A DNA stretch of 60,892 nucleotides from a virus, in the IMG/VR virus record IMGVR_UViG_3300047160_014297, positions 1 through 60,892 of that record. One strand, given 5' to 3'. A program made the translations under genes and the position numbers. The notes beneath the pieces are model-generated. The model saw only the letters and a program-made list of their open reading frames with translations, did not search any database and had not been told where the DNA came from. Positions 1 through 60,892 of the stretch are shown one piece after another (within the stretch, counting starts at the first letter, position 1; the number at the start of each line of letters is the position of its first letter).

Positions 1-64
1 GTCATTTGCGGGCATGACATCATGCTGCACAGGCCCGAGGACGACTGGCCTTGCGATGTCTGTT
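1..64. repeat. 64-bp terminal direct repeat (identical to 60829-60892); marks circular closure or terminal redundancy of the contig
   Basis: Read directly: gtcatttgcgggcatgacatc...gcgatgtctgtt occurs at both window ends. Confidence 0.95.
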
Positions 65-123
65 CTTGCCCTGGATACAGTGATGGCGATGTCGAATTTA
101 CGGAGCGGACATGCTTTCAATAA
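1..123 (+). CDS. C-terminal part of a junction-spanning ORF (starts at 60688); small Cys/His-rich protein
   Basis: The frame is continuous through the 64-bp overlap. Translation is VICGHDIMLHRPEDDWPCDVCSCPGYSDGDVEFTERTCFQ, with stop TAA at 121-123. Confidence 0.45.
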   Translation, partial: VICGHDIMLHRPEDDWPCDVCSCPGYSDGDVEFTERTCFQ

Positions 124-150
124 CCCCACAGAATAGGGAGAAAGTTCCAG

Positions 151-318
151 ATGAGCCGAAGCCGGATTCCATCGGTTAGAACCAACACCGTCGAGGAGGT
201 GAGTAACGAAGACACTGAGTTCTCTATATCCACCGCCATGGATGAACAATTAACCGACCGGTATTGCCGGTGGTGGTGCCGAACGGGGCGGGAGCGTCGG
301 CGATGTTTTGTTCGGTGA
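151..318 (+). CDS. Hypothetical 55-aa protein (below the ORF-track cutoff)
   Basis: ATG at 151 with AGGGAG 10 nt upstream and TGA at 316-318. There is no recognisable domain. Confidence 0.25.
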   Translation: MSRSRIPSVRTNTVEEVSNEDTEFSISTAMDEQLTDRYCRWWCRTGRERRRCFVR

Positions 319-369
319 ACGGATTGCCGATGTTTTGCCGGGTACGGTCGAGATAAGGGACATAAGGCA

Positions 370-630
370 ATGAACTGTCCGGATTGCGGGTCATGCCGGG
401 TGAAGGTGACCGACACCAAACGCCCGTCGACGGTCGAAAAGAGTCGGACGTCCGACCTGGAGAGATTGCTCGGTAGTCACAACGGAGTGGCCCGGCGCCG
501 GCGTTGTGAAGGTTGCGGCAACATGTGGACCACACTGGAGCTGGCTGTGGAAGTGCCACCGGCAACCTACAGTAGCCAGTACAAGAAAGGGTATGACTCG
601 CGACGGAAGCAGTGGAGACCACATGTTTGA
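370..630 (+). CDS. NrdR-like zinc-ribbon protein (no ATP-cone)
   Basis: MNCPDCGS..V.DT...RRRRCEGCGNMWTTLE matches the NrdR N-terminal CxxC...RRRR.CxxC..(F/W)TT.E pattern. Its stop overlaps the ATG at 623 (ATGTTTGA). Confidence 0.6.
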   Translation: MNCPDCGSCRVKVTDTKRPSTVEKSRTSDLERLLGSHNGVARRRRCEGCGNMWTTLELAVEVPPATYSSQYKKGYDSRRKQWRPHV

Positions 631-2014
631 ACGGTTTGAGAGATGTCCGGGTTGTGAGTCGACGTACTGTGCGATACCGGTGGATGGGCCGGACCACGCC
701 ACGGTTCTCTGTTTGGGGGAGAGGCCGGGTCAGGACGAGGAGCGAGCAGCAAGATCGGGAGTAGGCCGGTGTTTCATTGGGCAGGCCGGAATGGAATTCA
801 ATGACAATTATCTACATCTTGCTGGGTTGGACAGGGATAGGGTTCGGGTTGGCAACGTTGTACGGTGTGGCAAGGATCAGAATCGAACACCGACTCAAGA
901 CGAGATTAGAAGGTGCTCCGAATGGTTCCTGCCTGGAGAATTGGATCGTGGCCCGAGTGTGGTTGTTCTTATGGGGGCAAGCGCATGTCGACTGGTGCCG
1001 GATATCGAGCTGGACCGGGACCATGGAAGGCCACGATGGGGAGAGATATTCGATTGGGAAGGTTGGGTCGTACCGATGTACCATCCCGCGCGAGGGTTAC
1101 ATGATACCGGGTGGATCGGCCCGATGATCGAGGATTGGGAAAATCTGGGTGAGTGGTTGCAGAAGGACGAGTGGGTGTGGCCGGAGGACGAGTATCCCAA
1201 CCCGGATTATCGATTGTGCGAAGCGCCGGAGGATTTGGATCGGTACTTCATCAACCATGGCGCGTCGATGAACGAGGCGTCGATGAACGAGGCTGTTGTT
1301 TCCAGGCCACTGCTGGGAGTGGACACCGAATCCGACAACGGTACTCCATACAGCATCCAGATCAGTTCGAAACCGGGGACCGCACGTATGGTGCTGGCCA
1401 GCAACCGGCAATTGCTGCAGCAACTAGGTTGGCATATCAGCCAGTACATGTGGGTCTACCACCAAGCTGGGGCGGACATGTGGATCGAGAAGCCACTGAT
1501 GATGCCGGGCCACGTCTTCCAGGATACGATGCGTGAGGCGTACAACCTACATTTACCGCAAGGGTTGAAAGAGCTGTCGTTTAGACAGTTCGGCACACGA
1601 ATGCAGTCGTGGGAAGATCTGGTGACAGGGCCGTCACGGCAAGCGTTAACGGGGTGGCTGGTCGAGCGGATTATGGAAGAACAAGACCGTCCGATCGTCC
1701 AGGAAGTTCAGTTAAAAACGAAAGTGAAACGTGTGTCTAAGCCGAACTCCTGGGAAAAGATGTACCAGCATGCGTTGAAGCACATGGAGTCGGACAGTTA
1801 TGACCCGTGGAAGTACCTGGACGAGAGACTGGATGCGCGTGTGACGATGCCACGGAAAAGTATTGTTCATGCACCAATCGAGGATCAGGTCCGGTACGCG
1901 TGTAGAGATGCGGATTTGACGTTACGGAATGCGTTGAAGTTTGAAGAGATCCGACGGTCAATAGTAGCTGGGGGTGGCCAGTGGTACGTCGACCCCAGTG
2001 ATTGGGATAGGTAG
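623..2014 (+). CDS. DNA polymerase A, N-terminal piece: family-4 UDG-like domain plus 3'-5' exonuclease domain
   Basis: UDG-like motifs GERPGQDEE and YHPARGL with an N-terminal CPGC. Exo motifs are GVDTESD (ExoI) and YACRDADL (ExoIII). Start is placed at ATG 623 (GGAG 5 nt upstream, coupled to the upstream stop) rather than the track start at 506. Ends at TAG 2012-2014. Confidence 0.85.
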   Translation: MFERFERCPGCESTYCAIPVDGPDHATVLCLGERPGQDEERAARSGVGRCFIGQAGMEFNDNYLHLAGLDRDRVRVGNVVRCGKDQNRTPTQDEIRRCSEWFLPGELDRGPSVVVLMGASACRLVPDIELDRDHGRPRWGEIFDWEGWVVPMYHPARGLHDTGWIGPMIEDWENLGEWLQKDEWVWPEDEYPNPDYRLCEAPEDLDRYFINHGASMNEASMNEAVVSRPLLGVDTESDNGTPYSIQISSKPGTARMVLASNRQLLQQLGWHISQYMWVYHQAGADMWIEKPLMMPGHVFQDTMREAYNLHLPQGLKELSFRQFGTRMQSWEDLVTGPSRQALTGWLVERIMEEQDRPIVQEVQLKTKVKRVSKPNSWEKMYQHALKHMESDSYDPWKYLDERLDARVTMPRKSIVHAPIEDQVRYACRDADLTLRNALKFEEIRRSIVAGGGQWYVDPSDWDR

Positions 2015-2016
2015 CG

Positions 2017-3501
2017 ATGGCGTTATTTGGCGGGGTGACAATGCCGGGGAGGCCTGACCCTGAGAACGTCAGGAAGTTGGATCTGTTACCTGTCCCGTTA
2101 ACGATGCGGATGGAACGGGTCGGGTTCGCCATCGACATACCGTACCTCCATGAATTGGAGCTGCAGTTGGACCGCGAGATGAAAACGTTACGCGAGGAAA
2201 TCTGTAGTTACATTCCCGAGGAGAAATTGGACGAGTTTATTGGGAGGTCGAAACTCGATGACGATGATTACCTGCCGATGAACGTCAATTCAAGGGATCA
2301 GTTGTCGGTGCTGTTGTTTGACGTGCTGGGGGTGGGGTCGGGCCGGAAGTTGAAGATGACCAAGTCCGGCACCAGGGTCAGTACAGGCAAGAAGCAACTG
2401 GAATCGTTGAAACGCGGTAGTAGGGTGGTTCAAGCAAGTTTGGACTACGCGGAGAGATTCAAATTAAAGAACACGTACGCGGTTAAAATGCCGCAGGCGG
2501 CGAAACTCCACCCACGAGGTAACGATTGTCCGGTTTGTGAGTTGAGTCACGTAGAGTCTACGTTACGTGTCCATACCACTCTGTTGGACACACGTACAGA
2601 CACAGGCAGGTACGCCAGTAAAAATCCCAACCTCCAGAATTTGCCAGTGCGTACGGCACTTGGCAGGGCTGTACGTGCAGGATTCGTGGCAAGTCCGGGC
2701 AAGCTTCTGGTATCTAGTGATTACAGTCAGGAAGAGATGCGTATTGGTGCTCATTATAGTCAGGACCCGGCCCTGATGGAGATCTTTCGGAAAGGTTTGG
2801 ACCCACACCTCGTGACAGCAATGAAGGTGTTCAAATTGACAGACGCCGACATACCGTCCAAAAAGGATGAATCAGCGTGCAACGAGTTCAAACTCAGTTA
2901 CAGGGACCCCAGTCGGCACTTGAACTTCGGCATATTTTACGGGTTGTCACCGATGGGGCTGGCGGATCAGGTGGCGGTAACCTACGCTACCGCGGGTAGA
3001 GAGTTGCCCGACGAGATTAACGAAGAGTGGGCCGAAAAAGTGATCGAGGATTGGTACGACGCGTATGAAGGTGTCAAAACTTACATCGAGCAACAACATT
3101 ATCGTGCAAGACGCTATGGGATTGTGTGGACCCTTTTCGGAAGAGTACGTCGGGTGCCTGAGACTCGTTCTGTACATTCGAGAGTACACGCAGCCGGACT
3201 ACGACAGTCTGGCAATACTCCGATCCAGGGGACTGGCGCCGACATTATGCGACTCACCATGGGGGCCATGGCCGCCCATCCAGAGATTGCTCAGTTACAG
3301 GATTCAGGGGTACACGTGGAACCAGTGCTCACGATCCACGATGATTTGATCTACGAGGTGGACGAGGATTACGCGTCGATGGTGGGGATGATTCTACAGG
3401 AGGTGGAGAGGGAATTGTTGAGGGACAAGGACACGGGAGAGTACTTGTTTAGGGTTCCGTTAGAGGCGGATGCGAAAATCATGACGAGGTGGCAAAAGTA
3501 A
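2017..3501 (+). CDS. DNA polymerase A, polymerase (palm/fingers/thumb) piece
   Basis: Motif A is SSDYSQEEMRI, motif B is RHLNFGIFYGLS, motif C is IHDDLIYEV, and RVHTT..DTGRYASKNPNLQNLP is also present. It starts 2 nt after the TAG of the exonuclease ORF, in a different frame. Confidence 0.92.
   Translation: MALFGGVTMPGRPDPENVRKLDLLPVPLTMRMERVGFAIDIPYLHELELQLDREMKTLREEICSYIPEEKLDEFIGRSKLDDDDYLPMNVNSRDQLSVLLFDVLGVGSGRKLKMTKSGTRVSTGKKQLESLKRGSRVVQASLDYAERFKLKNTYAVKMPQAAKLHPRGNDCPVCELSHVESTLRVHTTLLDTRTDTGRYASKNPNLQNLPVRTALGRAVRAGFVASPGKLLVSSDYSQEEMRIGAHYSQDPALMEIFRKGLDPHLVTAMKVFKLTDADIPSKKDESACNEFKLSYRDPSRHLNFGIFYGLSPMGLADQVAVTYATAGRELPDEINEEWAEKVIEDWYDAYEGVKTYIEQQHYRARRYGIVWTLFGRVRRVPETRSVHSRVHAAGLRQSGNTPIQGTGADIMRLTMGAMAAHPEIAQLQDSGVHVEPVLTIHDDLIYEVDEDYASMVGMILQEVERELLRDKDTGEYLFRVPLEADAKIMTRWQK
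2550..2562. repeat. Palindrome copy CGTAGAGTCTACG (inside the polymerase gene, read as VEST)
   Basis: Read directly. The extended form is cACGTAGAGTCTACGTtacgtg. Confidence 0.95.
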
Positions 3502-3986
3502 TGGACATCGAGATCTGGAGTGAGAAACATGGACCATGCCGAGTGTGGCTGGCACTACGTTTGAAGGCACTTAAAAGTAAGTGGCCACACTTGAAGTTTC
3601 AGTCCGCACCTTTCACTCAGGCGCCGACGTCGGGTAGTTACCCGGTTTACGTGTCCTATCTGGTGGCGCCGTTCGTGTACGAATCCGGGTCGGGCGAGTA
3701 CCTACGACGTGACATGAGTGACGCCAGGGTGCCAATCATGATGACCAAGGACGAAATGAGCGGCGGCCGGAAGCTGGCGATTTATGAACAACGGAAACTG
3801 GAAGCGGTACACGCACTGTTTGACATGATCGAAACGAACAAGATACCACGTGGTGGAGATAGGTGGTCAGAGGCAACGTACTGGGGAACATTGGCGGATC
3901 TGTTTCCCGACAACACAGAGCAATTTCCCAATAAAAAGATAGAAAGGCGGACAAATGGCGAAATCAGAACCGAAACCGAAAACTGA
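3501..3986 (+). CDS. Hypothetical protein
   Basis: ATG overlaps the polymerase stop (TAATG). A GTG at 3489 is an alternative start. Confidence 0.6.
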   Translation: MDIEIWSEKHGPCRVWLALRLKALKSKWPHLKFQSAPFTQAPTSGSYPVYVSYLVAPFVYESGSGEYLRRDMSDARVPIMMTKDEMSGGRKLAIYEQRKLEAVHALFDMIETNKIPRGGDRWSEATYWGTLADLFPDNTEQFPNKKIERRTNGEIRTETEN

Positions 3987-4386
3987 AAGAAAGAATCTAC
4001 CGGACGTGCTGGATTGTCTGGAAGATTCCAAGGATGACATGCAACGGGCGATCCGCTGTTTGGAACGTGCCCACCAGATCAAACTGATACTGGGTAGTGA
4101 ACGGGACAAACGAACAGGTAAACCCGAGTATGGCGACAAAAACTACGGGTTACTTGCGGAGCTGGAAGATCTGAAAGACGAGTTGAAAATGATTCAGGTC
4201 GCTAACGATTTGGAAGGGTTGAGGCACGGCCGGTTAGGGTCGGCCAGTATCGAGATGGACGGCAGACAGTATTTAGATCCGAAGTTGTTGATGGAAGCCG
4301 GAGTGACCGCCGCACAGATCGTCAAAGGGACCAAGCAAGGGGATAGCTATTATCAGACGACGCTATGGGAGATCAAGTCGGCCTAA
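3955..4386 (+). CDS. Hypothetical protein (charged, coiled-coil-like)
   Basis: 143-aa ORF and the last gene of the plus arm. Its stop overlaps the convergent stop of the tailspike gene. Confidence 0.6.
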   Translation: MAKSEPKPKTERKNLPDVLDCLEDSKDDMQRAIRCLERAHQIKLILGSERDKRTGKPEYGDKNYGLLAELEDLKDELKMIQVANDLEGLRHGRLGSASIEMDGRQYLDPKLLMEAGVTAAQIVKGTKQGDSYYQTTLWEIKSA

Positions 4387-6461
4387 CGAACCCGCCGTGC
4401 GCGGATCTGACCGTACGCTTTCAGGAAACTGATCGTGAAATTGCCCTGAGCCACCAAGTATGCCGTGAACGGTCCAGCCGTGTTGATACGCAAGATCGGA
4501 GTTGGTATAGCTGGATCGGTCAACCCACCAGGAACGACGGCCGGGGTCTCGATGATGGCGACTGAGTCCCGGCCGCCGATCACTGTCGATACTGTCGATA
4601 TCCCCACGATCAGAATGGTGTAGCTGGTTGATGGGTCAAAGTTGAAACTGGCAACACCGGACACGTCCCAATCGCCTGCCGTTAGAGAGATGCTGACCAC
4701 GTTGGCAGGGGTGCCGTTGGAAAGCGAGATGGCACTACCTAACGCGATCTGGGCCGAAACGTATTCGCCGACATCACCGGCTGCGGCGTTGCTGGCGTCA
4801 GTAATACCGGGGATTGAAGCGGTAAACCCGGTGGCTCCGAACGAGTTCATGAACTTGCGGATGTAGGGGCCGCTCGACGTGTTGCTGTAATCAGCCCCAG
4901 CGTTACCGTAACTGTGATTGTGGGCAACAAGGATCGTGCCGGTAGTGCCGGAAGTGCCAGTCAGGGCCAGACCGACCCAGTTGTTGTAGGTGATGTTGCC
5001 GGTGACAGTGCCGTGACTGGTAGTACCGGCCATCTCGATACCACTGGGGCCGGAACCCACAAGGGCTCCGACAACGGTGTTATTAGCAACAGTGAACCGT
5101 GTGGTGTTGGTGAGCAGAATCCCGTCACCGAGAGCCCCGGAGCCACGAGGCGTATCGACGAAGTTGTTCGTAATACGAATATCCGTGGACTGGCCGTCGG
5201 TAATACCCCGTGTTCCTGGACTATAGACCTGATTCGAGTCGATGGTGATTCCCGTAGAAAATCCACAAGCAATGCCTTGATTATTACCGTGATCCGATAT
5301 ATTGCCAATCACACTGACATTCGAAGACCCCGGCAGTATCTCGATAGATGCCACGCCCGGCGTGACCGAGTCGGCCGAATCATTGAAGCTGCGATTGTTG
5401 GATATTACAGATCTGGAAGCAAAGGATTCGATGCCGTCGATCGCGTTATGTTCGGTGTAATTGCCGTGAACCAGGATGTCCGTGGTGCCGGTGCCACAGA
5501 AGATACCGGACCAGCTCGCATGGGTGACCTTACAGTTGAGAATACTGATGTTGGCAGAGTCGTGGCCGGGGGAGATGCCGAACGTAGTGCTGCCTGCTCC
5601 AGTACCGGAATACGGCCCTTTCACGTACAGGTCACGGACAGTAACGCCGGTTGATGAGGGTGAAATAAAGACAACAGCGGAGGCCGAGCCGCCCCAATCT
5701 GGAGGGAATGGTAGATCAGATGGGGCGTGAATGGTGGAGTCCCAACCCGACCCGACCAGGGAAACACCCGATGGAACACGTAGGAAATTGGAGACTTTGT
5801 AGGTACCCGGTGGCATGTAGACGCGTGCACCTGTTACTGAGGCGTCGTTCAGGGCCGATTGGATCGCAAAGGTGTCGTCGGATGATCCGTCACCGTGGGC
5901 AAGGTACGGTACTGATCGGACATCCAGTTGGATCTGGGCTTCGTCGAATCCAGAAACAGCGGGTAGGGTGAAGGGTGATGTAATGCCAGTACCTGAGAAT
6001 TGAATATTGTACGCACCGTTGGGGGCGTAGAAGCCCCAGTTACCGAGGTTGTCCGCTGTAAAGGGGTTGGAGAGGGGAGTACCTTGATTGTCGGAATAGA
6101 TCTGGGCCAACGGTATACTGGAGGCCACGCCACCGGATGACGAGCCATTCGCGCCAGCCTGTGCCCAAACCAGTGAAGTGCCGGAGTAACTTCCTATAAC
6201 GAACGCACCGTTGAAGGAGGAGTCGGGGACGGCGGTAACGTTGACGGTCTGGCCGGTTGCGAACCCCAAACCGGACGGTACGGTTGCCGTTACGATACTG
6301 GATGATCGGGTAATTGCGGATATCGCTGCGGATATCGTGGTGGACGAGAACACAGTGACGGTGGCACCCGGAAAGGAACCTTGGACCAGAGTGGTAGATT
6401 GAAGTCCGGAGGTGTGGACTTTGGTGTTACCTTGCTGGGCGAAACCATAAATTCTCTGCAT
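4383..6461 (-). CDS. Tailspike or depolymerase with a pectate-lyase-3-type right-handed beta-helix
   Basis: The motif YLAHGDGSSDDTFAIQSALNDA...VYMPPGTYKV is a Pectate_lyase_3-type N-terminal signature. It is followed by many NxxxG-type beta-helix rungs. The gene sits at the terminal position of the late operon. Confidence 0.8.
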   Translation of the reverse strand: MQRIYGFAQQGNTKVHTSGLQSTTLVQGSFPGATVTVFSSTTISAAISAITRSSSIVTATVPSGLGFATGQTVNVTAVPDSSFNGAFVIGSYSGTSLVWAQAGANGSSSGGVASSIPLAQIYSDNQGTPLSNPFTADNLGNWGFYAPNGAYNIQFSGTGITSPFTLPAVSGFDEAQIQLDVRSVPYLAHGDGSSDDTFAIQSALNDASVTGARVYMPPGTYKVSNFLRVPSGVSLVGSGWDSTIHAPSDLPFPPDWGGSASAVVFISPSSTGVTVRDLYVKGPYSGTGAGSTTFGISPGHDSANISILNCKVTHASWSGIFCGTGTTDILVHGNYTEHNAIDGIESFASRSVISNNRSFNDSADSVTPGVASIEILPGSSNVSVIGNISDHGNNQGIACGFSTGITIDSNQVYSPGTRGITDGQSTDIRITNNFVDTPRGSGALGDGILLTNTTRFTVANNTVVGALVGSGPSGIEMAGTTSHGTVTGNITYNNWVGLALTGTSGTTGTILVAHNHSYGNAGADYSNTSSGPYIRKFMNSFGATGFTASIPGITDASNAAAGDVGEYVSAQIALGSAISLSNGTPANVVSISLTAGDWDVSGVASFNFDPSTSYTILIVGISTVSTVIGGRDSVAIIETPAVVPGGLTDPAIPTPILRINTAGPFTAYLVAQGNFTISFLKAYGQIRARRVR

Positions 6462-8056
6462 TACTTTGCCATCACAGTCCAGTTCGTACCGTCACAGTAA
6501 GCCAGGACATGATTGGTGCCCGAGCCGGTGATGACAGCGCCCCACGTATTGGTCATCGAATCGTTGACGGCACGCATGGACCCTTCGGTGCCGCCACCGC
6601 AACCGGGCAGGACTGAGAATGCTACCGCGGTCGACTGGACCATACCGTTAATGGAAAGGGTAGGGTTGGGACCTTGGTTGGCTCCGGTAAACATCGTGAT
6701 GCCGTCATTGGAACCATTGGCGGTAGGGGACAACTGCATGAATGCTTTGTCACCGGCAGCGACCGTGTTGCGGAGGACGCCGACTGTGGATTCCCAGTCG
6801 AGCCGGATTTTATTGGTGCCACTGGCAACGAGGTTCAACGTTGGTGTATTGACAAGAGTCGAGAACAGACCGTTGGTACCGTTGACCGTCGAGGTCGTCA
6901 AGTTGGCCGCGCCAGTTATCGATCCGAGATAGACGTCCGTAACTGAGACGTTGCCGATCACACAGGTATTTGAGGTGTGGGCCAGTGCCGATGTCCCTAA
7001 GATACAAGTGTTGGAAAGTTGGGTGGTTGAGTCCGCACCGGTACCAAACCCGACCCATGTATTGAATTGACCGGTCAGGTTGGCGTTAGCGGGTGTTGCC
7101 GTGATGCCAGAGTTCATGCCAACCAATGTGTTGAACGATGCCGTGGTGTTGAAGTAACCGGCACCAAACCCCAGGAATGTGTTGTCGTTGCCGGTGGTGT
7201 TGTTGTTACCGGCAGTTTGGCCGTCCGCTGTGTTTTGAGAGCCGGTGGAGTTCGTGACGAGACATTGGTCGCCGGTACAGGTGTTGTTATTGCCGGTCGT
7301 GGTCGAGACCAGAGCGGAGTGGCCGACACCGGTGTTGTTGGAACCGGACGTTAAGGTTCCGAGGGCAGCAGCACCGACCGCGGAGTTGTTGGAGGTGGAG
7401 TTGGCGTTCACGAGAGTGTGCCAGCCGATCGCGATGTTGTCGGTACCGTTGCCACCAGCTGAACCGAGGGTTTGAAGGGCCAGGGAGCCTAGTGCCGTGT
7501 TGCCGCCATTGTTGCCGATACCGTTACATGAGAAGTACCCGATACAGGTGTTCTCGGCCGAATTCACATTGTGCTGGAGGGCGTTGAAACCCATGGCGAC
7601 GTTGGCTAGGGACTGGTTCTGGGTCTGGGTGGACATGGCGCCGATACCAACAGCAGTGTCGGTGTTGTCGGATCGGATCAAGGCGGGGGCGACCCGGTCG
7701 GCCAGCGTGAAGGCGGATGGGATACCGGCTTGATCGAGCTGGACGTTGTAATGGGAGCCACCGGTGCCGTAGAAGAACCACTGGCCGGACGTGTTGGCGA
7801 AGAATGGGTTAGAGAGAGCAGTGCCTTGGTTGTCGGAGAAAACGGTCGCGACCGTGCCAGTACCGTAGTTGAAGACAGTGATGCGGCACGATGGGTAGGA
7901 AAGCTGGACACGGTTGGACGAACGGATGCCGGAGGTTATGGCTTGCTGGTTGCCGTTCTCACAGAACCCCGAGATTAGAGTGTAGATGGGAGTCTGGGAG
8001 TGAACCGTGGAAGTAAGAAGTAAAAGTGAGAATAAGGTTAAGAGTAATCGTTTCAT
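6461..8056 (-). CDS. Tail-fibre-like protein with a Sec-signal-like N-terminus and NT/NS-rich repeats
   Basis: N-terminus is MKRLLLTLFSLLLLTSTVHSQ. It shares the SDNQGT.LSNPF.A..G.W.FY module with the tailspike. The central region has repeats of the NTA.G..AL type. ATGA overlap with the downstream gene. Confidence 0.7.
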   Translation of the reverse strand: MKRLLLTLFSLLLLTSTVHSQTPIYTLISGFCENGNQQAITSGIRSSNRVQLSYPSCRITVFNYGTGTVATVFSDNQGTALSNPFFANTSGQWFFYGTGGSHYNVQLDQAGIPSAFTLADRVAPALIRSDNTDTAVGIGAMSTQTQNQSLANVAMGFNALQHNVNSAENTCIGYFSCNGIGNNGGNTALGSLALQTLGSAGGNGTDNIAIGWHTLVNANSTSNNSAVGAAALGTLTSGSNNTGVGHSALVSTTTGNNNTCTGDQCLVTNSTGSQNTADGQTAGNNNTTGNDNTFLGFGAGYFNTTASFNTLVGMNSGITATPANANLTGQFNTWVGFGTGADSTTQLSNTCILGTSALAHTSNTCVIGNVSVTDVYLGSITGAANLTTSTVNGTNGLFSTLVNTPTLNLVASGTNKIRLDWESTVGVLRNTVAAGDKAFMQLSPTANGSNDGITMFTGANQGPNPTLSINGMVQSTAVAFSVLPGCGGGTEGSMRAVNDSMTNTWGAVITGSGTNHVLAYCDGTNWTVMAK

Positions 8057-9945
8057 TCGGCACCTGTAAGTTGGCGACGGATTTCGTTCTGGATAGCGAC
8101 GGCACGTTGCATCATGGTTTGGCGGTTGGGATGCATCGGGTTTTTGCGGAGTTGGGTCGTAATATCGTTTAGAAGACGGCGGAGATCCGCAACAGTGTAG
8201 TTCTGGGTACGGAGATCTTGAGCGGTAGTGATGTCACGGGTCTGGTTCAAGCCGAACAACTGGCCTTGACCTTTGTTGGGCTGGCCTGGGAAGAATGTGC
8301 CGGACTTGCCGGGCTGGCCGGTCGATTCGGGTGTCGAGAACTGACCGAACTGGAGCTGACCCTTGGGTTGAGGTTGGAGTGGTTCGGTCGGTCGGACGGT
8401 ACGGGCACGGGTCAGGTTGCCGGTCGTTAGGTCGGTACGCCCCGCTTTGGGACGCGACAGTACGCCTTCACCGGACGGGATCAGTTCCTGGGCCTTACCT
8501 TTGACGGTTGTAACGGGTGGTTCGATTTTGGTAGAGACGGGGTCGGGGGTTTTGTCCCACCGGCGTAGTGCTGTAACCAGATCTTGATCGACGGTACGGT
8601 TCTCTCCCTTGGCGAACCCTTCAAGGGTCTTGCCGGGCCGCATCGCTTGACCGACACGGTAGGCGACTCTTGCGGGTAGTGGTTCGCGAGTCGCTACCGA
8701 CTTGTTGGCATTGGCGCGTAGCGCGTCTTCGAAATGGATGAGGGCTCCGTTACGCGAGTTGAGGGTGCGGGCCGCGTCACCGCCACCGTAACCGTACTTG
8801 TCGAGCGATTCATAGAACAGTTCGCGGGAAGCGCGCCCGCGGGCGATATCGACGGCACGTTGGCCTGCTTCCATCGTTAATTGGCCGGACAGGTCCTTAC
8901 CGTAGAAGGGAGATTGGGTTGCGGCGGTCTCGGACCGGATTTGGTTCAACCAGCCAATCTTGGGGCGCAACGGTGTACGTTCAATGATGTCGTTGACCAA
9001 CCGGTCACGGGCTGCAGGTTTAATGTCTTTGGGGATGGCGGCGAGCTGGGCACCGCGGAGACGTCGGCCCACCGTTAATGGAGTAACGATGTTACGTTGT
9101 GGGGCAACAATTTCGTCGATTCCCGCCGAATTGACGCCGAACTGTCGCTTGGTTGCGCGAAGGAATTGAGGGACATTCTTGGCCGGGCCGAGGACTTTTT
9201 CGGCTTCTTTGAGTTCGGACAAGGCGATCGGTAAATGTTGCTGGAAGGTTTTGTCGGACGGACCCAGACCGCGGGTTGCTAAGGTTTCCGATGAACGGAA
9301 GAGACGGGAATTGAGACGATCGAACAGTGCCTTGGTGGAAGGGTCCAGACCTTCAAAAGCGGCTGTAAGGCCACGACCGACAACTTGGCCACCCAGGTCG
9401 GCGACACCCATTTCGAGGCCACCCCGACCGGCACTCAGGAGAGCTTCGGCGGTATTGGCCGGGCCGGGTTGGTTGCTGTAGCCGCGGGAGCGGGCAATGT
9501 CACGGACAGCGGTACCGGCTGCTCCGCCAAGGATGGTGGCGGGTATACCTCCGCCCAGTGGGTCGGCCAGTTCACCGGCAGCAGCGCCGAGACCGGCACC
9601 GACAGCGGGTAAGTTTTCAACGAGTCCGGTGCGGGCTTCTCGACCGAAGGATCGGAGTTTTTCGCCCATGGTGAGTGGTGGGCGAAGTCCCATGTCAGTC
9701 GGGATGCCGAAGGCACCGGTTGCTGGGCCGGACGGTGTTGTGGGTTTGCCGGTGGCCCGAACCATCGACGGTGGTGCCTTCAATCGTGGTGAATTGACGA
9801 ATTTCAACTTGTCCGCGGGACTGAGACCGGTCCAGTCGGTGTCGCCGGTCATGTCGAGAGCTTTGATGCGCTTTTCGGAGGGCAGAGATTGGAATCGAGA
9901 GTCGTCGACGACGTCCTTGACCGTGAGTTGGGCCGACTGGGGCAT
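8053..9945 (-). CDS. Large virion protein, candidate internal or ejection protein (Gly-rich hydrophobic segment)
   Basis: 630-aa ORF with the segment LPAVGAGLGAAAGELADPLGGGIPATILGGAAGTAV. It lies between the tail and fibre genes, as the internal core proteins do in T7-like gene orders. Confidence 0.55.
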   Translation of the reverse strand: MPQSAQLTVKDVVDDSRFQSLPSEKRIKALDMTGDTDWTGLSPADKLKFVNSPRLKAPPSMVRATGKPTTPSGPATGAFGIPTDMGLRPPLTMGEKLRSFGREARTGLVENLPAVGAGLGAAAGELADPLGGGIPATILGGAAGTAVRDIARSRGYSNQPGPANTAEALLSAGRGGLEMGVADLGGQVVGRGLTAAFEGLDPSTKALFDRLNSRLFRSSETLATRGLGPSDKTFQQHLPIALSELKEAEKVLGPAKNVPQFLRATKRQFGVNSAGIDEIVAPQRNIVTPLTVGRRLRGAQLAAIPKDIKPAARDRLVNDIIERTPLRPKIGWLNQIRSETAATQSPFYGKDLSGQLTMEAGQRAVDIARGRASRELFYESLDKYGYGGGDAARTLNSRNGALIHFEDALRANANKSVATREPLPARVAYRVGQAMRPGKTLEGFAKGENRTVDQDLVTALRRWDKTPDPVSTKIEPPVTTVKGKAQELIPSGEGVLSRPKAGRTDLTTGNLTRARTVRPTEPLQPQPKGQLQFGQFSTPESTGQPGKSGTFFPGQPNKGQGQLFGLNQTRDITTAQDLRTQNYTVADLRRLLNDITTQLRKNPMHPNRQTMMQRAVAIQNEIRRQLTGAE

Positions 9946-9947
9946 GG

Positions 9948-11666
9948 TCAGCGACCTACCTTTTCGAACAGGCCGTCGAGAGCGGACTTCTTACCGGTGT
10001 CGGGTGTCGGAGTTGCCGACGTACCTTCGGATGGTAAGTAGGGTGAATCGCCCGAGACGCCAGCGACACCAGCATTCATGATCGAGGACCGCCGGATACC
10101 GATGGTACGTTTCAACCGGTTGATGGCGTCACTGAAAGTTTGTTCGTTCCAGTCGCCCGACAAGTTGGTGGCGGCAAGTTTTAATGACTCGTCGGTGGAG
10201 GAGTTACCACCCTTGTAGACGGTACCAAGTTCGGAGGTCAAGTCGGCGATCTGGGCGTCCAGTTGGGTGGCGGCAGAACCAGCCTCACCAGGAAGTTGTT
10301 TCATGGAAGCGAGTGCCGCACGGTTCAGGATTTTGTAGCCAGAGATACCGGCCTGTTTCTTCCATTCCGCGTACAAGTCTTCGATCTGCGGTAAGGACTC
10401 TTCGACCAAGGATACCGCTTGACGGAGACGCAACTGTTGCTGTCCGTTCAAGGTGGTCATGTAGCGTTGAATGGCTTGCCAATCACGGGTTGCGGTGGTC
10501 AGGTCAAAACCACCACGTCTCAATGCCGCCTCGACCTGGATACGGTTACGGTAGAAGCCACGAAGGTCCGGAGGGAGTGACCCGTCCATGATACCTTGGG
10601 CGACTTGGTCGATATCGTCTTTGTTGGAACCACCGGATACAGCAGCACGGACTCGGGCCACAGCGTCGGCGATACGTTTCTTTTGTTCTTCGACGGCGGG
10701 AGAGAAGGGGATATCGCGACCAGGGACTGGTTTGGTGGCTTTTTCGGAAGACGGGGTCGGGGCTTCTAATAATTCTCCAGTGTCAGTGTCTTTCAGTAGT
10801 TGGCCGGTGTTCTGATTGACGTAAAAGTACTTGTTACCTTTCTTGACAACGCCGGGCTTGACTGTTTCGGGTTTGTAACCAGTAATTCGTTCTTCCGCAT
10901 ACACTTGCGACGGGTCTTCACCGGCTTGAATACGCATCCGGGCACGGTTGGACCGGATGATATCGTCGGCGCGGGTCTGGGCGTCCATGGCTTGCTGGGC
11001 TTTTACTTTGTTGCGGAGAGCGCGGTCGTCGGAGGCATCCAGAACGGCTTGGTGGGCTAGACTCGATTCAAATGTGTCCTGGGCTTGGGCCAGCGCAGTC
11101 TGGTCATCGATGGAACGTTGTCTCAACTGTTCGTCCGACAAGAAAAAAGAGCGGGGGCGACCGGCCTGGGATGGACCGGCGTTGGGTTGGGTTGTGGGTT
11201 GACCGCCCCCGCTGGTAGACATCTGACGGTTCTCGGCATCAATGATGTCTTTGTTGGCTTCGTATGCGGACTGGAAAGCGGAGTTGGGGCCGCCGGGATG
11301 TGGGTACTGAGGCGTCAGCGGCTGTTCCTGGTTGCCGGATTCCGGGTTGTACTGAGGATTGAAACTGGGTGCCGGACCGGGGGTACCCTCCGCTCCGGAA
11401 GTACCGCCCGGTTTTGACGCGTCCTGCGAACCGGCACCACTCGGATTACGGTGAAACCCCAGGAGATGAGAGAAAATGTTCGTAACCAACCCGTGGGATT
11501 GTTTCGGGACGTTACCTTCACCCAACATTTGCTGGAGTGCCCACTCTTTGGCTTGGCCGGTCGCGGTAGGGTCGTTCAGGACCGATTTGTAGGCGGTCAC
11601 CTTGTTGGCTTGCTCCTGGTTCTTTTTGTTACGCCGGTCTTCGATCAGGTCGGTTAAAAGGCCCAC
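9948..11666 (-). CDS. Large virion protein, candidate internal or ejection protein (coiled-coil, Pro/Gln-rich linker)
   Basis: 572-aa ORF in the late operon. No catalytic motif was recognised. Confidence 0.5.
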   Translation of the reverse strand: MGLLTDLIEDRRNKKNQEQANKVTAYKSVLNDPTATGQAKEWALQQMLGEGNVPKQSHGLVTNIFSHLLGFHRNPSGAGSQDASKPGGTSGAEGTPGPAPSFNPQYNPESGNQEQPLTPQYPHPGGPNSAFQSAYEANKDIIDAENRQMSTSGGGQPTTQPNAGPSQAGRPRSFFLSDEQLRQRSIDDQTALAQAQDTFESSLAHQAVLDASDDRALRNKVKAQQAMDAQTRADDIIRSNRARMRIQAGEDPSQVYAEERITGYKPETVKPGVVKKGNKYFYVNQNTGQLLKDTDTGELLEAPTPSSEKATKPVPGRDIPFSPAVEEQKKRIADAVARVRAAVSGGSNKDDIDQVAQGIMDGSLPPDLRGFYRNRIQVEAALRRGGFDLTTATRDWQAIQRYMTTLNGQQQLRLRQAVSLVEESLPQIEDLYAEWKKQAGISGYKILNRAALASMKQLPGEAGSAATQLDAQIADLTSELGTVYKGGNSSTDESLKLAATNLSGDWNEQTFSDAINRLKRTIGIRRSSIMNAGVAGVSGDSPYLPSEGTSATPTPDTGKKSALDGLFEKVGR

Positions 11667-11678
11667 GGTAATCCTCCG

Positions 11679-12221
11679 TCAGATGAGCGCACCGGCCAAG
11701 TCACTACCGAGTGACGAGCCGAAGTTGGACAGGAAGTTCGACTGGAACGAATGGCCCAAGTCCTGGTTGCGACCCGCAAGGGCAAGGTTGGCCGCGTTGG
11801 TGGCGGCGCTCAACCCTTGGCCGGTGAGTTGGTTGCCGATGTTGGCAGTGGTAGAGGCGACTTGACCGGCGTTTTGGGCGGCAGTGGAGCGTGCACCACC
11901 GATTAAACCGGCCAACGCTTTGATTTGTTCGATAGGGAGTTCGGCGAGGGTGGAGGTCTTGCCGCCACCGCGGGCCTGATCGCCGATCATCGAGCGGACT
12001 TGATTGAATTGTTGGGAGATCACGTCGGCCTGGGGTTGGATCACGTCCATCAGGGATTTGGTGTCACCCGAAAGCAGGGATTTGAAGTAATCGTAGACCG
12101 GTTGGAGTTCACCGACTCCTTTGGTGGTGGTGTCGCGACCTTGGGTGTACTGTTCGGTACCTGCCTGTTTTAATAGATTGGCGTTGTAGTTTAAGATCGG
12201 GTCGTGTCGATAATCCGGCAT
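11679..12221 (-). CDS. Hypothetical virion protein
   Basis: 180-aa ORF with GGAG upstream. It is preceded by the palindrome and half-site array at 12235-12270. Confidence 0.7.
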   Translation of the reverse strand: MPDYRHDPILNYNANLLKQAGTEQYTQGRDTTTKGVGELQPVYDYFKSLLSGDTKSLMDVIQPQADVISQQFNQVRSMIGDQARGGGKTSTLAELPIEQIKALAGLIGGARSTAAQNAGQVASTTANIGNQLTGQGLSAATNAANLALAGRNQDLGHSFQSNFLSNFGSSLGSDLAGALI

Positions 12222-12235
12222 CAGTCAAATCTCCA

Positions 12236-12248
12236 CGTAGAGTCTACG
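12236..12248. repeat. Palindrome copy CGTAGAGTCTACG (intergenic, 14 nt upstream of the ATG of 11679..12221)
   Basis: Read directly. The 15-bp palindrome ACGTAGAGTCTACGT spans 12235-12249. Confidence 0.95.
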
Positions 12249-12270
12249 TCAGTCTACGTCAGTCTACGTC
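12241..12270. repeat. Tandem repeat, 3 x 10 bp (AGTCTACGTC), extending the right half-site of the palindrome
   Basis: agtctacgtc agtctacgtc agtctacgtc fills the intergenic spacer between 12269..13021 and 11679..12221. Confidence 0.95.
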
Positions 12271-13021
12271 ATCGTCTGAAGTACCGCAAAACTTCTAAAT
12301 ACTGGACAGGGTTGTCCGGTAGTGAGACAAACCCTGTCGATAAACCATGGACGTGCGTGTGGGCCGCAACGATGGTGCCGGTACCGGCCATAACTTCAAC
12401 GGAGGCGGAGTCCACGTTCGAGTTGCCGCCAACGTTCGGTTGGGTGGCCGGTATCACCACACCCGAATAAGAGTTGGTGGAGCGGTGAAACGTCGTGCGG
12501 GCCGCTCCGACCGAGGTTTCGTCGGCCGTCGTGAACGCAGTGACGGCAAGATTGGAGGTCACATCGTTCAGGTAATCCGTAGCAGACCCGTCACAGAGTT
12601 GGTAACCCACCCCTAGCGCGTGGACCGAATCGACGATGTAGCCGCCCTGACCGTCCGCTATATGGAAGAACTTGCCGTCCCAATACACGAGATGGTAGTA
12701 GTCGGCGACAAGAAAGAATGCTCCGATGTCAGCTGAACCGAGGTTGCGGGCCACGATATCGACACGGTTCTGGACGATGATCGTGCCGGGCGACTGGAGA
12801 CCTAAGATTGTAGGTAGAGACGACGGTGTTGCCGTCAGCGCACCCGATTGCTGGAGCTGCTGGACGATGCTTTCGGTAACCGTCTGGGGGACGGAGGTGA
12901 TCTTTTGCGAAGTGGTGTCCAGGGCCGATCGTAAACTGACAATCTCGCGGTACATTTCGTTGATGTAGTCGCGGGCGACCGGGTCGATCTTGCCGTCGAT
13001 CGAGTTGGGCGGTCTTAACAT
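12269..13021 (-). CDS. Tail-collar-domain fibre protein
   Basis: GYQLCDGSA...AHTHVHG resembles the phage tail collar (microcystin-dependent protein-like) domain. Confidence 0.6.
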   Translation of the reverse strand: MLRPPNSIDGKIDPVARDYINEMYREIVSLRSALDTTSQKITSVPQTVTESIVQQLQQSGALTATPSSLPTILGLQSPGTIIVQNRVDIVARNLGSADIGAFFLVADYYHLVYWDGKFFHIADGQGGYIVDSVHALGVGYQLCDGSATDYLNDVTSNLAVTAFTTADETSVGAARTTFHRSTNSYSGVVIPATQPNVGGNSNVDSASVEVMAGTGTIVAAHTHVHGLSTGFVSLPDNPVQYLEVLRYFRR

Positions 13022-13031
13022 TGGACTGGTC

Positions 13032-13409
13032 TTAACATTGAATGACTTCGATCATCAGTTTAGGGGAACCGGCCGACGCAATAGCGTAGATATTGGACAG
13101 CTCGATGGTATTCATCGTGAATGGCCCATAGACCAGAGCGCGATCGGCCGCGGCGGACGTCAGCTGGTTGCCATAACGGGAAGTGGACACTTTCTCGTCG
13201 CCGATCAGGCAGTTGTTGGTCGAGTTGCCGCTGTCCGCTTTTAGGTTCAGTTGGGCACAGGTCATGTTGGGAGGAACCTGTTCGTTGTTACCTGCTGTAT
13301 ACACAGATTGGATCAAGGCCAGGATGGATTGCGCTGTGCCCGTCAAAGTGACGATACCGGCATAGTAGGGCCGGAGGGCCAGTGGGTTGTTGTTTGCAGG
13401 TGTTGCCAT
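13032..13409 (-). CDS. Hypothetical virion protein
   Basis: 125-aa ORF packed tightly between tail genes. Confidence 0.65.
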   Translation of the reverse strand: MATPANNNPLALRPYYAGIVTLTGTAQSILALIQSVYTAGNNEQVPPNMTCAQLNLKADSGNSTNNCLIGDEKVSTSRYGNQLTSAAADRALVYGPFTMNTIELSNIYAIASAGSPKLMIEVIQC

Positions 13410-13424
13410 TCAAATATCCTCCGA

Positions 13425-16400
13425 TTAGGCCGATTGACCGGCAAACGGTTTAAACGGCAAGTAAGGTCCGGTCGAGCCCCACTCCTTGGCATGGATTATA
13501 GTCTCGTCGTCAAACATCGAGAAGGCCGATGTCGAGGTCGCGCTGTAGTAGAACAACAGTCCTTTAAGGGCTGCGGTCGGCGCGTACACTTTGGTGATCT
13601 TGCCGCCGGAAGAGGGCAGCACAATCGTGTACGTCAGGCCCAGATCGGTCAGTATCGTGACGTTGACCGGAGAGGTCGAGATATAGACGAAGTAGCCGTC
13701 CCGGACGTGCCCGTAAGTGGTGAAGCCGTGACTGACGTAGTTGGGAGAGGATTTGTTGACGGCAAGATAGGGTTGCAGGACCGCGTTCGGTTCGAATTCG
13801 TAGAAGACCGGCGTCACCGTAGAGGCAACCTGTACCTGTAAGGCGATGTCAAGATACAAGGCAAGGTTGGTCTGGATCACGTCCAGCGGATATTGCTGGC
13901 GGCCGGAACCGGAAATCACAGAGGAGCCCAGGGCGGTCTGGAGTTTATTGACGTAGGGTGTCAGAGTGGCCGACGTCCCTTGAAGATCGGCGTCGACCAT
14001 GTAATCCAGAAAGAGCTTCTGGAGACGTGGATCGCCCAGGTCGAAGGAGGAGGTGGTGAAGTCCGCAAAAATCAGGCCACCGTTATCCGAGGAGCCCTGA
14101 CCGAGCAATTGAACGGTGCCGTCCAGTCCACCGGCAAGGACCGAGGTCAGATTTTGTCCTTCCTCTTCGTAGATAAACGAAGCGGCCGGAGCGTAGTGAA
14201 GAGGGAACCAGCCCGGAGCCAGTAGTGAACGATCGTACATCATGCATTGGTAGGCGGCATGTGTGTCTTGATAGATGAAGTAGAGACGCGATTTGGTCGG
14301 GCAGACCCGCAAGGAGTTGGGCTGGGTAAAGTCCACCGGGTTGTATCCGTTGACGGCAGAACCGACTTGACCGGCATGCGGGAACAGCGGGTAGAGCGAG
14401 TCGTCCGTTAAAGAGTCTAGAGCGCCGCCACCGAGTTGCTGAATCCCCGACTTGGTGACGGCCCAGATCGAGTCCTGACTGGCATACCCGTAAGTGGGGA
14501 AGAGTCCCTTGCCGTTGGGGACTTCTTGGGCCGCGTAGGTCAGGACGGTGTTGCCTTTGGCGTCTGGACTGGTGGTGGGGTAGCAGGAGAACAGCCGTTC
14601 AGTGGACCACACGTAGCAGCGGCCGTCAAACATACAACCGTTTTGGAGGGGTTCGGAAGGGGAGGTTATTTCGAGTTCGTTGGCGTCACTGGCGGAGTCC
14701 GGGTCCGAAGGGTTGGACCACCGTAGGATACCGTCCAAACCCGAACGTATCGCAAACAGAACGTTCGTGAGAGGGTCGGGTCCCCACATCGCCGGTAAGG
14801 GGGTGCCACCGATCGTTGCTTCTGGGATAAGGAAGGTTGCTGCGGTTTGGGTGCCGCCATTTTCACGGAGTTCCAGACGTGTGGTGGAGGCCGGAGGACC
14901 GTACAGCGTGTAGGGTGTACCGTTGATGAAGACTTGGGCACCTTGTTGCCAGTTGACGTTAAAGGTATCGCCCGATACCCAAGAGACTGAAGTACCGGCT
15001 ACGTTCAGAGTGCCAGTCCGTGGTATATCGGTAACCGGAAACGGTTGGAACAGATCGAAACGGAGGATTTCGTTGACTTTGATCGCGGCGTCGGTGACAT
15101 CGAGGTTGAACGGGGTTGCCGTGTTAGGGACGGTTGCGGATAAATGCGCGTCATCGGTGAGAGTGCCACCGATCGTGAAGTAATTGATCTTGTCGACCTG
15201 GGGGTCGGTGGAGACTGTGGGGGTAACAACGAGTCGTTCACGTTGAAGGTCGATGGGTGAACGTAGAGCCGGTGACGGGTTGGAGCGGGCGCCGGTTGAT
15301 GAGGACCGGTACCGATAATAGAGGGAATAGGGTTGCTCCCCTTGAGAGTCCATGCCGTAGGTGCCGCCGATCCACCAACTCGAAACAAGGAAGACAGTGG
15401 AAGCGGTAACTTGTACCTGGACGATCAGGCCCGTCACTTTCGCCAGGGTCACGACCTGGGAGGAGCCAATCGGAGAGAGTTCTGATACGTGGAAGTTCAG
15501 TTCGGTCCAGGCAGACGTTCCGGTTGAAGTGTAGTCCTGCACGGGAGTGGACGAGGGGTCGGTAATCAAGCCGCCTGTAGGGTCACCCGCAGTGATGTCG
15601 GCCGGTAATGTCTGGCTGCGGTTGGCCGGAACGTTCGATGTCTGGGCGGTCTGGTTGATGACGCCTTGCTGGATGGCGGTCTGTTGGGCCGCGAATGCGG
15701 TGGCCGACGAATTGACGACGGATTGGAATACGGTCGGCCCGACATCCTTGTAGTAGCCATTGAGGATTTTCGAGAAGTCCGCCGGGAATGCCGGGTCGGT
15801 TAGAAGGTAGATGCGGATGTTGACGACGTTGGCCGGGTTATCCACTTGAAGGGAAATGTGGATGTAGTCCTCCGGTTGGATGGGACGCGATGTGCCGGAA
15901 CCTGTACCGTTCGGGTAGGCCAACGCTTCGTTTAAGGGGGCGCCCGATTTGTCCAAGGACAAGTAACCGATGCCGGTCGTCACTGTCGATTGGAACGAGT
16001 TGCCGGTCAAGGTGTTGGTAGCCGTGAACGCGCCGACCGTGTAGACACGGAATGAGGCAATGCCCGTAACCGCGTTACCGGCCGCGCGGGTACCTGTAGT
16101 GGAGCAACGGATAGAAACGGTACCGTCCGGTGCGGTTGCAACAGACAAGACACGAATGTATTCCGCTGCAGCGATCTGGAGCATCGCGTCCGGCTGGATA
16201 CCGGTGGTCTGGTCGGCCAGAACGATCGAGCAGAGACCGGTTGAGCCGGTATCGTACAGGATCGAGCCGATGGTGGTGGAGGTGATCGGTTCGAAGACTT
16301 GGCGGATTTTACAGACTTCGGTGCCATTAAAGATGATGAGGGCGCCGGGCTGGTAATTGAAGTCCGCCGCAGTCGGAGCAACCGATGCCCAGCCGGTCGA

Positions 16401-17003
16401 GCCCGAGTCGTACAGGATCGCAAGAATGGTGGTGTTGAAACGGGCCGGGTTCGTGATCGCACCAGCGGTATTGGGGACAGTACCGGCCGTATGAGACCAG
16501 GAGCCAGTTGAAGTGAACTGTTCGATGATGTTGAACTGAGGCACACCGCGGGCCAAGACAGGCGGGGCGGTCGGTGGAGCGATGCCGATCGGGTAATTGG
16601 TCCGGTCGGTACGGACTTTACGGGAGCGCTGGCCGTCGGAAATGTACATCCAGGGACGTGGCGTTTGATTGGGGCGGAATGGGACCATCGAGAGGGGAGT
16701 GCCGGAGTAACCGGTGTCGATCGGGGTCACCAAGGTGGTGTCGTACAGGGAGGTACCGGCACCGATCAAGCGAGAGAAGGTAGCGTTGGTCGGGTCGTTC
16801 AGTCGGCGGATGGAATGGATCGGTAAGCCCGAGCCGGTATCGAATAACTGAGTGAGACCGGAGCGGGGCTGCAATCCACCGAGCTGGCGGGCCGTAAAGT
16901 TGTTTAGCTTTGAGTAATACCCTTCCGGCAGGAGGTCCGGCGGGTAACGGAGACTCAAGCCACGGCATACCAGTTTGTAGGGGACACGTTTGTAGTTGGG
17001 CAT
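13425..17003 (-). CDS. Very large tail structural protein (nozzle or tail-tubular-B-like by position only)
   Basis: 1192-aa uninterrupted ORF in the tail module. No motif was recognised, so the function is inferred from size and position. Confidence 0.7.
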   Translation of the reverse strand: MPNYKRVPYKLVCRGLSLRYPPDLLPEGYYSKLNNFTARQLGGLQPRSGLTQLFDTGSGLPIHSIRRLNDPTNATFSRLIGAGTSLYDTTLVTPIDTGYSGTPLSMVPFRPNQTPRPWMYISDGQRSRKVRTDRTNYPIGIAPPTAPPVLARGVPQFNIIEQFTSTGSWSHTAGTVPNTAGAITNPARFNTTILAILYDSGSTGWASVAPTAADFNYQPGALIIFNGTEVCKIRQVFEPITSTTIGSILYDTGSTGLCSIVLADQTTGIQPDAMLQIAAAEYIRVLSVATAPDGTVSIRCSTTGTRAAGNAVTGIASFRVYTVGAFTATNTLTGNSFQSTVTTGIGYLSLDKSGAPLNEALAYPNGTGSGTSRPIQPEDYIHISLQVDNPANVVNIRIYLLTDPAFPADFSKILNGYYKDVGPTVFQSVVNSSATAFAAQQTAIQQGVINQTAQTSNVPANRSQTLPADITAGDPTGGLITDPSSTPVQDYTSTGTSAWTELNFHVSELSPIGSSQVVTLAKVTGLIVQVQVTASTVFLVSSWWIGGTYGMDSQGEQPYSLYYRYRSSSTGARSNPSPALRSPIDLQRERLVVTPTVSTDPQVDKINYFTIGGTLTDDAHLSATVPNTATPFNLDVTDAAIKVNEILRFDLFQPFPVTDIPRTGTLNVAGTSVSWVSGDTFNVNWQQGAQVFINGTPYTLYGPPASTTRLELRENGGTQTAATFLIPEATIGGTPLPAMWGPDPLTNVLFAIRSGLDGILRWSNPSDPDSASDANELEITSPSEPLQNGCMFDGRCYVWSTERLFSCYPTTSPDAKGNTVLTYAAQEVPNGKGLFPTYGYASQDSIWAVTKSGIQQLGGGALDSLTDDSLYPLFPHAGQVGSAVNGYNPVDFTQPNSLRVCPTKSRLYFIYQDTHAAYQCMMYDRSLLAPGWFPLHYAPAASFIYEEEGQNLTSVLAGGLDGTVQLLGQGSSDNGGLIFADFTTSSFDLGDPRLQKLFLDYMVDADLQGTSATLTPYVNKLQTALGSSVISGSGRQQYPLDVIQTNLALYLDIALQVQVASTVTPVFYEFEPNAVLQPYLAVNKSSPNYVSHGFTTYGHVRDGYFVYISTSPVNVTILTDLGLTYTIVLPSSGGKITKVYAPTAALKGLLFYYSATSTSAFSMFDDETIIHAKEWGSTGPYLPFKPFAGQSA

Positions 17004-17015
17004 AGGGCGGCGCCG

Positions 17016-20000
17016 TCACTTGTGAAGGATGAAGATGGTGCCGCGGTGGGACGGCTGTGCCGGGGCCGGAGTGATGTCAAACAGGTTCGAGACCGCGTTA
17101 CTGGCACCCGAGGCCGACGCCGTGAAGTTGCAACCGCTACCGGAGGCCGATGTGCCGACCGTGGAGAACACCTTGACACCGGCCGTGGCCGAGCCGGACG
17201 TGTTGGTGAACCCCGCGCCGCAGCCGTTGGCGGTCAAGGTGACGGTGCCACTGAATGTGTTGTCGGAATCGGTGACCGTAAAGGATGCCATGGTCATGCC
17301 GCTGACGGTCGTGGCCGGTTGAACCGTGAACGAGAGGGCGGCACCAACATTGAATGTGTTGGAAGTAGTGTTGTCGGCACCCGAGGCGGACGCGACGAAG
17401 GTACAGTTGGAACCCGAGCCGGTCATGTTCATGATCGAGAAGGTCGCCACACCAGCCGTATTGGGTTGAGTGTTGTTGGTGGCACTGACGCCGGGACAGC
17501 TCGTGACGGTGAGCGTGGTATTGCCGGTGAAGGTAGCGTCGGGATAGGTGACCTTGACGGTCGCCATTGTTGAGCCCGAGCCGGTATTGGACGGTTGGAT
17601 CGTGAAGACCAAGGGACCGCATCCGCCAGCCAGACGCACCATTCCCTTCGGCACACATTGATCGGCCACGTGAATATGGGTTTCCCAACCTGCTGGCAAG
17701 TCGGATAATGGATACACTTCGCATGTGTTGGTGGGCGCGTCGGTGACTCCACCTCCATTACGGCAGGGAACCGAATTGGCTGTCGCCCATGTAAAGAACG
17801 GGTTGGCGATACCGGCAACCGAGTAGGCTTCATCGCCTTCACGCTCGACGATTTCAAAGCATGGCGTGCCACAGGTGTCGGAAAAATAAATGCCGTAATG
17901 AGCCAGTGCGGTGATAAACGGTTTTTTCCATGATGGAATCGATAGTGCTGCGATTTGGGCGTCCGTATAGTCCAGGAAGAAAAGTTGCCCCTGGAACGGC
18001 CGATTCGTATTCGACACCATAACCGATGTGCATCCCAGAATACTGACCCGAGGTGATGGGAATACGTAGGAATTTGAGCCTAACGAATCGTTCACACAAT
18101 AACTATTTGTGATCAGAGCGTGCTGAATACTCCCAGCAACCACTTCGTGATGGCGTAGATCGGTTGACGCGAGTCGACTGTCAATACTGTAACCGTTGGG
18201 CTGGCCGTAATCGGGGGTGGAGAAAGCGCCAGGACTGCGGATGGTGGCAATCGCTGTGTCCAGAAATTGCAGGTCCAACGTGCAGCAGTTGGACATGTTG
18301 AAGTAACGTTTGTTGTAAAACGTGATGCCCTGCTCGTTGTTACCATGGAGACGGATATATTCGTTGTTGGTCTGGTCCCACAAATCAAAGAACGAGTCGC
18401 CGCCACAGCCGGGGTTCGTACAGGAAGTCAGGTAACTGAAGTGGGCACCGACCGGGATATGTGCGGTGAACCCGTTATGCATATCGCTGCCACAAGTGGT
18501 CCCAACCGCTTGGCAGTTGGTGAACGTCCACACCGGATCGGACGACTGACCGTAGAAGGTCGGGTTGGAGTTGTTGGCAGAGTTCGAATTGGGGTTATTG
18601 ACGTTCGGATTCGCCGTCGATGCCGACCCGACACTCTCCTTGAACACCTGAGACTGCCCGACCTCGCCCGTCAGTAAGGTCACCATTGCCGCCGAGTTCG
18701 CGATCAAGTGCCCCGTTGGACCGCCAGAACCGGCACCAGGAAGTTGAGTCGTGTAGAGGCCCCCGGGATAGGGCATGCAGGTGGATGGCTCCTGAGACGA
18801 GATCGTGAACGGGCCTGCACATGGATTTTGGACGGTCAGCGGATGCGGATAGGTGTAGGGGGTGTAACTCAGCGTCCAGGTGTTTGTGGAGGTGCACAGG
18901 TACAGATTGCCATTGCCGAATCCATTACCGCTCGTATTCCAGCTTCCTTCATCGGTGGCAAAATAACCAACGCCTGTAGTACATGCCGCAGGACGTCGGG
19001 CCTTTGTTCCGAAGCCATTTCCAGATGTTCCGTCGAATGGAGAACTCGAAGTCGTCTGCGCTGACTGTCCTAGCGTATCTACATAAAAATCTCTGTTCGC
19101 AATGATCCGCTTAGAACTTGCCTGTAGATAATAATAGATAGGACTGCCGCCGATGACAGCATTGTTCCAAGCGTAACTCGGTGAAGCAGCCTGAGCGGAT
19201 GAAGAGAGTGGGGTGGCGCTGTTACCGCCATTCGCCCCGGTATAGAGAAAGCCAGCACCACGGCCCATGCCTTGATCGACACATGCGCTTGCCCGTAATA
19301 TCTGGATCGAGTCTCCGTTGACTGGTGTCCAATCTCCCGGCCCTCCGCTTCCCACGTTTATGACAAGCGTATTCGCGGTGTTCGATATAATTTCCGTCCC
19401 GTCATTCAACGTCACATCATGCATGGAGTATGGCGCACCAGCCGGTATCCATTGGTTTGTTGTCCAGCCTGGACTTCCGGTAACCGTTACAGTCACCGCT
19501 GGATAGACTCCGGTGACTGTGCTGATTGTCCCGGAGTAATAAGTCACACCATCATTGGTGTCATATACGCTAGCACCGTCACACGCACCCCATCCGCCGA
19601 TGCTGGCATTGGTTCGTGGCGTGGTCACGCTAAAGAGTCCGTCTATGTTTGCGCCTGACGCGGATATATCGGCAGTGTTCCCAAACATCAGACCAGTACC
19701 ACTTCTACCACCGAGCAATCCTCCAGCAGACTCGGTGCTAGCCGCTACGGTAAACGTGTTGCCGTACTGCTCAAAAGCTCTCGCCCCGCGGGGGCGGCCA
19801 TTGGATTCTGTCCCGTGCCAGGCAAGGGCAGAATTCAAATGATCCATATTCGTGAACTTATTAAACCTCTGAACGATCCTGCCGCCGCCTTCTTCGGTTT
19901 GCTGACCGCTGACGCTGCCTTCATTGTCACAACAACCGGCTGCATTGAATGTATTGTTTTCAAAGAAGATGAAGTTAGCTGAGCCGTAATTTTCAGACTG

Positions 20001-20648
20001 TGCCCAGCTATTATCACCCCACTGTCCCACACCCAAATAACTGGAATGAGAAAACTCAATCAGCGCCAGATACGTGCATCCTGTGCCCGCGATGTTGTTG
20101 TGATCGAAAACCCCGAACATGTTGTCGATCACGCCGATCCCATAAGAAATATATGAAGTGGTGTGGCCGCACCAATTAGAGAATGTAATGTTGTCCATCC
20201 TCATGTTGGGGCATCCGCTAGATGTGCAAGTCCCCCAAAAGGAAAATCCTACCGAGGCACCGCTTCCGTAGGTGAGTGTCAAGCACGATAGGCGCGAGGT
20301 CGAATTACCATATTGAGGCCGCATATCAAAGGCGAGAATGCCAGTAATTGTCAGCGTCGTACCACCGCTACTACAAGAGGATGCTGGCAGGAAAGTACTC
20401 GTGCTGCTACTTGCCGTACCAGCGCCTTGAATTGTAATTCCAATATTTGAAGGGACGGTAATACCTGATGAATTCCATGTGCATGAACCTGCGGGAATTA
20501 TGATAACGTCCCCGTCCACTGCTGTGTGCGTCGGGCCGTTAATCACAGCATTGACGTCACTTTGATTACATGAAGCCGCTGTATAGGTTCCGGCAAAGAG
20601 GGACGTCGGCGCGAGGACGAGAATAGTGAAAATCAATCGGCGGATCAA
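17016..20648 (-). CDS. Secreted-type beta-helix polysaccharide-degrading-like protein with two C-terminal Ig-like repeats
   Basis: TTG start overlaps the upstream TGA. The N-terminus MIRRLIFTILVLAPTSLFAG is signal-peptide-like. The motif AASCNQSDVNAVINGP...DGDVIIIPAGSCTW is typical of secreted parallel beta-helix enzymes. There is a tandem repeat of about 90 aa at the C-terminus. Confidence 0.75.
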   Translation of the reverse strand: MIRRLIFTILVLAPTSLFAGTYTAASCNQSDVNAVINGPTHTAVDGDVIIIPAGSCTWNSSGITVPSNIGITIQGAGTASSSTSTFLPASSCSSGGTTLTITGILAFDMRPQYGNSTSRLSCLTLTYGSGASVGFSFWGTCTSSGCPNMRMDNITFSNWCGHTTSYISYGIGVIDNMFGVFDHNNIAGTGCTYLALIEFSHSSYLGVGQWGDNSWAQSENYGSANFIFFENNTFNAAGCCDNEGSVSGQQTEEGGGRIVQRFNKFTNMDHLNSALAWHGTESNGRPRGARAFEQYGNTFTVAASTESAGGLLGGRSGTGLMFGNTADISASGANIDGLFSVTTPRTNASIGGWGACDGASVYDTNDGVTYYSGTISTVTGVYPAVTVTVTGSPGWTTNQWIPAGAPYSMHDVTLNDGTEIISNTANTLVINVGSGGPGDWTPVNGDSIQILRASACVDQGMGRGAGFLYTGANGGNSATPLSSSAQAASPSYAWNNAVIGGSPIYYYLQASSKRIIANRDFYVDTLGQSAQTTSSSPFDGTSGNGFGTKARRPAACTTGVGYFATDEGSWNTSGNGFGNGNLYLCTSTNTWTLSYTPYTYPHPLTVQNPCAGPFTISSQEPSTCMPYPGGLYTTQLPGAGSGGPTGHLIANSAAMVTLLTGEVGQSQVFKESVGSASTANPNVNNPNSNSANNSNPTFYGQSSDPVWTFTNCQAVGTTCGSDMHNGFTAHIPVGAHFSYLTSCTNPGCGGDSFFDLWDQTNNEYIRLHGNNEQGITFYNKRYFNMSNCCTLDLQFLDTAIATIRSPGAFSTPDYGQPNGYSIDSRLASTDLRHHEVVAGSIQHALITNSYCVNDSLGSNSYVFPSPRVSILGCTSVMVSNTNRPFQGQLFFLDYTDAQIAALSIPSWKKPFITALAHYGIYFSDTCGTPCFEIVEREGDEAYSVAGIANPFFTWATANSVPCRNGGGVTDAPTNTCEVYPLSDLPAGWETHIHVADQCVPKGMVRLAGGCGPLVFTIQPSNTGSGSTMATVKVTYPDATFTGNTTLTVTSCPGVSATNNTQPNTAGVATFSIMNMTGSGSNCTFVASASGADNTTSNTFNVGAALSFTVQPATTVSGMTMASFTVTDSDNTFSGTVTLTANGCGAGFTNTSGSATAGVKVFSTVGTSASGSGCNFTASASGASNAVSNLFDITPAPAQPSHRGTIFILHK

Positions 20649-21346
20649 AACACACCCCCGCCTATCACAACGGCCTTATTGCTACTAGTTGCTGCCGCGA
20701 GAATGTGAAATCCATCTAGGATTGTAAAAGTGTTGCTTCCTGTCCATGAATGCGTGTTACTTGATCCTCCCAATGCATAACTTGCTGCCGCCAATCCACT
20801 CAGGTTATATAACTCCGTTTGACTCGTGGTCACCAAGCCAGCACCAGGGTTCATAATAAAAGCAACAGTCGCGTCTCCCACTGCCGAAGTCACCGCAAGG
20901 CTATATGGACTCGTTGATGGACCCGCCGAGCTATCATCGGCGGCCTTGCGGCACGTCACTTGATCCGTACCCGTAAAACTCACCAGACCCATAATTGGGG
21001 AATCTGCGTTCGTCCATGATGCCGAAATGGTTAGTGACGTACCCGCCGTTGGGGCGACGAGCAAAAATGTATCGATTCTTGTAGTGGCTCCGCCAAAACT
21101 AAATATCGATGTCATGGCCTGATTGGTTCCGGTGCTGTCCCAATGTATCGACGGAGAAGTCAGAGTGTTAAAGCCATGTAAGGTAACCAGCAGGCAACGA
21201 TTCGATCCTGAAATTGTCATTGTGGTCGTACAACTAGTGACCGAAGAACCACAATTGACACTGGTGGTGTGATCCAATGCCACAGCCGCCCACACCCCAA
21301 CTGGCCAGAGTCCGCACAGGAGAAGAACGAAAAGTGCGCGTCGCAT
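20645..21346 (-). CDS. Hypothetical protein with an N-terminal signal peptide
   Basis: Start is taken at ATG 21346, which overlaps the upstream stop as TAATG. N-terminus is MRRALFVLLLCGLWPVGVWAAVA. The protein is Ser/Thr-rich. Confidence 0.65.
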   Translation of the reverse strand: MRRALFVLLLCGLWPVGVWAAVALDHTTSVNCGSSVTSCTTTMTISGSNRCLLVTLHGFNTLTSPSIHWDSTGTNQAMTSIFSFGGATTRIDTFLLVAPTAGTSLTISASWTNADSPIMGLVSFTGTDQVTCRKAADDSSAGPSTSPYSLAVTSAVGDATVAFIMNPGAGLVTTSQTELYNLSGLAAASYALGGSSNTHSWTGSNTFTILDGFHILAAATSSNKAVVIGGGVF

Positions 21347-21858
21347 TAGAATTGATCCGCCCCACCGACAATCCGTAACTGGACTCCGGCTGACGTCTGG
21401 ACACAGAGATTGTCGGCATTGGTTGCTGTTTGAAACCATGATCCATTCCCGTAAGTTGGCCCGAGCACGTACCCGTGGATTGCCGTCGCGGAGGTACCAT
21501 CCAGAAGGTACGCCGGGGATATTGCCGTAAATGTCGTGACACAGTTGGTGCCGGTCCCGGTCCCGAACGTAACGGTGACACTCGATGCGCTGTCGTTGGA
21601 GAACTCGATGAACCGGACGTAGATTTTGGTAGCAGAGACACCCGCGATCAAGGTGGTCTTGCCGTTGGTGTTGGTGTCGTAGAGGATGTGGAGAGTGCCG
21701 CCGCGATCGGTGGCGGACATGACAGTGTCGGCATTGGCCGCGGTTTTGTTGGAGTTGGGCGGGACGTTGTTCTTGCCGATCGTGACAACAGCGGACTGAC
21801 CGAAGAGTAACGGTGCCAGTAGAAGTTCGAAGAGAACGAGTGTAAATGCTCGCTTCAT
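21346..21858 (-). CDS. Hypothetical protein with an N-terminal signal peptide
   Basis: Start is taken at ATG 21858 (GGTGAGGAA upstream). N-terminus is MKRAFTLVLFELLLAPLLFGQSA. Confidence 0.65.
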   Translation of the reverse strand: MKRAFTLVLFELLLAPLLFGQSAVVTIGKNNVPPNSNKTAANADTVMSATDRGGTLHILYDTNTNGKTTLIAGVSATKIYVRFIEFSNDSASSVTVTFGTGTGTNCVTTFTAISPAYLLDGTSATAIHGYVLGPTYGNGSWFQTATNADNLCVQTSAGVQLRIVGGADQF

Positions 21859-21868
21859 TGAGTGTTCC

Positions 21869-22459
21869 TCACCGGAGATAGACCGTGCCGTAGACCCATA
21901 AGACGTCACCGTTGGCAATCGTGCCGATGGTGATCAAGAGTTTGTCGGAGGCACCACCGTCGATGATACCGGAAGATAGTTCTCGGTAAAAGGTTCGAGA
22001 CATACCGAACGATGGTGAAGAGAAAGCTAGTTGAGAGCCCGAGGTGGGTGTGGTCGTGGGGTTGGCACCAACAAATACTGAGGGATTGTCAGGTGTTAAC
22101 GAGCTGGTGATCTGAGACTCGATACCAAGAGCGGTTAAGCGCCACGCCGCGCCGGGCGTGATCAGCACACCGTTACTTGTGGTTGCGACGTATTGTTGGC
22201 CGAACCCGATAGGGGCCGCCCCGCCAACGACGCTTACCGGTAACGGGTTGGTGGATTGAATGAGGTTGCCGGACGCATCGTAGAGTTGGAATGGGGCACA
22301 AATTAACGGTGAGCCGTACCCGACCAGTTTCTCGGCAGACGAGGTGCCGACGTCCCACTTAATGGCCTGTCGGGCCTTGCCGTCCCCGATATCGACACAC
22401 CGGACGCTCTTACCGAGGGGTGCTATTGGAGTATTGAGTATGACATCATCATCAGCCAT
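21869..22459 (-). CDS. Hypothetical virion protein
   Basis: 196-aa ORF that overlaps the upstream gene by 8 nt. Confidence 0.7.
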   Translation of the reverse strand: MADDDVILNTPIAPLGKSVRCVDIGDGKARQAIKWDVGTSSAEKLVGYGSPLICAPFQLYDASGNLIQSTNPLPVSVVGGAAPIGFGQQYVATTSNGVLITPGAAWRLTALGIESQITSSLTPDNPSVFVGANPTTTPTSGSQLAFSSPSFGMSRTFYRELSSGIIDGGASDKLLITIGTIANGDVLWVYGTVYLR

Positions 22460-23921
22460 TGATATTCACCGGTGCGCCCGTTGGAGTACCTGACGATGGA
22501 TCGACCCTGGGCACTTGGAAGTTCTGGCGCGTTGCCGGTTCTTCCAGTAAAAGTTTGTAGACGATGTTGGCGGAGAGCTTGCCGTTGATCAGGGCCGCCA
22601 TACGCAGGAAGTTGTCGCGCAACTGATAGGTGGACTGGAATTCGGTGCCTGCCATTTTAATGGAGACGATGTGTTGGGCCAAGTCGAGGACCGGTTCAAG
22701 AAGGTCGGGGGTGATCGGGAGGACAGAACCGGTCGAGATCGGTACGGGAATCGAGCGTACCAGATCGAAAGTCACAACGTAGGTGTTGTCGGGAGTTGGA
22801 GAGACCGCGATCAGGTTCGGCGAGACCTGGATGATGTCGCGAGGGACAGCCGGGGTACGGTTCTGCCAACTGGTTTTGTAGCGATCCGCGTCGTTGATCG
22901 AGTGAATAGGGGTTTCGATGTCGCCGATCCGCCCCAGCATGATGGAGACAGAGGTGCGGGCCAGCGAGACAGCGAAGTTGTAGAGTTGGCGGCAATATTG
23001 AGCACGGGCCGGATCGGAGGCCGGGCCGTCTTCGCTCAAGAGGTCCGCCAGGGCTTGGTACTTGACGCCCCAGGCGAAATCGTCCGGGACACCGATCGGG
23101 ACCGGGGATGATGGGTTACAGGGTAGGTCCGGTCCGGTGTTGACCGAACAGAGGTCCAGGGCACCCATGTTCGAGGGAGGTGGAATGAGCTGGACCGACG
23201 TGATGGGAGACACGGCCACAGAGTAAGAAAAGGGGAATCCGGGAGTTTGGGGCCAGGATTGCCGGTACAGCGCGGCGCGTTCATCGGTGCGGACCAACCC
23301 GTAGGACAGACAGGACCCCGCGTCCATCCAGCCAAGACGGCGGACATCAAGGAGTGACGGAAAGAGATGGACCCGGCCGTTGGCAGGCATGCCCAGGAAC
23401 GGGATGGAGTGAACAACGTAGATACCGGAATCGGATAGAAACTGGTCGCGAGCCCGCTGGATGGACCGGGCGATCGACTGGACGGAAAACTGGAGCGTGC
23501 CGGTCCACGGGTTCGTCGGGGGTTCCAGTAAGTGGTTCTGGATTTCGTAGAGAAGTTGGGTGTCGGTTACCGAGAACGCGTAGGGGTAACCGGTGGTTGG
23601 CGTGTCGAGATCAGTACGGAGATCGTAGAAGGCGACACCGTCCAGGACGTGGAGCGAGGCGCGTTCCCGGTAGAACCCGGTCGTGGCTTGCAACATTCGC
23701 AACGACTGGTTGATGCCGTTGAAGAGTTCGGTCTGGGAGTAGTAGACATTGGTCGGGTCACTGAGGGATTCGGCCAGTTGAGCGATGGCCGATGCCATGG
23801 TCGTGGTTTCTCCGAACGGGATGTTGAGGGCAGGTAGACAAGATACGGACGGAGGTGGTGTTGGTCCTGTCGGACCCAGCAACATGTCGAGTTGGAGAGC
23901 AAGTAACATCGGCCAGTTCAA
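22452..23921 (-). CDS. Virion structural protein (adaptor or tail-tubular candidate by position)
   Basis: 489-aa ORF downstream of the capsid genes. Confidence 0.7.
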   Translation of the reverse strand: MNWPMLLALQLDMLLGPTGPTPPPSVSCLPALNIPFGETTTMASAIAQLAESLSDPTNVYYSQTELFNGINQSLRMLQATTGFYRERASLHVLDGVAFYDLRTDLDTPTTGYPYAFSVTDTQLLYEIQNHLLEPPTNPWTGTLQFSVQSIARSIQRARDQFLSDSGIYVVHSIPFLGMPANGRVHLFPSLLDVRRLGWMDAGSCLSYGLVRTDERAALYRQSWPQTPGFPFSYSVAVSPITSVQLIPPPSNMGALDLCSVNTGPDLPCNPSSPVPIGVPDDFAWGVKYQALADLLSEDGPASDPARAQYCRQLYNFAVSLARTSVSIMLGRIGDIETPIHSINDADRYKTSWQNRTPAVPRDIIQVSPNLIAVSPTPDNTYVVTFDLVRSIPVPISTGSVLPITPDLLEPVLDLAQHIVSIKMAGTEFQSTYQLRDNFLRMAALINGKLSANIVYKLLLEEPATRQNFQVPRVDPSSGTPTGAPVNING

Positions 23922-23934
23922 TCAACCTCAGTTC

Positions 23935-24147
23935 TTACATCTTGGGTCGGCCGGTCGGGTTCGGTGACGAAAGCTTCGCGGCATGCTTGGGGGCCGTGCC
24001 TTTCATCGTTTCGGTCATCCCGATCGACGGCATACGGAATGTGCGCTGTTGTTCGTAACCGTTCATCGGAGAACGGATGCCCTGTTCGACCGGTGAAACC
24101 GCACCTTTGATGGAACGGGCTGTGGGACGTTTGCCGTCACCTCTCAT
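23935..24147 (-). CDS. Small basic protein (70 aa)
   Basis: AGGAGG lies 6 nt upstream of the ATG. The protein starts MRGDGKRPT and contains SPMNGY, resembling the small basic ORFs at 25312..25479 and 29794..29919. A palindrome copy lies 37 nt upstream. Confidence 0.7.
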   Translation of the reverse strand: MRGDGKRPTARSIKGAVSPVEQGIRSPMNGYEQQRTFRMPSIGMTETMKGTAPKHAAKLSSPNPTGRPKM

Positions 24148-24184
24148 TTGAAACCTCCTGATAACTGGAAAATTGAAATTCCTA

Positions 24185-24197
24185 CGTAGAGTCTACG
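24185..24197. repeat. Palindrome copy CGTAGAGTCTACG (intergenic, 37 nt upstream of the ATG of 23935..24147)
   Basis: Read directly. Confidence 0.95.
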
Positions 24198-24211
24198 CGT
24201 TACTGGCGACA

Positions 24212-25255
24212 CTAGTCTAACCCTCCAACCAGCGAGGAGACATCATGATTTTGAAGGAACTGACCACCAAGCGGAAAGTCGAAGGTACCGCCTTGCTGGA
24301 AAGCGACAAGAGGGGAGATTTCGTCGTCCGCTTTGATGGCTTGGATCAACCGTTCTTTGAATTCTTGGCGGGCGTCGTTGATGGCGGAGACCCAGTTGGT
24401 TTGGGCCAATTCCGGGTAGACCGACACCATGCGGAGTGCCCACTGACATCCTAACTGGTAGGAGAGTAGCATGAGGAGGTCCGGTGAAAAGGTTGCCGGT
24501 ACGTCCAAGGTGTCGGAAAGGTCCAAGCCACGTTTCTGATACAAACACGAGTAGACCCGGTTGTTGACAGGGTGGGGGTACCATTCGTGGACCGGGACAC
24601 CCGAGACGACGTTGGGGGACAGCGGGTCGTTCTGGTAATTGGCGATGATGTAGGCGTCACCGGTCGCGCCACGGTAGGGGTCGATACCGTTTAACTGGGC
24701 CTGGGTGTAATAGAGTTTACGGCGGCGGATCGTGTAACCGGACGCTTGGTTGGTTACCGTAAAGTAACGCAGGAAATCGACAGGCCCGTTGGGGGTACCG
24801 TCGACGGCTGGGGGCTGATAGTACGCCTTGTACACCATGTAGGGTTGGCCCGAGCCGCCGGTTTCGGCGAAGACACGGTCCAGGGTGGCGGTATTGACAC
24901 CGTCCCACGCAATGATGGAGTAGAGAGCGCCGGGTGTGCCGGAGATTTGCGAGCCGATACGGAATTGGCGTCCTATACCGATGTCCGGGTTAGCGAGTGG
25001 GGGGTTCGATAGGGTTACAGCGTTCAGTGCGGTGGAGGCGTTACTATCGAATATCGCGACGTTGGAACCGAGTGCCGTGTTGACGGTACCTACCGAGATG
25101 TTGGCTGGGGCGGTGATGTAACCCGTCGAGACGAGCCACGACCAGAGTCGAAAGTCGCAGATGCGGTGCCACGCTCGGTTGACCAGTGTTTGGGCGTGTG
25201 CAGGTGGGAGACGAGGCACGGACTCTTGAAGGTCGTTCCAGTAGTCTCTAAACAT
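24212..25255 (-). CDS. Virion structural protein (head-tail joining candidate by position)
   Basis: 347-aa ORF. Confidence 0.7.
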   Translation of the reverse strand: MFRDYWNDLQESVPRLPPAHAQTLVNRAWHRICDFRLWSWLVSTGYITAPANISVGTVNTALGSNVAIFDSNASTALNAVTLSNPPLANPDIGIGRQFRIGSQISGTPGALYSIIAWDGVNTATLDRVFAETGGSGQPYMVYKAYYQPPAVDGTPNGPVDFLRYFTVTNQASGYTIRRRKLYYTQAQLNGIDPYRGATGDAYIIANYQNDPLSPNVVSGVPVHEWYPHPVNNRVYSCLYQKRGLDLSDTLDVPATFSPDLLMLLSYQLGCQWALRMVSVYPELAQTNWVSAINDARQEFKERLIQAIKADDEISPLVAFQQGGTFDFPLGGQFLQNHDVSSLVGGLD

Positions 25256-25311
25256 TGCTTCTGCACCAATAACTTACGTGCTCACGCCCGTGACCGCCGT
25301 ACCAAAAAATA

Positions 25312-25479
25312 CTAACGGCCCCGACCTTTGCGGCCATGAAACCGGGACCGATGGCGCGTACCCTTGCCGCCACGTCGAGGGACTTGCATGTAATTGGAAG
25401 GGTTTCGACCCTTCTTGCCACCTCGCATTGTGCCTCCTTTGAAGTAACGTAACTTCTGTGATGTCGTCAGTCGGGCCAT
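25312..25479 (-). CDS. Very basic 55-aa protein (Arg/Gly/Lys-rich), below the ORF-track cutoff
   Basis: Translation is MARLTTSQKLRYFKGGTMRGGKKGRNPSNYMQVPRRGGKGTRHRSRFHGRKGRGR. TAAGGAGG lies 5 nt upstream of ATG 25479. A second in-frame ATG at 25428 has AAAGGAGG upstream. Confidence 0.5.
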   Translation of the reverse strand: MARLTTSQKLRYFKGGTMRGGKKGRNPSNYMQVPRRGGKGTRHRSRFHGRKGRGR

Positions 25480-25484
25480 TGCCC

Positions 25485-25519
25485 CCTCCTTAGAAAGTCG
25501 TCAAGAAATTCTAAGGAGG
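25485..25519 (-). promoter_or_regulatory. SD-sequestering hairpin (11-bp stem) between 25532..25891 and the 55-aa basic ORF
   Basis: On the mRNA, CCTCCTTAGAA - 13 nt - TTCTAAGGAGG. The 3' arm is the Shine-Dalgarno of ATG 25479. The structure starts 12 nt after the upstream stop. Confidence 0.6.
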
Positions 25520-25531
25520 AGGATAAACCCG

Positions 25532-25891
25532 TTAATTGCCGATCGCAACGATAATGAACGTCAAGGCCGCTAGTGATCCAGACGCACCGGCCAGTTGAGC
25601 GCCAGTCGCCGTCGTGATCGCTTCGAACAGCACCGTCTTTTGCGGGGCCAGTTGGGACGCCGACGGGAACGGGATCAGATGGAACTGACCGTTGTTTGAC
25701 GTCGGTACAGACAGTATGGCCTCGATTTCGACTAACCCCAGGTCGGAGGCTTTGACGGAAATGCCGCCGGTTGGGGGAGTACCCGTTGAAATCTGAGTGT
25801 ACGATGCCGGTCCGGTGATCTGGATCATCGTGATGCGCTTGTCGCCCGGAGGTGCCGGGTAACTGGCGTAAGAACCCACTAAAGGTGCCAT
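25532..25891 (-). CDS. Hypothetical head-module protein
   Basis: 119-aa ORF immediately downstream of 25896..26567. Confidence 0.7.
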   Translation of the reverse strand: MAPLVGSYASYPAPPGDKRITMIQITGPASYTQISTGTPPTGGISVKASDLGLVEIEAILSVPTSNNGQFHLIPFPSASQLAPQKTVLFEAITTATGAQLAGASGSLAALTFIIVAIGN

Positions 25892-25895
25892 TGGG

Positions 25896-26567
25896 TTAGA
25901 AACCTCCCAGTCCGCCCATCACTTGGCGGAGATTCCACAGGTCAACGAGCGAGATGGCGTTACCGGTGGGTGATGCAATGGCTACGCCCAACTGGAGTTT
26001 CGCGGTGGCCCAAGTGACGCCAGTTGCATTGGCCAGGACATCAGCACGGTTCGAGTTGGTGGCGTCCTGGACGACCATGTCGCCAGCGTTGGCACCAGAC
26101 ACCGATTTGGTGACAGCCGGGGTTTTGAAGAGGACGTTCGCTTTACCGGCGATCTGGATGAAACAGTAGTTACCTTTGGTTGGGGCGGAAAGCAGAACAC
26201 CAGCAAAGAGACCCGAGTTGTCGCCGGTCGCGATGAACGCGGAGTAGCCGACGTCGGTGGTGACGATGTAGTTTTCGTAATCGTCCCAGTAGACACAGCC
26301 ACCGCGAGCCGGGGCTTGACTGGCCGTTGAGCGGACCTGGACGTACTGGTAGATGCCTTCGAATAAGGTGCCAACAGTGGTGTCGGACAGTTTCGAGGCC
26401 ATCGCGGCTGTCAGAACGAGCCGTTTGCCGACCAGACCAAAGTACGGCTGAATGATCGAACCGGATGCGGACGAGGACGCCAGCGGTACCCCAGGTGAGG
26501 GGTCGTTGACGTCGTTCAGTAGACGAGAGACGATTCTGGAATCGCCGGGATCGAGAATGCCTGCCAT
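25896..26567 (-). CDS. Head-module protein (decoration or auxiliary capsid candidate)
   Basis: 223-aa ORF directly downstream of the putative major capsid gene. Confidence 0.6.
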   Translation of the reverse strand: MAGILDPGDSRIVSRLLNDVNDPSPGVPLASSSASGSIIQPYFGLVGKRLVLTAAMASKLSDTTVGTLFEGIYQYVQVRSTASQAPARGGCVYWDDYENYIVTTDVGYSAFIATGDNSGLFAGVLLSAPTKGNYCFIQIAGKANVLFKTPAVTKSVSGANAGDMVVQDATNSNRADVLANATGVTWATAKLQLGVAIASPTGNAISLVDLWNLRQVMGGLGGF

Positions 26568-26642
26568 AGTTTTATCTCCTTGTCAGTCTATGGGGCGGGC
26601 CACGGTGCGGCGTCCGTGCGCTAGGCCCGACCTACTACAGAA

Positions 26643-27779
26643 TTACGAGTTCCAACCGTAACCTTGGACACAGGACCAGGGGGCGGTAATTTCAAGGTTT
26701 ACCGCAGCCTTCAATTGGGACGCCACTCGGGTGTTATCCGGAGTGCGGATGAAGTCGGTCGGGTTGAAACCGAATTCACGCGAATTTGAGACTCGGAAAC
26801 GAATACGCGACGTGTTGAACATGGCCAGGACTTCACCGGGCGTCAGGGTTGAAGCGGACGATGAGTTCGGGAAGTTGTTGGCCGGGGTTCCTGAGAGTGT
26901 GTTGGTGAACGCGGCGGTCAGGTTCGAGCCGAGTCCGAAGTTCAATGAGTCGGAGTACGGTGCGCCGAGAGCTGACGGGAAGTAATCGTCAATCATGACG
27001 ATCGCGTTCTTGAACCGGAAACCGGTTGCACCGTAATACGGGTCACGTACCGAGGGTGCGTCCTGACCGAACCGTTGCATCGGCTGGATGCGGTTTTCGA
27101 CGAACGAGACGATGGGTTTGTTGCCGACGATCAAGTCGACTTCGTCGCGGCCACGTTTCGCGAGGTTGTACATCGCGTTGAGTTGAGGGTAGGAGATGGC
27201 GCCGTTGGTGCCGTCCGACTTGCCGCCCCAGTAGACGTTACCGTTCAGACCCTTTTTGACGGCGCCGTTACGGGTCGCGGTGCCGTAGGTCGTGTAGATG
27301 TTGCCGTCGTAGGAGGGTAGCAATCCGTCATTGATGCCTTCGACCCAGCCGTTGATGTTGATACCGGCGCGGGTTGTTAATTGACCGTTGAGTTGGAGGT
27401 CCAACGCCATTAACGCAGAGATGGTCTGGTAGGCGTTGGCGACGTCGGTTTCGATCAAAGAGAATACCGACAAGTCGCCTGTGTTGAGAACGTCGATATC
27501 TTCCAGGTACTCGATGATCATCACGCAGTAGTAGCGTGGATCGAAGACCGTACCGCTGAGGGTTTGGGGTTTAGTGAGGTTAAACCCGCCGATACCTTTC
27601 GGGTACGCGCCGCCGTTTAATGGCGCGTAGAGTTGGAGGTTGCGAATGAACGCGCCTCCGGTGAAGGGGACAAGGCATTTAGCTCGAAGATGTGCCTGCA
27701 ATACGCTTCCAAGGAAAAAAACATCTTCGATCGCCGAGTCGTTAACCTCCGGCAAAGTCGTAAGATTTATCTCGTCCAA
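26643..27779 (-). CDS. Major capsid protein (by position and size)
   Basis: 378-aa ORF immediately after the scaffold gene (with a homing endonuclease gene in between). The track gives a TTG start at 27779. The AGGAGG is 23 nt upstream, so the exact start is uncertain. Confidence 0.65.
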   Translation of the reverse strand: MDEINLTTLPEVNDSAIEDVFFLGSVLQAHLRAKCLVPFTGGAFIRNLQLYAPLNGGAYPKGIGGFNLTKPQTLSGTVFDPRYYCVMIIEYLEDIDVLNTGDLSVFSLIETDVANAYQTISALMALDLQLNGQLTTRAGININGWVEGINDGLLPSYDGNIYTTYGTATRNGAVKKGLNGNVYWGGKSDGTNGAISYPQLNAMYNLAKRGRDEVDLIVGNKPIVSFVENRIQPMQRFGQDAPSVRDPYYGATGFRFKNAIVMIDDYFPSALGAPYSDSLNFGLGSNLTAAFTNTLSGTPANNFPNSSSASTLTPGEVLAMFNTSRIRFRVSNSREFGFNPTDFIRTPDNTRVASQLKAAVNLEITAPWSCVQGYGWNS

Positions 27780-27811
27780 AATGGGATCGGCGATATAGCT
27801 ATCCTCCTAAC

Positions 27812-28339
27812 CTAACCCGCTTGATTGCTCAGACGGGAGTCCGGAAATTCATCCGGGGATTTGTAAAGCGGAGACTTACGTTTAAGAAGGTGAAGCTTCT
27901 CGCGCAAATCCTCGCGATGTTGACGTGTTTCGTGAGAGACCCTCTTGCCGGGTCCGCCGAGTGTTCGCTGAAATGCTAGTGCGATATCTGCCTCTTCACG
28001 TTCGATGAGGAAGAACTGGTAGCAGCCCTTGAGAATCCACTCTGCGTGTTTGCAGGAGCAGTGCCATCGAAGGACTGGCCGATGATTCGGGTTCTCCTTG
28101 CGATGTTCAGCCGTAAGGACACCTCCGAATATGTCTTGGCACCACTGCGGAAGACGGAAATCTGTATTAACCAGGACGACACGCAGCCACATATTGAACT
28201 GCTTACCCGGACCAGATTTCTCCGAAAAACGATTCAATAGGATAGCGCCTTCGCCATCGATATAGGCGGCAAGACGAGCCCATTCCAACATTGTTGGTTC
28301 ATGCTCAGGTCTCGGCTTGGATGTTGCGTAGCGTCCCAT
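27812..28339 (-). CDS. Free-standing LAGLIDADG homing endonuclease (single-motif type)
   Basis: The motif LAAYIDGEGAILL is present. The gene is inserted between the scaffold and capsid genes. It looks AT-richer than its neighbours by eye. Confidence 0.75.
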   Translation of the reverse strand: MGRYATSKPRPEHEPTMLEWARLAAYIDGEGAILLNRFSEKSGPGKQFNMWLRVVLVNTDFRLPQWCQDIFGGVLTAEHRKENPNHRPVLRWHCSCKHAEWILKGCYQFFLIEREEADIALAFQRTLGGPGKRVSHETRQHREDLREKLHLLKRKSPLYKSPDEFPDSRLSNQAG

Positions 28340-28344
28340 AGGTC

Positions 28345-29388
28345 CTACTTCGAACCGACGGGTGCTTCTTTACCCATCGGGATGCCTTGGTTGCGTCGTT
28401 CAAGAAATCGGACAGCGGCACGTTCGGCGCCGGAGCGTTTGGTGCCATCGGGGTTGAAACGGTAGTCACCGGCCGGTGGTGTCGGTGGTGTCACTGGCGT
28501 CACTGGCGTCGATCGGGTTGGGTCCGTTGACGTGAACCGGTCGGCGGAATCGTGATGTTCGTCGTAACGGCGGTTCAATACCGGGGACTCCGCTTGGTAC
28601 GATGTGTCGGCGTTACGCGAGACACCCGACATGGCGTCTTTGGAGGCCTGGGCCTTACGTTCGTCTTCCCATTTGATGCGGTCCTGGCGGGACCACTCCT
28701 CGCGTTCGCGGGACTTTTCGATGTCGCCGATCTTGTACTTGTCGCGCCACGCGTTGATCAGGGTCGGGCCGTTCTCGCCGGACGAAGTTTTGATGATATC
28801 GTTTTGTTCGTCCAGGGACAAATGTTTGCCGGTCAGTTCGAAGTGACGGCGGGCGATATCGCCCATGACGGCGGCCACTTTGGGGAAAGACTGGAGTTCC
28901 GGTTTCAAATCGTTGATCAGGTCGGTGCGGAATTTGGTCAACAATTGGAGGACACGGTCTTCGGAGAGTCCAGCCGGTGGCTGATTGGCGTTGGCTGATG
29001 GTGTGACCGGATCGATCGGCGGAATATCCTGGTCAGACAGACCATACGTTAATTTAACCTTCTGGAGACGCGCCTCGGCGGTAGCTGCAGAAATGCGGGC
29101 CTTCTCGAAATCGTCCACGACTTGCCGTATGCGAGCGTCCGCGTCATTGAGTTGCTGTTGGTAGGCGGCAACCTTGTCGTTGGCCGTGCGCTCAAGGTTG
29201 GCCCTGTCCGTGGCCAACGCCTGAGTGCGCCGGGTGTAGTCATCATGGCGTTCACGTTGACTGATGAAACGGGTAGCCTGGGTTTCGTTGGCCGGGTTCG
29301 TCAGCGACTTGGTCAAGTAGGCTGCGTCTTCCGGCGAAAGTCCGAGTTCGTCGATCAAGGATGTTAAGCGGTTCGTGTCGATTGCCAT
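28345..29388 (-). CDS. Scaffolding protein
   Basis: 347 aa, highly charged and coiled-coil-like (ERTANDKVAAYQQQLNDADARIRQVVDDFEKARISAATAEARLQKVK). It lies between the portal and capsid genes. AAGGAGA is upstream. Confidence 0.7.
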   Translation of the reverse strand: MAIDTNRLTSLIDELGLSPEDAAYLTKSLTNPANETQATRFISQRERHDDYTRRTQALATDRANLERTANDKVAAYQQQLNDADARIRQVVDDFEKARISAATAEARLQKVKLTYGLSDQDIPPIDPVTPSANANQPPAGLSEDRVLQLLTKFRTDLINDLKPELQSFPKVAAVMGDIARRHFELTGKHLSLDEQNDIIKTSSGENGPTLINAWRDKYKIGDIEKSREREEWSRQDRIKWEDERKAQASKDAMSGVSRNADTSYQAESPVLNRRYDEHHDSADRFTSTDPTRSTPVTPVTPPTPPAGDYRFNPDGTKRSGAERAAVRFLERRNQGIPMGKEAPVGSK

Positions 29389-29426
29389 GATGAATATCTC
29401 CTTCAGTTCACAGTAAGGTTGTTCGG

Positions 29427-29439
29427 CGTAGAGTCTACG
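29427..29439. repeat. Palindrome copy CGTAGAGTCTACG (intergenic, 38 nt upstream of the scaffold ATG)
   Basis: Read directly. Confidence 0.95.
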
Positions 29440-29500
29440 CGCGAGCCTGTAGTGAGTTGTTGTAAGGGTTTAAAGGTTGAGGTTTCAGAGATCCGGTACA

Positions 29501-29794
29501 TTAGTAAGCTGTCCTTGGCCCAGATGGTTCCGGACCCCCGCCAGCATCGGCAGCGGCCTCGGCTGCAAGTTTTTGCAGGGACGCGCGAACGTCCCGGACA
29601 CACTTGGCGAGTTTGGGATTGTTCCCGGCAATAGCCATGACCTTCTCTTCAATCTCGCGGATCGCAGAGGTCATATTTTGTTGAGGGGCACCGCCCTGAC
29701 CGTAGGGACTACCTTGAGATTCGGGAGAAGGTTGATCCGATTCGGCCGGTCCCGCCATTCGGGACAAACCGAGTGACTGGGATTGATCCGGCAT
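29501..29794 (-). CDS. Hypothetical head-module protein
   Basis: 97-aa ORF. Its ATG overlaps the stop of the 41-aa basic ORF (TAATG). Confidence 0.6.
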   Translation of the reverse strand: MPDQSQSLGLSRMAGPAESDQPSPESQGSPYGQGGAPQQNMTSAIREIEEKVMAIAGNNPKLAKCVRDVRASLQKLAAEAAADAGGGPEPSGPRTAY

Positions 29795-29919
29795 TATCGT
29801 TTGTGCTTTCCGCCCCTGCCGCCTTTGATACGGTAGCCTGCCATTGGGGACATGATTTTCGTACCGCGGCCGGAACGTTTACCTCGGAGTCCACTGTTCA
29901 TTCTACGCTGTCGAGCCAT
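29794..29919 (-). CDS. Very basic 41-aa protein, below the ORF-track cutoff
   Basis: Translation is MARQRRMNSGLRGKRSGRGTKIMSPMAGYRIKGGRGGKHKR. It is translationally coupled (TAATG) to 29501..29794. There is no clear SD. Confidence 0.4.
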   Translation of the reverse strand: MARQRRMNSGLRGKRSGRGTKIMSPMAGYRIKGGRGGKHKR

Positions 29920-30130
29920 AGGTAGTGATTAGTGCTCAGTGAAGAGAATCGAGAGGGGGCTGACCGGAGGTTCGACTTCGATAAGCCCCGATCGTTGTTA
30001 CCGCTTTTTGCTGCGCTTACGGCCTCGGCGACGACCACGATCTGCAGTCTCGAAAGTTCCGATCATTGAGGTGTCCTTTCTCCGACATTTCTATCGGTAC
30101 TTGGATTGGGCTGCCGTTACCGTGGGCCGT

Positions 30131-30197
30131 AAACAGAAAAAGGGGGCCAAGGAAGAATCAGGTAGGCGGACTACCTAACTCTTACCTTGACCCCCTT
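30131..30197 (-). terminator. Rho-independent terminator downstream of 30297..30599
   Basis: Minus-strand RNA reads AAGGGGGUCAAGG...(inner GGUAG/CUACC hairpin)...CCUUGGCCCCCUU followed by UUUUUCUGUUU. Confidence 0.6.
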
Positions 30198-30296
30198 GGG
30201 TGCGAGCTGAACCAGGGAAAGATCAGCAAGCCTCTGGATTGGCGGAAGGCAACAGCAACTTACGAGGGCAAGTTTGGAACTAAAGAATAGGAAGTG

Positions 30297-30599
30297 TCAA
30301 GGGGTTTTAATTCTTTCTTTCCATTCCATCGTGCCGTTGGGAGAACCTTGACTGAAGTTGATCGTTAACGAGCCGGTCATTTTGGTGCCACGAATAACAG
30401 TAAGTAAAGTTTCGAGGGCAGACGAATCTTGAGTGAATATCCGGTAGGTCGGTGTCTGTACTAACGCGGTAAGGTCAACGTCGGCGTCGGCGAGACGTCG
30501 GTTTTCTCCTACGGCGTGCGCCAGACTGGTGATGTTTCTTGAGTACTCCGGAGGCTTGTGCGATGGCAGAGCTTTCACTGGCACCTCGTTCCAATGCAC
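30297..30599 (-). CDS. Hypothetical protein
   Basis: 100-aa ORF followed by a strong terminator hairpin. Its 5' end overlaps 30475..30687 by 125 nt, so the true start may lie further downstream. Confidence 0.5.
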   Translation of the reverse strand: MHWNEVPVKALPSHKPPEYSRNITSLAHAVGENRRLADADVDLTALVQTPTYRIFTQDSSALETLLTVIRGTKMTGSLTINFSQGSPNGTMEWKERIKTP

Positions 30600-30687
30600 T
30601 GTTTGCTATATGCGCCCATTGTCTACGCTGCTTCGCCGTTCGGGCTCTGTGGGTTTTTTTGTACGAAGACTTCTCCGTCCAAGGCAT
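30475..30687 (-). CDS. Small ChaB-like protein (N-terminal roughly 50 aa); the Arg-rich tail is doubtful
   Basis: TAKQRRQWAHIANSALERGASESSAIAQASGVLK resembles ChaB-type helices. The ORF overlaps both the homing endonuclease gene 3' end and the next ORF. Confidence 0.35.
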   Translation of the reverse strand: MPWTEKSSYKKTHRARTAKQRRQWAHIANSALERGASESSAIAQASGVLKKHHQSGARRRRKPTSRRRRR

Positions 30688-31177
30688 AGGATCTCCTACT
30701 CAGATCAGACAGTCGATCTCGGAGTTTATGTTGGTAGCTACGAACAACATCGGGCAATTCACGCAGTGGTACCCCCACCGGGTTAGTTCGGTCACGATGC
30801 TCGATCGTGATCCTGAATTCATGAAGTATTTCAGCGTGCGGACGTTTTACTGTCAAGTAGGGCATCAACATCTCAGCAACCTCGATTGCCTTTGTATTAG
30901 ATATAGTCCATACAAAGCCGGGGCGTTCTATTTCCTTTCTTACTTTTCTAGCCACTGGACGTACAGTACTACCAAACATTGATTGGATCTTGAGCAGAGG
31001 CTCAGGGATCGTGTTATAGGCATGTGCCCTGATAAGAAGGCGATTTCTCCTCGGGTCGCGTACTATGGCGAATGTTCCCTCCCCGTCCACAAAACCAGCG
31101 GCCCATGCTAAATCAAGTTGTCTTTGACGGCGACGTTTCGGGGAATTTGCCTTTCGGGTGAAGCGTTCGGCTGGCAT
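30623..31177 (-). CDS. Free-standing LAGLIDADG homing endonuclease (single-motif type)
   Basis: The motif LAWAAGFVDGEGTFAI is present. The gene overlaps both neighbouring ORFs by about 65 nt each. Confidence 0.8.
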   Translation of the reverse strand: MPAERFTRKANSPKRRRQRQLDLAWAAGFVDGEGTFAIVRDPRRNRLLIRAHAYNTIPEPLLKIQSMFGSTVRPVARKVRKEIERPGFVWTISNTKAIEVAEMLMPYLTVKRPHAEILHEFRITIEHRDRTNPVGVPLRELPDVVRSYQHKLRDRLSDLSRRSYALDGEVFVQKNPQSPNGEAA

Positions 31178-31385
31178 CTAAACTCCTTTTTTGGGAGACA
31201 CGCTGACGTTCAATGTGATCGAGACGGGCTCGGGCGGCAACCAAGACGTTACGGAGCGGAGTGAAGTCGTCGACGGTTTCGAGGGAGTAAAAGAGGGCGC
31301 CGATGTCCGTTAAGAGGTCGCCGATGTCCTGGTTGGATACCGAGCTGTCGACCGAATGTTTCGGTGACTTCTGATAGATGGGCAT
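31113..31385 (-). CDS. Hypothetical protein
   Basis: 90-aa ORF starting 5 nt after the portal stop. Its 3' end overlaps the homing endonuclease gene start. Confidence 0.5.
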   Translation of the reverse strand: MPIYQKSPKHSVDSSVSNQDIGDLLTDIGALFYSLETVDDFTPLRNVLVAARARLDHIERQRVSQKRSLDASRTLHPKGKFPETSPSKTT

Positions 31386-31389
31386 AGCG

Positions 31390-33465
31390 TCACTTCGAGG
31401 TGGTCACTGTAGACCTCGAACCTCCATCTTTAAGGGCTAATTTGGGACTGGAATTGTTGGAGTTGGGGCGGCCTTGACCACCCTTTTGTTGACCGGCACC
31501 CATGGCTTGGGCGAAACGGGCTTCGATTTCTTTCTGGGCCAGCCAGAGTTCAAATTCGGTTTCGTACTCGCGATTGAAGCGTGGGTCGGTGGGGTCCTGG
31601 ACACGGGGTTTGGGGCCGAAGTCCCGCAGTCCCCACATCCGGGCTTTGGTCCACCAGGAGACAGGGAGTCCGCCCTTTTCGGCCTGCATCAGGGCCAAGC
31701 GGCGGGTGATGGAATTCATTTCGTGCAGCGAGTACGGTTCGATCGAGTAGTGGAAATTGGACGAGTGCTGACGGGCCGCTTCGAAATACGAACCGTAGAA
31801 GTCCTGGTCGTCTTTCGGGACCATCGAGCCGGGGTTCCAGTCGATGTCGGCGTTGACCAGACCGTCGTCACCGAAGATCTGGAAGCGTTTGCGGGCCGAC
31901 CACCATTGGAAGCAGAGAGGAATCCACATGTCACCGAGGTCCGTACAGGAGTATTCCATGTTTCGGGACTGGTCCTTGACGATCGGGCCTAACGCGTCGA
32001 GGATACGTTCGGTGGTATCACCAGCGGGGATCTGGCGGGCACGCGCTAGTGCGGCAGCGTCGGCGACTCCCATTTGATGGGTGATTTTTTGTTGGTTGGA
32101 GTCGATCAATTCCATGGCGTTGTTGGGGACGTTATAGAACTCCACCGGCAACAGTGGGCGGAATTGTTCACCACCCAAAGTGTAGTCTAACCCGACACGT
32201 TGATTGGGGATTCGTAAGTTCATCGTTTCGGCCAGCGACCGGGCCATGGTGTTGCGGTCGTAACCCGTTGGTGGTGACAACCGGACGTTCATGGCGTCGA
32301 CGATGGCGCGGAGGATTTCGATGTTGGCTTTTTCGAGAAGCATCCCAGACTTGGGTAGTGGGAACCCGAGAAACAACCAGGGCCAGTCGTCCGCTCGAAA
32401 TTGGACGATCGGGACCTTGCCGTGCCAACCCTTATTCACTTGGCGCACCGGATCTGGAGTAAGTATCGCGTCGTCCGTGACGATCATCAGACGGCGGTAG
32501 GGGTAGAAGAGACAATCGTCGGGCTCGGCTTGACGGTAATGTTTCTTGCCGTGGGCGTCACGGCCGATCAGGATCATGTCGCCAACGGAGGGGACAAGGT
32601 AAGACCAGGAGGTGCCAGGGTCACCCATCAAGACGGATTTGCCGGAGTAATTGACGGTGCGGTCGTCGATGAAAATATAGTACAAGTCGACGTCGGCCCA
32701 CGCGACGGGCTCGTGTTCTTGCATGGAGCCGGGGCCAAAACGTTTCAAGACGGCCGAGGCGAACTTGACGGATTGGGCCATCACGGTACCATGAGATTTG
32801 AGTGCGTCACGGGTGGGATGGATGTAGTCGGCCATGTCCGGAAACATCCGGATGACTTTGTGGTAAGGCGTCGGGACTCGGAGGGTAATGGCGTACGCTT
32901 GCTGGATGTTGTGGTCGTGGGGCAGACCCAGCGGTAGAACATCGTTGGGGCCATGGGCGGACAGGCAGATTTCGCCACGGCGAATACCGTAGTAATCGGA
33001 ATCGTAGCCGATGGAGACGTAGCCGGTACCGCAGGACGTCGCGTATTGCCAGCCTTTACGAATGACCCGGTCGGCAAACGTCTTGCCGTACCAGTAGGTG
33101 TAACTGTTGTTGAGGACGGGGGTTTGTTCGCGAAAGTACTGGGACTCGGTTTTGATGGCGGGGACAATGTTGAGATTAGTCTGAGCAGCGTTCAGTTCGC
33201 GCAAGTTGCGGGTAACAAGGTCGGTCTTGGCGTTGGATAACGAAGCGTTGGTCGACTTGGCGAAGTCCCCGTTAATCAGGTCCAACCCGTCTTGAATGTA
33301 GGGAAAGGCCGGTTGCAATTTCAAGTATGCCTTGGCGGCTTGAATGGCCTCGCGGGACCACGCGAATTGAGAGTCGCCATCGATAGGGGCGCCGGTTTTG
33401 GGGTCAAACGGGCGAGGGGCAAGATAGTAGTTCTGGGTGTTGGAGCGTTGGCCGTCTGTACGCAT
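31390..33465 (-). CDS. Portal protein
   Basis: 691-aa ORF between the terminase and scaffold genes. The call rests on size and position. Confidence 0.75.
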   Translation of the reverse strand: MRTDGQRSNTQNYYLAPRPFDPKTGAPIDGDSQFAWSREAIQAAKAYLKLQPAFPYIQDGLDLINGDFAKSTNASLSNAKTDLVTRNLRELNAAQTNLNIVPAIKTESQYFREQTPVLNNSYTYWYGKTFADRVIRKGWQYATSCGTGYVSIGYDSDYYGIRRGEICLSAHGPNDVLPLGLPHDHNIQQAYAITLRVPTPYHKVIRMFPDMADYIHPTRDALKSHGTVMAQSVKFASAVLKRFGPGSMQEHEPVAWADVDLYYIFIDDRTVNYSGKSVLMGDPGTSWSYLVPSVGDMILIGRDAHGKKHYRQAEPDDCLFYPYRRLMIVTDDAILTPDPVRQVNKGWHGKVPIVQFRADDWPWLFLGFPLPKSGMLLEKANIEILRAIVDAMNVRLSPPTGYDRNTMARSLAETMNLRIPNQRVGLDYTLGGEQFRPLLPVEFYNVPNNAMELIDSNQQKITHQMGVADAAALARARQIPAGDTTERILDALGPIVKDQSRNMEYSCTDLGDMWIPLCFQWWSARKRFQIFGDDGLVNADIDWNPGSMVPKDDQDFYGSYFEAARQHSSNFHYSIEPYSLHEMNSITRRLALMQAEKGGLPVSWWTKARMWGLRDFGPKPRVQDPTDPRFNREYETEFELWLAQKEIEARFAQAMGAGQQKGGQGRPNSNNSSPKLALKDGGSRSTVTTSK

Positions 33466-33498
33466 AGCTATAGTTATAGTTAGAGACAGTACGCCCGG

Positions 33499-33729
33499 CT
33501 ACTTACGCAAAGCAACTATCAAGTTCACAATGACCAGCACGACCGCCATACCGCCGGTGGTGCGCCAGATCCATTTTTCGAGACTCGACACTTTACGTTT
33601 AAGAGAGTCCAGACACTCGTCCAGATGTTGTTGGTTGGTTTCCAATTTGGTCAGCCTTTCGATGTTTTCTTCGTGTTTCTGCTGAAGGAATTCTTTGAGT
33701 TCATCGAACTTATCGACAAGAGTCGCCAT
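33499..33729 (-). CDS. Small coiled-coil protein with a C-terminal transmembrane anchor
   Basis: A heptad-rich N-terminus is followed by WIWRTTGGMAVVLVIVNLIVALRK. Confidence 0.6.
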   Translation of the reverse strand: MATLVDKFDELKEFLQQKHEENIERLTKLETNQQHLDECLDSLKRKVSSLEKWIWRTTGGMAVVLVIVNLIVALRK

Positions 33730-33760
33730 TAAGTGTCGTCCTGATCCGTTCCTGGGTGAA

Positions 33761-34474
33761 TCAACGCTTCCTTTCGTTGATCTGTCGGATGCGCTCGGCC
33801 AGCGATTCGAGGTCCGGCATCTGTGGCCGTTTCGCTGTACCGGAAACTACCGATTGTTCGGACTCTCGGTGTTCGAGGATACGAGAATGAAAATTGGGTC
33901 CAGAGTTCTGACGTACAGATCGTAGAGAAGCGCGTTTGGCATCGGCACGTTTACAGGCGATATCGAACAACTGACGGGCACGGGGAGTAATCGGCGCCCA
34001 GCGGGTTCGGGTGATGCCTTTTTCGTCGGTCGACTGGACGTAGTGGCCACCCTTTTCAATCGCGGATTCCATCGCTTGCCGAGTTTGTTCACGGGTCTCC
34101 CTACTACGAGTGTCGAAATATTCGTTCTCGATAGACTGTTTTAATTGAGATTCTTCACGTAACGTAGACTCTACGCTGGAGCGGACCCTTTCGTATTGAC
34201 TGAAAGAAGTAATGGAGACTCGCTTGTATCCTTTGCCGGGGAGTTCATCATCCCGATCACCGGGAATGGAGTATTCGCCGGTCCTGGTATTGAGATGCAC
34301 CACGATTTCCGGGAATCCAGCACTAACACCTGTCCCGGTTCTAACCATGTAATCTCGGCCGGCTCGTCGGCCGCAAGTTCCGCATTTGCAGGTCTCAGGA
34401 AAAGGATACTGTTTAACATCACGGTACCTCGATGTGGTGTGGCCGGACGAACACCGGTAATCAAGAATTGGCAT
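33761..34474 (-). CDS. Zinc-ribbon (FmdB-like CxxxH...CxCGxCG) protein
   Basis: Start is taken at ATG 34474 (MPILDYRCSSGH...CKCGTCG), overlapping the KTSC gene stop by 14 nt. The gene contains a palindrome copy. Confidence 0.6.
   Translation of the reverse strand: MPILDYRCSSGHTTSRYRDVKQYPFPETCKCGTCGRRAGRDYMVRTGTGVSAGFPEIVVHLNTRTGEYSIPGDRDDELPGKGYKRVSITSFSQYERVRSSVESTLREESQLKQSIENEYFDTRSRETREQTRQAMESAIEKGGHYVQSTDEKGITRTRWAPITPRARQLFDIACKRADAKRASLRSVRQNSGPNFHSRILEHRESEQSVVSGTAKRPQMPDLESLAERIRQINERKR
34163..34175. repeat. Palindrome copy CGTAGACTCTACG (inside 33761..34474, read as VEST on the minus strand)
   Basis: Read directly. Confidence 0.95.
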
Positions 34475-34700
34475 CGGTAATCTCACGAAACGAGAATGCA
34501 GGTTTAATATACGCGTCGAAGTACTGTTTGGGCTGTACGGCAGAGTACAGAGTCGACCAGACACGAGAGGGGACGGGTTCACGGGAAACGTAGCGGCGGC
34601 CGTTGACGAACTCCAACGTTAGCGTGCCGGACAGTGGGTCGTAGCGGCCGGACTGGAGGTTGGAGGACTGGAATACCTTGAAGTTGGGATCGCTACTCAT
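34461..34700 (-). CDS. KTSC-domain protein
   Basis: L.SGRYDPLSGTLTLEFVNGRRYVSREPVPSRVWSTLYSAVQPKQYFDAYIK fits the KTSC pattern. Confidence 0.55.
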   Translation of the reverse strand: MSSDPNFKVFQSSNLQSGRYDPLSGTLTLEFVNGRRYVSREPVPSRVWSTLYSAVQPKQYFDAYIKPAFSFREITDANS

Positions 34701-36897
34701 CGATTGTGCCCATGCGCTCCTGTTGGGATGGAGTATACTTTAAATAGGTCCGCGGTACAGCTTGTTTCTTACCCTCCCGTTTCAATTGAGCTTGGTACTG
34801 GTCGGTAGGTTTCATAGCGGCTTGAGGGCGGTTGGGTTCCCACTGGTACAACGAGATGATAATGAACCCGAGAGCCATGATCCGGTCGTCGTGACCTCCG
34901 TACGCGGTTTTGAAGGATTGAGACACAGAGTCACTTTCAAGGGATTGCATTTCGGAAACGAGAAACGGCGAGCAGAGTTCAATCTCCAAGTCACGTAACA
35001 TTTTGGTCAAGTACTCTTGAATGGACTGGCGAAACCATTCGTTGGTGAAGACACCGATTTTATTGTATTGGCTTATATCTAATTTTTTGTTGTCGGGACG
35101 TATCCAGGGGTGGAAGTTGGTCCAGCCGTCCATACGCATACCTAACTGAGTGAGGTCGCCTTTGCCTTTACATTCGATGGCGGTACGGCATTGTTTGCGG
35201 AAGGCGTCGGTGGATCTTCCAAACGGATCTCCAGTATTGACAGAATACAGGGCAGACAACGCCATGGCGTAGGGTATGAGGTCCAACGCATTAAGTCTGT
35301 CGGACGCAAATTCAGCACATTGTCCTGCGACTTGCCAAGGAGAACCTTTCCTAAGTACCTCAAGCACGCTACGATCTTTGCCAATTCCATCACTGGTATC
35401 GCCTCCGACTCCGTAGATCTGGCCGGGTTCGGGCCACTCGTAGATGTAGATTTTGTCGAGTCCATCGTCGGTACTGTATCCGTTCCATTTTAGAGGGACG
35501 AGTTGGTAGGTTCGGGGGTTCTGGCCCCATTCGTAATCGACGGTGACGATGTCTTTGGTGGTGTCGATTTGACTGGGTCCAAAGAGAATAGTACGGCTGG
35601 GCATATCTTCGCAGACCAGACCATACACTCCTTTAGGGACACGGGATTTGGCGTGATCACGGTGGACAACGATCGTCTCCGTCTTAAATATGCTGATATT
35701 CGTGGATTGGAACGCTTCGTCGTCCGAACTGGGCATTTCCTGGAAGAATTTGTTCAACCGGTTTTCGTTTTGGGCTTGCTGGCGTTCGACTTCGTAGAAC
35801 CAGATTTGTTCGATCGGCATCGTCCAGTTCGAACCCATGTACTTACGGAGCAGGTCGTTGGATTGGACGTACGCTTCGGCGGCGCGGGCGTGCTGTTCGG
35901 CCCAAGGGACTGGGGTGTAGTCGGAGGGGACAGGGGAGCGATCGAGAAAGCCTTTTTCGGGGTAGACGTAGCCAAGTTTGGCCGACCCGACGAACCAGGG
36001 AAGGAAAACGGGGCGTAGACGGGAACGACGGTTGGGCCAACCCGACTTACTGGTTAACCACTTTTTGTGCCACCAGTTGTTCATTCCAAGGGCGGTAGAT
36101 TCAAGCACCATAAAGACTCGGGCGTCCGGATGGACCGCTCGAAACAGGGATGAGTCAATAAGCTCCTCAGGACCAAGTCCTGAGTACTCGAATTCGCACA
36201 GTTCGGATAAATGAATAACAGTTGGTGTGGTACCTCGGGCAATTCCTGAGACCTGTGATCCAGCCTGCAACGTGACAGAAGATCCAGTATCGAACTCGAA
36301 CCACTCTCCTCCGGACTTCTTGGCGGCGTCACGCGGACCTCCTGTGAAATTAGGCATCAGCCAGTGGGGCTGGAACGAGATTGTGAATTCCATCATGTCG
36401 GCCAACTTACCCGTTTTATCCGGAGTAGACGAACCCATGATGGCGTTGATATGACCGTGGAAGAGTAGCCGGTGGAGTTGACGGAGGGAGATTTCGCGAC
36501 TGACACCAAGTTGGCGTGCCTTGAGCGATTGGAGTTCGATACCGATCCCTTCTAATTCGTTCTCCGCACAGATGTCACCAATGATGACTTGAGAGACCCA
36601 TGGTACGTAACGAACAGGGCGGTCCGTGCGGTCTTTGATCCAGGCGTAACGGGTGGCCCAGTAGGTGTAGTCGTACCGGCAAACGAACCGTTCGTTGTCG
36701 ATGAATTCGATTTCGGCGGGGGACAACTGGCGGGTCCAGTTACCGGTTTCATCGTCGTAGAGTTCTTTGAAATGGGTGACCATGCGTTCAGACTCGGGGC
36801 GGGTATGGTAGACCGGGAGTTTGATGGGACGGGGGGATTTCCGCGATCGTTCGACGACGCGTTCGATGTTGCGGGTAACTACGGCCGAAGCGTACAT
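34693..36897 (-). CDS. terL: Terminase large subunit
   Basis: 734 aa. LKARQLGVSREISL is a Walker-A-like terminase motif. An ATPase half is followed by a nuclease half. The gene lies upstream of the portal gene. Confidence 0.85.
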   Translation of the reverse strand: MYASAVVTRNIERVVERSRKSPRPIKLPVYHTRPESERMVTHFKELYDDETGNWTRQLSPAEIEFIDNERFVCRYDYTYWATRYAWIKDRTDRPVRYVPWVSQVIIGDICAENELEGIGIELQSLKARQLGVSREISLRQLHRLLFHGHINAIMGSSTPDKTGKLADMMEFTISFQPHWLMPNFTGGPRDAAKKSGGEWFEFDTGSSVTLQAGSQVSGIARGTTPTVIHLSELCEFEYSGLGPEELIDSSLFRAVHPDARVFMVLESTALGMNNWWHKKWLTSKSGWPNRRSRLRPVFLPWFVGSAKLGYVYPEKGFLDRSPVPSDYTPVPWAEQHARAAEAYVQSNDLLRKYMGSNWTMPIEQIWFYEVERQQAQNENRLNKFFQEMPSSDDEAFQSTNISIFKTETIVVHRDHAKSRVPKGVYGLVCEDMPSRTILFGPSQIDTTKDIVTVDYEWGQNPRTYQLVPLKWNGYSTDDGLDKIYIYEWPEPGQIYGVGGDTSDGIGKDRSVLEVLRKGSPWQVAGQCAEFASDRLNALDLIPYAMALSALYSVNTGDPFGRSTDAFRKQCRTAIECKGKGDLTQLGMRMDGWTNFHPWIRPDNKKLDISQYNKIGVFTNEWFRQSIQEYLTKMLRDLEIELCSPFLVSEMQSLESDSVSQSFKTAYGGHDDRIMALGFIIISLYQWEPNRPQAAMKPTDQYQAQLKREGKKQAVPRTYLKYTPSQQERMGTIDE

Positions 36898-36911
36898 ACA
36901 AGGTTACAAGG

Positions 36912-37514
36912 TTACGTAGACTCTACGTCTAGGATATCGTCATTGTCGGCCTGTTCCATCTCAAGGACACGCTGACCGGCACCCAGTAATTTAGGAGCGG
37001 GGCCGGACCGGCCAACCAGCGAGTTGGTACCTCCAGGCTGTCCGAAGTTGTTTTGAACGTACTTCGACGGCATCGGCATGTCACCCGTTATTTTAAAGAA
37101 GGAGTCGCGGTCGTGGCCGTGTTGCGGGCCTGCTTTGGTGGCTTCTCGCGCAAGACGCTGGAGTGCCCGTGGCCGACTCGCTGCTTTCAACAATTGGAAC
37201 GACACGTTGGTGGTTTCCGAACACCACCACATTACGGACGCAAACAAATCGTTGATGGAGATCTGGGCACGTTCACAGATCTGTTCGGGAGTTACCGAGT
37301 TCTGTTCGCGCGGGGTCAGGCCACAGTAAACCTTCAAGTAGGCGGTCATTTCGTCGTTGCCGTCGTCCGCGGCCATCTTGACGTACCGGATGTAGTCTCT
37401 CCAGGTAGGTTCCAGACAAGCGAACACTTCTTGAGAAAGAGTACGGTGGAGACCCGTGCGAGAACGGCGGATCGAGTCGATTGCAGGTTTGGCCGATTTG
37501 ATTTTTCTTTTCAC
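36912..37514 (-). CDS. Terminase small subunit candidate
   Basis: 200-aa ORF immediately upstream of terL. The call is positional only. The last four codons are the VEST palindrome. Confidence 0.45.
   Translation of the reverse strand: MKRKIKSAKPAIDSIRRSRTGLHRTLSQEVFACLEPTWRDYIRYVKMAADDGNDEMTAYLKVYCGLTPREQNSVTPEQICERAQISINDLFASVMWWCSETTNVSFQLLKAASRPRALQRLAREATKAGPQHGHDRDSFFKITGDMPMPSKYVQNNFGQPGGTNSLVGRSGPAPKLLGAGQRVLEMEQADNDDILDVEST
36915..36927. repeat. Palindrome copy CGTAGACTCTACG (last codons of 36912..37514; 17 nt upstream of the terL ATG)
   Basis: Read directly. The 15-bp palindrome spans 36914-36928 and is preceded by a 2 x 8 bp repeat, acaaggtt. Confidence 0.95.
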
Positions 37515-37517
37515 TGC

Positions 37518-38099
37518 CTACCGTCGCCTCCGGTCATCGATCGGTTCGCCACGCGGTACCTTATTCCAGGGTAGCTCGTCTACCGCTTCGCGACCGAACT
37601 CTTTCTCTACGGCACGTTCGTAATCGAATACCGCTCGCATGTGGGCTTCCGACCACGGCACCTTCATGTTGTCGATGGCGAATTGTACCGACGCCGCCTG
37701 GGTCCGTTCAACATCTCCGGGTGAGGTTACCGCTAAATCCCGTAAATCAGACGAGCGGCCACGGCCATTAGAACTCCCGTTAGAAGGGCGAGAAGCGCGG
37801 CGCGGAGGAATTGTTTCTGGCGCCGGTTCTTCCTCGTCATGGTCAGGACGGTGTCGATCGCGTTTCGGTGGCACATACTTCTCCTTACTGTCTTCTGTGA
37901 AGTTTTCGGTAATCTGTTGTTCGTAGAAAATCCACTCGCCTTGGGCAAACGACAGGTCGGATCGATCATGTTGCGGGTTGGAACCTTTCAGCCAGATATG
38001 CAGTTCGTGGTTGCGGGTACAGTAGTCAATCACGTTGTCGATAAAGTAGACGTTGCCACCGGACGGGACGGGGTTACGATAAACAATCTTGAGGGTCAT
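37518..38099 (-). CDS. Hypothetical protein
   Basis: 193-aa ORF with a basic, disordered middle region. Confidence 0.65.
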   Translation of the reverse strand: MTLKIVYRNPVPSGGNVYFIDNVIDYCTRNHELHIWLKGSNPQHDRSDLSFAQGEWIFYEQQITENFTEDSKEKYVPPKRDRHRPDHDEEEPAPETIPPRRASRPSNGSSNGRGRSSDLRDLAVTSPGDVERTQAASVQFAIDNMKVPWSEAHMRAVFDYERAVEKEFGREAVDELPWNKVPRGEPIDDRRRR

Positions 38100-38992
38100 T
38101 ACTTGCGACCTTTGGGTTTCGGGGTGTTACTTGGGGGTGGCGTCCACTTGGGGCGCGTAGCCTTAACGTGCTCGATCGCCGGTTCGGGTTCGGTCGTCGG
38201 TGAGCCTTCCATCATCATGGAGACGTCCGGTGCGTTACGGTTTTCCGCAAGGACACGGTCGACGTCGGAGCCACGCTGGACGTTACGTTGGAAGATTTCT
38301 CGGGCTTGGGATTCTTCCATGTGGTGGGCCGAGCCGACACGGAAGTCGGATTGAACGGGCGCGACCGAACCACCTCCCGACGAACCGGATTCGGCTATTT
38401 TTTGTGCGCCAACGATGGGGCCTTCACTACCGTCCCGTTCCTTAGCTTGTAACGATCCGTAATCCTGATCGACAAACGCGGCGTAGCGGCGCCTACCTAC
38501 TTGACGCGACGTAATGGACGGTTGGTTGGCCGGTATGGATTCGGCCGGAATAGGGCGCGGAGGTCTGGCGAACCGTTTACCTTCGTCGTCAGGGTCAATA
38601 TCTTGAGGGACAGTTTCAAGGACACCGGCTTGGCCGCGGATAGCCCGAGGTACTGGTAGAGAGTGTTCGTCACGGACTTGATCGGGAGGGTTGTTGCGGG
38701 AATCTACAGTAATGTCGGATTCGTGGTGCCGGACACCGATTTCGGAGTAACCATCTGGTAGAGGGGCGTCGGCGTTCACCGTCAACTGGTGTTGGTAGAC
38801 CTTGCGGTCGGGCATACCACCGTAGATGTCCAACGAAATTTCGAACCGCAGAACGAGCCGGGTCAGGGCGAAACGCTTTTGAAATTCCGGTACCGTTTGC
38901 AGGAAATCGTAGAAACGAGTGTGGAGGATTTCCGACGCTTCCTCACCGTTCAAATCGTCGTATTGAAGAGTTTTAGAGAGGTTGGGGTTCAT
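38099..38992 (-). CDS. Hypothetical protein
   Basis: Start is taken at ATG 38992 (MNPNLSK...), which overlaps the upstream stop by 20 nt. The track start at 39121 would overlap by 149 nt. Confidence 0.6.
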   Translation of the reverse strand: MNPNLSKTLQYDDLNGEEASEILHTRFYDFLQTVPEFQKRFALTRLVLRFEISLDIYGGMPDRKVYQHQLTVNADAPLPDGYSEIGVRHHESDITVDSRNNPPDQVRDEHSLPVPRAIRGQAGVLETVPQDIDPDDEGKRFARPPRPIPAESIPANQPSITSRQVGRRRYAAFVDQDYGSLQAKERDGSEGPIVGAQKIAESGSSGGGSVAPVQSDFRVGSAHHMEESQAREIFQRNVQRGSDVDRVLAENRNAPDVSMMMEGSPTTEPEPAIEHVKATRPKWTPPPSNTPKPKGRK

Positions 38993-39422
38993 TCGATTGC
39001 AGGTAATCCTCCATTTTAATCTGGTGGAAATCACAGCGGACCAGACCGCAGTCGGATCGGGTCTTGCAGTCACAGTTGCGGAACGTTTCGAGCCAACGCA
39101 AGTACTGTTGTAAGCGGCCACCGAACTCTGCGGGCTGATCGGTGTGCTTGATTTTGATACGGATGTGGATCACTTCGTTGTCCGAGCGAACAGCAACCAA
39201 GTGGCCGTGCCATGTACGGAATAGGGACGCTTCGGAATCGTCGGGCTGGAACCCAGTAAACGCGATGTTCAACCAGCCACGCTCCAGGACCGGTGACGGC
39301 ACGGTAACGTCAGTGGTGGTAACGTGCGTACCGTCTACCAATTCAGTGGTGGTAACGTCAGTGTGCCCAAGTTCTCCTTCCGTTATCGGGACCTGTGGTG
39401 GTTTATGATTGTGTTGGCCCAT
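38973..39422 (-). CDS. Hypothetical protein
   Basis: Start is taken at ATG 39422, one nt after the TAG of the upstream ORF. Confidence 0.6.
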   Translation of the reverse strand: MGQHNHKPPQVPITEGELGHTDVTTTELVDGTHVTTTDVTVPSPVLERGWLNIAFTGFQPDDSEASLFRTWHGHLVAVRSDNEVIHIRIKIKHTDQPAEFGGRLQQYLRWLETFRNCDCKTRSDCGLVRCDFHQIKMEDYLQSNEPQPL

Positions 39423-39423
39423 T

Positions 39424-39636
39424 CTAATTCCTTTCAATAGACGTACAGTAGGTTGTCTCGCACATCAAACACTTCACGTGCAGGTGTTGCGAGTGATCCT
39501 TTTTCTGTGTCATCACGAAGACGGAGAACGATGTGACTTGACCACAGTCGGGACAGGCGATCAGATCGCAGTCCTTCTTGTCGTAATCGACAGTTGAAAC
39601 TTTCTTGAGTTTGATCGGACTTTCTGTTGATGGCAT
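39424..39636 (-). CDS. Zinc-ribbon protein
   Basis: Two cysteine pairs are present: CPDCG...CLMC. Confidence 0.6.
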   Translation of the reverse strand: MPSTESPIKLKKVSTVDYDKKDCDLIACPDCGQVTSFSVFVMTQKKDHSQHLHVKCLMCETTYCTSIERN

Positions 39637-39639
39637 AAA

Positions 39640-40707
39640 CTACTCCTCTGGTTCTACCGGTTCATACACTGCCTTGTGGGGGTCGGGTACCTCGACGACC
39701 CTGTTACGTATCCAATCCGGTAACATGTCTTCGGTTACGAAAATGATCGACTTGTCGGCAAGGTACCGCTGGTGCTCTTTTAATTCGCGAGTAAGTCCGG
39801 CCGCCTCTAACTCTTCCATTAGTTTGTAACGGACTTGCTCGAAGTGTTCGGGCAGGAGTTCGAAGGCCCGTTTCAAGCAACCAACCGCCTCGGCGTGGCG
39901 GTTCAAGGCGGATAGAGATTGTCCCTTACAGAGCCACGACAGACCGTCATCCGGTAAAATACCGACCGCACGGTTCGACGAACGGACCGAATGCTGGAAC
40001 TCACCCAGGCAGAATTGGACGGTGGCGAGGTTGCGCCAACCGTCACATTCGGCGGGCCAACGTCTCGTTACTTCAAGTAGGATATCCCTCGCTTCGGCCA
40101 GTTTATCGGGGTCGGCGACCTGACCCGAACCGACCTTGGCCGCCGCTAAGTTAATAAGCAGGGTGCGACAATCACTGAAACCCGTTTTAAGAGTAGAGTA
40201 GATACGCTCCACTTCCAAGTGTTGGCCCATCTGGTTCAGTTGGTAGAAGTAGTTCGACATCACCCCAGGGTCGGGTGAGTCTGTAGTAGCCTTACGCCAG
40301 AAACGTTCCGAATTCGTGAAGAGTCCATTTCTGTAGAGAGTGCGGCAGGCAAAGAAAATCACCGTAGGTAGTAATACGTAGAGCGAGTGGGTCTGGCCCA
40401 AGTACGTGATCAGTAAGGCCATGCCAGCCGTCGCGAGGTAAGCACGATACTCTAGAACGATCTGCGGTACCGGACACCACGAATAAACGACGACCGGCGT
40501 TACTGTTAAGATTAATGCGAACCGGACAAGTGGGGATAACCAGGGCACTACCAGGAAACCGGCCAGTAAAGCAAGGAAAATCCACGTGATGAAAAGTTCC
40601 GGTTCCGTAGACTCTACGTCTGGAACGATCAAGTGCTGATGGATTCCCAGTAATGGACCACATACGTAATACCCTATCAACTGCGCGAGCTTGTGTTTAA
40701 ACGTCAT
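39640..40707 (-). CDS. C-terminal half of a TMTC/PMT-like GT-C glycosyltransferase: transmembrane helices plus a TPR domain
   Basis: Start is taken at ATG 40707 (MTFKHKL...), which overlaps the TAA of 40707..41438 (TAATG). It has 5-6 hydrophobic helices followed by TPR-like repeats. The track extension up to 41076 has no membrane character. Confidence 0.6.
   Translation of the reverse strand: MTFKHKLAQLIGYYVCGPLLGIHQHLIVPDVESTEPELFITWIFLALLAGFLVVPWLSPLVRFALILTVTPVVVYSWCPVPQIVLEYRAYLATAGMALLITYLGQTHSLYVLLPTVIFFACRTLYRNGLFTNSERFWRKATTDSPDPGVMSNYFYQLNQMGQHLEVERIYSTLKTGFSDCRTLLINLAAAKVGSGQVADPDKLAEARDILLEVTRRWPAECDGWRNLATVQFCLGEFQHSVRSSNRAVGILPDDGLSWLCKGQSLSALNRHAEAVGCLKRAFELLPEHFEQVRYKLMEELEAAGLTRELKEHQRYLADKSIIFVTEDMLPDWIRNRVVEVPDPHKAVYEPVEPEE
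40606..40618. repeat. Palindrome copy CGTAGACTCTACG (inside 39640..40707, read as VEST)
   Basis: Read directly. Confidence 0.95.
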
Positions 40708-41438
40708 TACGGTTTGAGCCACAGCGCCCCCACGATTACCGGTAGTAGAACGATCGCTTCTTCTTTCGAGAGTGCGGCCAGTACCGTGAACAGTACCGCG
40801 GACACGTACCGATGGTCGAGTACGGTTGCCACCACGCACAGTACGTACATACCACACAAGAGCGATGACCGCCCTGAAATATACGACACAGCCATGGTTG
40901 AGAGTGGATGTAACCCGAAGATTAACGTTCCTAAGAACGCCGGTAACGGGTCGAACCAGTGCCGTAGAATATGGTAGAAAACCCATACCGATACAAGGTG
41001 GATTGTGATGGAAGTGCGGTGCCAGCCGACCGGCGATATCCCGTAAAGGGACGCATCCATATTGTAGGTCAACCACGTTAACGGCCGCATCTTCACGAAC
41101 TCCTTCAACGAGTGACTACGGAACCATTGACCAAACCGTTGGAAAGGACTGGGGTACCCCTGTTTCAGGTATTGGTGGGGTTCGGCGGCCCATACCGCCA
41201 GATCATCGAACAGGAACGGGCCGTGCTCGACTCGCCGGTAAATAAGGTAGACGATCGTCACAGCGAGTAGTTCGTAAACGATGTCAGTTTTCAGTAGAAA
41301 CAACAGTGCCTCCATAACTACCCATAACCCGACCGTACAAACCAGCAGCCATTCGAGATAGATAAGCAAACGGATAACGTACAGGTGCCGGAAACTGCGA
41401 CCAGAATCGATCGGACCTTGCTGCAAGTTCACACTCAT
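40707..41438 (-). CDS. N-terminal (catalytic-loop) half of a TMTC/PMT-like GT-C glycosyltransferase
   Basis: PFLFDD, RPLTWLTYNMD..LYG..P.GWH....IH and HPLSTMAVSYISGRSSLL match the TMTC-type pattern as I remember it (F.FDD; SYRPL; FH..N..H; HPIHTEAV..GR..LL). The protein is multi-pass membrane. Confidence 0.6.
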   Translation of the reverse strand: MSVNLQQGPIDSGRSFRHLYVIRLLIYLEWLLVCTVGLWVVMEALLFLLKTDIVYELLAVTIVYLIYRRVEHGPFLFDDLAVWAAEPHQYLKQGYPSPFQRFGQWFRSHSLKEFVKMRPLTWLTYNMDASLYGISPVGWHRTSITIHLVSVWVFYHILRHWFDPLPAFLGTLIFGLHPLSTMAVSYISGRSSLLCGMYVLCVVATVLDHRYVSAVLFTVLAALSKEEAIVLLPVIVGALWLKP

Positions 41439-42228
41439 AACTGCGCCTCGCGAAAGTGGGGTTCTGCCCGATCAACGGTATCGATGTTCTGACGTCTTTC
41501 AGTAGGTAGGCGACCTGCTCAAAATGTTTCGGTAAGTTGCGGCCCAGCGTCTGGCCGAGTCCCAGCGGGTTGTACCGGTACACCGCCAGTTCGAACGGAA
41601 TATACCCAATCATACAGTGCGCCGCCAAGTCCAGCCAAGTCCACCAATCGGAATACTCGCGCAACTTGGGGTCACAGTTGAATTTCATGTACCCGGCCCG
41701 TGTCATGACGGTGCCGCCCGGTATGAAATTCTCCCGCAACAGGTCGTAGACGAGCGAGCCAGACGCGGCATGGTTGTAATGTGACCGGTGCTGCCACCGT
41801 ATACCGGTCTGGTCGGTAATGTAGGAATCACTGTAACAGGCACCGAATATCCGGTTGGTTTCCAGGTACCGTAGTTGGCGTTCCAGTTTCTCCGGTAACC
41901 ACAAATCGTCGTCGCACAACCACGACCAGTAGTCGCCGGTCGAGCGGTGCAGGGCTCTATCCAGCGAGACTGCAGGGTTACCCGAGTGGTCCATGAAGTA
42001 GGTGCGGATTCGTTTGTCGGTGTAGGCGAAATGCAAGACCTCTTTCATGGTGTCGTCGGTCGAGCCGTCATCCAAAACAAGTAATTCCCAGTTCGGCCAT
42101 GTCTGGAGTTGGACCGACCGGATCGCGTCGATCACCAACTTCGGTCTGTTGTAGGTCGTCAAGAATACGGTTACTTTAAGATTCTTGTCCAACACGGGCG
42201 CGAGCCTCCCGACGGTGAGCTTGGTCAT
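41284..42228 (-). CDS. Family 2 glycosyltransferase (GT-A fold)
   Basis: VTVFLTTYNRPKLVIDAIRSVQLQTWPNWELLVLDDGSTDDT is followed by a CDDD (DxD) motif. Start could be ATG 42228 or GTG 42195. The 3' end overlaps the next gene by up to 155 nt. Confidence 0.8.
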   Translation of the reverse strand: MTKLTVGRLAPVLDKNLKVTVFLTTYNRPKLVIDAIRSVQLQTWPNWELLVLDDGSTDDTMKEVLHFAYTDKRIRTYFMDHSGNPAVSLDRALHRSTGDYWSWLCDDDLWLPEKLERQLRYLETNRIFGACYSDSYITDQTGIRWQHRSHYNHAASGSLVYDLLRENFIPGGTVMTRAGYMKFNCDPKLREYSDWWTWLDLAAHCMIGYIPFELAVYRYNPLGLGQTLGRNLPKHFEQVAYLLKDVRTSIPLIGQNPTFARRSYECELAARSDRFWSQFPAPVRYPFAYLSRMAAGLYGRVMGSYGGTVVSTEN

Positions 42229-42559
42229 TTCGTTTTTGGCGGTACGCTTCGTATTCCAGTCGCGCGTCACGCCGGTCCCGCCACCAGTCGGCAGACAACT
42301 CGGCATGCCGTATCTTCAAATGTAGCGGGCATCGCAACTTACCATCGGACGGTTTGCCACAATCCACACAAGAATGTCGGCGAGTCCCTGGTCGTTTGAA
42401 CTGGATGCCCGCCGACCGTAACGAGTACCGTACCGACGAGTAGGAACATTTCACTCGTCTTCCGCGGAGTAACCGGACAATTTTAGAGATGGAGAAACCA
42501 GCAAGGTAGAGTTCGATTGCTTGCTGGCGGGATTGTCCGGTTACGATAGGCGTGGCCAC
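42176..42559 (-). CDS. HTH DNA-binding protein; first gene of the minus-strand arm after the divergent promoter
   Basis: SRQQAIELYLAGFSISKIVRLL is an HTH. A Cys cluster CVDCG...CPLH is also present. GTG 42559 has AGGAGA 12 nt upstream. The track start at 42688 would run through the promoter region. Confidence 0.55.
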   Translation of the reverse strand: MATPIVTGQSRQQAIELYLAGFSISKIVRLLRGRRVKCSYSSVRYSLRSAGIQFKRPGTRRHSCVDCGKPSDGKLRCPLHLKIRHAELSADWWRDRRDARLEYEAYRQKRNDQAHRREARARVGQES

Positions 42560-42590
42560 GCGATTACAATTTCTCCTGGATTGAAATCGA

Positions 42591-42619
42591 TTGAAATCAT
42601 CCGAACAATACTTTAGAAT
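42591..42619 (+). promoter_or_regulatory. Sigma70-like promoter TTGAAA-17 nt-TAGAAT, 8 nt upstream of ATG 42628
   Basis: Read directly. The -35 box is the second copy of a ttgaaatcga tandem duplication. Confidence 0.5.
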
Positions 42620-42634
42620 AGTTTTCCATGTCAA
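42605..42634 (-). promoter_or_regulatory. Divergent sigma70-like promoter TTGACA-18 nt-TATTGT for the HTH/glycosyltransferase/late arm
   Basis: Reverse complement of 42629-42634 is TTGACA and of 42605-42610 is TATTGT. It overlaps the plus-strand promoter. Confidence 0.45.
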
Positions 42635-43239
42635 AACATTTCTGGTACATGGCTCTGATGTGGTTATCGCTGTCGGACCCGTCGGCACTGAAAATGGCCA
42701 AGACCTTATGGGGACAGGTTGCCATGATCGGCCAGCGGCGCGATATGACGCAATCGAACTGGACGAAACTGGTGGGGTACATCAGTCCAGGATGTGTGAA
42801 CGATTTCACCGTCGTTGGTAGTGGGTTCAATACCTGGGACGCTGCGTTCGCCGACGCCCAGTTACACCCGGTGATGGCGGACGGACCCTACCGCGGCCAC
42901 ATTACAGTGACGATCAACGTCGCCGACCCGGTCTCGATATCCACAGTCCAAACCACCATCGATACCAATCCACCATTGACGGTGGCTACGTTTCCGCCGA
43001 ACCCCCCGACGGTCCAAACCGCCATTAAATGGGACTTCGACACCTCATTATTGGTAGACGGTACGCATGTATTGTGCGCCCAGGTGGCGAACTCGGCGAA
43101 TCTCGTAGGGAGGACGTACTCGGGCTATCTATTTTCCACCAATCAGTCCACCGGTCGGGATGGCGGATCGATCGGACTACCGTCGATGGTGCCACCGGAT
43201 ATCGAACTCCCCCCTCAACCGATCGTCCAGAAGTGGTAG
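42628..43239 (+). CDS. Hypothetical protein (beta-rich or Ig-like C-terminal part)
   Basis: ATG lies 8 nt downstream of a TTGAAA-17-TAGAAT promoter, so the mRNA may be leaderless. The ORF ends at TAG 43237-43239, in frame with the next ORF. Confidence 0.55.
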   Translation: MSKHFWYMALMWLSLSDPSALKMAKTLWGQVAMIGQRRDMTQSNWTKLVGYISPGCVNDFTVVGSGFNTWDAAFADAQLHPVMADGPYRGHITVTINVADPVSISTVQTTIDTNPPLTVATFPPNPPTVQTAIKWDFDTSLLVDGTHVLCAQVANSANLVGRTYSGYLFSTNQSTGRDGGSIGLPSMVPPDIELPPQPIVQKW

Positions 43240-43359
43240 TTGATGCCTGTTCTAGTGTGGCTTATCCGTTATCTTGTATCGTTGCGCCAGCGAAAGAAAC
43301 CCCAAGCGACCCATATTGTGTTCTTGGATACGTCAACCCCGAAACCAGGAGATATTCTG

Positions 43360-43686
43360 ATGTCATTTACACTGCATGAAGGAAACACGATCCGCTTAAC
43401 CGCCCAAGGTCAGGACGATAACGGTATCAACCGTGACCTCGACATGTCGAAACAACTGGACTGGGCTGCCAGTAGTGAAGGTATTGTCGCGGTCTCGCCG
43501 GTAGCGGGTACATTGTTCGCCGACCTGTCGTACGTTGGTGCCGGGACAGTCACGATCACGGCAACCGGCGTCAATCTGGCAGGCACGACGGTGACCGGTA
43601 CGATCGGCGGTACAACGGTGGCGAAACCGGTACCTCCGGCCACTCACATTGTGGTTACGGCCGGTCCGGAAGTCCCGATACCTTAA
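43360..43686 (+). CDS. Bacterial Ig-like (Big_2-type) domain protein
   Basis: IRLTAQGQDDNG...LDWAASSEGIVAVSP.G....VGAGTVTITATG is Big_2-like. AGGAGA lies 7 nt upstream of ATG 43360. The open frame extends back to 43240, in frame with 42628..43239. Confidence 0.6.
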   Translation: MSFTLHEGNTIRLTAQGQDDNGINRDLDMSKQLDWAASSEGIVAVSPVAGTLFADLSYVGAGTVTITATGVNLAGTTVTGTIGGTTVAKPVPPATHIVVTAGPEVPIP

Positions 43687-43724
43687 AATTACCGTAAAAT
43701 CCCATAGAAAGGAGGAGCAACTGT

Positions 43725-43913
43725 ATGTTTGATCCGTCAAGTGTCGAGTTTCAACTGGTCTCGTCGATGCTGTTTTCAGGTATGGTCGCCGGAGCGGCAA
43801 GTGTGAAGAATCCGGCCAGTATCCGTAAGGCGCTGGCTACGCTGGAAACCATCAAAACCGATATTGCAGCAGCCGAGGCGGTACTCCAATCGAACCTCGG
43901 CCCGACACCCTGA
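43725..43913 (+). CDS. Small hydrophobic protein
   Basis: AAAGGAGG lies upstream. It is 62 aa with one hydrophobic segment, and converges on the lysis genes. Confidence 0.6.
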   Translation: MFDPSSVEFQLVSSMLFSGMVAGAASVKNPASIRKALATLETIKTDIAAAEAVLQSNLGPTP

Positions 43914-43928
43914 TCCGCCATCTACTGC

Positions 43929-44207
43929 CTACGGTTTGGTTTCGACGGTACCGGACGGGGTCTGAACCAACGGCTTGGTCTCCGGCTTGGTCTCCGTCCT
44001 GGTGTCGCTCACCACATCCTGTTTAATCAACGCCAGCAACGCGCCGAGCGTCATGGCGGCCTGCGTCTGTGCCCATATAATAAACGTCATGTCGTCGCCG
44101 CCCGCATCCGACTTATGGATCAAATGGACACATAAGAGGACGGTCGCGACGAACAGGCCGGAAAGTAAGAGTTTATCGAAGTGTTTCGACCCCATCAGGG
44201 ACTTCAT
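43929..44207 (-). CDS. Holin-like membrane protein (two transmembrane segments)
   Basis: LLLSGLFVATVLLCVHLI and AAMTLGALLALI are followed by a charged tail. The gene overlaps the endolysin 3' end. Confidence 0.5.
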   Translation of the reverse strand: MKSLMGSKHFDKLLLSGLFVATVLLCVHLIHKSDAGGDDMTFIIWAQTQAAMTLGALLALIKQDVVSDTRTETKPETKPLVQTPSGTVETKP

Positions 44208-44637
44208 TGTTGTGGCTCCCCCCGGTACGCATCATCACCGATAACCGTTCGGCCCTCGCTCCGACTTGAGAGGCCCAGGTCGAATCTAACATCTCCGTTG
44301 CAGCGAGGTCGTAATTTCCGGATTCCGCGGCTGCCAGCATATTGTGGAACCCCATCAACCGGGACACGCCCATATTGAAGCACATGTTCGCCAAAACCTG
44401 CTGCCTCACACCTGACATATCAGTCCACCAAGGTATCGAGCGGTCCAGGTCCGACTGTACTTGCTGAATATCGTTATCGAGTAAGTACATGGCCTCGTCG
44501 TTCGATAGACCTACGTCGGTAAGGTTGCGGCCGACACCTACTGTAACCTTGCCTACAGTGTCGATGTAGGGTTTCAACTTCAAACCCTCGTCGACTATCA
44601 ATTGAGACTTTAGGGATTCTGTATCTTGTGTGTTCAT
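44173..44637 (-). CDS. Endolysin, T4-type lysozyme (GH24)
   Basis: IVDEGLKLKPYIDTVGKVTVGVGRNL carries the Glu/Asp/Thr catalytic pattern of T4 lysozyme. ANMCFNMG is also present. Confidence 0.85.
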   Translation of the reverse strand: MNTQDTESLKSQLIVDEGLKLKPYIDTVGKVTVGVGRNLTDVGLSNDEAMYLLDNDIQQVQSDLDRSIPWWTDMSGVRQQVLANMCFNMGVSRLMGFHNMLAAAESGNYDLAATEMLDSTWASQVGARAERLSVMMRTGGSHNNEVPDGVETLR

Positions 44638-44645
44638 ACCGTGGA

Positions 44646-44674
44646 ATTGTCAGTTATTAAAGGCAAAATGTCAA
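44646..44674 (-). promoter_or_regulatory. Sigma70-like promoter TTGACA-17 nt-GACAAT, 8 nt upstream of the endolysin ATG
   Basis: Reverse complement of 44669-44674 is TTGACA and of 44646-44651 is GACAAT. It lies in an AT-rich stretch. Confidence 0.45.
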
Positions 44675-44767
44675 ATTTTCAATAAAAGTTGAAGATAAAT
44701 TAAAAATTATGAACGTACTTACAAGGTAAGGCCACGGTGTAAACGGACAAGCCCCTGGACAATGGTG

Positions 44768-44805
44768 ACTATAGCGGTAACTACTATAGTGGTAATCACT
44801 ATAGT
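44768..44805. repeat. About 2.5 tandem copies of a 15-bp unit, ACTATAG(C/T)GGTAA(C/T)N, giving three ACTATAG(T) boxes exactly 15 bp apart
   Basis: gACTATAGcggtaact ACTATAGTggtaatc ACTATAGTacg. ACTATAGT is itself a palindrome. Confidence 0.85.
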
Positions 44806-44843
44806 ACGCACACGAGGCACCGTCAAAAGGTAGGCTCGCTACT

Positions 44844-44855
44844 GTGAGTACTCAC
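44844..44855. repeat. Perfect 12-bp palindrome GTGAGTACTCAC
   Basis: Read directly in the intergenic control region. Confidence 0.8.
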
Positions 44856-44887
44856 TAACACATACTAACAAGGTAGTACGAACGGGA

Positions 44888-44900
44888 CGTAGACACTACG
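44888..44900. repeat. One-mismatch palindrome copy CGTAGACACTACG (intergenic control region)
   Basis: Read directly. It shares the flank ...CTACGTTACCGG with the copy at 55480. Confidence 0.7.
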
Positions 44901-45058
44901 TTACCGGACAAGTGACAGACAGGTGGCGGACAACCGACTACGGACAAGCGCAGTTCGTTGGGACAAGAATATATATGATTTTACGGTACTGTGGTTGCTA
45001 AGGTAAGTGTAAGTCCGTGATATGACGGACGGCACATCAACGGGTTACGAACAATGGT

Positions 45059-45108
45059 ATGGAAAGTTTCCATGGTCGTGCAGGTTGCAGCATGGAAAGA
45101 TTCCATGG
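45059..45108. promoter_or_regulatory. Two copies of a 17-bp dyad, ATGGAAAG(T/A)TTCCATGG, 33 bp apart (operator-like), upstream of the first early gene
   Basis: 45059-45075 is atggaaagtttccatgg and 45092-45108 is atggaaagattccatgg. Each has inverted arms ATGGAA(A)/(T)TTCCAT. Confidence 0.65.
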
Positions 45109-45187
45109 AAACGAAGGAGACAAAAGGCGGAGTTCACTGCATTGGGACTCAAAATCAAACGTTCTCTCTGACAAGAAAGGCGGACAG

Positions 45188-45586
45188 ATGACTTACACGA
45201 TAGACCACGAGCAAGTAGACAAGATTAGGCAATGGTTCGATACCGGCCGCGGAGTCAAGGTATGGACTAATCTGGAGATAGCATCGGGTGCGAGCAGAGA
45301 GGTCTTCACTCCGGCAGACCACGAAACGGCGCCGAGTTGGAGATATGGGGAGCCGAAAGTACTGCAGGTATCGGATATCGAAGTACGGACGTCGACGGTT
45401 CTGCAGTCGTTTCGCGGGAGATTCAAGGCGATGTATTGGGGACCGTGGGTACAAGACGCTACAGAGAAGAAAGCCCAGCGTCTCTGCAAGTATTGGAATG
45501 TGCCAGAGGATAGCTGGCGATGGGAACCAATCGGTGACGGATTGGTAATGGTTGAGATTCTAAAGAGTGAGGTCGCACCATTATGA
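45188..45586 (+). CDS. Hypothetical early protein
   Basis: Start is taken at ATG 45188 (GAAAGG upstream). The track start at 45059 lies inside the operator-like palindromes. Confidence 0.6.
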   Translation: MTYTIDHEQVDKIRQWFDTGRGVKVWTNLEIASGASREVFTPADHETAPSWRYGEPKVLQVSDIEVRTSTVLQSFRGRFKAMYWGPWVQDATEKKAQRLCKYWNVPEDSWRWEPIGDGLVMVEILKSEVAPL

Positions 45587-46542
45587 AGACAGTAAACATT
45601 TACCAGAAACAGTTAGAAGTACTTGCCGGTAGGTCAAGCAAAAAGGTAGCAAACAACACTTGGTTGCAGGTACGGCCAAACGAAGGAGAGAACGGGGTTA
45701 TCGCGCTGAAATACCACGATACGGACGTCGTGACGTACAACAGTAACGGATTGGTGGTAATGGATACTGGCGGTTGGAGGACCAGCACAACGAAATTACG
45801 GTTTAACGAGTCCTACGCGAAATTGCCTGTGTCGGTGTGGGCGAATAAGGGAGTTTGGTTTGTCTCGATGGCCAATGACTTCGTCGAGCCTAGGCAAAGA
45901 CGGTTTAGTTGCTACTCGTGTCCTCACCATTGGACAGCAGACGCGACACTCTCCGAGATTACGAATAACCTGTCAGGGGAGAAATCGGAGTTTTGCCCCA
46001 AGTGCGGCAAGAAATACGGCTACGCGTCAAGTTACTTGTGTCACGAGTACGCGTTTGAAGACGGGTTCTCGTTCGTCGAAAAGGACGGCAATTACTTGGT
46101 GGATATGTCGACGGTCGGCGAGGACCCGAAGAAGAGCCGCAAGCTACGCAAGAAAGTGCAGACCTATGCCGCGGGATTTATCAGCGCATTGTTTGCCGGT
46201 AAAGTTGGTCCGCCTAGTGCCGGAGACTGTTTCTACTGTCAAATGAGAACAGTAGACGGTAACGTCCCGCTGGGCGAGCAAGTCAAGGATAGGTCGCACA
46301 TCGAAGGGCATATCGCGGAAAAGTACTACGTACCGTCACTACTGGTAAGAGCCACCGAAGTAATGCCGTGCAGTCAGGCAATGAAATGGGCGATCGGTGA
46401 ACAGTGGCAAGCGCCAAAATCGGACGGGCAAAAGGTAATGGATAAGATTGATAGTGGATGGTCTCAGCATGACTTTATCAGGGTGGAGTTGGTGAAAATG
46501 GTCCAACGGTACGTGTTGAGACAGTTAGGGGAGGTGAGCTAA
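45583..46542 (+). CDS. Hypothetical early protein with Cys-rich motifs
   Basis: 319 aa with ATGA coupling. GGWRTSTTKLRFN, CYSCPHH...CPKCG and CFYCQ are present. The function was not recognised. Confidence 0.7.
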   Translation: MKTVNIYQKQLEVLAGRSSKKVANNTWLQVRPNEGENGVIALKYHDTDVVTYNSNGLVVMDTGGWRTSTTKLRFNESYAKLPVSVWANKGVWFVSMANDFVEPRQRRFSCYSCPHHWTADATLSEITNNLSGEKSEFCPKCGKKYGYASSYLCHEYAFEDGFSFVEKDGNYLVDMSTVGEDPKKSRKLRKKVQTYAAGFISALFAGKVGPPSAGDCFYCQMRTVDGNVPLGEQVKDRSHIEGHIAEKYYVPSLLVRATEVMPCSQAMKWAIGEQWQAPKSDGQKVMDKIDSGWSQHDFIRVELVKMVQRYVLRQLGEVS

Positions 46543-46615
46543 CCATGCGCCAAAAATGTACAGAGTGCAGAGAGTTTTCGATTCCTGGTCTGTATCGTTA
46601 CCTACAGGAGGCAGA

Positions 46616-47317
46616 ATGACACCGGAATACATCTTAAGATGTTCACTCGGCCGCATGGAACGGGAATGGACAATCGAAGCATGGAGGAATCCGGACAGAC
46701 GCTGGTCACAACCGGCTAACATGCGACGATCGGCCGATCTTGAAATTGCAAATCTAGGATGGTCTCACGAATACGCAGAACCAGGATACACTCAGCCGAC
46801 ATCGAAGGGCATTCTGTTTGCAAATTGGAATTACTTTCCACAAGCAGCACTAGACCTGCTCGAGCGCAAAGGGTTCTCAATCGAATGGTCTGACGAATGG
46901 ACGAACTGTTCAGATTGCAATCGCGCGCTTAGGACTTCGGCCGATTCGTTCTGCTGGGAACCAGCATACGAGGAAACAAACGGAGCGCTGTTGTGCTTCG
47001 ACTGTTCAGGCAAAACAGACCGCGATAAGACACGCGCCAAGCACGAAGAAATTGTTAGCTGTCCCGGAAAGTTCGAAGGCGAATCTGCGTTTGTGTCCTA
47101 CTTCTGGGAACAGAGTTTAGATGGCCTTTTTTCGCACATCGATTTTGCGGACGAGTCTCTCGACTATTGCGAGATCTCAGAAGACGATGCGCGAATCTTC
47201 CCCGACCTAAAAGACGACATCGGTAAATTCATCGTGCTCGGCGAATCTGAACAAGGTTTCGTTCGCGGACGCATCGTAGACGCGGACCAGATTGCCAGAT
47301 GGGAGCATGAAGCATAG
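46616..47317 (+). CDS. Hypothetical early protein
   Basis: AGGAGG lies 6 nt upstream of ATG 46616. The protein contains CSDCN...CFDCSG. Confidence 0.65.
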   Translation: MTPEYILRCSLGRMEREWTIEAWRNPDRRWSQPANMRRSADLEIANLGWSHEYAEPGYTQPTSKGILFANWNYFPQAALDLLERKGFSIEWSDEWTNCSDCNRALRTSADSFCWEPAYEETNGALLCFDCSGKTDRDKTRAKHEEIVSCPGKFEGESAFVSYFWEQSLDGLFSHIDFADESLDYCEISEDDARIFPDLKDDIGKFIVLGESEQGFVRGRIVDADQIARWEHEA

Positions 47318-47329
47318 GAGCGGTTTTAA

Positions 47330-47461
47330 ATGATCTGCAACTACTGTGAAGACTTCCATACGGCCGAATGCGTCACAGATGGAAAGTTCGTCTGCTTTGA
47401 CTGTGCGGCCGACTTGTTAGCCACGGATCCATTTTTAAACTTTCAAAGGATTGGAGAGTAA
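47330..47461 (+). CDS. 43-aa Cys-rich protein (below the ORF-track cutoff)
   Basis: Translation starts MICNYCEDFHTAECVTDGKFVCFDCAADL. TAGGAG is upstream. Confidence 0.4.
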   Translation: MICNYCEDFHTAECVTDGKFVCFDCAADLLATDPFLNFQRIGE

Positions 47462-47465
47462 ACAA

Positions 47466-47702
47466 ATGAGCACAATAACTTACGAATGTCCAAAGTGTAA
47501 AGAACAGGTTGCAGGACCAGTGAATTACTGCGGCATGCTCAAATGTGTGTGGTGTCATACGGCGTTTGAAGCACCAGAGCAACTATTTCAACCAGAACGG
47601 ACAGAAAGTAGAAGAGTTATGACAACAGCGAGTCTCAACCTACAACTGCCTGTGGTCTGCACTCGCGGGACCGATAACGTTACGGTACCCAACCGAAAAT
47701 AG
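47466..47702 (+). CDS. Zinc-ribbon protein
   Basis: CPKC...CVWC is present. GGAGAG is upstream. The gene is followed by a terminator. Confidence 0.55.
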   Translation: MSTITYECPKCKEQVAGPVNYCGMLKCVWCHTAFEAPEQLFQPERTESRRVMTTASLNLQLPVVCTRGTDNVTVPNRK

Positions 47703-47737
47703 GCCGAAATCGGCCCGTACAACCGATTAGTAGGCCA

Positions 47738-47792
47738 CGCCTACACTGAATAGGTTCCAATGGAATCGAACGCAGTGTAGGCGTTTTTGTTT
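47738..47792 (+). terminator. Rho-independent terminator after 47466..47702
   Basis: CGCCTACACTG - 24 nt (with the inner palindrome ttccaatggaa) - CAGTGTAGGCG is followed by TTTTTGTTTG. A small GGCCGA/TCGGCC hairpin sits at 47702-47715. Confidence 0.55.
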
Positions 47793-47826
47793 GCGGAAAG
47801 GTCAGGCGGAGAGGAGCAACCAAGGG

Positions 47827-47979
47827 ATGAGAGAAACCAAGTCGGAACACTTGAAGGAGCACAGTACTTGCGCCGTAAGTGGGTGCCGAAACGAGGCTAC
47901 AATAGTAATGGTTACAGAGCAAGTACAGACCGAAATGTGCCTCGATTGTGTCCTGAACGTAGAGTCTACGGGCGCATAA
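47827..47979 (+). CDS. Small Cys-rich protein
   Basis: GGAGAGGAG lies upstream of ATG 47827. The ORF contains a palindrome copy, read as VEST. Confidence 0.45.
   Translation: MRETKSEHLKEHSTCAVSGCRNEATIVMVTEQVQTEMCLDCVLNVESTGA
47958..47970. repeat. Palindrome copy CGTAGAGTCTACG (inside 47827..47979, read as VEST)
   Basis: Read directly. Confidence 0.95.
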
Positions 47980-48116
47980 AAAAGTAATAAGTCATTGGTA
48001 GGGGTACCGGGCAACTTTTTCTGACCCGGAGGTCGGATTTGGCCCAAAAACGAGGTGATTCGTAAAGATTTTATGGGTCAAATTTCCGGGTGCAAACTAT
48101 ATAAATTTCCGTCCAA

Positions 48117-48145
48117 TTAACCTTTTTCTCAAAAAGTAGTAGAAT
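48117..48145 (+). promoter_or_regulatory. Sigma70-like promoter TTAACC-17 nt-TAGAAT upstream of the 48.3-50.9 kb gene block
   Basis: Read directly in an AT-rich intergenic region (47.98-48.31 kb). Confidence 0.45.
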
Positions 48146-48309
48146 ATATATATACTCTGATACGGTTTGGAAAGTAGATTTGGTTGGAGGGAAATTTATA
48201 TAGTTTGGGCGACAAACGGCGGTTTGAATCGACCGGAAATCGGTGAGGTCGAGTCGGCGGTATCCGATTTCGAACAGAAACAGGCCGCCATAACGAAAGG
48301 AGAGACGGA

Positions 48310-48729
48310 ATGGGTAAAAAGACGGTCTACGATGTCGGCGCGTCCTGGGGCCATTTAAAGGTGGTTTTTTCCGGCCGTGCCGAACGGTATGTTCCGGGTC
48401 CAGGCGGGGGTGAGATGTCGAACGATGAGTTCATCCAGGTCGAGTGTGACTGTGAAGGGAAAATGAAGGGGCCAGGAACGATGAAGATTTGGCTGGACGA
48501 CTTTCCGGGAAAAAAGAAGGTGCTGGATTGCGGCTGCGGGATATCGAACATGGACGGCGCCACCATTTTAATCAGTGCGACGGTGCCGACAGAGACGAGG
48601 GTTGCTTTGAAAGAGTACAGCAGGAAGGAAGGGATTAGTTTTAGCAGGGCGATAGTGGAATTAGTGAGACTTGCGTTGAAAGGAGACAGAGCAAGTGATT
48701 CAAATAAGACCAAAAGTAATCGAAGGTAG
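48310..48729 (+). CDS. Ribbon-helix-helix (CopG/Arc-like) DNA-binding protein with a Cys-rich N-terminal domain
   Basis: The C-terminus TVPTETRVALKEYSRKEGISFSRAIVELVRLAL fits an RHH fold. AAAGGAGAG is upstream. Confidence 0.55.
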   Translation: MGKKTVYDVGASWGHLKVVFSGRAERYVPGPGGGEMSNDEFIQVECDCEGKMKGPGTMKIWLDDFPGKKKVLDCGCGISNMDGATILISATVPTETRVALKEYSRKEGISFSRAIVELVRLALKGDRASDSNKTKSNRR

Positions 48730-48925
48730 CCGGGAGGTGTTTCATGTCTGCGGGTACTACGTGCGGAACACCAAGAAACGAAGAGACGTTGTGCAGGCAG
48801 ATTACTATGTCATGCACCGGTCGACCGGAGAAGCGATCAAGGCTGTGTTGGAGAACAATCACATGGATTTGACGTTCAGGCACGAGATTGCACGGCAAAT
48901 TGTGAAACACGAAACAGAAGATTAG
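48695..48925 (+). CDS. Hypothetical protein
   Basis: GTG start with AAAGGAGA upstream. 76 aa. Confidence 0.55.
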   Translation: MIQIRPKVIEGSREVFHVCGYYVRNTKKRRDVVQADYYVMHRSTGEAIKAVLENNHMDLTFRHEIARQIVKHETED

Positions 48926-48939
48926 AACGGAGGATTGAA

Positions 48940-49236
48940 ATGGCGGACATTATTCGAGTGATCCGGATTGTAGAGATTGTCGGTGAACGGTCGAGAGTCG
49001 AGAAGCAAGTTGAAAGGAGTCTGCACGGAACGAGGCGGATCAGTGATCAGTTGGCGATACATGCGGAGACGCTAGGGGTGGTGCCGGAGTCGGCGATGTC
49101 GGACAGTAACGGAGAGTTGCTGGAAAAGATTGCCGAAGTACTGACTGACTATAAAGAGGGGTCTTACGTGACAGTGGTCGACGACATCAAAAGCCTGATG
49201 CGGAGTTGGAAGGGATGGGAGGGACATGATGCCTAA
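48940..49236 (+). CDS. Hypothetical protein
   Basis: 98-aa ORF with GGAGGA upstream. Confidence 0.6.
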   Translation: MADIIRVIRIVEIVGERSRVEKQVERSLHGTRRISDQLAIHAETLGVVPESAMSDSNGELLEKIAEVLTDYKEGSYVTVVDDIKSLMRSWKGWEGHDA

Positions 49237-50887
49237 ACTGGGGTTTGCAAATATTGGCGGAAACGATGAACCAGTACCAGAAGTCGGTGGGGCTGTCGGT
49301 ACCGACGAACAACAGACAATCTGGAAGGTCGGTTGCAATCCGGATGGGCCGCACATGATTGTCAATGCCGTGGCAGGGTCAGGTAAGACGTTTACCGGGG
49401 TGGAACTCTGTAAACGGTTACCGGCGACAAGTAAGGTCGGGTTCGTCGCGTTTAATAAGCATATCGCCACTGAATTGAAGTCGAAATTGCAGGGTCACTC
49501 GAACGTCCAGGCCATGACTTACCATTCGCTTGGGTTGCAAGCCATCAAAAGTAAGCTGGGGTTTGTCGACGTGGATCAGTACCGGCTGGATGGAATTTTA
49601 GACAAGTGGAGCTGGCCCAAAGATTGGGAAGATTCCAAAATACGGTACGTGGGCGCCCGGACGCGCCGGATGGTGTCGGTTGCCAAACAGTACGGTGCAT
49701 GGTCGCGTGAGGAGTTGGAACGGCTGGTCGACCATCACGATATTGATTTGAACGGGATTGAGGAGGATGTGCTGACGCTGGTACCGGCCGTATTGAAGAA
49801 GTGTCTGGAGTTTGGGAAAAGAAAGACGGTCGATTTTGACGACATGGTCTGGTTGCCGAAGGAATTGAAATTGAAGATGGCCGGGTTTGACGTGCTGTTG
49901 ATCGATGAGGCACAGGACACCAATTTGAGTCAACAGTGGTTGGCGTTGAACAGTGCCAAGCGGTTGGTCGTGATCGGTGACCCGCACCAAGCGATTTACG
50001 GGTTCCGCGGTTCTGATAGTAGGTCGATGGCACGGTTGAAAGAAGAGTTGGGCAAGTCCGATCGTGGCGTCATTGAACTGGGGTTGAGCTTCACTCGGCG
50101 GTGTCCCAAGTTACACGTCAAGATGGCACAGAAGATTGTGCCTCAGATTCAAGCGTTACCGGAAGCGCCGGAAGGTGTGGTGAGGGTAGAGTCTACCGAA
50201 CAGGCGCTAGAAGGGATGAGGGCGGGCGACTTGGTGATTTGTCGGGTCAATGCGCCGTTACTGGAGACGGCGTACTCGTTACTGAAGATGGGTAAAAGGG
50301 CAGTGGTCAGAGGCGGGGATATCGGCGAGGGGTTGAAACGGTTGATTGAACAGGCGTGTAAGAGGGTCGCAATGACAGATAGTAAGCAACAGTACTTGGC
50401 GGAGATGTTGACCGCGGCCGAAATGATTACCAGTGAACAGGTACAGAAGCTGGAGAAAAAGGGTAAGAGCGAAAACAAGATTGCGTCCGCACAAGACAGG
50501 TTGAGTTGTCTTGAAGTGCTGGCGCTCGATCACACGTCGGTGGATCAGTTGCTGATTACCATTAACAAGTTGTTCAGCGACTTTGATGACGATGGTAAGC
50601 CCGTACAAGCGATCGTACTGGGGACTGTTCATAGAACAAAGGGTTTGGAAGGGTACCGGGTGTACGTACTGGAACCGGCGAAAATTCCCCATCCCATGGC
50701 GAAGAAGGAATGGGAACGGGAGCAGGAATTGAATTTGGCTTACGTTGCCTGTACTAGATCGAAATGGGGCGAGGTTACCGAAACAGGGATTGGGTTCACT
50801 GGTAACAAGAAAACCTACAGCGGCGAGTTGATATTTGTCGGTGGCGAGTGTCCACGATGTTACGGGAAACTACACCATCACCGATAA
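49226..50887 (+). CDS. Superfamily 1 DNA helicase (UvrD/PcrA/Rep-like)
   Basis: Helicase motifs are AVAGSGKTF (I), VLLIDEAQDT (II), VIGDPHQAIYGFRG (III) and VHRTKGLEG (VI). Confidence 0.88.
   Translation: MMPKLGFANIGGNDEPVPEVGGAVGTDEQQTIWKVGCNPDGPHMIVNAVAGSGKTFTGVELCKRLPATSKVGFVAFNKHIATELKSKLQGHSNVQAMTYHSLGLQAIKSKLGFVDVDQYRLDGILDKWSWPKDWEDSKIRYVGARTRRMVSVAKQYGAWSREELERLVDHHDIDLNGIEEDVLTLVPAVLKKCLEFGKRKTVDFDDMVWLPKELKLKMAGFDVLLIDEAQDTNLSQQWLALNSAKRLVVIGDPHQAIYGFRGSDSRSMARLKEELGKSDRGVIELGLSFTRRCPKLHVKMAQKIVPQIQALPEAPEGVVRVESTEQALEGMRAGDLVICRVNAPLLETAYSLLKMGKRAVVRGGDIGEGLKRLIEQACKRVAMTDSKQQYLAEMLTAAEMITSEQVQKLEKKGKSENKIASAQDRLSCLEVLALDHTSVDQLLITINKLFSDFDDDGKPVQAIVLGTVHRTKGLEGYRVYVLEPAKIPHPMAKKEWEREQELNLAYVACTRSKWGEVTETGIGFTGNKKTYSGELIFVGGECPRCYGKLHHHR
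50185..50197. repeat. Palindrome copy GGTAGAGTCTACC (inside the SF1 helicase gene, read as VEST)
   Basis: Read directly. The outer base pair differs, but the sequence is still a perfect palindrome. Confidence 0.9.
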
Positions 50888-50965
50888 GTACCTCCGGGAG
50901 ACTAGACCTAAACGCGCATGGATTGGGGACGATACCCGACCGTGGAATATTTCGGAGATAACCAA

Positions 50966-51244
50966 ATGAAAACGATTTACAAATATCCGGTCCATATCCA
51001 ATCCGGTCAATTCATTTCCCTACCTCAAGGTGCGGAAATCCTCGATATCCAAAAACAACACCAATCGTGGCAACTGTGGGCAATGGTGGAAACCGATCAA
51101 ACCACGTTCTGCACCTATAAGGTTAGCGTGGTTCCAACCGGTATAGAATTGACCAACGAACATCGGGTCGAACATCGGGATTATGTTTGCACCCGGTTAG
51201 ATGGTCCCATGGTTTGGCACTGGTTCATTACGAGGGTCAAGTAA
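50966..51244 (+). CDS. Hypothetical protein
   Basis: Start is taken at ATG 50966 (MKTIYKYPV...), with GGAG upstream. The stop lies inside the first unit of a 13-bp tandem repeat. Confidence 0.6.
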   Translation: MKTIYKYPVHIQSGQFISLPQGAEILDIQKQHQSWQLWAMVETDQTTFCTYKVSVVPTGIELTNEHRVEHRDYVCTRLDGPMVWHWFITRVK

Positions 51245-51272
51245 ATGGGTCAAGTAAATGGGTCAAGTAAAT
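51234..51272. repeat. Tandem repeat, 3 x 13 bp (GGGTCAAGTAAAT), plus a partial 4th unit
   Basis: gggtcaagtaaat occurs three times, then gggttggg. The first unit contains the stop codon of 50966..51244. Confidence 0.95.
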
Positions 51273-51415
51273 GGGTTGGGCATACGAATCCACATCTACC
51301 GTTGTAGAGACTTGAGAACCATGATTTACATTGTGGATGGGCATGACGGGGGCGGTGATGTCGCTGGATGAAGTGGTGGACGGTATCGACCGGCGAGCAC
51401 CGCTACTCGAAGACT

Positions 51416-51469
51416 GACGAGGTAGGACGAGGTAGGACGAGGTAGGACGAGGTAGGACGAGGTAGGACG
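51416..51469. repeat. Tandem repeat, about 5 x 10 bp (GACGAGGTAG / GGTAGGACGA), iteron-like, with an inverted partial copy at about 51497-51505
   Basis: Reads gacgaggtag x5 then gacgg. Downstream, ccgtcctac is the reverse complement of gtaggacgg. Confidence 0.95.
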
Positions 51470-51477
51470 GAATTGTA

Positions 51478-51507
51478 TTGCCCTACAAAACAGTTCCGTC
51501 CTACAAT
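51478..51507 (+). promoter_or_regulatory. Promoter-like TTGCCC-18 nt-TACAAT, 8 nt upstream of ATG 51516
   Basis: Read directly. The -35 is weak and the -10 matches 5 of 6 positions. Confidence 0.35.
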
Positions 51508-51515
51508 CGCCCGGT

Positions 51516-51767
51516 ATGGTCAAACATGCCAAGAAGAGGGTGGGGTTTCACAATAAACGGGGTGGTCGGAGGAGTAGTAAATGGCCGGACGTTAACTTGA
51601 CGGTAGTGGCGGAGGAAGTCGGGATATCGCCCAGTCATTTGAGCAATATTATGTCGGGGGTTTGTAAGCCAAGCTGGGAGGTGGGGTTGAAACTGGCTGA
51701 GGTGTGGTCACGGGTGGTGAAGCGACAAGTGAAAGCGGAAGATCTGGAACAGGAATTCAAACAATAA
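51516..51767 (+). CDS. HTH (Cro/C1-type) DNA-binding protein
   Basis: LTVVAEEVGISPSHLSNIMSG is an HTH. The ATG lies 8 nt downstream of a TACAAT box. The gene is preceded by iteron arrays. Confidence 0.65.
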   Translation: MVKHAKKRVGFHNKRGGRRSSKWPDVNLTVVAEEVGISPSHLSNIMSGVCKPSWEVGLKLAEVWSRVVKRQVKAEDLEQEFKQ

Positions 51768-51779
51768 GGAGATAGGTTA

Positions 51780-52757
51780 ATGGGCAAAGCAACAGTAGCA
51801 ACAGAACACAGTCACTCGGGATGGGTGGAGTTGAGACCCAACCAGATTGTAGAGGACCCGGTAACGAACGTCCGGATGTGGTCGGCGTCGGATGACGATT
51901 CGGATTCTATTAAAGAGTTGGCCCAATCGATCGTAGCGGTCGGGCAGATCAACCCGATCGAAGTGCGCTGGAAGATCAACAGTGGTGCGACCGACCCCAG
52001 TGACGGGCAATACGCGATCGTGACGGGGAGGAGACGGTTGGAAGCGATCCGGTCACTCGGCGACGGGTTTATGGTGAAGGCGACGGTGTTGGAGGTTGAC
52101 GACAAGAAGGCCCGTCAGCACGCGTTACAAGAGAACGCCAAACGTAAAGATCCGTCGGCGATGGATAACGCGCAAAATATCGCGGAGGTACGGGAGCGTG
52201 AAGGGTGGAAGGGCGGCAAGAATACCAGTAAGGTGGCCGAGTACTTTGGAATGAGTGTGGCCTGGGTAACGACCCATGAAAAGTTGCTGGGGTTGGACAA
52301 GAGTCAACAGAGTCGGATTCAGAGTAACGGTTGGTCCGCGCAAGCGGCATTTGATCTGATCGGTGTGCAGTACAAAAAACGTGGGGAGGTTCAACAGCGG
52401 GCCGAGGAGATCGCGGACAAGGAAGCGAAAGACAAGGGCAAACCCAGAAGAAGGGTAAAGAGCAGGCACGTCCGGCAGGCGGCACAAGAGACCCAGGCGT
52501 CAAGTAAGCCGAAACAACGGAAGACCCGTGAGGTGGTGGAGTTCTTCGAACGGTTCGACGTGGACGAGTACGGACGGCCGGACGGTGTGGTTCGGCAGTT
52601 TATCGTGTACCTCAATAAGTGGCTGGCCGGTCAAGGTACCGACCGGACATTGACGGAGAAGTTCGACGACATCGCCACGTTTGTACCGAATGGGGTTATC
52701 CCGAAGGTTGCCAGAAAACCCGTTAAAAAGGTTGTGAAGCCCAAACCCAAGAAGTAG
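51780..52757 (+). CDS. ParB-like nuclease/partition-domain protein
   Basis: INPIEVR and IVTGRRRLEAIRSLG form the ParB GxRR box. The C-terminus is basic. Confidence 0.75.
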   Translation: MGKATVATEHSHSGWVELRPNQIVEDPVTNVRMWSASDDDSDSIKELAQSIVAVGQINPIEVRWKINSGATDPSDGQYAIVTGRRRLEAIRSLGDGFMVKATVLEVDDKKARQHALQENAKRKDPSAMDNAQNIAEVREREGWKGGKNTSKVAEYFGMSVAWVTTHEKLLGLDKSQQSRIQSNGWSAQAAFDLIGVQYKKRGEVQQRAEEIADKEAKDKGKPRRRVKSRHVRQAAQETQASSKPKQRKTREVVEFFERFDVDEYGRPDGVVRQFIVYLNKWLAGQGTDRTLTEKFDDIATFVPNGVIPKVARKPVKKVVKPKPKK

Positions 52758-52781
52758 AGTAGTCGGCACTTTCGTCTGGCA

Positions 52782-54137
52782 TTGGCAACAGGACGGTGGT
52801 ACAGCACGGAGGGCAGGGCATTGGCGGACAACGGCACAGCGCAGGGACAAGCACGCAAAAAACCCAAAAGTAACAAGGTGAGTTTGAGTCAATCGCCGCT
52901 GGCGAGGCCGGAGACGGCCATCCATCAATTGGCGTCAGAGATACAGAAGTATCTGTTTTTGCCGGACCCGACCGCACTGTACGCCACGATGGGGACGGTG
53001 GCGGCCAACATGATTTACGGCAATCCCGTGTGGACGATACTGGTCGGGCCGCCGAGTTGCGGGAAAACGGAAATTCTCGAGATGTTCGTGAATTTACCGA
53101 ACACGAAGGTGGTGTCGGTCATTGAGTCGATTGCGGCGTTACTGTCAGGGAGTAATAAGAGGGATATCGCCAAAGGGGCAACGGGCGGATTGTTGAGGGA
53201 AATAGGTTACGAGGGAATGTTGATCATGACCGATATGGCCGGGATGTTACGACTACCATCGGACCCGCTCGGTAAGGTGCTGGCGGCATTTCGGGACATT
53301 TATGGTGGACGGTGGGTCCGGCCAATCGGTGGTGAAGGAGGCAGGAATCTGGTGTGGGGACCGTTGCACGCACCTCCGCAAGGTGATGAACGGTACGGCA
53401 AGCTGACGTTCTTGGCCGCGGCCACACCGACGATTGACCGGCACCATACCATGAACGCGGAACTGGGCGAGCGGTGGGTCTACTACCGGTATCCGGACGG
53501 CGAAGGGGATGGCGAGACACGGTCAGCGTTAAGAAATAAGAACCCGCAAGAAGCAAGGGAGGAAATGAGGGTACTGATTGCGAACTTCTTCCGGGAGTTG
53601 CCCATGGATTTCGTCCGGATGGCCGAGAAACGAGACTATACGTTGTACGAAGAGATGCGGATTGCGGCCATGGCCAAATTATGTGTCAGGGTCAGGAGTT
53701 TGGTACCCCGTGAAGGGTGGAAACGGGAAGTCGCCGACATGGCGGACAGTGAAAGGCCACAACGATTGGCCACGGTGTTGGGGCAACTGTACCTTGGGTT
53801 GGAAGCGATCGGACTGCCGGAGGGTGAACGGTGGTACGTGGTGGGGAAGATGGCCGTGGATTCGTGTCCGCGGTTGAGGTCGGAGGTTATGAAAGTGTTG
53901 TGGGGTCAGAAGGGACTGGGGCCGGTTGATCTGGTCGATATTGCGTTGGCGTTACGATTGTATCGGTCACAGCCGGTGGTGACTCGCGCGATCGAGGATT
54001 TGGAAATACACGGTATCGTAACGGTTAAGAAGGAGCAGGGCGAGAAAAGTACCGTGGAAATGACCGATGACGCCAGGGATCTGTACGAGAAGGCAGGGTG
54101 GAACGGGATTTACGAAAAGGAAGAGGCGGACTCATGA
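52782..54137 (+). CDS. P-loop NTPase, candidate replicative helicase or loader, with a C-terminal winged-helix-like region
   Basis: Walker A is VGPPSCGKTE and the Walker B-like segment is GMLIMTDMAG. The precise family was not recognised with confidence. Confidence 0.55.
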   Translation: MATGRWYSTEGRALADNGTAQGQARKKPKSNKVSLSQSPLARPETAIHQLASEIQKYLFLPDPTALYATMGTVAANMIYGNPVWTILVGPPSCGKTEILEMFVNLPNTKVVSVIESIAALLSGSNKRDIAKGATGGLLREIGYEGMLIMTDMAGMLRLPSDPLGKVLAAFRDIYGGRWVRPIGGEGGRNLVWGPLHAPPQGDERYGKLTFLAAATPTIDRHHTMNAELGERWVYYRYPDGEGDGETRSALRNKNPQEAREEMRVLIANFFRELPMDFVRMAEKRDYTLYEEMRIAAMAKLCVRVRSLVPREGWKREVADMADSERPQRLATVLGQLYLGLEAIGLPEGERWYVVGKMAVDSCPRLRSEVMKVLWGQKGLGPVDLVDIALALRLYRSQPVVTRAIEDLEIHGIVTVKKEQGEKSTVEMTDDARDLYEKAGWNGIYEKEEADS

Positions 54138-55843
54138 CAGATATGTTGGAGGATGTAGAACCGAAAGATTTGGGTATCGGGTTTCCGACGTTCCGGCAGA
54201 TACAACGTGAAGCGGGTTACCAAGCGATCTACGGTGAGGAACGATTCCAGGGGTTGTGTGCGCCGACCGGGTGCGGCAAGAGCGGGATTGCGGCGTTGGT
54301 ACAGCGAATGACGGGGTGGCGAACTGCGGTATTAACGGCGACGAAAGGACTGCAGGAACAGTACCTCGCCACGCCGCGTGACTTCGATATCGCGGATATA
54401 AGAGGTAAGTCGAACTACGATTGTTACGAGATGAAACGGACCCGGCCCGAGTTGAGGTTGGCCTGTGACGACGGTCAACGGATGGGTTGCTCGTTAAAAG
54501 GGAGGGATGGAGGTTGCCACTATGAAGAAGAACGGAATTCTGCGCGTCGGTCCGATTTTGTGGTGACCAACTACGCGTACTGGTTTGCGGTGAACCGGTT
54601 CAGGCGGTTCGGGCCGGGGTTAGAACTGGTGGACAAAGAGACGGGGGAAGTGCGGAATCCATTTGAGTGCTTGGTGTTGGATGAAGCGCATGCTGCACCG
54701 GACCAACTCTCTAATTTTCTGAATTGTTCCATCAGCGAGAAAGAAATCAACGAGTTGATGGAGATGGCCCGGCCCGAGATCGGTGAGGATGTGGGTGGCT
54801 GGGAGATCGGTGAGGATGTGGGTGGCTGGGCGAAGTGGGCTCAAGGTAGGGTTGCGAAAGTCGAGTCGCTACTTGCGGAGCGACAAGCGGACTTGTTGGT
54901 GACGAGGGCCAAAGCCGTTAGTAGGGACATCGAGATCGTAAGGAAGTTGGAGAAGCTGGTCGAGAAGTTAGGAATGATGTCGACGATGGTCGACAAAGAG
55001 TGGGTCTGTGAGTACAAGGAAGGGACACGATGGGGAAGAGTATGGGAGTTCGATGCGGTATGGCCGGGACGGTACGCCGAGCAGTTCTTGTTTCGAGGCA
55101 TTCCGCGTGTGGTGCTGTTATCAGCTACGCTGCGCCCCAAAACTCTCGGATTGCTTGGCATTCGCAAGGAAGTGTCGAAGTTTACGGAGTGGCTGAAGAT
55201 ATTTCCAGGGCACCGGTGTCCGGTGTATTTTCTGCCACCGACGAAGGAAGGCGGAAAACAGATAAGGATAGATAGGAATACGACCGACGAGGATATGAGG
55301 TTGTGGGTCGAACACATCGATCGGATTATTGATATGAGGACAGACAGGAAAGGGTTGATATGTACGGTGAGTTATCAGAGACAGCAATACTTTCTGGCGA
55401 ATTCGAGGCATCGACGATCGATGCTTGGAAATACTTCAGAGAAGGACTCGGAGTCCAGTTTGGAGGTCTACCGCAGGCACGTAGAGTCTACGTTACCGAC
55501 CATACTGGTGAGCCCAAGTTTCTCTACAGGATGGGACTTTCCGGGAAAATCGTGCGAGTTCATCGTGATTTGCAAGATCGCGTTTCCGGACGGCAGGTCA
55601 AAGGTGATGAAAGCCAGGAAGGAGCGGGATGAAGATTACCCGAATTACATGGCCGCGCTGGACTTGGTTCAAGCGTGCGGAAGGGGTATGCGGTTTGAAG
55701 AGGATCAGTGCGAAGTGTTCGTGACGGATGGGCACTGGACATGGTTTGGACGGAAATGCAGCGGGTTTATGCCGATGGGTTTCTTCAATTCGGTAAGGAA
55801 TTGGAACGGGGCAGGAATGCCGAAACCGCTCGAAAAACTGTGA
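54134..55843 (+). CDS. XPD/DinG/Rad3-like DEAH-box helicase with a 4-Cys (Fe-S) insertion
   Basis: CAPTGCGKS (I) and VLDEAH (II) are present. The four cysteines lie in NYDCYEM...LACDDGQRMGC...GGCHYEEE between motifs I and II. Start is at ATG 54134 with ATGA coupling. Confidence 0.8.
   Translation: MTDMLEDVEPKDLGIGFPTFRQIQREAGYQAIYGEERFQGLCAPTGCGKSGIAALVQRMTGWRTAVLTATKGLQEQYLATPRDFDIADIRGKSNYDCYEMKRTRPELRLACDDGQRMGCSLKGRDGGCHYEEERNSARRSDFVVTNYAYWFAVNRFRRFGPGLELVDKETGEVRNPFECLVLDEAHAAPDQLSNFLNCSISEKEINELMEMARPEIGEDVGGWEIGEDVGGWAKWAQGRVAKVESLLAERQADLLVTRAKAVSRDIEIVRKLEKLVEKLGMMSTMVDKEWVCEYKEGTRWGRVWEFDAVWPGRYAEQFLFRGIPRVVLLSATLRPKTLGLLGIRKEVSKFTEWLKIFPGHRCPVYFLPPTKEGGKQIRIDRNTTDEDMRLWVEHIDRIIDMRTDRKGLICTVSYQRQQYFLANSRHRRSMLGNTSEKDSESSLEVYRRHVESTLPTILVSPSFSTGWDFPGKSCEFIVICKIAFPDGRSKVMKARKERDEDYPNYMAALDLVQACGRGMRFEEDQCEVFVTDGHWTWFGRKCSGFMPMGFFNSVRNWNGAGMPKPLEKL
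55480..55492. repeat. Palindrome copy CGTAGAGTCTACG (inside the XPD/DinG-like gene, read as VEST)
   Basis: Read directly. Confidence 0.95.
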
Positions 55844-55955
55844 CCGAATTATTTTGTTTGACGAAACAATTCCACCTGTGCCATGATTTCGGACGGGTCA
55901 TGGGCAGGGTTGGTCGAACCGTCCAAAATCAATAATTTCGAAAGGAAGGCAAGCA

Positions 55956-56924
55956 ATGCCAAAAGTAGGTTACGCAGCGAAAGATTTAGCGCCGGATACC
56001 GGGTTCGGGTTTGAACGAGGCAAGGGCGAGGTGGTCGAAGCGAAGACTAAGATTCATCAGTACCCCAAAAGTACAAAAGAGCCCAGCAAGGAACAGTCGG
56101 CGCCGTTTATCTGTGTCCAGTTGGGGATCATGCACCTGAACGATGCGTTGGAACGGATTGACGATGAAGTCAAGTACGTGGAATTGGGACTGGGCCGGAA
56201 AGGGTTGACGCACTTTTCGGTGGGGGTTGCGAAGAACGCCAAGGACGACAACCCGCAGGATCTGGGCCAAGCGTTGGATACGGAAGGCAACTGTATCTTC
56301 CCGCTGGACGGCGAACAGATCCATCCCAAGACTCCGTGGGGAAGATTTGTCAGTGAAGCGGAGTTGAAAGACGCCACGGGCATTTACAAGGGTTTGCAGA
56401 AGGCCGGGTTCAAACCCGAGGTGCTGGGCGACGGGTTCATTCCGGATTTGATTGGGATGAAAGCGGAGTTCGGCCACGTCAAGTTAGAGAAGTGGGACGG
56501 GTTTACCGGTGAGGGTGACCCGTCGGCGTTCATGGTCAAGCAGATTTTCGTTTACCCCTACGAAAACAAGAGTAAGAAGGCGGCACCGGCAAAAAACGCC
56601 AAGGACGAGAAAGCTGTGACGTCCCATGGTGCACCGGCTGGGACTGCCCAAGCCGGTACTCCAACGAACGGTCAAGCCGGTGATTTGATGGCGTTCGCCG
56701 TCAAGGCCGCTACTGCTGTGGTGGGTGACGTCAAGGGATCGGATATGGATTTGAAAGCATTCCGCGGCAAGGTCCAGCAGAAACTGTTGAAGTTGGAAAT
56801 CAAACCGGCGACGATGCACCCGAAGGTACTGGAACTGTTGAAGAGTGCCGACACGACAGCCGAGATCGGCGCCCAGTGCGGTTTCATGGTCGATGAGGAC
56901 GGAAAGCTGGTTTGGGCGGAATAG
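55956..56924 (+). CDS. Hypothetical protein (possible SSB-type protein by position in the recombination module)
   Basis: 322-aa ORF with GGAAGG upstream. No motif was recognised. Confidence 0.65.
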   Translation: MPKVGYAAKDLAPDTGFGFERGKGEVVEAKTKIHQYPKSTKEPSKEQSAPFICVQLGIMHLNDALERIDDEVKYVELGLGRKGLTHFSVGVAKNAKDDNPQDLGQALDTEGNCIFPLDGEQIHPKTPWGRFVSEAELKDATGIYKGLQKAGFKPEVLGDGFIPDLIGMKAEFGHVKLEKWDGFTGEGDPSAFMVKQIFVYPYENKSKKAAPAKNAKDEKAVTSHGAPAGTAQAGTPTNGQAGDLMAFAVKAATAVVGDVKGSDMDLKAFRGKVQQKLLKLEIKPATMHPKVLELLKSADTTAEIGAQCGFMVDEDGKLVWAE

Positions 56925-56933
56925 ACGGTTCGA

Positions 56934-56953
56934 GGGGGGGTTCGACTCCCCCC
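56934..56953 (+). other. GC hairpin with a tRNA T-arm-like loop (GGGGGG-TTCGACT-CCCCCC) after 55956..56924
   Basis: Read directly. It is nested within GGAAT (56918-56922)/ATTCC (56954-56958). There is no U-tract and no full cloverleaf. Confidence 0.5.
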
Positions 56954-56992
56954 ATTCCAGTGAATTCGATACAAGAAAGGCGGACTTTCGAA

Positions 56993-57169
56993 ATGTCAGT
57001 CTACGAAACCATCGGGATCGCGTGGGTTATTCTTGCCACGGTTAGCTTCACCATCGCGTTCTTTTATCTTGCCATCCAAGGTATCCGGTCGATAACGATT
57101 CAAGTGCCACACCGGTTGGTCGACCATATCGTGGAAGAGATTGTTAGAGCGGACAGGACCGTACGGTAA
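56993..57169 (+). CDS. Small membrane protein
   Basis: Translation starts MSVYETIGIAWVILATVSFTIAFFYLAI, with one transmembrane segment. Confidence 0.5.
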   Translation: MSVYETIGIAWVILATVSFTIAFFYLAIQGIRSITIQVPHRLVDHIVEEIVRADRTVR

Positions 57170-57174
57170 AAACA

Positions 57175-57903
57175 ATGCAAGTGCTTGAACGGCAGGAAAT
57201 CCGGCTGGTGGAATCCGATTTAATAGCAGTGGAGTCGGAACTCTACCGCAAAGGGTTGCCGGAACCGAAAGTGCGGTCGGCCGGGGTTCATGTCTCGACG
57301 ATACTGAAGTATATTGCGTTGGCTACAGGTGAGTTACGGTTCACTTGTCCCTACTGTCAAGTCGTGGCGAAGCTGAAGTGCAGTAAATGCGGCCTGCCGT
57401 ACCAGTGGGGTGCAACTGGAGTCCAGGAGGATTTTGAAGAAGAGTTTCCGTTGCGGATGGCCGTAGGTATGGCATGGGAACTGTGGGCACAGGGGATCTG
57501 GCCGGATCTACTGTGGCAGCCGGGGGAAATCGAGAGAGATGGGATTGTCGGGTCACCGGACGGGTTGACATCGGAGTTTTATGTACCGCTGGGTAACGGT
57601 GCCGTTCATGATTTCGGTGTGGGTCTACTGGAAGAGTTCAAGTTTACGTGGAAGTCGAGCCGGAACCGGCATGACGCGATACAGGGAGAGTGGCTGTGGA
57701 TGCGACAGCTCATGTCGTATTGCGCGATGTGGGGACTCAAGTACGCACGGTTACATGTGTTGTGGGCGAACGGCAGTTATGACTGGAAGGGTGGTAATAG
57801 CGGGCCTGTCTACAACACCTATTTGATTGGGTTCAGTGGGCAGGAGTTGGAACGGCACTGGTCGATGATGATTTCAAACAAGGAGAAAGCAAATGGCGGA
57901 TAA
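57175..57903 (+). CDS. PD-(D/E)XK family nuclease (Cas4/RecB/YqaJ-like exonuclease)
   Basis: GSPDG...LLEEFKFTWK gives the D...ExK motif. The Cys cluster CPYC...CSKCG is also present. Confidence 0.7.
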   Translation: MQVLERQEIRLVESDLIAVESELYRKGLPEPKVRSAGVHVSTILKYIALATGELRFTCPYCQVVAKLKCSKCGLPYQWGATGVQEDFEEEFPLRMAVGMAWELWAQGIWPDLLWQPGEIERDGIVGSPDGLTSEFYVPLGNGAVHDFGVGLLEEFKFTWKSSRNRHDAIQGEWLWMRQLMSYCAMWGLKYARLHVLWANGSYDWKGGNSGPVYNTYLIGFSGQELERHWSMMISNKEKANGG

Positions 57904-58081
57904 GCAACAAATGGATGACGCGGAATTGGACTTACGGTTGGTTTTGATGGAACAGGACGAGGACGAATCGTTTCGAGCACAAGCGGGTTATGATTTCGAA
58001 CGTGTCACAACCGTTTGGGTCATCCAGGAAAGGATCGTCGCAATCACTCTTGTTGACCATGCCCAAGATCATCAAGATTGA
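57893..58081 (+). CDS. Small acidic protein
   Basis: AAGGAGAAAG lies upstream. The ORF overlaps both neighbouring genes. Confidence 0.45.
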   Translation: MADKQQMDDAELDLRLVLMEQDEDESFRAQAGYDFERVTTVWVIQERIVAITLVDHAQDHQD

Positions 58082-58883
58082 CGGGTTCACGAACGTCGCC
58101 GATCAACGGAAGGATACCCACCTCGTCATTGCGTGTCATGGGATGGAAGGGTCCGGTAAGACCCGGTTCTTGACGACCATGCCCGGCCCGATGGGCATTA
58201 TTCCTTGTGATCGCAAGACCCGAGCGACCGTCAAGAAGGAAATTGAGTTATTAGGGAGAAGAGATATTTTCATGCCGCCCGAGGATTTCATCAGGCATGA
58301 GAACCCCATGGCGTTGGCGGTGATGGACGAAAAGCGTGCCAAACAGTACTACTCCGATCACGTCGGCAGGATTCAGGACGCCACGTTTAAATTGGTTGCA
58401 CACCAGGATGTTCGTAGTGTCGCGGTGGATGGCGGCAGCCAGTTGTGGGAAGACATACTGTTCAAACATTACGGGCGCAACCAGCGGATTATGCCCAGAG
58501 ACCGAGGTCCGGCCAATCAAGACATGATCGATTTTTTGGCAGCAGTGACCGGGAAGCACTTCGCCATCACGTTAAAGAGTGATTACAAGTGGGAAAACGA
58601 CAAACAAACGAATGTGTTGGAACCCAAGGGGATGAGAAACATGGGTTACCACGTCACGGTGGTGTTACGGATGGCGAACAATAAACGGTATAACCCGCAG
58701 GTCGAGCACAGGGATTTCAATTGGCAGTTCTCGGCGACCATTGAGCATTGCCAGTTGGAACCACGGTTACAGATACCTGACGATGACAACGTATTGAAAG
58801 ACGAGTTCGTTCTATTTCAGTCGTTGGCGGCGATGGTTTTCCCGGACGAGGACCAGGGACAGTTTCAGATGGAGGCCGATTGA
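58059..58883 (+). CDS. RecA-fold ATPase (Sak4/AAA_24-like recombination protein)
   Basis: Walker A is CHGMEGSGKTRF. Start is taken at ATG 58059. Confidence 0.65.
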   Translation: MPKIIKIDGFTNVADQRKDTHLVIACHGMEGSGKTRFLTTMPGPMGIIPCDRKTRATVKKEIELLGRRDIFMPPEDFIRHENPMALAVMDEKRAKQYYSDHVGRIQDATFKLVAHQDVRSVAVDGGSQLWEDILFKHYGRNQRIMPRDRGPANQDMIDFLAAVTGKHFAITLKSDYKWENDKQTNVLEPKGMRNMGYHVTVVLRMANNKRYNPQVEHRDFNWQFSATIEHCQLEPRLQIPDDDNVLKDEFVLFQSLAAMVFPDEDQGQFQMEAD

Positions 58884-59122
58884 ACGACTCGATCTACTGC
58901 ATCGAAACATGGAACGGCGTCACCTACGCGATACCTTGCCGAAGGGACGATGCCGACTCGTCGGTGCCATCAGCTAGACCGTTGCTGATCGCGTCCGACC
59001 CCGAAAGCGCCATGTGCTTTATCGATTACGTATTCAAGCGGAATGCGGAGCTGACATACCGAGAGTGGAACCGGGAGTTCCGGGAGGCTGGGTTTGATGT
59101 CCCAGAGACGATATTCGGATGA
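58880..59122 (+). CDS. Hypothetical protein
   Basis: TTG start overlaps the upstream TGA, with GGAGG 5 nt upstream. Confidence 0.5.
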   Translation: MNDSIYCIETWNGVTYAIPCRRDDADSSVPSARPLLIASDPESAMCFIDYVFKRNAELTYREWNREFREAGFDVPETIFG

Positions 59123-59901
59123 TCCTCGTCGATGACCGTATCGGGTCCGTTGAAGTGGTGCCCTACTTGAGGCCTTACGGGTTGAACGTCGAAGTGACCC
59201 GGTTACCGATCGGTGACTTTCAGTTTGTCGGTAACGGTCCGGACGGTGACGTCGATGTCGGGATTGAACGGAAGCGGTTGACCGATCTGGTGCAGTGTAT
59301 CCGCGACAAGCGACTTGCCGGGTTTCAACTGATCGGTGATGACGACAAACCAGGGTTACTGGAAACGTTCGATTACCTGTATTTGGTGGTGGAGGGGGTG
59401 TACCGGCCCGGACTCCGCGGAACAACAGAGTACCTACGGGCCGGAGAATGGACCACGTTATGTGCGGGCTCAAGTCCGATCTTGTATTTGGAAGTCGATT
59501 CTTTTTTGACGAGTTTGGCGCTGAGAGGTATTACACGGATCGGCGAGCCTGTCCGTGTCGACCGGACAGCGTCCATTCAAGAGACGGGCGCCCACATCGC
59601 GACACTGGTGTCGAACTGGACCGGCAAGTTGTGGAAGGAGCACCGGTCACACAGGGACATCTACACCAGGGTTCCGAGGGTCGTGAAAGGTAAGGTGGGG
59701 TTCGTCAAGCCGAGAAATGATTTGACGGTCAAAATGATCGCCCAGATCGACGGGTTGCACGAAAAGGCGTGGGAGTGCCGGAAGTATTTCGAATTACCGG
59801 AAGATTTCGTAGGAGCGAGTGTTCGTAAGTGGCAACAGGTTGATGGAATAGGCAAGAAAATGGCCGAACGGATCGTAGGGCAGTTGCGGAGGGTCAAGTG
59901 A
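59119..59901 (+). CDS. ERCC4 (XPF/Mus81/Hef-type) nuclease with a C-terminal helix-hairpin-helix
   Basis: GDFQF....VGIERKRLTDL gives the GDxn-ERKx3D motif. The C-terminal VDGIGKKMAERIV is an HhH. Confidence 0.75.
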   Translation: MILVDDRIGSVEVVPYLRPYGLNVEVTRLPIGDFQFVGNGPDGDVDVGIERKRLTDLVQCIRDKRLAGFQLIGDDDKPGLLETFDYLYLVVEGVYRPGLRGTTEYLRAGEWTTLCAGSSPILYLEVDSFLTSLALRGITRIGEPVRVDRTASIQETGAHIATLVSNWTGKLWKEHRSHRDIYTRVPRVVKGKVGFVKPRNDLTVKMIAQIDGLHEKAWECRKYFELPEDFVGASVRKWQQVDGIGKKMAERIVGQLRRVK

Positions 59902-60206
59902 AGAAAGTGATGTTGCTGGTTGCCGGTTTACTGTTGCTGATAGCAACATCCGCCGATGGTTATCGGTCGCCCAGGTCCTGCGACGGAAACCCAGCGAACG
60001 ACGACACTCACTGCAGGTGTGTGTTGTGGCACGACTTCAAAGAGAGCTTTTGCCGGGACACGTCGAAAATGATGCCAGCGTGTTGTATCGCGACGGAGAA
60101 GAAGTCGAAGTTTAGGTTGTGCCGGTGTTGTGGGTATTTGATTGATATTGTCAAGCGGGGCTGGGTTATCTACTCGCATGAGAACGTGGTGGAGTACCAG
60201 CAATGA
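59898..60206 (+). CDS. Secreted Cys-rich small protein
   Basis: GTG start. Signal peptide is MKKVMLLVAGLLLLIATSADG. The mature part has 10 Cys. Confidence 0.55.
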   Translation: MKKVMLLVAGLLLLIATSADGYRSPRSCDGNPANDDTHCRCVLWHDFKESFCRDTSKMMPACCIATEKKSKFRLCRCCGYLIDIVKRGWVIYSHENVVEYQQ

Positions 60207-60691
60207 TTGAACGGATTGTGAGTGGTGGTCAGACCGGGGTCGATACCGGTGCCCTGCTGGCCGGTTATGCGCTGGATTTACGGACGGGTGGCTGGGCGCC
60301 GAAAGACTGGATGACCGAATACGGTGAACAGCCGGAATTCATGCAACTGTTGGGATTGAAAGAATCACCTGCCGGTTACGCTTCAGCCGTGGAGAGGAAC
60401 GTCAGGGATAGCGACGGGACACTGCTGATCGTGCCGGATGGCCAGGGGTTTACCGGTGGGACCCACACCGCGTTTTGTGTCGCGGAAAGTTTAGAGAAGC
60501 CACTGTATGTCTGGAGGTGGATTGGCGGCAGGGCAAGTCTCGATATTTGTTTGGGGTTGTGGGGTTATTTGCACCAGGTGAGGACGTTGAACGTGGTGGG
60601 GCCGAGCGAGAGTGGATGGAGGGACGGGACACGGGTTGCGGCAGAGTATCTGTTGCGGGAGTTGGCCGATCAGACGAGGTGGGATGTATGA
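60203..60691 (+). CDS. SLOG-superfamily protein of the 'molybdenum-cofactor-carrier'/YpsA-like type
   Basis: IVSGGQTGVDTGALLAGYALDLRTGGWAPKDWMTEYG...NVRDSDGTLLI matches the SGGQTG.D...GGW.P.G...E...NV.DSDGTL pattern. Confidence 0.6.
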   Translation: MIERIVSGGQTGVDTGALLAGYALDLRTGGWAPKDWMTEYGEQPEFMQLLGLKESPAGYASAVERNVRDSDGTLLIVPDGQGFTGGTHTAFCVAESLEKPLYVWRWIGGRASLDICLGLWGYLHQVRTLNVVGPSESGWRDGTRVAAEYLLRELADQTRWDV

Positions 60692-60892
60692 CGTTACGGT
60701 GGACGTTACGGTGGATCGTGCACGTGGTACTGATGGCGGCGACGATGACGGGCGCAGACGCAGGCGTTCAATTAAGGAGGGAAAGTAACGTGGGAATGCC
60801 GATTAACAATGAGACATTGATAGCGTGTGTCATTTGCGGGCATGACATCATGCTGCACAGGCCCGAGGACGACTGGCCTTGCGATGTCTGTT
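60688..60892 (+). CDS. N-terminal part of the junction-spanning ORF (continues at 1..123; about 87 aa in total)
   Basis: ATGA coupling to the upstream stop. MTLRWTLRW is encoded by a 12-bp tandem duplication (60691-60714). A hydrophobic segment follows. Confidence 0.45.
   Translation, partial: MTLRWTLRWIVHVVLMAATMTGADAGVQLRRESNVGMPINNETLIACVICGHDIMLHRPEDDWPCDVC
60829..60892. repeat. Second copy of the 64-bp terminal direct repeat
   Basis: Identical to bases 1-64. Confidence 0.95.

Follow-up and report, generated by a model that had tools for sequence, protein, structure and literature searches.

Eleven copies of a palindrome in a circular phage genome

The window analysed here, a stretch of 60,892 nucleotides, represents the complete circular genome (60,828 bp) of an uncultivated phage; the 64-nt assembly overlap contains no copy of the palindrome described below. 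That palindrome, CGTAGASTCTACG, was found as nine exact copies, all at the positions given in an earlier note on this DNA. A symmetric variant (GGTAGAGTCTACC, at 50185) and a copy with one mismatch (CGTAGACACTACG, at 44888), both as described in that note, bring the set to 11. The palindrome extends weakly to 15 bp (ACGTAGASTCTACGT).

Six of the copies are situated in supported coding sequences. On the + strand, the copy at 2550..2562 lies within the DNA polymerase A gene (2017-3501), where it is read in the frame xxC GTA GAG TCT ACG (VEST) and sits within the full 15-bp palindrome ACGTAGAGTCTACGT. The symmetric variant (50185..50197) lies within a UvrD-like helicase gene (49226-50887, +) and the copy at 55480..55492 within a second helicase gene (54098-55843, +); both read VEST. 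The three remaining coding copies are in − strand genes, and their coding strands likewise read VEST: 34163..34175 within 33761-34582, 40606..40618 within a TPR-containing gene (39640-41076), and 36915..36927, which forms the last four codons of 36912-37514, with the stop codon next.

Five copies lie between genes. Genes 12269-13021 and 11679-12221, both on the − strand, are separated by 47 nt, and the copy at 12236-12248 lies in this gap, 1 nt from a GGAG Shine-Dalgarno sequence. Two additional half-sites come next (12249-12268), such that GTCTACGTCA occurs three times with a 10-bp period and the whole element (12236..12268) displays four ACGT cores spaced 11, 10 and 10 bp apart. The copy at 24185..24197 is in a 64-nt gap upstream of 23935-24147 (− strand), a gene after which comes an adaptor-like gene (22452-23921). 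The copy at 29427..29439 is in the gap upstream of 28345-29388 (− strand), considered the scaffold gene in the earlier note; its 15-bp version is GCGTAGAGTCTACGC, with a symmetric outer G...C. The one-mismatch copy (44888..44900) lies in a 420-bp divergent control region, where the first rightward ORF starts 158 nt downstream, and retains intact outer ACGT cores (ACGTAGACACTACGT). Finally, the copy at 47958..47970 is in a gene-poor region of approximately 600 bp (47703-48309), 339 nt upstream of a gene for a ribbon-helix-helix (RHH)-like protein. Seven copies had previously been assigned to coding sequences; the count is six, since only short TTG-start ORFs overlap the copy at 47958.

The occurrence of the palindrome is not random. 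In 100 dinucleotide-preserving shuffles of the genome, a check that the earlier note had called for, no exact copy was observed, compared with the nine in the real sequence. The 11-nt core GTAGASTCTAC was recounted at 10 copies, as previously claimed, plus the one-mismatch copy at 44889; with up to one mismatch allowed, the shuffles averaged 0.41 and never exceeded 3. Mismatches follow a bimodal distribution (none in nine copies, one in one copy and two, symmetric, in another), with background beginning at three. The copies are thus all-or-none: they have zero to two mismatches, and what lies beyond is noise. Isolated half-sites are not in excess across the genome, and this motif is its sole statistically exceptional palindrome. 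A second palindrome family, TGGAA-N(2-5)-TTCCA, is represented by four copies where 0.26 would be expected; L013 has one. The earlier note had also pointed to an asymmetric TTAC flank. It is real for four to five half-sites, but in three coding copies it is merely the Leu codon following VEST.

Placement relative to genes

Although non-coding DNA makes up 9.1% of the genome, 5 of the 11 copies are intergenic (P = 0.0018). The gaps between motif and start codon at four late genes are 14 nt (11679-12221), 37 nt (23935-24147), 38 nt (28345-29388) and 17 nt (terL, which starts at 36897, downstream of the copy at 36915). The range of 14-38 nt reported earlier is therefore confirmed, as is the enrichment directly upstream of late-gene modules. 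The copies are also more evenly spaced than expected at random, both in their smallest gap (2,227 bp; P = 0.006) and in the coefficient of variation of the gaps (P = 0.02), the average density being about one site per 5.5 kb.

The position of these four copies, ahead of the first genes of late modules and at or in the 5′ leader beside the Shine-Dalgarno sequence, might suggest that the sites act at the level of the transcript or transcription unit. They could be part of a non-canonical late promoter, or a short hairpin (6-bp stem, 3-nt loop) in mRNA or single-stranded DNA that a phage factor binds for processing, for the control of translation or for antitermination at the borders of modules. 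In keeping with this, no sigma-70-like promoters were found for the late genes, and the deviant copies spare the stem pairing: the copy at 50185 is a G...C swap, and that at 44888 alters only the loop-closing position. The centre base also depends on context, being C on the sense strand in four of the five intergenic copies and G in all six coding copies (Fisher 5/330 = 0.015). We nevertheless consider this explanation unlikely. The late-promoter role put forward in the earlier note is not borne out, as the sites themselves have no sigma-70-like promoter, are too near the Shine-Dalgarno sequence or start codon for an upstream activator and, in six instances, are intragenic, early replication genes included. 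A palindrome is without direction, and the genome showed no sign of a phage RNA polymerase, a sigma factor or an N4-type virion polymerase. The stability of the hairpin as DNA is low (−3.5 kcal/mol); it lacks a T-run and has no match in Rfam. Moreover, the loop-adjacent A-T pair, which is unable to pair in the hairpin, is conserved in 10 of the 11 copies, which favours recognition of the duplex.

Even spacing would also suit priming or packaging entry points. The sites might then be DNA-processing signals for nicking or cleavage, for multiple initiation of packaging by terminase, or for recombination or priming. A gene for an HNH endonuclease (30623-31177), which could be the nuclease concerned, is located between the genes for portal and scaffold; the gene directly upstream of terL, where terS is usually found, shares its 3′ end with one copy; and the strong, uniform GC skew of the genome suggests an asymmetric DNA transaction. 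At a symmetric site, however, cleavage or nicking would affect both strands, leaving the genome in 11 pieces. Known phage nick and pac sites lack symmetry, and the latter do not occur dispersed over a genome. L006, itself devoid of the motif, has an orthologue of the HNH gene, and neither an HUH nor a recombinase gene came to light. A processing signal therefore appears very improbable.

Recoding of the copies within genes

All six coding copies occur in a single frame and orientation, GTA GAG TCT AC[G/C], so that VEST peptides are observed six times against 0.34 expected. The codons are rare ones: GTA accounts for 14% of the Val codons and TCT for 12% of the Ser codons. Alignable orthologues are available for four of the six, and it is apparent from these that the motif arose by substitution rather than insertion. 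The position corresponding to 34163 reads DIDRSL or SIDQRE in relatives, and that corresponding to 40606 reads DQRQSE in the L001/L033 orthologue. In the L013 orthologues, the positions of 50185 and 55480 read TGTAGTGACTACG (VVTT, in the wider context RVVTTQ) and HVATTR, respectively; the L013 helicase retains a precursor three mismatches from the motif. The single frame, the rare codons and the origin by substitution at the four alignable sites argue that selection acts on the DNA. Together with the regular spacing, the single-frame recoding points to a role that is genome-wide rather than specific to promoters. Neither the recoding nor the spacing had been remarked upon in the earlier note.

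Occurrence in other genomes

The information content of the motif, approximately 23.6 bits, exceeds the 18–20 bits needed, and a 6-Mb host would thus be expected to carry only about 0.18 copies. Multiple copies were not found in the phage's relatives or in IMG/VR contigs, nor was a multi-copy set present in any of 185,579 species (one genome each). The 15-mer was encountered in 62 places among those genomes, always as a single copy and in unrelated taxa, and the stretches fetched around these matches contained no second copy of the core. The earlier note knew of no described element with this sequence; indeed, neither a described element nor a public genome with multiple copies was found. The conservation in related phages for which it proposed to look was not observed, since no relative has multiple copies. 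The syntenic 15.5-kb replication module of L013 has neither the motif nor any other repeated palindrome, and the absence of the motif from the closest structural relatives of the phage suggests that the system is young or accessory.

These searches also bear on whether the palindrome is recognised by a host protein (for instance a global regulator, or one involved in nucleoid structure or partition) and has been accumulated by the phage in order to exploit that protein. A lineage-specific host factor is conceivable, as the terL product is 29% identical to those of Acidobacteria phages, and several Acidobacteriota MAGs hold single copies of the 15-mer. The isolated and taxonomically scattered nature of the 62 matches argues against it, as does the lack of the motif in the phage's relatives, presumably on related hosts, and we regard a host site as a most improbable explanation.

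Candidate DNA-binding proteins

Taken together, the data make it very probable that the 11 palindromes are a selected set of protein-binding sites. The earlier proposal of a dispersed operator, whose dyad symmetry points to a dimeric DNA-binding protein, thus stands as the best reading. Judged from sequence, the sites most likely belong exclusively to the phage, as places where a dimeric protein of its own would bind or load and act genome-wide.

The candidates listed earlier omitted the most obvious reader of a palindrome, a full-length ParB/KorB/Noc-type protein (51780..52757, +) that is the leading candidate here. Its N-terminal domain is of the CTPase type and carries a GRRR box; the HTH (SVAWVTTHEKLL) is central and the tail Lys-rich, and an ENxxRKD motif is also present. 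It scores 70 bits against TIGR00180 (cut-off 58), Pfam finds ParB_N in it, and solved ParB and Noc structures match it by sequence over the N-terminal domain and HTH. Its predicted model resembles the two-domain Noc, ParB and KorB structures (8qa9, TM 0.67; 6t1f, rmsd 3.4 Å), with a C-terminal dimerisation domain of low confidence. No ParA accompanies it, as no deviant Walker-A motif is found in any supported gene, and the genome has no canonical parS.

If this protein were the reader, its dimer would recognise ACGTAGA-S-TCTACGT as a loading site of the parS or OB type, close as a nucleotide-dependent clamp and then slide. With the observed density of sites the whole phage chromosome could be occupied, and the host chromosome (<0.3 sites expected) would not be. 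The outcome may be long-range control of phage transcription, as for KorB, BisD or Noc, or else the marking and organisation of phage DNA. The binding, the ParB identity, the sliding and the outcome are all inferred, and we put the chance that this protein reads the sites at somewhat less than even. Its recognition helix (AWVTTHEKLL) is identical in four known homologues, one of them encoded in the motif-free module of L013; if identity of the helix implied identity of the site, it would not be the reader. Positions flanking the helix do differ (SVAW versus SPAW, M versus K and S versus R). The conserved ParB site could instead be the TGGAA-N(2-5)-TTCCA family, and ATGGAAAGTTTCCAT is an example of another sequence that the protein might bind.

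The gene for a small XRE-type HTH protein (51516..51767, +) immediately precedes the ParB gene, and the two also form a conserved pair in L013. The protein could be either an alternative reader or a KorA/TrbA-like partner. Alternatively, the palindrome may be a dispersed operator or roadblock for this protein or for the orphan RHH-like protein (48310..48729, +), bound as a dimer or dimer of dimers that blocks or times transcription genome-wide, stoperator-like in function. The RHH-like protein has a Cys-rich N-terminal region and an RHH-like domain at its C-terminus, and the copy at 47958 is in the non-coding region preceding its gene. A word-indexed search of 5.8 billion proteins yielded no homologue of it; like the motif, it is peculiar to this genome. 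The protein at the corresponding position in L013 retains CxC...DCGCG and the beta-alpha-alpha layout, but with a different beta-strand (ISATV versus VSLNL), as would be expected if specificity had changed; the XRE protein and its L013 orthologue likewise differ in the recognition helix. Read another way, the motif consists of two ACGT cores at a distance of 11 bp, and the four cores at 12236 are in helical phase, typical of cooperative RHH arrays. For the direct-repeat half-sites there, cooperative binding of the RHH type is at least as good an explanation as ParB.

Several findings make an operator of this kind, the main rival reading, somewhat less likely than binding by ParB. The RHH assignment of the earlier note is plausible for a low-confidence beta-alpha-alpha segment (residues 85-128), but the fold lacks a Pfam or NCBIfam match and the model has a pLDDT of 43. 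The promoter predicted for the RHH-like gene coincides in part with a near-palindrome of another sequence, CTTTTTCTCAAAAAG. No lysogeny genes were observed among the ORFs scanned; operators of small repressors usually degenerate in a graded fashion, not all-or-none; and a promoter-specific repressor leaves both the recoding of the polymerase and helicase genes and the even spacing unexplained.

Comparison with known systems

The analogy with stoperators drawn in the earlier note fails on their defining features. Like the >20 highly conserved stoperators, many in short intergenic gaps, the sites described here are 13 bp long and spread through a phage genome, and they may share the genome-wide effect of stoperators on transcription elongation (PMC9283540). 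Stoperators, however, are asymmetric, orientation-dependent sites bound by a monomeric two-domain immunity repressor in temperate Cluster A mycobacteriophages (PMC9283540). The present site is palindromic, half of its copies are in genes, and no lysogeny genes, integrase or ParA were found.

The ParB-type reading invites comparison with clamp-loading systems. KorB operators of RK2 number approximately 12, with a G/C centre. As here, they are odd-length palindromes on a replicon of about 60 kb, some at promoters and others far from any, and KorB, which belongs to the ParB family, combines an N-terminal CTPase domain with one that binds DNA. KorB loads at the core TTTAGCGGCTAAA, slides as a clamp that small HTH partners lock and, together with KorA or TrbA, silences over long distances (PMC11790492, PMC13584720). 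The small HTH gene directly upstream of the ParB gene recalls this arrangement, with no significant similarity between its product and TrbA (E = 0.046). In contrast to this tailed phage without ParA, the IncP plasmid RK2 encodes one (IncC), and its system functions in partition; its operator sequence is unrelated to the present motif.

The chromosomal parS, Noc NBS and bisS sites are likewise short, near-exact palindromes (14–23 bp), often in coding sequences, and a replicon carries from a handful to tens of them. ParB-fold clamps load there and then spread over kilobases, and the bisS sites of BisD in ICEclc are odd-length palindromes inside genes (PMC12409273). Unlike the evenly spaced sites described here, those of parS are grouped around the origin, and the recognition helix of the phage protein differs from that of canonical ParB.

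In the mycobacteriophage Corndog (Cluster O), 34 invariant 17-bp palindromes (5′-TGTTCGGNNNCCGAACA) are dispersed with unexplained function in a phage that is not obviously temperate, lacks ParA and encodes an orphan ParB-like protein, gp90; a role in transcription initiation was judged unlikely by the authors (PMC4351075). The present phage is similarly not obviously temperate, without ParA and with an orphan ParB-like protein, and both proteins have the ParB N-terminal domain and HTH (for gp90, as found in this analysis). Both repeats have invariant inverted arms and a free centre, occur across a phage genome of about 60–70 kb in short intergenic gaps and inside genes, and are absent from the host and from other phages. 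They differ in sequence and geometry (7-bp arms and a 3-bp spacer in Corndog, 6–7-bp arms and a 1-bp centre here). The Corndog repeats are conserved in five sequenced relatives, whereas no sampled relative of this phage has the motif; single-frame recoding and even spacing, seen here, are unreported for Corndog. The Corndog copies are also three times more numerous and are clustered in one arm; our re-count gave 27 in the right-hand 40 kb.

The palindrome and its sequence

The 13-mer CGTAGASTCTACG occurs nine times in the window, compared with 0 copies in 100 dinucleotide shuffles, and the earlier note was therefore correct in regarding the palindrome as non-random. The 11-nt core is present in 10 copies, together with one copy containing a single mismatch. 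Alignment of the half-sites (n=22) gave A(14/22) C(20/22) G T A G A(21/22), so that the element is best described as a 15-bp palindrome, ACGTAGA-S-TCTACGT, the outer positions of which are soft. The site (as an oligonucleotide, ACGTAGAGTCTACGT) is a perfect palindrome except for its centre base, and the information content of the 15-bp form is approximately 23.6 bits. The copies have 0, 1 or 2 mismatches, while sequences with three mismatches represent background, and isolated 7-nt half-sites are not enriched in the window. This distribution of mismatches, along with the lack of a half-site excess, indicates that the unit is the full dyad, on an all-or-none basis. The flanks of the copies are unrelated. 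At 12236–12268, one dyad is accompanied by two extra half-sites, forming an array with ACGT cores at 11, 10 and 10 bp.

It is apparent that this is a real and unusually clean set of dispersed palindromes under DNA-level selection. The palindromes are probably selected binding sites of a phage protein. Restriction or methylation sites were considered and rejected, as the element is too long and is over-represented, not under-represented.

Copies within coding sequences

Six of the copies are situated within coding sequences, in genes that are unrelated to one another (those for a polymerase, two helicases, a TPR protein and two proteins of unknown function). All six share one codon phase, carry the central G on the coding strand and read GTA GAG TCT AC[G/C], encoding V-E-S-T. 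The proteome thus contains six VEST peptides, as compared with 0.34 expected, and each is written with minority codons (GTA, 14 %; TCT, 12 %). A peptide-level origin was rejected, given the use of one rare codon set in all six cases and the lack of relationship among the proteins that contain the peptide.

Gap-free alignments with orthologues were obtained at four of the six coding copies, where the orthologues contain RVVTTQ, HVATTR, DIDRSL and DQRQSE. Those four sites must therefore have been made by substitution at tolerant positions, and not by insertion. At the position matching the copy at 50185, contig L013, which encodes a ParB homologue, contains TGTAGTGACTACG, a precursor with three mismatches. 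A mobile repeat of the REP or MITE type was also rejected, since no extended flanks are shared and replacement was in frame and free of indels at the four alignable sites. Whatever protein reads them, the sites are an exceptionally clear example of a 13-bp DNA signal being written into coding genes by selection, in a single frame, with rare codons and with a precursor still to be seen in an orthologue.

Each of the six coding copies has G at its centre when read on the coding strand (Glu, never Asp), and four of the five intergenic copies have C there when read in the sense direction of the neighbouring genes (Fisher 5/330=0.015). No model that was considered accounts for this difference.

Distribution of the sites

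Neighbouring copies are separated by 2.2 to 11.9 kb. For 11 random points on a circle, a minimum gap this large has P=0.006, and for the coefficient of variation of the gaps P=0.02. Five copies are found in the 9.1 % of the DNA that is non-coding (P=0.0018). The simplest reading of these data is that sites are required at regular intervals, with the few small intergenic gaps being used where available and the sites otherwise being written into genes, and the distribution points to a genome-wide role. The regular spacing should also be useful for thinking about the evolution of genome-wide site sets. At approximately 24 bits, the number of copies expected in a 6-Mb host genome is about 0.18, which in effect restricts the set to the phage.

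The copy near terL supplies the final codons of the gene immediately before terL. The four copies associated with late genes are 14–38 nt from the start codons and adjoin Shine–Dalgarno sequences, a distance too short for an upstream activator site. Promoter and terminator scans revealed neither a sigma-70-like promoter nor an intrinsic terminator at any copy. An apparent promoter overlap at 29407–29434 was discounted, as it is on the wrong strand and the palindrome itself serves as the −10 element; ACAAGGT is found beside two sites, but its enrichment is not significant. The proposal that the sites are late-promoter elements was thus not sustained, given the lack of sigma-70-like promoters and the location of six copies within genes. 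The broader possibility that the sites act as RNA or single-stranded DNA hairpins, or in late promoters, can draw on the centre-base difference (P=0.015); the hairpin is weak, however (−3.5 kcal/mol), and no polymerase was found, so this is regarded as a minor alternative. Hairpin promoters of the N4 type were rejected: no protein, including those of 1,192 and 1,210 aa, matched an RNA polymerase family, and the sites are dispersed, with half inside genes, and are not situated upstream of early genes in one orientation.

The phage, its relatives and the occurrence of the palindrome elsewhere

The first 64 nt of the window are repeated at its end, indicating a circular assembly of 60,828 bp. Its G+C content is 54.6 %. 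Its products include the large terminase, tail-spike and tail-fibre proteins, a lysozyme, an HNH endonuclease and an adaptor of the SU10 type, and a replication module encodes a family-A polymerase in split form, together with two helicases, a Sak4-like ATPase, an ERCC4 nuclease and ParB. Genes are directed rightward in 1–4386 and from 45059 to the end, and leftward in 4383–44637. Neither tRNAs nor Rfam matches were found in the window.

The phage has no close cultured relative. A megablast search with 12 kb of the window against 50,697 phage records gave 0 matches, and in terL it shares 29 % identity with Acidobacteria phages. The nearest metagenomic relatives, with terL 67–72 % identical and the major capsid protein 86 % identical, were drawn from IMG/VR and JGI metagenomes; the top terL identity was 72 %, and none closer was present in the collections searched. 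Single-protein queries of IMG/VR with ParB and helicase recovered no relatives.

The palindrome was sought in the approximately 20-kb terL neighbourhoods of the relatives (12 IMG/VR and seven metagenome loci, some from the same contigs), and 0 copies were found; no analogous palindrome family was observed in those loci. The earlier note had raised conservation of the motif and its positions in related phages as a check, and both proved to be absent from the terL loci sampled. A scan of IMG/VR for ACGTAGASTCTACGT yielded 16 single chance matches and no multi-copy contig. Among 185,579 species (one genome each), there were 62 single matches to the 15-mer, in unrelated taxa, and no multi-copy genome. 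With only single matches elsewhere and none near terL, the palindrome is neither a host repeat nor a feature conserved in the lineage; the set is a recent or accessory innovation. That a host factor reads the sites is a minor possibility, against which stands the lack of any genome enriched for the site among the same 185,579 species. A nicking or packaging signal is likewise a minor alternative, as cutting at a symmetric site would break the genome into pieces, and relatives that lack the palindrome also possess the HNH gene.

Several relatives each contain a different exact 12-mer, present three times within approximately 20 kb; its copies occur in either orientation, and their flanks are unrelated: L001 (62, 5294 and 6599), L006 (8733, 10983 and 12466), L007 (2382, 3454 and 7682) and L009 (3778, 6263 and 13837), the 12-mers being CCTGTGGCTGAA, GAAGCAACTGGA, CGCCTGGCTCGA and CCACGAACCCGC. 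By a rough estimate, such a triplet is expected approximately 0.03–0.1 times per locus. Such triplets may reflect coding bias, or they may be a different kind of dispersed motif that is particular to a lineage. A 13-mer present three times in L013 was set aside, as it encodes the Walker A motif GSGKT.

ParB and other candidate readers

The product of 51780–52757 is a genuine member of the ParB family. Its N-terminal domain matches Pfam ParB_N (E=3.9e-8), and the protein scores 70.3 bits against TIGR00180 (NCBIfam parB_part), for which the cut-off is 58.45. It contains the arginine box (G83-R84-R85-R86) and the ENxxRKD motif (E118-N119...R122-K123), and in phmmer searches residues 40–233 align to ParB/Noc/Spo0J structures through the N-terminal domain and HTH. 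The structural model resembles two-domain Noc, ParB and KorB chains (7nfu, 6t1f and 8qa9), with target-normalised TM scores of 0.57–0.67, the listed fold-search matches being C-terminally truncated chains or shorter domain constructs. C-terminal helices are predicted at residues 249–299 (pLDDT approximately 52–78; linker and tail <50). With regard to a partner, no supported gene contains the KGGxxK[ST] motif of ParA, and PHROG, Pfam and NCBIfam scans gave no ParA match. The window contains no canonical parS.

ParB, Noc, KorB and BisD load at short palindromes (13–23 bp) on their own replicons. The palindrome set and ParB are situated on the same replicon here, and ParB is a plausible if tentative candidate for the reader. 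It was ranked first mainly because two unrelated phages pair an orphan ParB with dispersed exact palindromes.

A protein search with ParB returned four homologues, in all of which the recognition helix is invariant; contigs L013–L015, which encode ParB homologues, lack the palindrome. The ParB of L013 is 45 % identical, with the same recognition helix and gene order, yet this syntenic contig (15.5 kb) contains 0 copies of the palindrome and no repeated palindrome. The small regulators have diverged where specificity resides, and it is possible, albeit doubtful, that one of these reads the sites. One is the XRE HTH protein (51516–51767), whose gene is directly upstream of that for ParB, the pair being conserved in L013, the only contextualised homologue; its recognition helix differs from that of the L013 orthologue. 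The other is the RHH-like protein (48310–48729), in which the N-terminal region is rich in Cys (CDC...CGCG) and the C-terminal region is beta-alpha-alpha. Its positional counterpart in L013 (1008–1397) is 24 % identical and has the same layout, with a different beta-strand, so that a family of rapidly evolving regulators seems likely. The array at 12236–12268 would suit cooperative binding of the RHH type. A word-indexed search of 5.8 billion proteins revealed no homologue of 48310–48729, and its single-sequence structure model (pLDDT 43) was too poor for a fold search.

A second palindrome family, TGGAA-N(2-5)-TTCCA, is present four times in the window, compared with 0.26 expected, at 45059–45108, 4019, 46826 and 49624. 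ATGGAAAGTTTCCAT and ATGGAAAGATTCCAT are found right where the rightward operon begins, at a distance of 33 bp from each other, with two to three further copies, and L013 contains one member (TTGGAATTAATTCCAA, at 9986). This family may represent a conserved ParB site, or else the operator of the small HTH protein.

KorB, together with KorA and TrbA, controls transcription at a distance (PMC11790492, PMC13584720), as does BisD (PMC12409273). If ParB reads the palindromes, evenly spaced, phage-exclusive sites, written into the phage's own genes where necessary, would load an orphan ParB–CTP clamp, such that only phage DNA would be coated. The adjacent small HTH protein, perhaps bound at the ATGGAAAGTTTCCAT pair (45059–45106), would act like KorA or TrbA and lock the clamp at promoters, and that lock could set the timing of early and late expression or label phage DNA as self. 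That a tailed phage of virulent type employs a whole-chromosome orphan ParB–CTP clamp with an HTH lock, with the same logic in Cluster O, is conceivable but rather unlikely. A link to the ParB-dependent thymine dioxygenases of phages was also considered. In those systems the ParBs have no DNA-binding domain, and the contexts on which they act are NTG or NTC (PMC13229309), for which reason the link was dropped; no TET/JBP-type family was found in the proteins scanned against Pfam.

Comparison with known systems

The earlier note likened the sites to mycobacteriophage stoperators, a resemblance that did not hold. In Cluster A, stoperators are asymmetric and are bound by a monomeric immunity repressor, whereas the site described here is a perfect palindrome save for the centre base. 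The Cluster A phages are temperate, with an immunity repressor and an integrase or parABS, whereas neither an integrase nor ParA was found among the ORFs scanned in the window. The orientation of stoperators is tied to transcription; here the centre base, the only position that could carry orientation, is G on the sense strand in all six coding copies and C in four of the five intergenic copies. ParABS systems likewise include the deviant Walker A ATPase ParA as a partner, which the window lacks. In function, the nearest counterparts of the set are loading sites of the OB/parS type and the repeats of Cluster O.

Corndog and other Cluster O mycobacteriophages contain 34 invariant 17-bp palindromes, unexplained since 2015; these phages are non-temperate and lack ParA, and they encode an orphan ParB-like protein, gp90 (PMC4351075). 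In the right-hand 40 kb of Corndog, 27 of those palindromes were counted. As in the window, the repeats have invariant inverted arms and a variable centre, occur in both intergenic and coding DNA, and are absent from other genomes. Their positions are conserved among related phages, in contrast to the palindrome described here, which the sampled relatives lack in the 20 kb around terL. Corndog gp90 (24425–25933 of L101, which is Corndog 30000–69777) contains the ParB N-terminal domain and HTH, and aligns to Spo0J through both; its existing annotation reads simply 'ParB-like nuclease domain protein'. At its outer bases (TGTT...AACA), the Cluster O palindrome matches canonical parS (TGTTNCACGTGAAACA). 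No publication linking gp90 to the repeats was found.

The nearest ParB match in annotated collections is that of an uncultured phage (L102; MT835476.1, 114 kb). Three parS-like sites (9121, 11040 and 11096), two of them perfect GTTTCA-NN-TGAAAC and one with 5-bp arms, were identified approximately 5–7 kb from its ParB gene; the palindrome-family scan thus recovers ParB sites where they are present.

Should the palindromes prove to be ParB loading sites, gene control by clamp sliding would be extended from plasmids, ICEs and chromosomes (KorB, VirB, BisD and Noc) to tailed phages, a function would be provided for many orphan 'ParB-like' genes in phage genomes, and the Cluster O palindromes would have a testable answer in a cultivable system. 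A 24-bit site that is absent from host genomes could also furnish an orthogonal protein–DNA pair.

Additional features of the genome

The + strand is G-rich around the whole circle (G, 19,118; C, 14,149). The GC skew, determined in 2-kb bins, is positive in all except 42001–44000 (−0.005). This bias is independent of gene strand, with greater skew where the genes are on the + strand, and it is shared by L013, L014 and L015. The skew suggests replication that is unidirectional or otherwise strand-asymmetric. The family-A DNA polymerase is encoded by 506–2014 and 2017–3501, in different frames, with a TAG at 2012–2014 and the second ORF beginning 2 nt later; 506–3501 represents either a gene that is truly split or a site of frameshifting or recoding.

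Accessory genes, which might have a part in DNA modification or repair, encode the HNH endonuclease (30623–31177, between the portal and scaffold genes), a family-2 glycosyltransferase (41284–42306), the ERCC4/HhH nuclease (59119–59901) and a cpYpsA (SLOG) protein (60203–60691), the last two being common to L013.

In the main divergent control region, ACTATAG is repeated three times with a 15-bp period at 44768–44826, over two tandem leftward sigma-70-like promoters (TTGACG-17-TATAGT and TTACCA-16-TATAGT). GGACAAG is present four times between 44743 and 44965. A region of approximately 600 bp (47703–48309) contains no supported gene; the gene upstream of it is followed by a bidirectional hairpin, GGCCGAAATCGGCC, at 47702–47715. 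An AT-rich, promoter-like stretch at 48117–48145 (TTAACC-17-TAGAAT) contains a near-palindrome of its own, CTTTTTCTCAAAAAG.

Follow-up and report, generated by a model that had tools for sequence, protein, structure and literature searches.

The 60,892-nucleotide viral stretch analyzed here (the window) carries ten exact copies of the 11-bp odd palindrome GTAGA[G/C]TCTAC, compared to 0.41 expected in the 61 kb, and this motif is a DNA-level element under strong purifying selection that has changed in concert between phage lineages while its positions stayed fixed. The best explanation, to which we give about even chances, is that the palindromes are scattered sites at which a sequence-specific, dimeric, phage-encoded protein binds or is loaded. 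The count bears out the initial annotation insofar as the palindrome was described as recurrent; the 12-mer GTAGAGTCTACG alone occurs nine times (0.01 expected).

Each site is a perfect palindrome apart from the centre base, with the core GTAGA-S-TCTAC and, in this phage, the extended form (A)CGTAGASTCTACG(T), so that the palindrome spans 13-15 bp with its extension. A weaker outer palindrome, GTAAC..GTTAC, surrounds the copies, and beyond about 15-19 bp the flanks are unrelated. Seven copies are intragenic and three intergenic, and there is one additional copy with a single mismatch. Three intragenic copies lie on the plus strand in polymerase and helicase genes: (i) the copy at 2551..2561 in polA (2017..3501, plus strand) reads H-VEST-L within the extended palindrome ACGTAGAGTCTACGT, and the same DNA is found at the equivalent residue in seven other polymerases; (ii) the copy at 50186..50196 in the SF1 helicase gene (49226..50887) reads R-VEST-E and has the flanks G..C instead of C..G, the 13-mer GGTAGAGTCTACC still being palindromic; (iii) the copy at 55481..55491 in the gene for an XPD-like helicase (54098..55843) reads H-VEST-L. 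Three others lie on the minus strand in minus-strand genes. The copy at 34164..34174 reads S-VEST-L in 33761..34582, whose status as a real gene is confirmed by a homologue (50% identical) in the relative L369. The copy at 36916..36926, at the 3' end of 36912..37514, reads VEST followed by the stop codon, which lies 15 nt before the start (36897) of the large terminase gene downstream; that at 40607..40617 reads VEST-E in the gene of a TPR protein (39640..41076). The seventh, at 47959..47969 (plus strand), reads VEST-GA-stop near the 3' end of a 50-aa ORF, 47827..47979, with a plausible ribosome-binding site and, in its product, a zinc-ribbon pattern (Cx4C...Cx2C). No homologue of this ORF was found, and it is overlapped by 47787..47987 (plus strand), which would read RRVY, as well as by minus-strand ORFs; it is probably coding and, hence, this copy is probably intragenic.

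The intergenic copies, all in the minus-strand gene block and written here on the plus strand, are oriented oppositely to the intragenic ones: read with transcription, their centre base is C. The first (12237..12247), between 11679..12221 and 12269..13021 (both minus strand), is abutted by three tandem 10-bp units, GTCTACGTCA (12242..12271, plus strand), which repeat the right half-site TCTACG one helical turn apart and provide additional half-sites at 12253 and 12263. The second (24186..24196) lies between 24212..25255 and 23935..24147 (both minus strand), and the third (29428..29438) is 40 nt upstream of 28345..29388 (minus strand). The one-mismatch copy GTAGACACTAC (44889..44899), with typical flanks (ACGTAGACACTACGTTAC), is located in the divergent intergenic region that separates the two gene blocks.

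Evidence of selection at the DNA level comes from eight polA genes, including that of the window, to which the other products are 42-75% identical. This set contains 106 columns in which the same degenerate amino acid is present in all eight proteins; the same codon is used throughout in only three of these columns, all of them in the site, and thus GTA GAG TCT are the only codons identical in 8/8 sequences. It should be noted that the polymerase context is HVE[SA]T and that some homologues read HVEAT or HVEPT, so that the VEST peptide is only partly conserved where the palindrome is missing. Spacing of the copies is also more even than chance would give, both in the window (p 0.006-0.02) and in most relatives (Fisher combined p 2.8e-6).

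Related phages carry odd palindromes specific to each clade, namely GTAGAnTCTAC, TTAGTnACTAA (with S at the centre, TTAGTSACTAA), TCCAAnTTGGA, TCTGAnTCAGA (TCTGASTCAGA), TCCGAnTCGGA, CTAGGnCCTAG and TTAGAnTCTAA, with TCCAANTTGGA also found among them; TTAGTnACTAA reaches 13 copies per 21 kb. The flanks differ symmetrically by clade as well, being CG..CG in the window and relative L021 and TG..CA in the relatives that we refer to as phages B and D. In the closest long relative, phage C, the major capsid protein of which is 91% identical to that of the window, GTAG[T/C]GACTAC occupies six positions equivalent to window sites: those in polA, in the SF1 helicase gene (CGTAGTGACTACG, reading VVTT) and in the XPD-like helicase gene (GTAGCGACTAC, reading HVATT), that at the 3' end of the gene preceding the terminase gene (GTAGTGACTAC), and two intergenic ones, GTAGTGACTAC at the equivalent of 24186 and GTAGCGACTAC 38 nt upstream of the gene homologous to 28345..29388. 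GTAGCGACTAC is a recurrent, asymmetric variant in phage C. At the residue equivalent to the copy at 34164, phage C has no site. Thus, VEST was replaced with V[V/A]TT in three different proteins, and the motif changed in concert between the lineages at fixed positions. Many copies in phage D and the TTAGT clade lie right next to a start codon (GTAGAGTCTAC-ATG, TTAGTGACTAAC-ATG); placement in short intergenic gaps is typical of the TTAGT clade and partly seen in phage D.

Under the preferred explanation, the palindrome would be a cis-acting site recognized as double-stranded DNA by a sequence-specific homodimer, and its copies would be held at fixed, evenly spread positions around a circular 60.8-kb genome to serve a genome-wide system as operators or loading sites, much like the KorB operators (OB) of RK2 and the stoperators of Cluster A mycobacteriophages. 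The copies within one genome share the exact sequence and not merely the pairing pattern, and their occurrence in both orientations, within and between genes, fits recognition of duplex DNA. Because selection operates at the DNA level, any gene carrying a copy must encode what the palindrome spells. Among the three frames, the one containing TAG is forbidden, another reads R-R-[V/L]-Y through the rare codon AGA, and the third V-[E/D]-S-T; because the DNA site dictates the codons, VEST is a by-product and not a functional peptide.

We infer that the reader of the sites is a protein and that it is encoded by the phage, and the gene content points to two candidates, the products of 51780..52757 and 51516..51767 (both plus strand), as putative readers. 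The former is a ParB/Noc-type protein that combines an N-terminal CTPase-type domain, where the alignment shows GRRRLEA (a GxxRxxA box), with an HTH domain; it matches Pfam ParB_N (3.9e-8), a ParB-like PHROG (1.9e-23) and, over residues 40-233, PDB structures of ParB/Noc/Spo0J. The latter, directly upstream, encodes an 83-aa Xre-type HTH protein (PHROG transcriptional regulator, 3.2e-9), homologues of which adjoin ParB in relatives. Neither protein follows the motif cleanly. The window (SVAWVTTHEKLL) and phage C (SPAWVTTHEKLL) share their ParB recognition helix despite different motifs, and the relative L101 combines the core motif of the window with another helix (RATVSQCDKLL); ParB was also found in relatives where the search for a repeated palindrome came up empty, and the HTH recognition helices, compared among the relatives, do not sort by motif. 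The specificity residues of ParB may be located elsewhere in the protein.

All seven intragenic copies in the window read GTA GAG TCT AC (VEST), as the initial annotation had stated; we verified this by frame arithmetic and stop-to-stop ORFs, and six of the cases are firm, the copy at 47959 being probable. The accompanying chance figure of (1/4)^6 was based on a wrong null model. A null model based on codon usage gives 1.5e-5 for seven of seven, but at least three of these copies share ancestry with sites in a relative, and with the clade-wide share of VEST (about 0.7) the probability is near 0.08. Across the whole clade, the coding strand has G at the centre in 19/19 distinct intragenic copies of the replication gene block (p about 2e-4, codon-usage null), whereas the tally for the structural block shows no such bias (p 0.39). 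In the direction of transcription, the centre is G in 7/10 copies of the window and in 7/8 of phage C, the orientation being mixed in the structural blocks of phages B and D. Extending the tally to related phages gave a result that the initial annotation had itself named as counting against its idea: VDST was found in three homology-supported structural genes of phage B, and the other open frame was used about six times (xRVY at least four times, xRLY once or twice). A change of the centre base is silent in the TTAGT clade (Val, GTN), and its intragenic copies have both orientations; the copies of the TCTGA and TCCGA clades are for the most part read as S-D-S-E, which places C on the coding strand. 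The VEST reading is therefore a strong tendency in the relatives rather than a rule, and of the strand-specific function proposed at the outset, the bias itself stands, in this phage and in the replication block of its clade, whereas strict polarity does not.

A symmetric dimer does not account for the centre-base bias of the replication block or for the asymmetric GTAGCGACTAC of phage C. It is conceivable, albeit unlikely in our estimate, that the sites belong to an undescribed system of a large family of uncultured ~60-kb phages, in which evenly spaced, clade-specific odd palindromes at fixed positions, mostly within essential genes, would coevolve with a reader that may be a CTP clamp of the phage, similar to ParB/KorB. 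In the replication module, polarity with respect to transcription or replication would then be set by the centre base, and the lattice of sites would organize or insulate the phage chromosome while dictating amino-acid sequence in the polymerase, helicases and packaging genes.

The same bias could reflect an element that is strand-specific relative to transcription, either a hairpin in the mRNA, with G in the middle of its triloop, that an RNA-binding protein or an RNase would recognize, or a protein-DNA complex that, like a stoperator, RNA polymerase would pass in one orientation and not in the other. This possibility, which we rate as low, is favored by the orientation of all seven intragenic copies in the window, by the tallies for phage C and the clade replication block, and by the use of GAG in the three structural-block copies of the window, where GAG is rare (8.3 per 1000, compared to 40.2 for GAC). 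A hairpin at the copies that abut start codons could also couple the translation of neighboring genes, and known stoperators mostly have one orientation relative to transcription (PMC6550527). The lone central base pair is, however, a slim basis for polarity, and the oppositely oriented intergenic copies, the VDST cases of phage B, the structural-block tally that fits the null, and the mixed or C-centred copies of the other clades all argue against it. The RNA hairpin suggested in the initial annotation is not supported: it is weak, its predicted energy of -4.3 kcal/mol is identical for the AGU and ACU loops, its probability of formation in context ranges from 0 to 1.0, often without a predicted hairpin, and a search for features of structured RNAs or terminators showed no U tract and no compensatory covariation of the stem, but a sequence common to the copies instead.

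Elements that act in replication or recombination as single-stranded or cruciform DNA are similarly doubtful. Such elements could be priming or nicking hairpins, or cruciforms cut by the ERCC4-type nuclease of the phage and leading to recombination-dependent replication, and even spacing would ensure coverage of the genome. The perfect palindromes, the spacing, and the repertoire of the phage, which encodes ERCC4, a Sak4-like annealase, and SF1 and XPD helicases, with no recognisable primase found among its proteins, are compatible with this possibility, and the GC skew, positive on one strand over both gene blocks, suggests strand-asymmetric replication. Conversely, stems of 5-6 bp are short for extrusion, each genome maintains one exact sequence without compensatory stem changes, and the orientation of the centre base does not track one genome strand.

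Even less probable is a target of restriction-modification or methylation (e.g., of the GANTC/CcrM type, the core containing GAGTC) or a binding site for a host factor. Four of the clade motifs are centred on GA-S-TC, and neither phage candidate (ParB or HTH) covaries cleanly with the motif; however, GANTC as a whole occurs in the window about as often as expected (233 times, 228 expected), the centres of other clades are GTSAC, AANTT or GGNCC, and restriction targets are usually avoided rather than kept at equivalent positions.

The spread of a small in-frame VEST(L) cassette between genes, also raised in the initial annotation, or a function of the VEST peptide itself, is hardly credible and, as far as the cassette is concerned, largely refuted by the alignments. 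Three window copies do share GTAGAGTCTACGTTAC, which encodes VESTL through the rare codon TTA, but this common flank is explained by the weaker outer palindrome. The polA, XPD and SF1 alignments contain no indel at VEST, the motif standing in place of ordinary residues (KSAS/KTAD in XPD, VVTT in SF1 homologues); the flanks are unrelated, three copies are intergenic, and at such sites the readings in relatives include VDST, RVY and VVTT. Hairpin promoters of the N4 type were rejected, since the Pfam and PHROG matches include no RNA polymerase family and the largest ORFs are about 1200 aa.

Returning to dispersed sites for a dimeric protein, the closest parallels come from a plasmid, mycobacteriophages and a plasmid-prophage. 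The IncP plasmid RK2 has about a dozen copies of OB over its ~60-kb replicon, some of them far from promoters. The KorB site OB, TTTAGCGGCTAAA, is an odd palindrome of 13 bp centred on G/C (PMC11790492). The site described here is likewise odd and centred on G/C, in ten dispersed copies and one near copy, and the ParB-family gene with its CTPase-type N domain and HTH adjoins a small HTH gene, resembling KorA/KorB. The differences are that this is a phage and not a plasmid, that most copies are intragenic and conserved at equivalent codons, and that the reader is only a candidate; furthermore, unlike KorB-OB, ParB-parS and Noc-NBS, no ParA or IncC partner was found (the Pfam matches of the 59 window proteins include no ParA, CbiA or AAA_31 family), and changes in the ParB recognition helix do not cleanly accompany those in the motif. 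Stoperators are mostly located within short intergenic gaps. In Cluster A mycobacteriophages, the greater the genome distance between two related phages, the more their motifs differ (PMC6550527), and stoperators are asymmetric and bound by a monomeric repressor (PMC9283540). Stoperators of the L5 gp71 type share with the present sites the 13-bp length, the many copies spread over the whole genome and, in part, a tendency in orientation, and their divergence parallels the clade-specific motifs and the concerted shift; in contrast, the sites here are palindromic, 7/10 are intragenic, their orientation is not uniform, and no integrase or immunity repressor was recognized among the Pfam matches of the window. 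The SopB sites of the plasmid-prophage N15 are scattered, some in or near genes. These centromere sites, IR1-IR4, are a phage-genome case of several separate palindromes bound by a ParB-family protein (PMC7205306). They number four, are even palindromes and are accompanied by SopA, compared to ten odd palindromes and no ParA here, and the window shows no sign of a plasmid-prophage lifestyle.

These observations provide a clean natural case of protein sequence yielding to a non-coding DNA signal: VEST gave way to V[V/A]TT in three unrelated enzymes together as the motif changed. For annotation, this is a caution that a tetrapeptide conserved in phage proteins can arise as a by-product of a DNA motif. 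The results mark a whole family of uncultured phages as probable carriers of a dispersed system of coevolving sites and their putative reader and, if that reader is the phage ParB-type protein, genome-wide clamp loading of the KorB type would be extended to phages.

In the window, the palindrome GTAGA[G/C]TCTAC occurs 10 times versus 0.41 expected, and the 12-mer GTAGAGTCTACG 9 times versus 0.01 expected. Nine of the ten copies are the 13-mer palindrome CGTAGASTCTACG; the copy at 50186 is GGTAGAGTCTACC, in which the palindrome is retained. Six copies are located in well-supported genes, where each is read GTA GAG TCT AC, namely, polA, 33761..34582 (with a 50% identical homologue in one relative), 36912..37514, and the genes for a TPR protein, an SF1 helicase and an XPD-like helicase; a seventh falls in a plausible 50-aa zinc-ribbon ORF (47827..47979). 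The copies at 12237, 24186 and 29428 are intergenic in the minus-strand block, with C as the centre base in the direction of transcription. One copy precedes three repeats of its half-site phased at 10 bp. The spacing of copies is more even than expected by chance in the window (p 0.006-0.02) and also in most relatives (Fisher combined p = 2.8e-6). The sequence at 29702-29712, GTAGGGACTAC, is a GTAG-nnn-CTAC variant, and relatives hold roughly a dozen like it, in which the outer arms are conserved but the centre differs; these may be decayed or low-affinity copies.

The first 64 bases of the window (1-64) recur exactly at 60829-60892, and these identical ends indicate a complete genome, from a circular or terminally redundant assembly, with a true length of 60,828 bp and 55% G+C. 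The plus strand carries the replication genes, from 45059 to the end and on through 1..4386, and the minus strand those for structure, packaging and lysis (4383..44637). Gene calls rest on stop-to-stop ORFs, tool calls and homology, as a home-made Markov caller performed weakly. The plus-strand GC skew is positive along the entire window, including the minus-strand gene region (4383-44637 vs 45059-60892), which suggests strand-asymmetric, possibly unidirectional, replication; owing to this skew, minus-block genes use GAG at 8.3 per 1000, versus 25.6 for GAA and 40.2 for GAC. The divergent intergenic region 44640-45060 contains a degenerate, one-mismatch copy of the palindrome at 44889, about five copies of CGGACAAG, and three ACTATAG(T) repeats that on the minus strand form sigma-70-like -10 elements (TATAGT). 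The head module includes an HNH endonuclease gene (30623-31177; PHROG 5046, 1.2e-15), situated between the portal gene and W_28345 (W_ genes are window genes named by coordinate). A tblastn search of the collinear regions in the relatives designated phages B, C and D yielded no homologue, and this gene is therefore likely to encode a mobile homing endonuclease; another PHROG 5046 member is present elsewhere in the window.

Megablast against INPHARED returned no match to the window, and the best tblastn match of polA is ~33% identical; thus, the phage lacks any cultured relative. In IMG/VR, a locus scan with a single protein found nothing, whereas an alignment-based scan did find relatives; exact 15-mer scans of IMG/VR gave mostly lone chance matches but recovered additional sequence of phage B. 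When metagenomes and genome collections were scanned with the polA alignment, matches to cellular Pol I dominated the results, and no host identity was gained. Hundreds of metagenomic polymerase homologues were found, on contigs of ~60-68 kb. The relatives include phage B (IMGVR_UViG_3300036835_000105; loci L031, L120 and L179), phage D (L366, NCBI JBFOMW010000964.1), the JGI Ga0634842/53/57 contigs, and phage C (Logan SRR16630593 contigs 4773 and 16249; L203 and L205, 18,686 bp, and L369, on a contig of 42,713 bp). The phage C contigs come from the same sample and are complementary halves collinear with the window, 61.4 kb together, and are therefore probably one phage split by the assembler. 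No integrase was found in the window; phage D, which carries the GTAGA motif, encodes a tyrosine integrase (L366 1592-2815), so at least some family members are temperate.

The initial annotation held that all intragenic copies are read identically, as Val-Glu-Ser-Thr (VEST), and this observation stands for all seven. Under a null model built on block-specific codon usage, the expected VEST shares are 0.29 (plus block) and 0.13 (minus block, where GAG is rare); seven of seven then has p = 1.5e-5, with the reservation that this null takes no account of shared ancestry or amino-acid tolerance. The initial interpretation finds partial support, in that the bias is real, but the proposed causes do not account for it. 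Spread of an in-frame cassette is rejected, because the polA, XPD and SF1 alignments show no case of VEST as an insertion: in polA the tetrapeptide is aligned to variable positions within a zinc-finger-like H..CxxC..H segment, in XPD to KSAS or KTAD, and in SF1 to VVTT.

Relatives whose polymerase is 42-75% identical to that of the window also contain the 11-mer, both at the corresponding residue of polA (HVEST) and at other sites. Across eight polA genes, 106 columns contain one degenerate amino acid throughout, and in only 3 of these is the codon also invariant; the three are GTA GAG TCT. This codon identity directly evidences selection on the DNA sequence rather than on the peptide. The family A polymerase itself (506-3501) is split into two ORFs, one for a UDG-like domain with a 3'-5' exonuclease (506..2014) and one for the polymerase (2017..3501); relatives have as many as five small genes separating them. 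The H..CxxC..H segment is an insertion in the polymerase, and the palindrome overlaps its last His. The 47827-47979 ORF ends with CLDCVLNVESTGA directly before its stop codon, and polA (2520-2565) contains CPVCELSHVESTL; the two have in common CxxC followed by x-L-x-(x)-VEST, and their DNA is unlike beyond the motif.

Other readings of the palindrome are found among relatives. In phage B, the counterparts of W_22452, W_28345 and the portal gene read VDST, and XPD and two further long ORFs read CRVY; the relatives L032, L042 and phage D have GRVY, SRLY and RRLY, respectively. These VDST, xRVY and xRLY readings refute strict polarity, and phages B and D also rule out a dependence of centre-base orientation on a single genome strand or domain. 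Counting distinct sites, the replication block contains 15 VEST, 4 xRVY and no coding-strand C (p = 2.3e-4); the structural block, with 4 VEST, 3 VDST and 1-2 xRLY, fits the null (p = 0.39).

The over-represented odd palindrome differs by clade within the phage family: GTAGAnTCTAC, TCCAAnTTGGA, ATTCTGASTCAGAAT, TCCGASTCGGA, CTAGGnCCTAG, TTAGAnTCTAA, and TTAGTnACTAA, the last extended to GTTAGTSACTAAC and reaching 13 copies per 21 kb. Flank changes in the GTAGA clade are symmetrical (CG..CG to TG..CA). The centre base of the TTAGT-clade motif falls at a synonymous Val position, and intragenic copies in that clade occur in both orientations; in the TCTGA and TCCGA clades, intragenic copies mostly read S-D-S-E, with C on the coding strand. 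Taken with the VDST and xRLY readings, these clades demonstrate that the coding-strand G is a strong tendency of the window lineage and the replication module, not a property of the element. In three TTAGT-clade relatives (L047, L050, L052) and in L366 (3785, 7237, 14314), copies lie mostly exactly at gene junctions, where TAG or TAA of the motif is the stop codon of the upstream gene and the next RBS or ATG follows 1-15 nt on, for example, TTAGTGACTAAC-ATG and GTAGAGTCTAC-ATG. A sister clade (L071/L046; polA 56% identical) has no dispersed palindrome; a clustered asymmetric repeat, GAGACGAA-NY-CGAGA, with ~40-50 bp spacing, occupies a few non-coding stretches there (e.g., L071 5935-6606, 4006-4096 and 12501-12650).

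Phage C, with a major capsid protein 91% and a terminase 74% identical to those of the window, has the motif GTAG[T/C]GACTAC, and CGTAGTGACTACG is the variant corresponding to the window 13-mer; an asymmetric variant, GTAGCGACTAC, also recurs. Six of its eight copies are at positions matching window copies: four are in polA, XPD, SF1 and the 3' end of the gene that precedes the terminase, one is upstream of the W_28345 homologue, and one is between the homologues of W_24212 and W_23935. At all six sites, position 5 changes from A to Y and position 7 from T to A, and these two substitutions convert VEST to V[V/A]TT in three enzymes unrelated to one another. A sequence-specific reader that acts in trans and whose specificity drifts would produce concerted motif change at fixed positions; independent decay of the copies, a mobile cassette or a hairpin of purely structural role would not be expected to do so. 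What underlies the bias is a set of conserved and evenly spaced palindromic DNA sites that coevolve. Two observations go beyond what such sites explain: in the replication module the coding strand has G exclusively, and GTAGCGACTAC recurs in phage C.

Even spacing would also fit single-strand or cruciform DNA roles, such as priming, nicking or recombination, but the sequence identity among copies does not. The RNA hairpin proposed initially is a weak candidate: at -4.3 kcal/mol it is equally stable with G or C at the centre and unreliable in context, although it could have a role in phage D and the TTAGT clade, at copies adjoining start codons. GANTC/CcrM methylation is excluded as a general explanation of the motif.

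The window encodes a ParB/Noc-type protein (51780..52757, plus strand) with a GRRRLEA box and an HTH domain, and an 83-aa Xre-type HTH gene (51516..51767) lies directly upstream. The ParB recognition helix is identical in the window and phage C despite their different motifs, and differs in L101, a relative with the same core motif as the window; ParB is found also in relatives without a detected repeated palindrome, and among the relatives compared the Xre-type HTH helices do not sort by motif. Both proteins are accordingly candidate readers only, and the evidence confirms neither. Sequence searches of NCBIfam, PHROG and PDB returned nothing for the conserved 451-aa protein adjoining ParB, nor for the remaining replication-block proteins that lack an assigned function. 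The arrangement of a ParB-type gene and an adjacent HTH gene resembles KorA/KorB, and the KorB OB site is likewise an odd palindrome, of 13 bp and with G/C at its centre (PMC11790492). The site set of the window is similar to KorB OB sites and to stoperators, yet misses defining features of both families; by this analogy, the palindromes would work like dispersed operator or loading sites.

Follow-up and report, generated by a model that had tools for sequence, protein, structure and literature searches.

A coupled cassette of three predicted Sec-exported proteins, including a beta-helix enzyme related to host polysaccharide-cluster proteins, in the tail module of a soil phage

The late operon of a podovirus-like soil phage contains three consecutive minus-strand genes, here called g1, g2 and g3, whose products carry predicted N-terminal signal peptides. 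The window analysed is the whole stretch of 60,892 nucleotides of IMG/VR record IMGVR_UViG_3300047160_014297, which represents a complete phage genome of 60.8 kb. We consider it somewhat probable (roughly 0.55) that the three products would be exported through the host Sec system, fold in the periplasm, act on host exopolysaccharide and be released at lysis instead of being assembled into the particle. The combination of export signals with an enzyme of the type found in host slime clusters suggests that the phage probably sends these enzymes to the cell envelope and not into the particle. We document below how the three genes are arranged, their homologues, the predicted fold, the cluster setting of cellular relatives, the foreign composition of part of the cassette and the occurrence of comparable blocks in related phages.

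The host is probably a member of the Acidobacteriota (Terriglobia). The phage is distantly related to the Tunturiibacter (Acidobacteriota) phages Tunturi_1/2, and Tunturi_1 is its closest cultured relative, with homologues of TerL, portal, capsid, gp11, adaptor and gp31 at 26–29% identity. Neither an integrase nor lysogeny genes were found in the phage genome; the lifestyle is virulent-looking, and g1, g2 and g3 are real late genes. The features of the tail module are as follows.

22452–23921, minus strand: tail adaptor (Pfam SU10_adaptor), homologue of Tunturi_1 gp30; upstream edge of the insertion site
21869–22459, minus strand: 196-aa gene that immediately precedes g1 and encodes no signal peptide; conserved together with g1 in contig L006
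21346–21858, minus strand: g1, 170 aa, beginning MKRAFTLVLFELLLAPLLFGQSA
20645–21346, minus strand: g2, 233 aa, beginning MRRALFVLLLCGLWPVGVWAAVA
17016–20648, minus strand: g3, 1210 aa, TTG start, beginning MIRRLIFTILVLAPTSLFAG
13425–17003, minus strand: 1192-aa core virion protein, homologue of Tunturi_1 gp31; downstream edge of the insertion site
6461–8056, minus strand: 531-aa protein with a signal peptide, the fourth such protein in the tail module, 10 Cys
4383–6461, minus strand: signal-less beta-helix tailspike of 692 aa (Pfam pectate-lyase-like and Beta_helix), likely the virion spike

The initial annotation had placed the cassette inside the tail module, and its neighbours, the SU10-type adaptor upstream and the gp31 homologue downstream, bear this out; gp31 sits immediately after the adaptor in Tunturi_1. 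The overlaps that had been read as translational coupling are present at the coordinates given above. The g1/g2 junction (...TTC TAATG CGA...) has one base common to the g1 stop and the g2 start, and at the g2/g3 junction (...GTG TTT TGA TCC...) the TTG start of g3, preceded by a Shine–Dalgarno-like GGGGG run, overlaps the TGA stop of g2 by four bases. The g1 start lies 10 nt past the stop of the 196-aa gene and is preceded by GGTGAGGA, and 12 nt separate the end of g3 from the next gene. In public gene calls g2 has 191 aa and g3 has 1060 aa, both from starts further downstream; if these were the true starts, the leaders would be untranslated read-through. We give this almost no credence. The public starts drop 42 residues of g2 and 150 of g3 that match conserved family regions, among them, in g3, beta-helix coils modelled at pLDDT above 90; because the public calls cut conserved domains, the upstream starts and the length of 1210 aa are the right ones. 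Moreover, it is from the upstream starts that the exact stop–start overlaps arise, and the leaders satisfy a signal-peptide rule that random positions meet 0.4% of the time.

This rule requires a net positive n-region, 8–18 uncharged residues whose mean Kyte–Doolittle hydropathy is 1.9 or higher, and small residues at −3/−1. The N-termini of g1, g2 and g3 all pass it, against a background of 0.42% of internal positions in the window's own proteins. Four of 30 long ORFs pass, namely g1, g2, g3 and the ORF at 6461–8056, and three of the four are adjacent (p ~0.03, own count). Homology offers stronger evidence for the predicted signals than the rule does. All five g1 relatives have a signal peptide; in 65 of the 67 relatives of the N-terminal enzyme domain of g3 (domain A), the conserved mature N-terminus that they share with it is preceded, within 28 aa, by a stretch of nine strongly hydrophobic residues; and ten g2 relatives that lack a signal begin, with MAVALD or nearly so, at exactly the position where g2 is predicted to be cleaved. 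The signal peptide of g1, a member of an orphan family, spans residues 1–20 and is probably cleaved at G20|Q21, and the mature part contains two invariant Cys and the invariant family motifs YDTNTNGKT and GSGTGTNC. In g2, a signal peptide (residues 1–20, VWA|AVALD) is joined to a family mostly without one, P0125 being the only relative that also bears it. The three signal peptides claimed from the sequence are thus backed by both rule and homologues, and from them we infer export and cleavage of all three products.

The third protein is a chimera in which a signal peptide is followed by a parallel beta-helix domain, a second domain and two Ig-like repeats, and homology identifies it as a fusion of two different secreted-protein families. 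Its parts, and the block of foreign composition that it shares with g2, are as follows.

20589–20648, minus strand: g3 signal peptide, MIRRLIFTILVLAPTSLFAG; N-terminal helix at residues 2–12 in the AlphaFold2 model
18837–20588, minus strand: domain A, residues 21–604, right-handed parallel beta-helix from GTYTAASC to YTPYTYPHPL
17616–18812, minus strand: domain B, residues 613–1011, second family of secreted proteins
17337–17612, minus strand: Ig-like repeat 1, residues 1013–1104, 2 Cys
17064–17336, minus strand: Ig-like repeat 2, residues 1105–1195, 2 Cys
18800–21346, no strand assigned: foreign-composition block (g2 and domain A) with low GC3, reversed GC skew and deviant codon usage

Both the beta-helix enzyme signature and the two C-terminal Ig-like repeats proposed for this protein hold up. 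The repeats are 51% identical (E = 2e-22). The AlphaFold2 model of the beta-helix (pLDDT 88.8, pTM 0.89) has a confident fold from residue 21 onward, exactly as in cellular enzymes, and as modelled leaves no space for a particle-binding domain before the enzyme fold. The top Foldseek matches of domain A are the tailspikes HK620 and K2-2; PL6 lyase and chondroitinase B are matched with a probability of 0.99, and further matches include RbmB, WceF, pectate lyases and alginate lyases. Because the TM-scores are low (0.2–0.35) and g1, g2 and g3 have no family match in Pfam, NCBIfam or PHROG, glycanase chemistry is proposed for domain A at the level of the fold. Standalone relatives of domain B are ~410 aa long, each with its own signal peptide, and have conserved Asp/Glu/His-x-His/Cys residues; domain B has no fold match among the solved structures of the PDB, and among predicted structures it resembles minor tail proteins of phages.

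The domain A family consists of secreted proteins and is nearly confined to Acidobacteriota. Glycosyltransferase, flippase or Wzy neighbours lie within 6 kb at 43 of 53 cellular loci (almost all from Acidobacteriota) and at none of 18 viral loci. By homology, domain A is the phage member of a family of secreted proteins encoded in Acidobacteriota exopolysaccharide clusters. The stretch at 19.0–21.4 kb had been judged AT-richer by eye, and GC and codon-usage analysis located a drop at 19–21 kb, to 0.505–0.525 against ~0.57 in the flanks. GC3 is 0.47 in g2 (codon distance 0.30) and 0.52 in domain A, compared with 0.62–0.72 in other late genes. The suggested acquisition from a host secretome is therefore supported by the cluster context of the family and the foreign composition of g2 and domain A, and is compatible with the likewise supported proposal of exported enzymes acting on capsule or exopolysaccharide, for which fold, host-cluster context, signal-peptide conservation and high even cysteine counts speak. 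The cassette is not a moron in the classical sense: neither a promoter nor a terminator of its own was apparent for it, and the genome has no detected integrase. The g1 gene is native-looking in composition, and its synteny with the upstream 196-aa gene is kept in L006.

The secreted enzymes might instead be auxiliary metabolic proteins that degrade environmental plant or microbial polysaccharides and so feed the infected host. Soil-virus glycoside hydrolases have been proposed to do so, Acidobacteriota-linked soil viruses carry carbohydrate-active enzymes (PMC11924767; PMC13507307), and pectate and alginate lyases are among the Foldseek matches. We nevertheless regard this as very unlikely: the cellular relatives of domain A sit in Wzx/Wzy polysaccharide-biosynthesis clusters and not in utilisation loci, no CAZy-linked Pfam family was matched, and expression from the late operon, near lysis, would leave little time for nutritional gain.

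Blocks of signal-peptide proteins recur in relatives of the phage and are a trait of the lineage; the cassette is not a one-off. In the window the block separates the adaptor from the gp31 homologue, whereas in Tunturi_1 (gp12–gp17) and contig L089 it separates the gp11 homologue from the adaptor. In L001 it is found ahead of the terminase, adjoining a PEP-CTERM-like protein, and in an E217-like myovirus between head and tail genes; in L006 the gene that comes after the relative of g1 encodes a different beta-helix enzyme with a signal peptide. The structural region of Tunturi_1 has a run of five signal-bearing proteins, the four large ones cysteine-rich with even counts (20, 10, 20 and 32 Cys). 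The same pattern is seen in the window, where cysteine counts are even in the signal-bearing proteins (34 in g3, 4 in mature g2, 10 in the 531-aa protein) and signal-less proteins of the tail and head modules (4383–17003 and 21869–33465), the 692-aa tailspike included, contain 0–1% Cys, with the exception of a 175-aa ORF at 27812–28339 (2.3%).

Several observations sit uneasily with export away from the particle and favour signal-bearing proteins as spikes or receptor-binding proteins, either exported, cleaved and folded with oxidation in the periplasm and then docked onto tails when lysis brings the two together, or using the hydrophobic N-terminus as an assembly or anchoring element without export, a possibility close to the unusual assembly route that the initial annotation had offered as its third explanation. 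Tight translational coupling within a structural operon is expected of virion components. A first mature domain of ~90 aa, following the signal peptide of the 531-aa protein, is common to the adjoining signal-less tailspike, Tunturi_1 gp12 and proteins of L008 and L089, which may point to a docking role shared by these proteins. Tunturi_1 shows no obvious signal-less spike, and its large spike-like proteins, including the annotated tail spike, all bear signals; if all of these were exported, its receptor-binding protein would be unaccounted for. A signal-less g2 relative occurs in a structural-looking phage region (L003), and domain B, as noted, resembles minor tail proteins. Spike-less P22 particles can take up tailspikes in vitro, which makes docking after lysis physically feasible. 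This reading nonetheless appears unlikely to us. The g3 protein opens with the enzyme fold of its cellular homologues and no docking domain, the window already has a normal signal-less tailspike, and the blocks vary in position and content among relatives; those of L001 and of the E217-like myovirus lie apart from the tail-fibre genes. Genuine, cleaved export signals are what the AXA-type sites and the conservation of even cysteine counts argue for, and tailed phages are not known to have an assembly step outside the cytoplasm.

If the products are exported to act on the host envelope, their substrate, timing and benefit to the phage may be envisaged as follows. Translational coupling within the tail operon would have the three proteins made alongside virion proteins, and cleavable signal peptides would target them to the Sec translocon. 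They would fold in the periplasm, probably with disulfide bonds; the signal peptide may have been kept because a periplasm-evolved, cysteine-rich enzyme would not fold in the cytoplasm. In the composite g3 enzyme, domain A would be the glycan-cleaving module, akin to the glycanase-like gene of Acidobacteriota Wzx/Wzy clusters, the Ig-like repeats would probably bind the cell surface or glycan, and g1 and g2 would be small exported partners. Late in infection the products would attack host envelope polysaccharide from the periplasm or cell surface, and they would be released together with virions at holin–endolysin lysis, freeing progeny from the slime layer and stripping neighbouring cells. 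The same export evidence could serve receptor destruction or superinfection exclusion, in which the enzymes trim or mask a polysaccharide receptor and block adsorption of competitors and own progeny to cell or debris. Domain A derives from an enzyme of the polysaccharide cluster of the host itself and can be expected to recognise the polymer made there, and the phage also encodes a GT2 glycosyltransferase akin to those of Acidobacteriota polysaccharide clusters. Late expression coupled to virion genes would, however, be poorly timed for exclusion, and lysogeny genes were not found; although the sequence level cannot separate this role from one in exit and spread, we hold it to be quite unlikely.

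Among known systems, tailspike depolymerases (HK620, Klebsiella K2-2 TSP, P22-type) share with g3 the beta-helix fold, polysaccharide targets and a place in a podovirus tail module. However, they lack signal peptides, have a particle-binding domain at the N-terminus and acquire their fold in the cytoplasm, whereas g3 is cysteine-rich and passes from signal peptide immediately to enzyme fold. Lambda lom and bor are envelope-protein morons with signal peptides among late and tail genes, of foreign composition and variable presence in relatives; a classical moron carries a promoter and a terminator of its own and is expressed in the prophage state. The cassette resembles lom and bor in its signals, its location, its partly foreign composition and its variability among relatives, but is translationally coupled to the operon, with no sign of its own promoter or terminator and no lysogeny genes found. 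In Tunturi_1 (PP887698; PMC11924767), gp12–gp17 likewise form a signal-bearing run in the structural region with cysteine-rich large members, but the block is located elsewhere and only the gp12 N-domain matches the window, in the 531-aa protein and not in g1–g3; the paper mentions neither signal peptides nor virion proteomics. Sec-exported and SAR endolysins such as Lys44 of Oenococcus phage fOg44, which are exported by host Sec before lysis (reviewed in PMC6116005), are also phage enzymes using the pathway predicted for g1–g3. They target peptidoglycan and sit in the lysis cassette, however, while here the lysis cassette is located away from g1–g3 and its endolysin, a lysozyme, has no export signal. 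Pantoea stewartii WceF is a glycanase with a tailspike-like parallel beta-helix from an exopolysaccharide cluster (PMC7949094). It resembles g3 as a beta-helix enzyme of a Wzy-type cluster with an N-terminal export signal and the cell's own polymer as target; it is among the Foldseek matches of domain A, whose cellular relatives share its genomic setting. It differs in being cellular with a Tat signal and in having no sequence similarity to g3 and a low TM-score, and g3 has two further modules and lies in a phage late operon. Finally, prophage carbohydrate-active enzymes, of which ~5% have signal peptides (PMC13507307), are phage-borne, host-derived polysaccharide enzymes catalogued gene by gene via known CAZy families, whereas g1–g3, from families without a Pfam or CAZy-linked match, form a coupled three-gene cassette in a virulent-looking phage.

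The three genes with signal-peptide-like N-termini are consecutive late genes on the minus strand and are referred to here as g1, g2 and g3, with the signal peptides termed leaders. The largest product, g3, comprises a leader, two large domains (A and B) and two Ig-like repeats.

21858..21346, minus strand: g1, 170 aa
21346..20645, minus strand: g2, 233 aa
20648..17016, minus strand: g3, 1210 aa, TTG start
g3 residues 21-604, minus strand: domain A, predicted parallel beta-helix
g3 residues 613-1011, minus strand: domain B, a second family

At the g1/g2 junction (TAATG) one base is common to the g1 stop and the g2 start, and at the g2/g3 junction (TTGA) the TTG of g3 overlaps the TGA of g2. 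The start of g1 is preceded by GGTGAGGA and lies 10 nt past the end of the upstream gene, while 12 nt separate the end of g3 from the next gene. In the public (JGI) gene calls g2 is only 191 aa long, starting from residue 43, and g3 1060 aa, starting from residue 151. These starts delete the signal peptides together with domain sequence that is conserved across both families and modelled at high confidence by AlphaFold2; the upstream starts of the initial annotation are therefore correct. That the leaders of g2 and g3 are artefacts of start-codon choice, as the public calls would imply, is extremely unlikely. The coordinates, junctions and N-termini thus bear out the initial description of three consecutive signal-peptide genes linked by TAATG and TTGA overlaps, the third encoding 1210 aa. 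Automatic annotation may hide the leaders of such proteins more generally.

Each of the N-termini of g1, g2 and g3 carries one or two basic residues, a hydrophobic stretch free of charges and a cleavage motif made up of small residues. All three pass a strict rule of our own (short positive n-region, hydrophobic h-region of 8-18 residues, small residues at -3/-1), which is satisfied at 0.42% of internal positions in the window's own proteins. Four of the 30 long ORFs of the window pass it, three of them being the neighbours g1-g3. The predicted cleavage sites (slash) are LFG/Q in g1, VWA/A in g2 and LFA/G or FAG/T in g3. The leader of g1 is kept in all five relatives (5/5), and a strongly hydrophobic window just before the fixed mature N-terminus is present in 65/67 relatives of g3 domain A. 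The end of the g2 leader (VWA/AVALD) coincides exactly with the start point of its signal-less relatives, which mostly begin MAVALD. In tripartite structure and family-wide position, the leaders have the features predicted for Sec-type substrates of signal peptidase I. A Tat-like pair of arginines followed by hydrophobic residues occurs in g2 (MRRALF) and g3 (IRRLIF), but both leaders, at 20 aa, are short as well as strongly hydrophobic, and the arginine pair is not kept in relatives; Sec is the more likely route on these sequence features. The canonical lipobox of signal peptidase II, [LVI][ASTVI][GAS]C, is absent from all three leaders, g2 having LLLC and Leu at -1.

The identical 64-bp direct repeats at positions 1-64 and 60829-60892 indicate that the genome is complete in the window and was assembled as a circle of 60,828 bp. 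Besides helicases, ParB and ERCC4-type nuclease domains, it contains a long minus-strand late operon, and no integrase was found in it. Contamination by a prophage or host flank is ruled out by the terminal repeat, the lack of host genes and the lack of EPS-cluster neighbours at all viral loci carrying domain A relatives (0/18). Other genes of the window that are relevant here are as follows.

506-3501, plus strand: DNA polymerase A in two adjacent ORFs (UDG domain and 3'-5' exonuclease, then polymerase domain)
4383-6461, minus strand: leaderless 692-aa beta-helix tailspike of the podovirus type
6461-8056, minus strand: fourth leader-bearing protein, 531 aa, cysteine-rich, one-base overlap with the 692-aa tailspike
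27812-28339, minus strand: LAGLIDADG-like ORF in the head module (..AYIDGEGAI..; no Pfam support)
30623-31177, minus strand: LAGLIDADG-like ORF in the head module (..GFVDGEGTF..; weak Pfam match, E = 0.009)
39640-41076, minus strand: TPR protein adjoining the GT2 gene
41284-42306, minus strand: GT2 glycosyltransferase
43929-44207, minus strand: 92-aa protein with a hydrophobic N-terminus beside the lysozyme, called a small membrane protein
44173-44637, minus strand: phage lysozyme with no signal and no SAR sequence
59898-60206, plus strand: 102-aa early-gene ORF with a clear signal-peptide-like N-terminus (MKKVMLLVAGLLLLIATS/ADG) and no family match

The two LAGLIDADG-like ORFs may be homing endonucleases. 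A lysis cassette was considered for g1-g3 and is ruled out, because the lysozyme and the small membrane protein, which make up the lysis cassette of this phage, lie apart at 43.9-44.6 kb.

The closest cultured phages are Tunturi_1 and Tunturi_2, podoviruses of Tunturiibacter psychrotolerans (Acidobacteriota) whose morphology has been described (PMC11924767). Their terminase, portal, capsid, gp11, adaptor (gp30) and gp31 have homologues in the window at 26-29% identity. Pfam assigns the gene that lies upstream of the cassette region to SU10_adaptor. The adaptor and gp31 genes are adjacent in Tunturi_1, and in the window they are separated by a gene for a 196-aa protein and g1-g3; this flanking agrees with the initial placement of the cassette in the tail module. 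A viral scan with the 1192-aa gp31 homologue that follows g3 gave no match.

Neither g1 nor g2 is matched in Pfam, PHROGs or NCBIfam, apart from a sub-threshold GH85_C trace in g1. The g1 family is a small orphan family in which every member has a leader and both YDTNTNGKT and GSGTGTNC are kept without exception; in other viral contigs its domain forms the C-terminal end of larger leader-bearing proteins, within runs of leader-bearing ORFs. Most members of the g2 family are leaderless, beginning with MAVALD, and one other member has a leader. Relatives of g2 are found in a phage-like contig and beside a Wzy-containing cluster, where there is no space for a leader. Together with domain B of g3, g1 and g2 define three unannotated protein families, domain A being a fourth.

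The AlphaFold2 model of domain A (pLDDT 88.8, pTM 0.89) is a parallel beta-helix, predicted to be right-handed. Foldseek matched it to the HK620 and K2-2 tailspikes, PL6 alginate lyases, chondroitinase B, pectate lyase, RbmB and WceF with probabilities of up to 0.99 and low TM-scores (0.2-0.35). The model and these matches support the N-terminal signature of beta-helix polysaccharide-degrading enzymes first noted by eye. At the sequence level, g3 has no match in Pfam, PHROGs or NCBIfam (including Beta_helix, Pectate_lyase and CAZy-linked models), a search of PDB sequences found none for domain A or the C-terminal half of g3, and no cultured phage was hit when g3 was run by tblastn against 50,697 phage records. 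The invariant acidic, basic and histidine residues of domain A (D182, D212, E230, R257, R261, H278 and R285) are candidate catalytic residues.

More than 140 relatives of domain A were found at E <= 1e-3, mostly proteins of approximately 700 aa, and in all of them a leader precedes a conserved N-terminus of the GTYTAASC type, with YTPYTYPHPL at the C-terminal end. A search for homologues among host secreted proteins, as proposed initially, thus recovered a leader-bearing family, and in a genome scan this family was almost confined to Acidobacteriota (Acidobacteriaceae, Bryobacterales, Acidiferrales). The cellular gene lies inside Wzx/Wzy polysaccharide clusters, usually in divergent orientation. 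Cluster-type neighbours were present at 43/53 cellular loci versus 0/18 viral loci; at least three kinds of cluster neighbour were found at 39 of the cellular loci, and a flippase or Wzy at 33. One such locus, L053, is surrounded by Pfam matches to a flippase, two GT2 and three GT4 glycosyltransferases, a Wzy_C polymerase and a GH127-like gene. Judged by these neighbourhoods, the domain A family is a marker of EPS clusters in Acidobacteriota, whereas the phage copy is outside any polysaccharide cluster. The window's GT2 shares 30-43% identity with GT2 genes flanking the domain A gene in Acidobacteriota EPS clusters, so that two window genes have relatives in clusters of this type.

Domain B was modelled with a pLDDT of 78.9 and a pTM of 0.84. 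It has standalone relatives of approximately 410 aa, each with its own leader. Foldseek found no solved structure in the PDB that matches it, and matches were obtained with predicted viral structures, including a minor tail protein of a Gordonia phage. The two C-terminal Ig-like repeats recognized initially are indeed present, being 51% identical to each other; as tandem, putatively beta-sandwich repeats of approximately 90 aa they resemble the Ig-like domains of bacterial surface proteins, are matched by no Pfam model and belong to a type that occurs in up to 25 copies in giant proteins.

GC3 is 0.62-0.72 in the late genes, whose coding strand is rich in C. The GC3 values of g2 (0.47) and domain A (0.52), which confirm the visual impression that the 19.0-21.4 kb stretch is AT-richer, are accompanied by deviations in skew and codon usage, while the composition of g1, domain B and the Ig repeats looks native. 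The block at approximately 18.8-21.35 kb, comprising g2 and domain A, thus joined the genome later, and g3 is a fusion protein. In L089, a contig of the same lineage, the leader MIRRLISALLF... is close to that of g3 (MIRRLIFTILV...) and leads straight into domain B and numerous Ig repeats; this is the likely ancestral architecture of g3 as judged by sequence. Throughout almost the whole window the plus strand is G-rich, whatever the gene orientation; the cumulative GC skew rises near-monotonically, with a plateau at approximately 37-45 kb and its sole clear dip at 19-21 kb, the foreign block.

The initial annotation had suggested a moron-like cassette acquired from a host secretome. Its deviant composition (in g2 and domain A), its variable presence among relatives and its relatives in Acidobacteriota EPS clusters agree with this suggestion, but g1 is native and no promoter or terminator of its own was evident: six promoter-like and six terminator-like sites compare with 5.1 and 7.4, respectively, expected from shuffles, using a sigma-70 consensus, which may be unsuited to Acidobacteriota. 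The junctions of the cassette genes overlap or span 10-12 nt, and no RNA families or tandem repeats were found in the region.

Similar arrangements recur in relatives. In Tunturi_1 (10371-23028) gp12, gp13, gp14, gp16 and gp17 are called as consecutive genes whose products all have signal-peptide-like N-termini; gp14 is annotated as a tail spike and gp17 as a virion structural protein. Five leader-bearing proteins are encoded between the gp11 and adaptor homologues in L089, one of which (245 aa) shows a weak likeness to g2 (E = 0.07). In contig L006 the homologue of the 196-aa protein and that of g1 are followed by a different leader-bearing protein with a Pfam Beta_helix match. A g3 relative is encoded between the head genes and the tail genes of an E217-like myovirus, and in the more distant L001 one precedes the terminase, amid other leader-bearing proteins. 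Two of the latter (420 and 256 aa) were considered as remote homologues of g1 and g2, which BLASTP and profile comparison did not support; the arrangement alone is similar. Also near this g3 relative, a protein encoded at 8642-9205 (minus strand) combines a signal peptide with a C-terminal tail (..PLPEPASASSLLLFGLVLVICNRYRR) that resembles PEP-CTERM by eye and is not recognized by the NCBIfam models. Other large leader-bearing ORFs flank domain A in many IMG/VR contigs. Leaders on spike-like proteins are a lineage-wide habit, of which the cassette is part.

The leader-bearing proteins are also rich in cysteine. g3 has 34 Cys (2.8%), mature g2 four, mature g1 two (both invariant) and the 531-aa protein ten, whereas the leaderless tail and head proteins (4383-17003 and 21869-33465), including the 692-aa tailspike (three Cys), contain 0-1%, the sole exception being the 175-aa ORF at 27812-28339 (2.3%). 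In Tunturi_1 the four large proteins with leaders contain 20, 10, 20 and 32 Cys, compared with 0-8 in its other proteins. High, even cysteine counts are typical of proteins whose disulfides form outside the cytoplasm, and hence provide independent support for export.

The best reading, to which we assign a probability of roughly 0.55 and in which we infer the export, the substrate and the benefit, is that these are Sec-exported, periplasm-folded proteins, with g3 acting on host envelope polysaccharide, and that they are released at lysis. Expressed alongside the virion genes, g1-g3 would leave the cytoplasm via Sec, lose their leaders by cleavage and fold in the periplasm, where g3 would cut the polysaccharide via a module related to enzymes encoded in host clusters. 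Canonical holin-endolysin lysis would then free the proteins, which could help the progeny to leave and to reach neighbouring cells. The leader would be kept because an enzyme rich in cysteine and adapted to the periplasm depends on that compartment. The leaders, the beta-helix fold, the EPS-cluster relatives and the cysteine counts all favour the original suggestion that exported enzymes may remodel the capsule or EPS from inside. Receptor destruction or exclusion by g1-g3 is distinctly unlikely, and a role as nutritional auxiliary genes highly unlikely.

Alternatively, the leader-bearing proteins could be virion spikes which dock after export or use the leader otherwise. A domain of approximately 90 aa that follows the leader of the 531-aa protein also aligns with the leaderless 692-aa tailspike, gp12 of Tunturi_1 and a leader-bearing protein of L008, and L089 matches the same stretch by tblastn; the first mature domain is thus common to leader-bearing proteins and a leaderless tailspike. 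Moreover, no leaderless spike is evident in the Tunturi_1 genome. We regard this alternative as possible, if on the unlikely side. A specific form of it, in which large spike-like proteins are exported, disulfide-folded in the periplasm and joined to tails when lysis mixes periplasm and cytoplasm, with the shared first domain as a docking module and g1-g3 as one interchangeable add-on spike set, seems doubtful; if true, it would add an extracytoplasmic step to tailed-phage assembly. The Tunturi paper (PMC11924767) mentions neither leaders nor virion proteomics, and since Tunturi_1 is in culture both particle membership and N-terminal cleavage are directly testable.

Phage polysaccharide depolymerases are usually regarded as virion components or as surplus protein from the cytoplasm that lysis sets free. 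The window and the cultured Tunturi_1 encode whole runs of large, cysteine-rich, spike-like proteins with export signals. If exported as in the preferred reading, these proteins would allow phages to remodel the host slime layer from inside, late in infection, with enzymes related to those of the host EPS clusters. This bears on phage escape and spread in EPS-rich soil biofilms, on the interpretation of viral carbohydrate-active genes in soil metagenomes and on the evolution of host-range modules, as a host enzyme would here have been captured together with its signal peptide.

The nearest phage analogues of the cassette include the lambda morons lom and bor, which encode envelope proteins, and tailspike depolymerases, which have no leader. 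Exported endolysins (PMC6116005) are further analogues, and approximately 5% of prophage carbohydrate-active enzymes carry signal peptides (PMC13507307). In our literature searches we met no tailed phage described as having tail or spike proteins with signal peptides. What is new here is a cassette of translationally coupled genes for enzymes with Sec leaders, which lies in the tail operon of a podovirus and is partly related to host EPS-cluster genes. The cellular relatives of domain A share their in-cluster location with the exported glycanases of EPS clusters (WceF-, PslG- and AlgL-like), and their nearest functional analogue is WceF, a Tat-exported tailspike-like glycanase of the stewartan cluster (PMC7949094). 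Podovirus tailspikes lack an export signal and begin with a domain that binds the particle, features that the 692-aa protein of the window shares, whereas in g3 a signal peptide is followed at once by the predicted enzyme fold.
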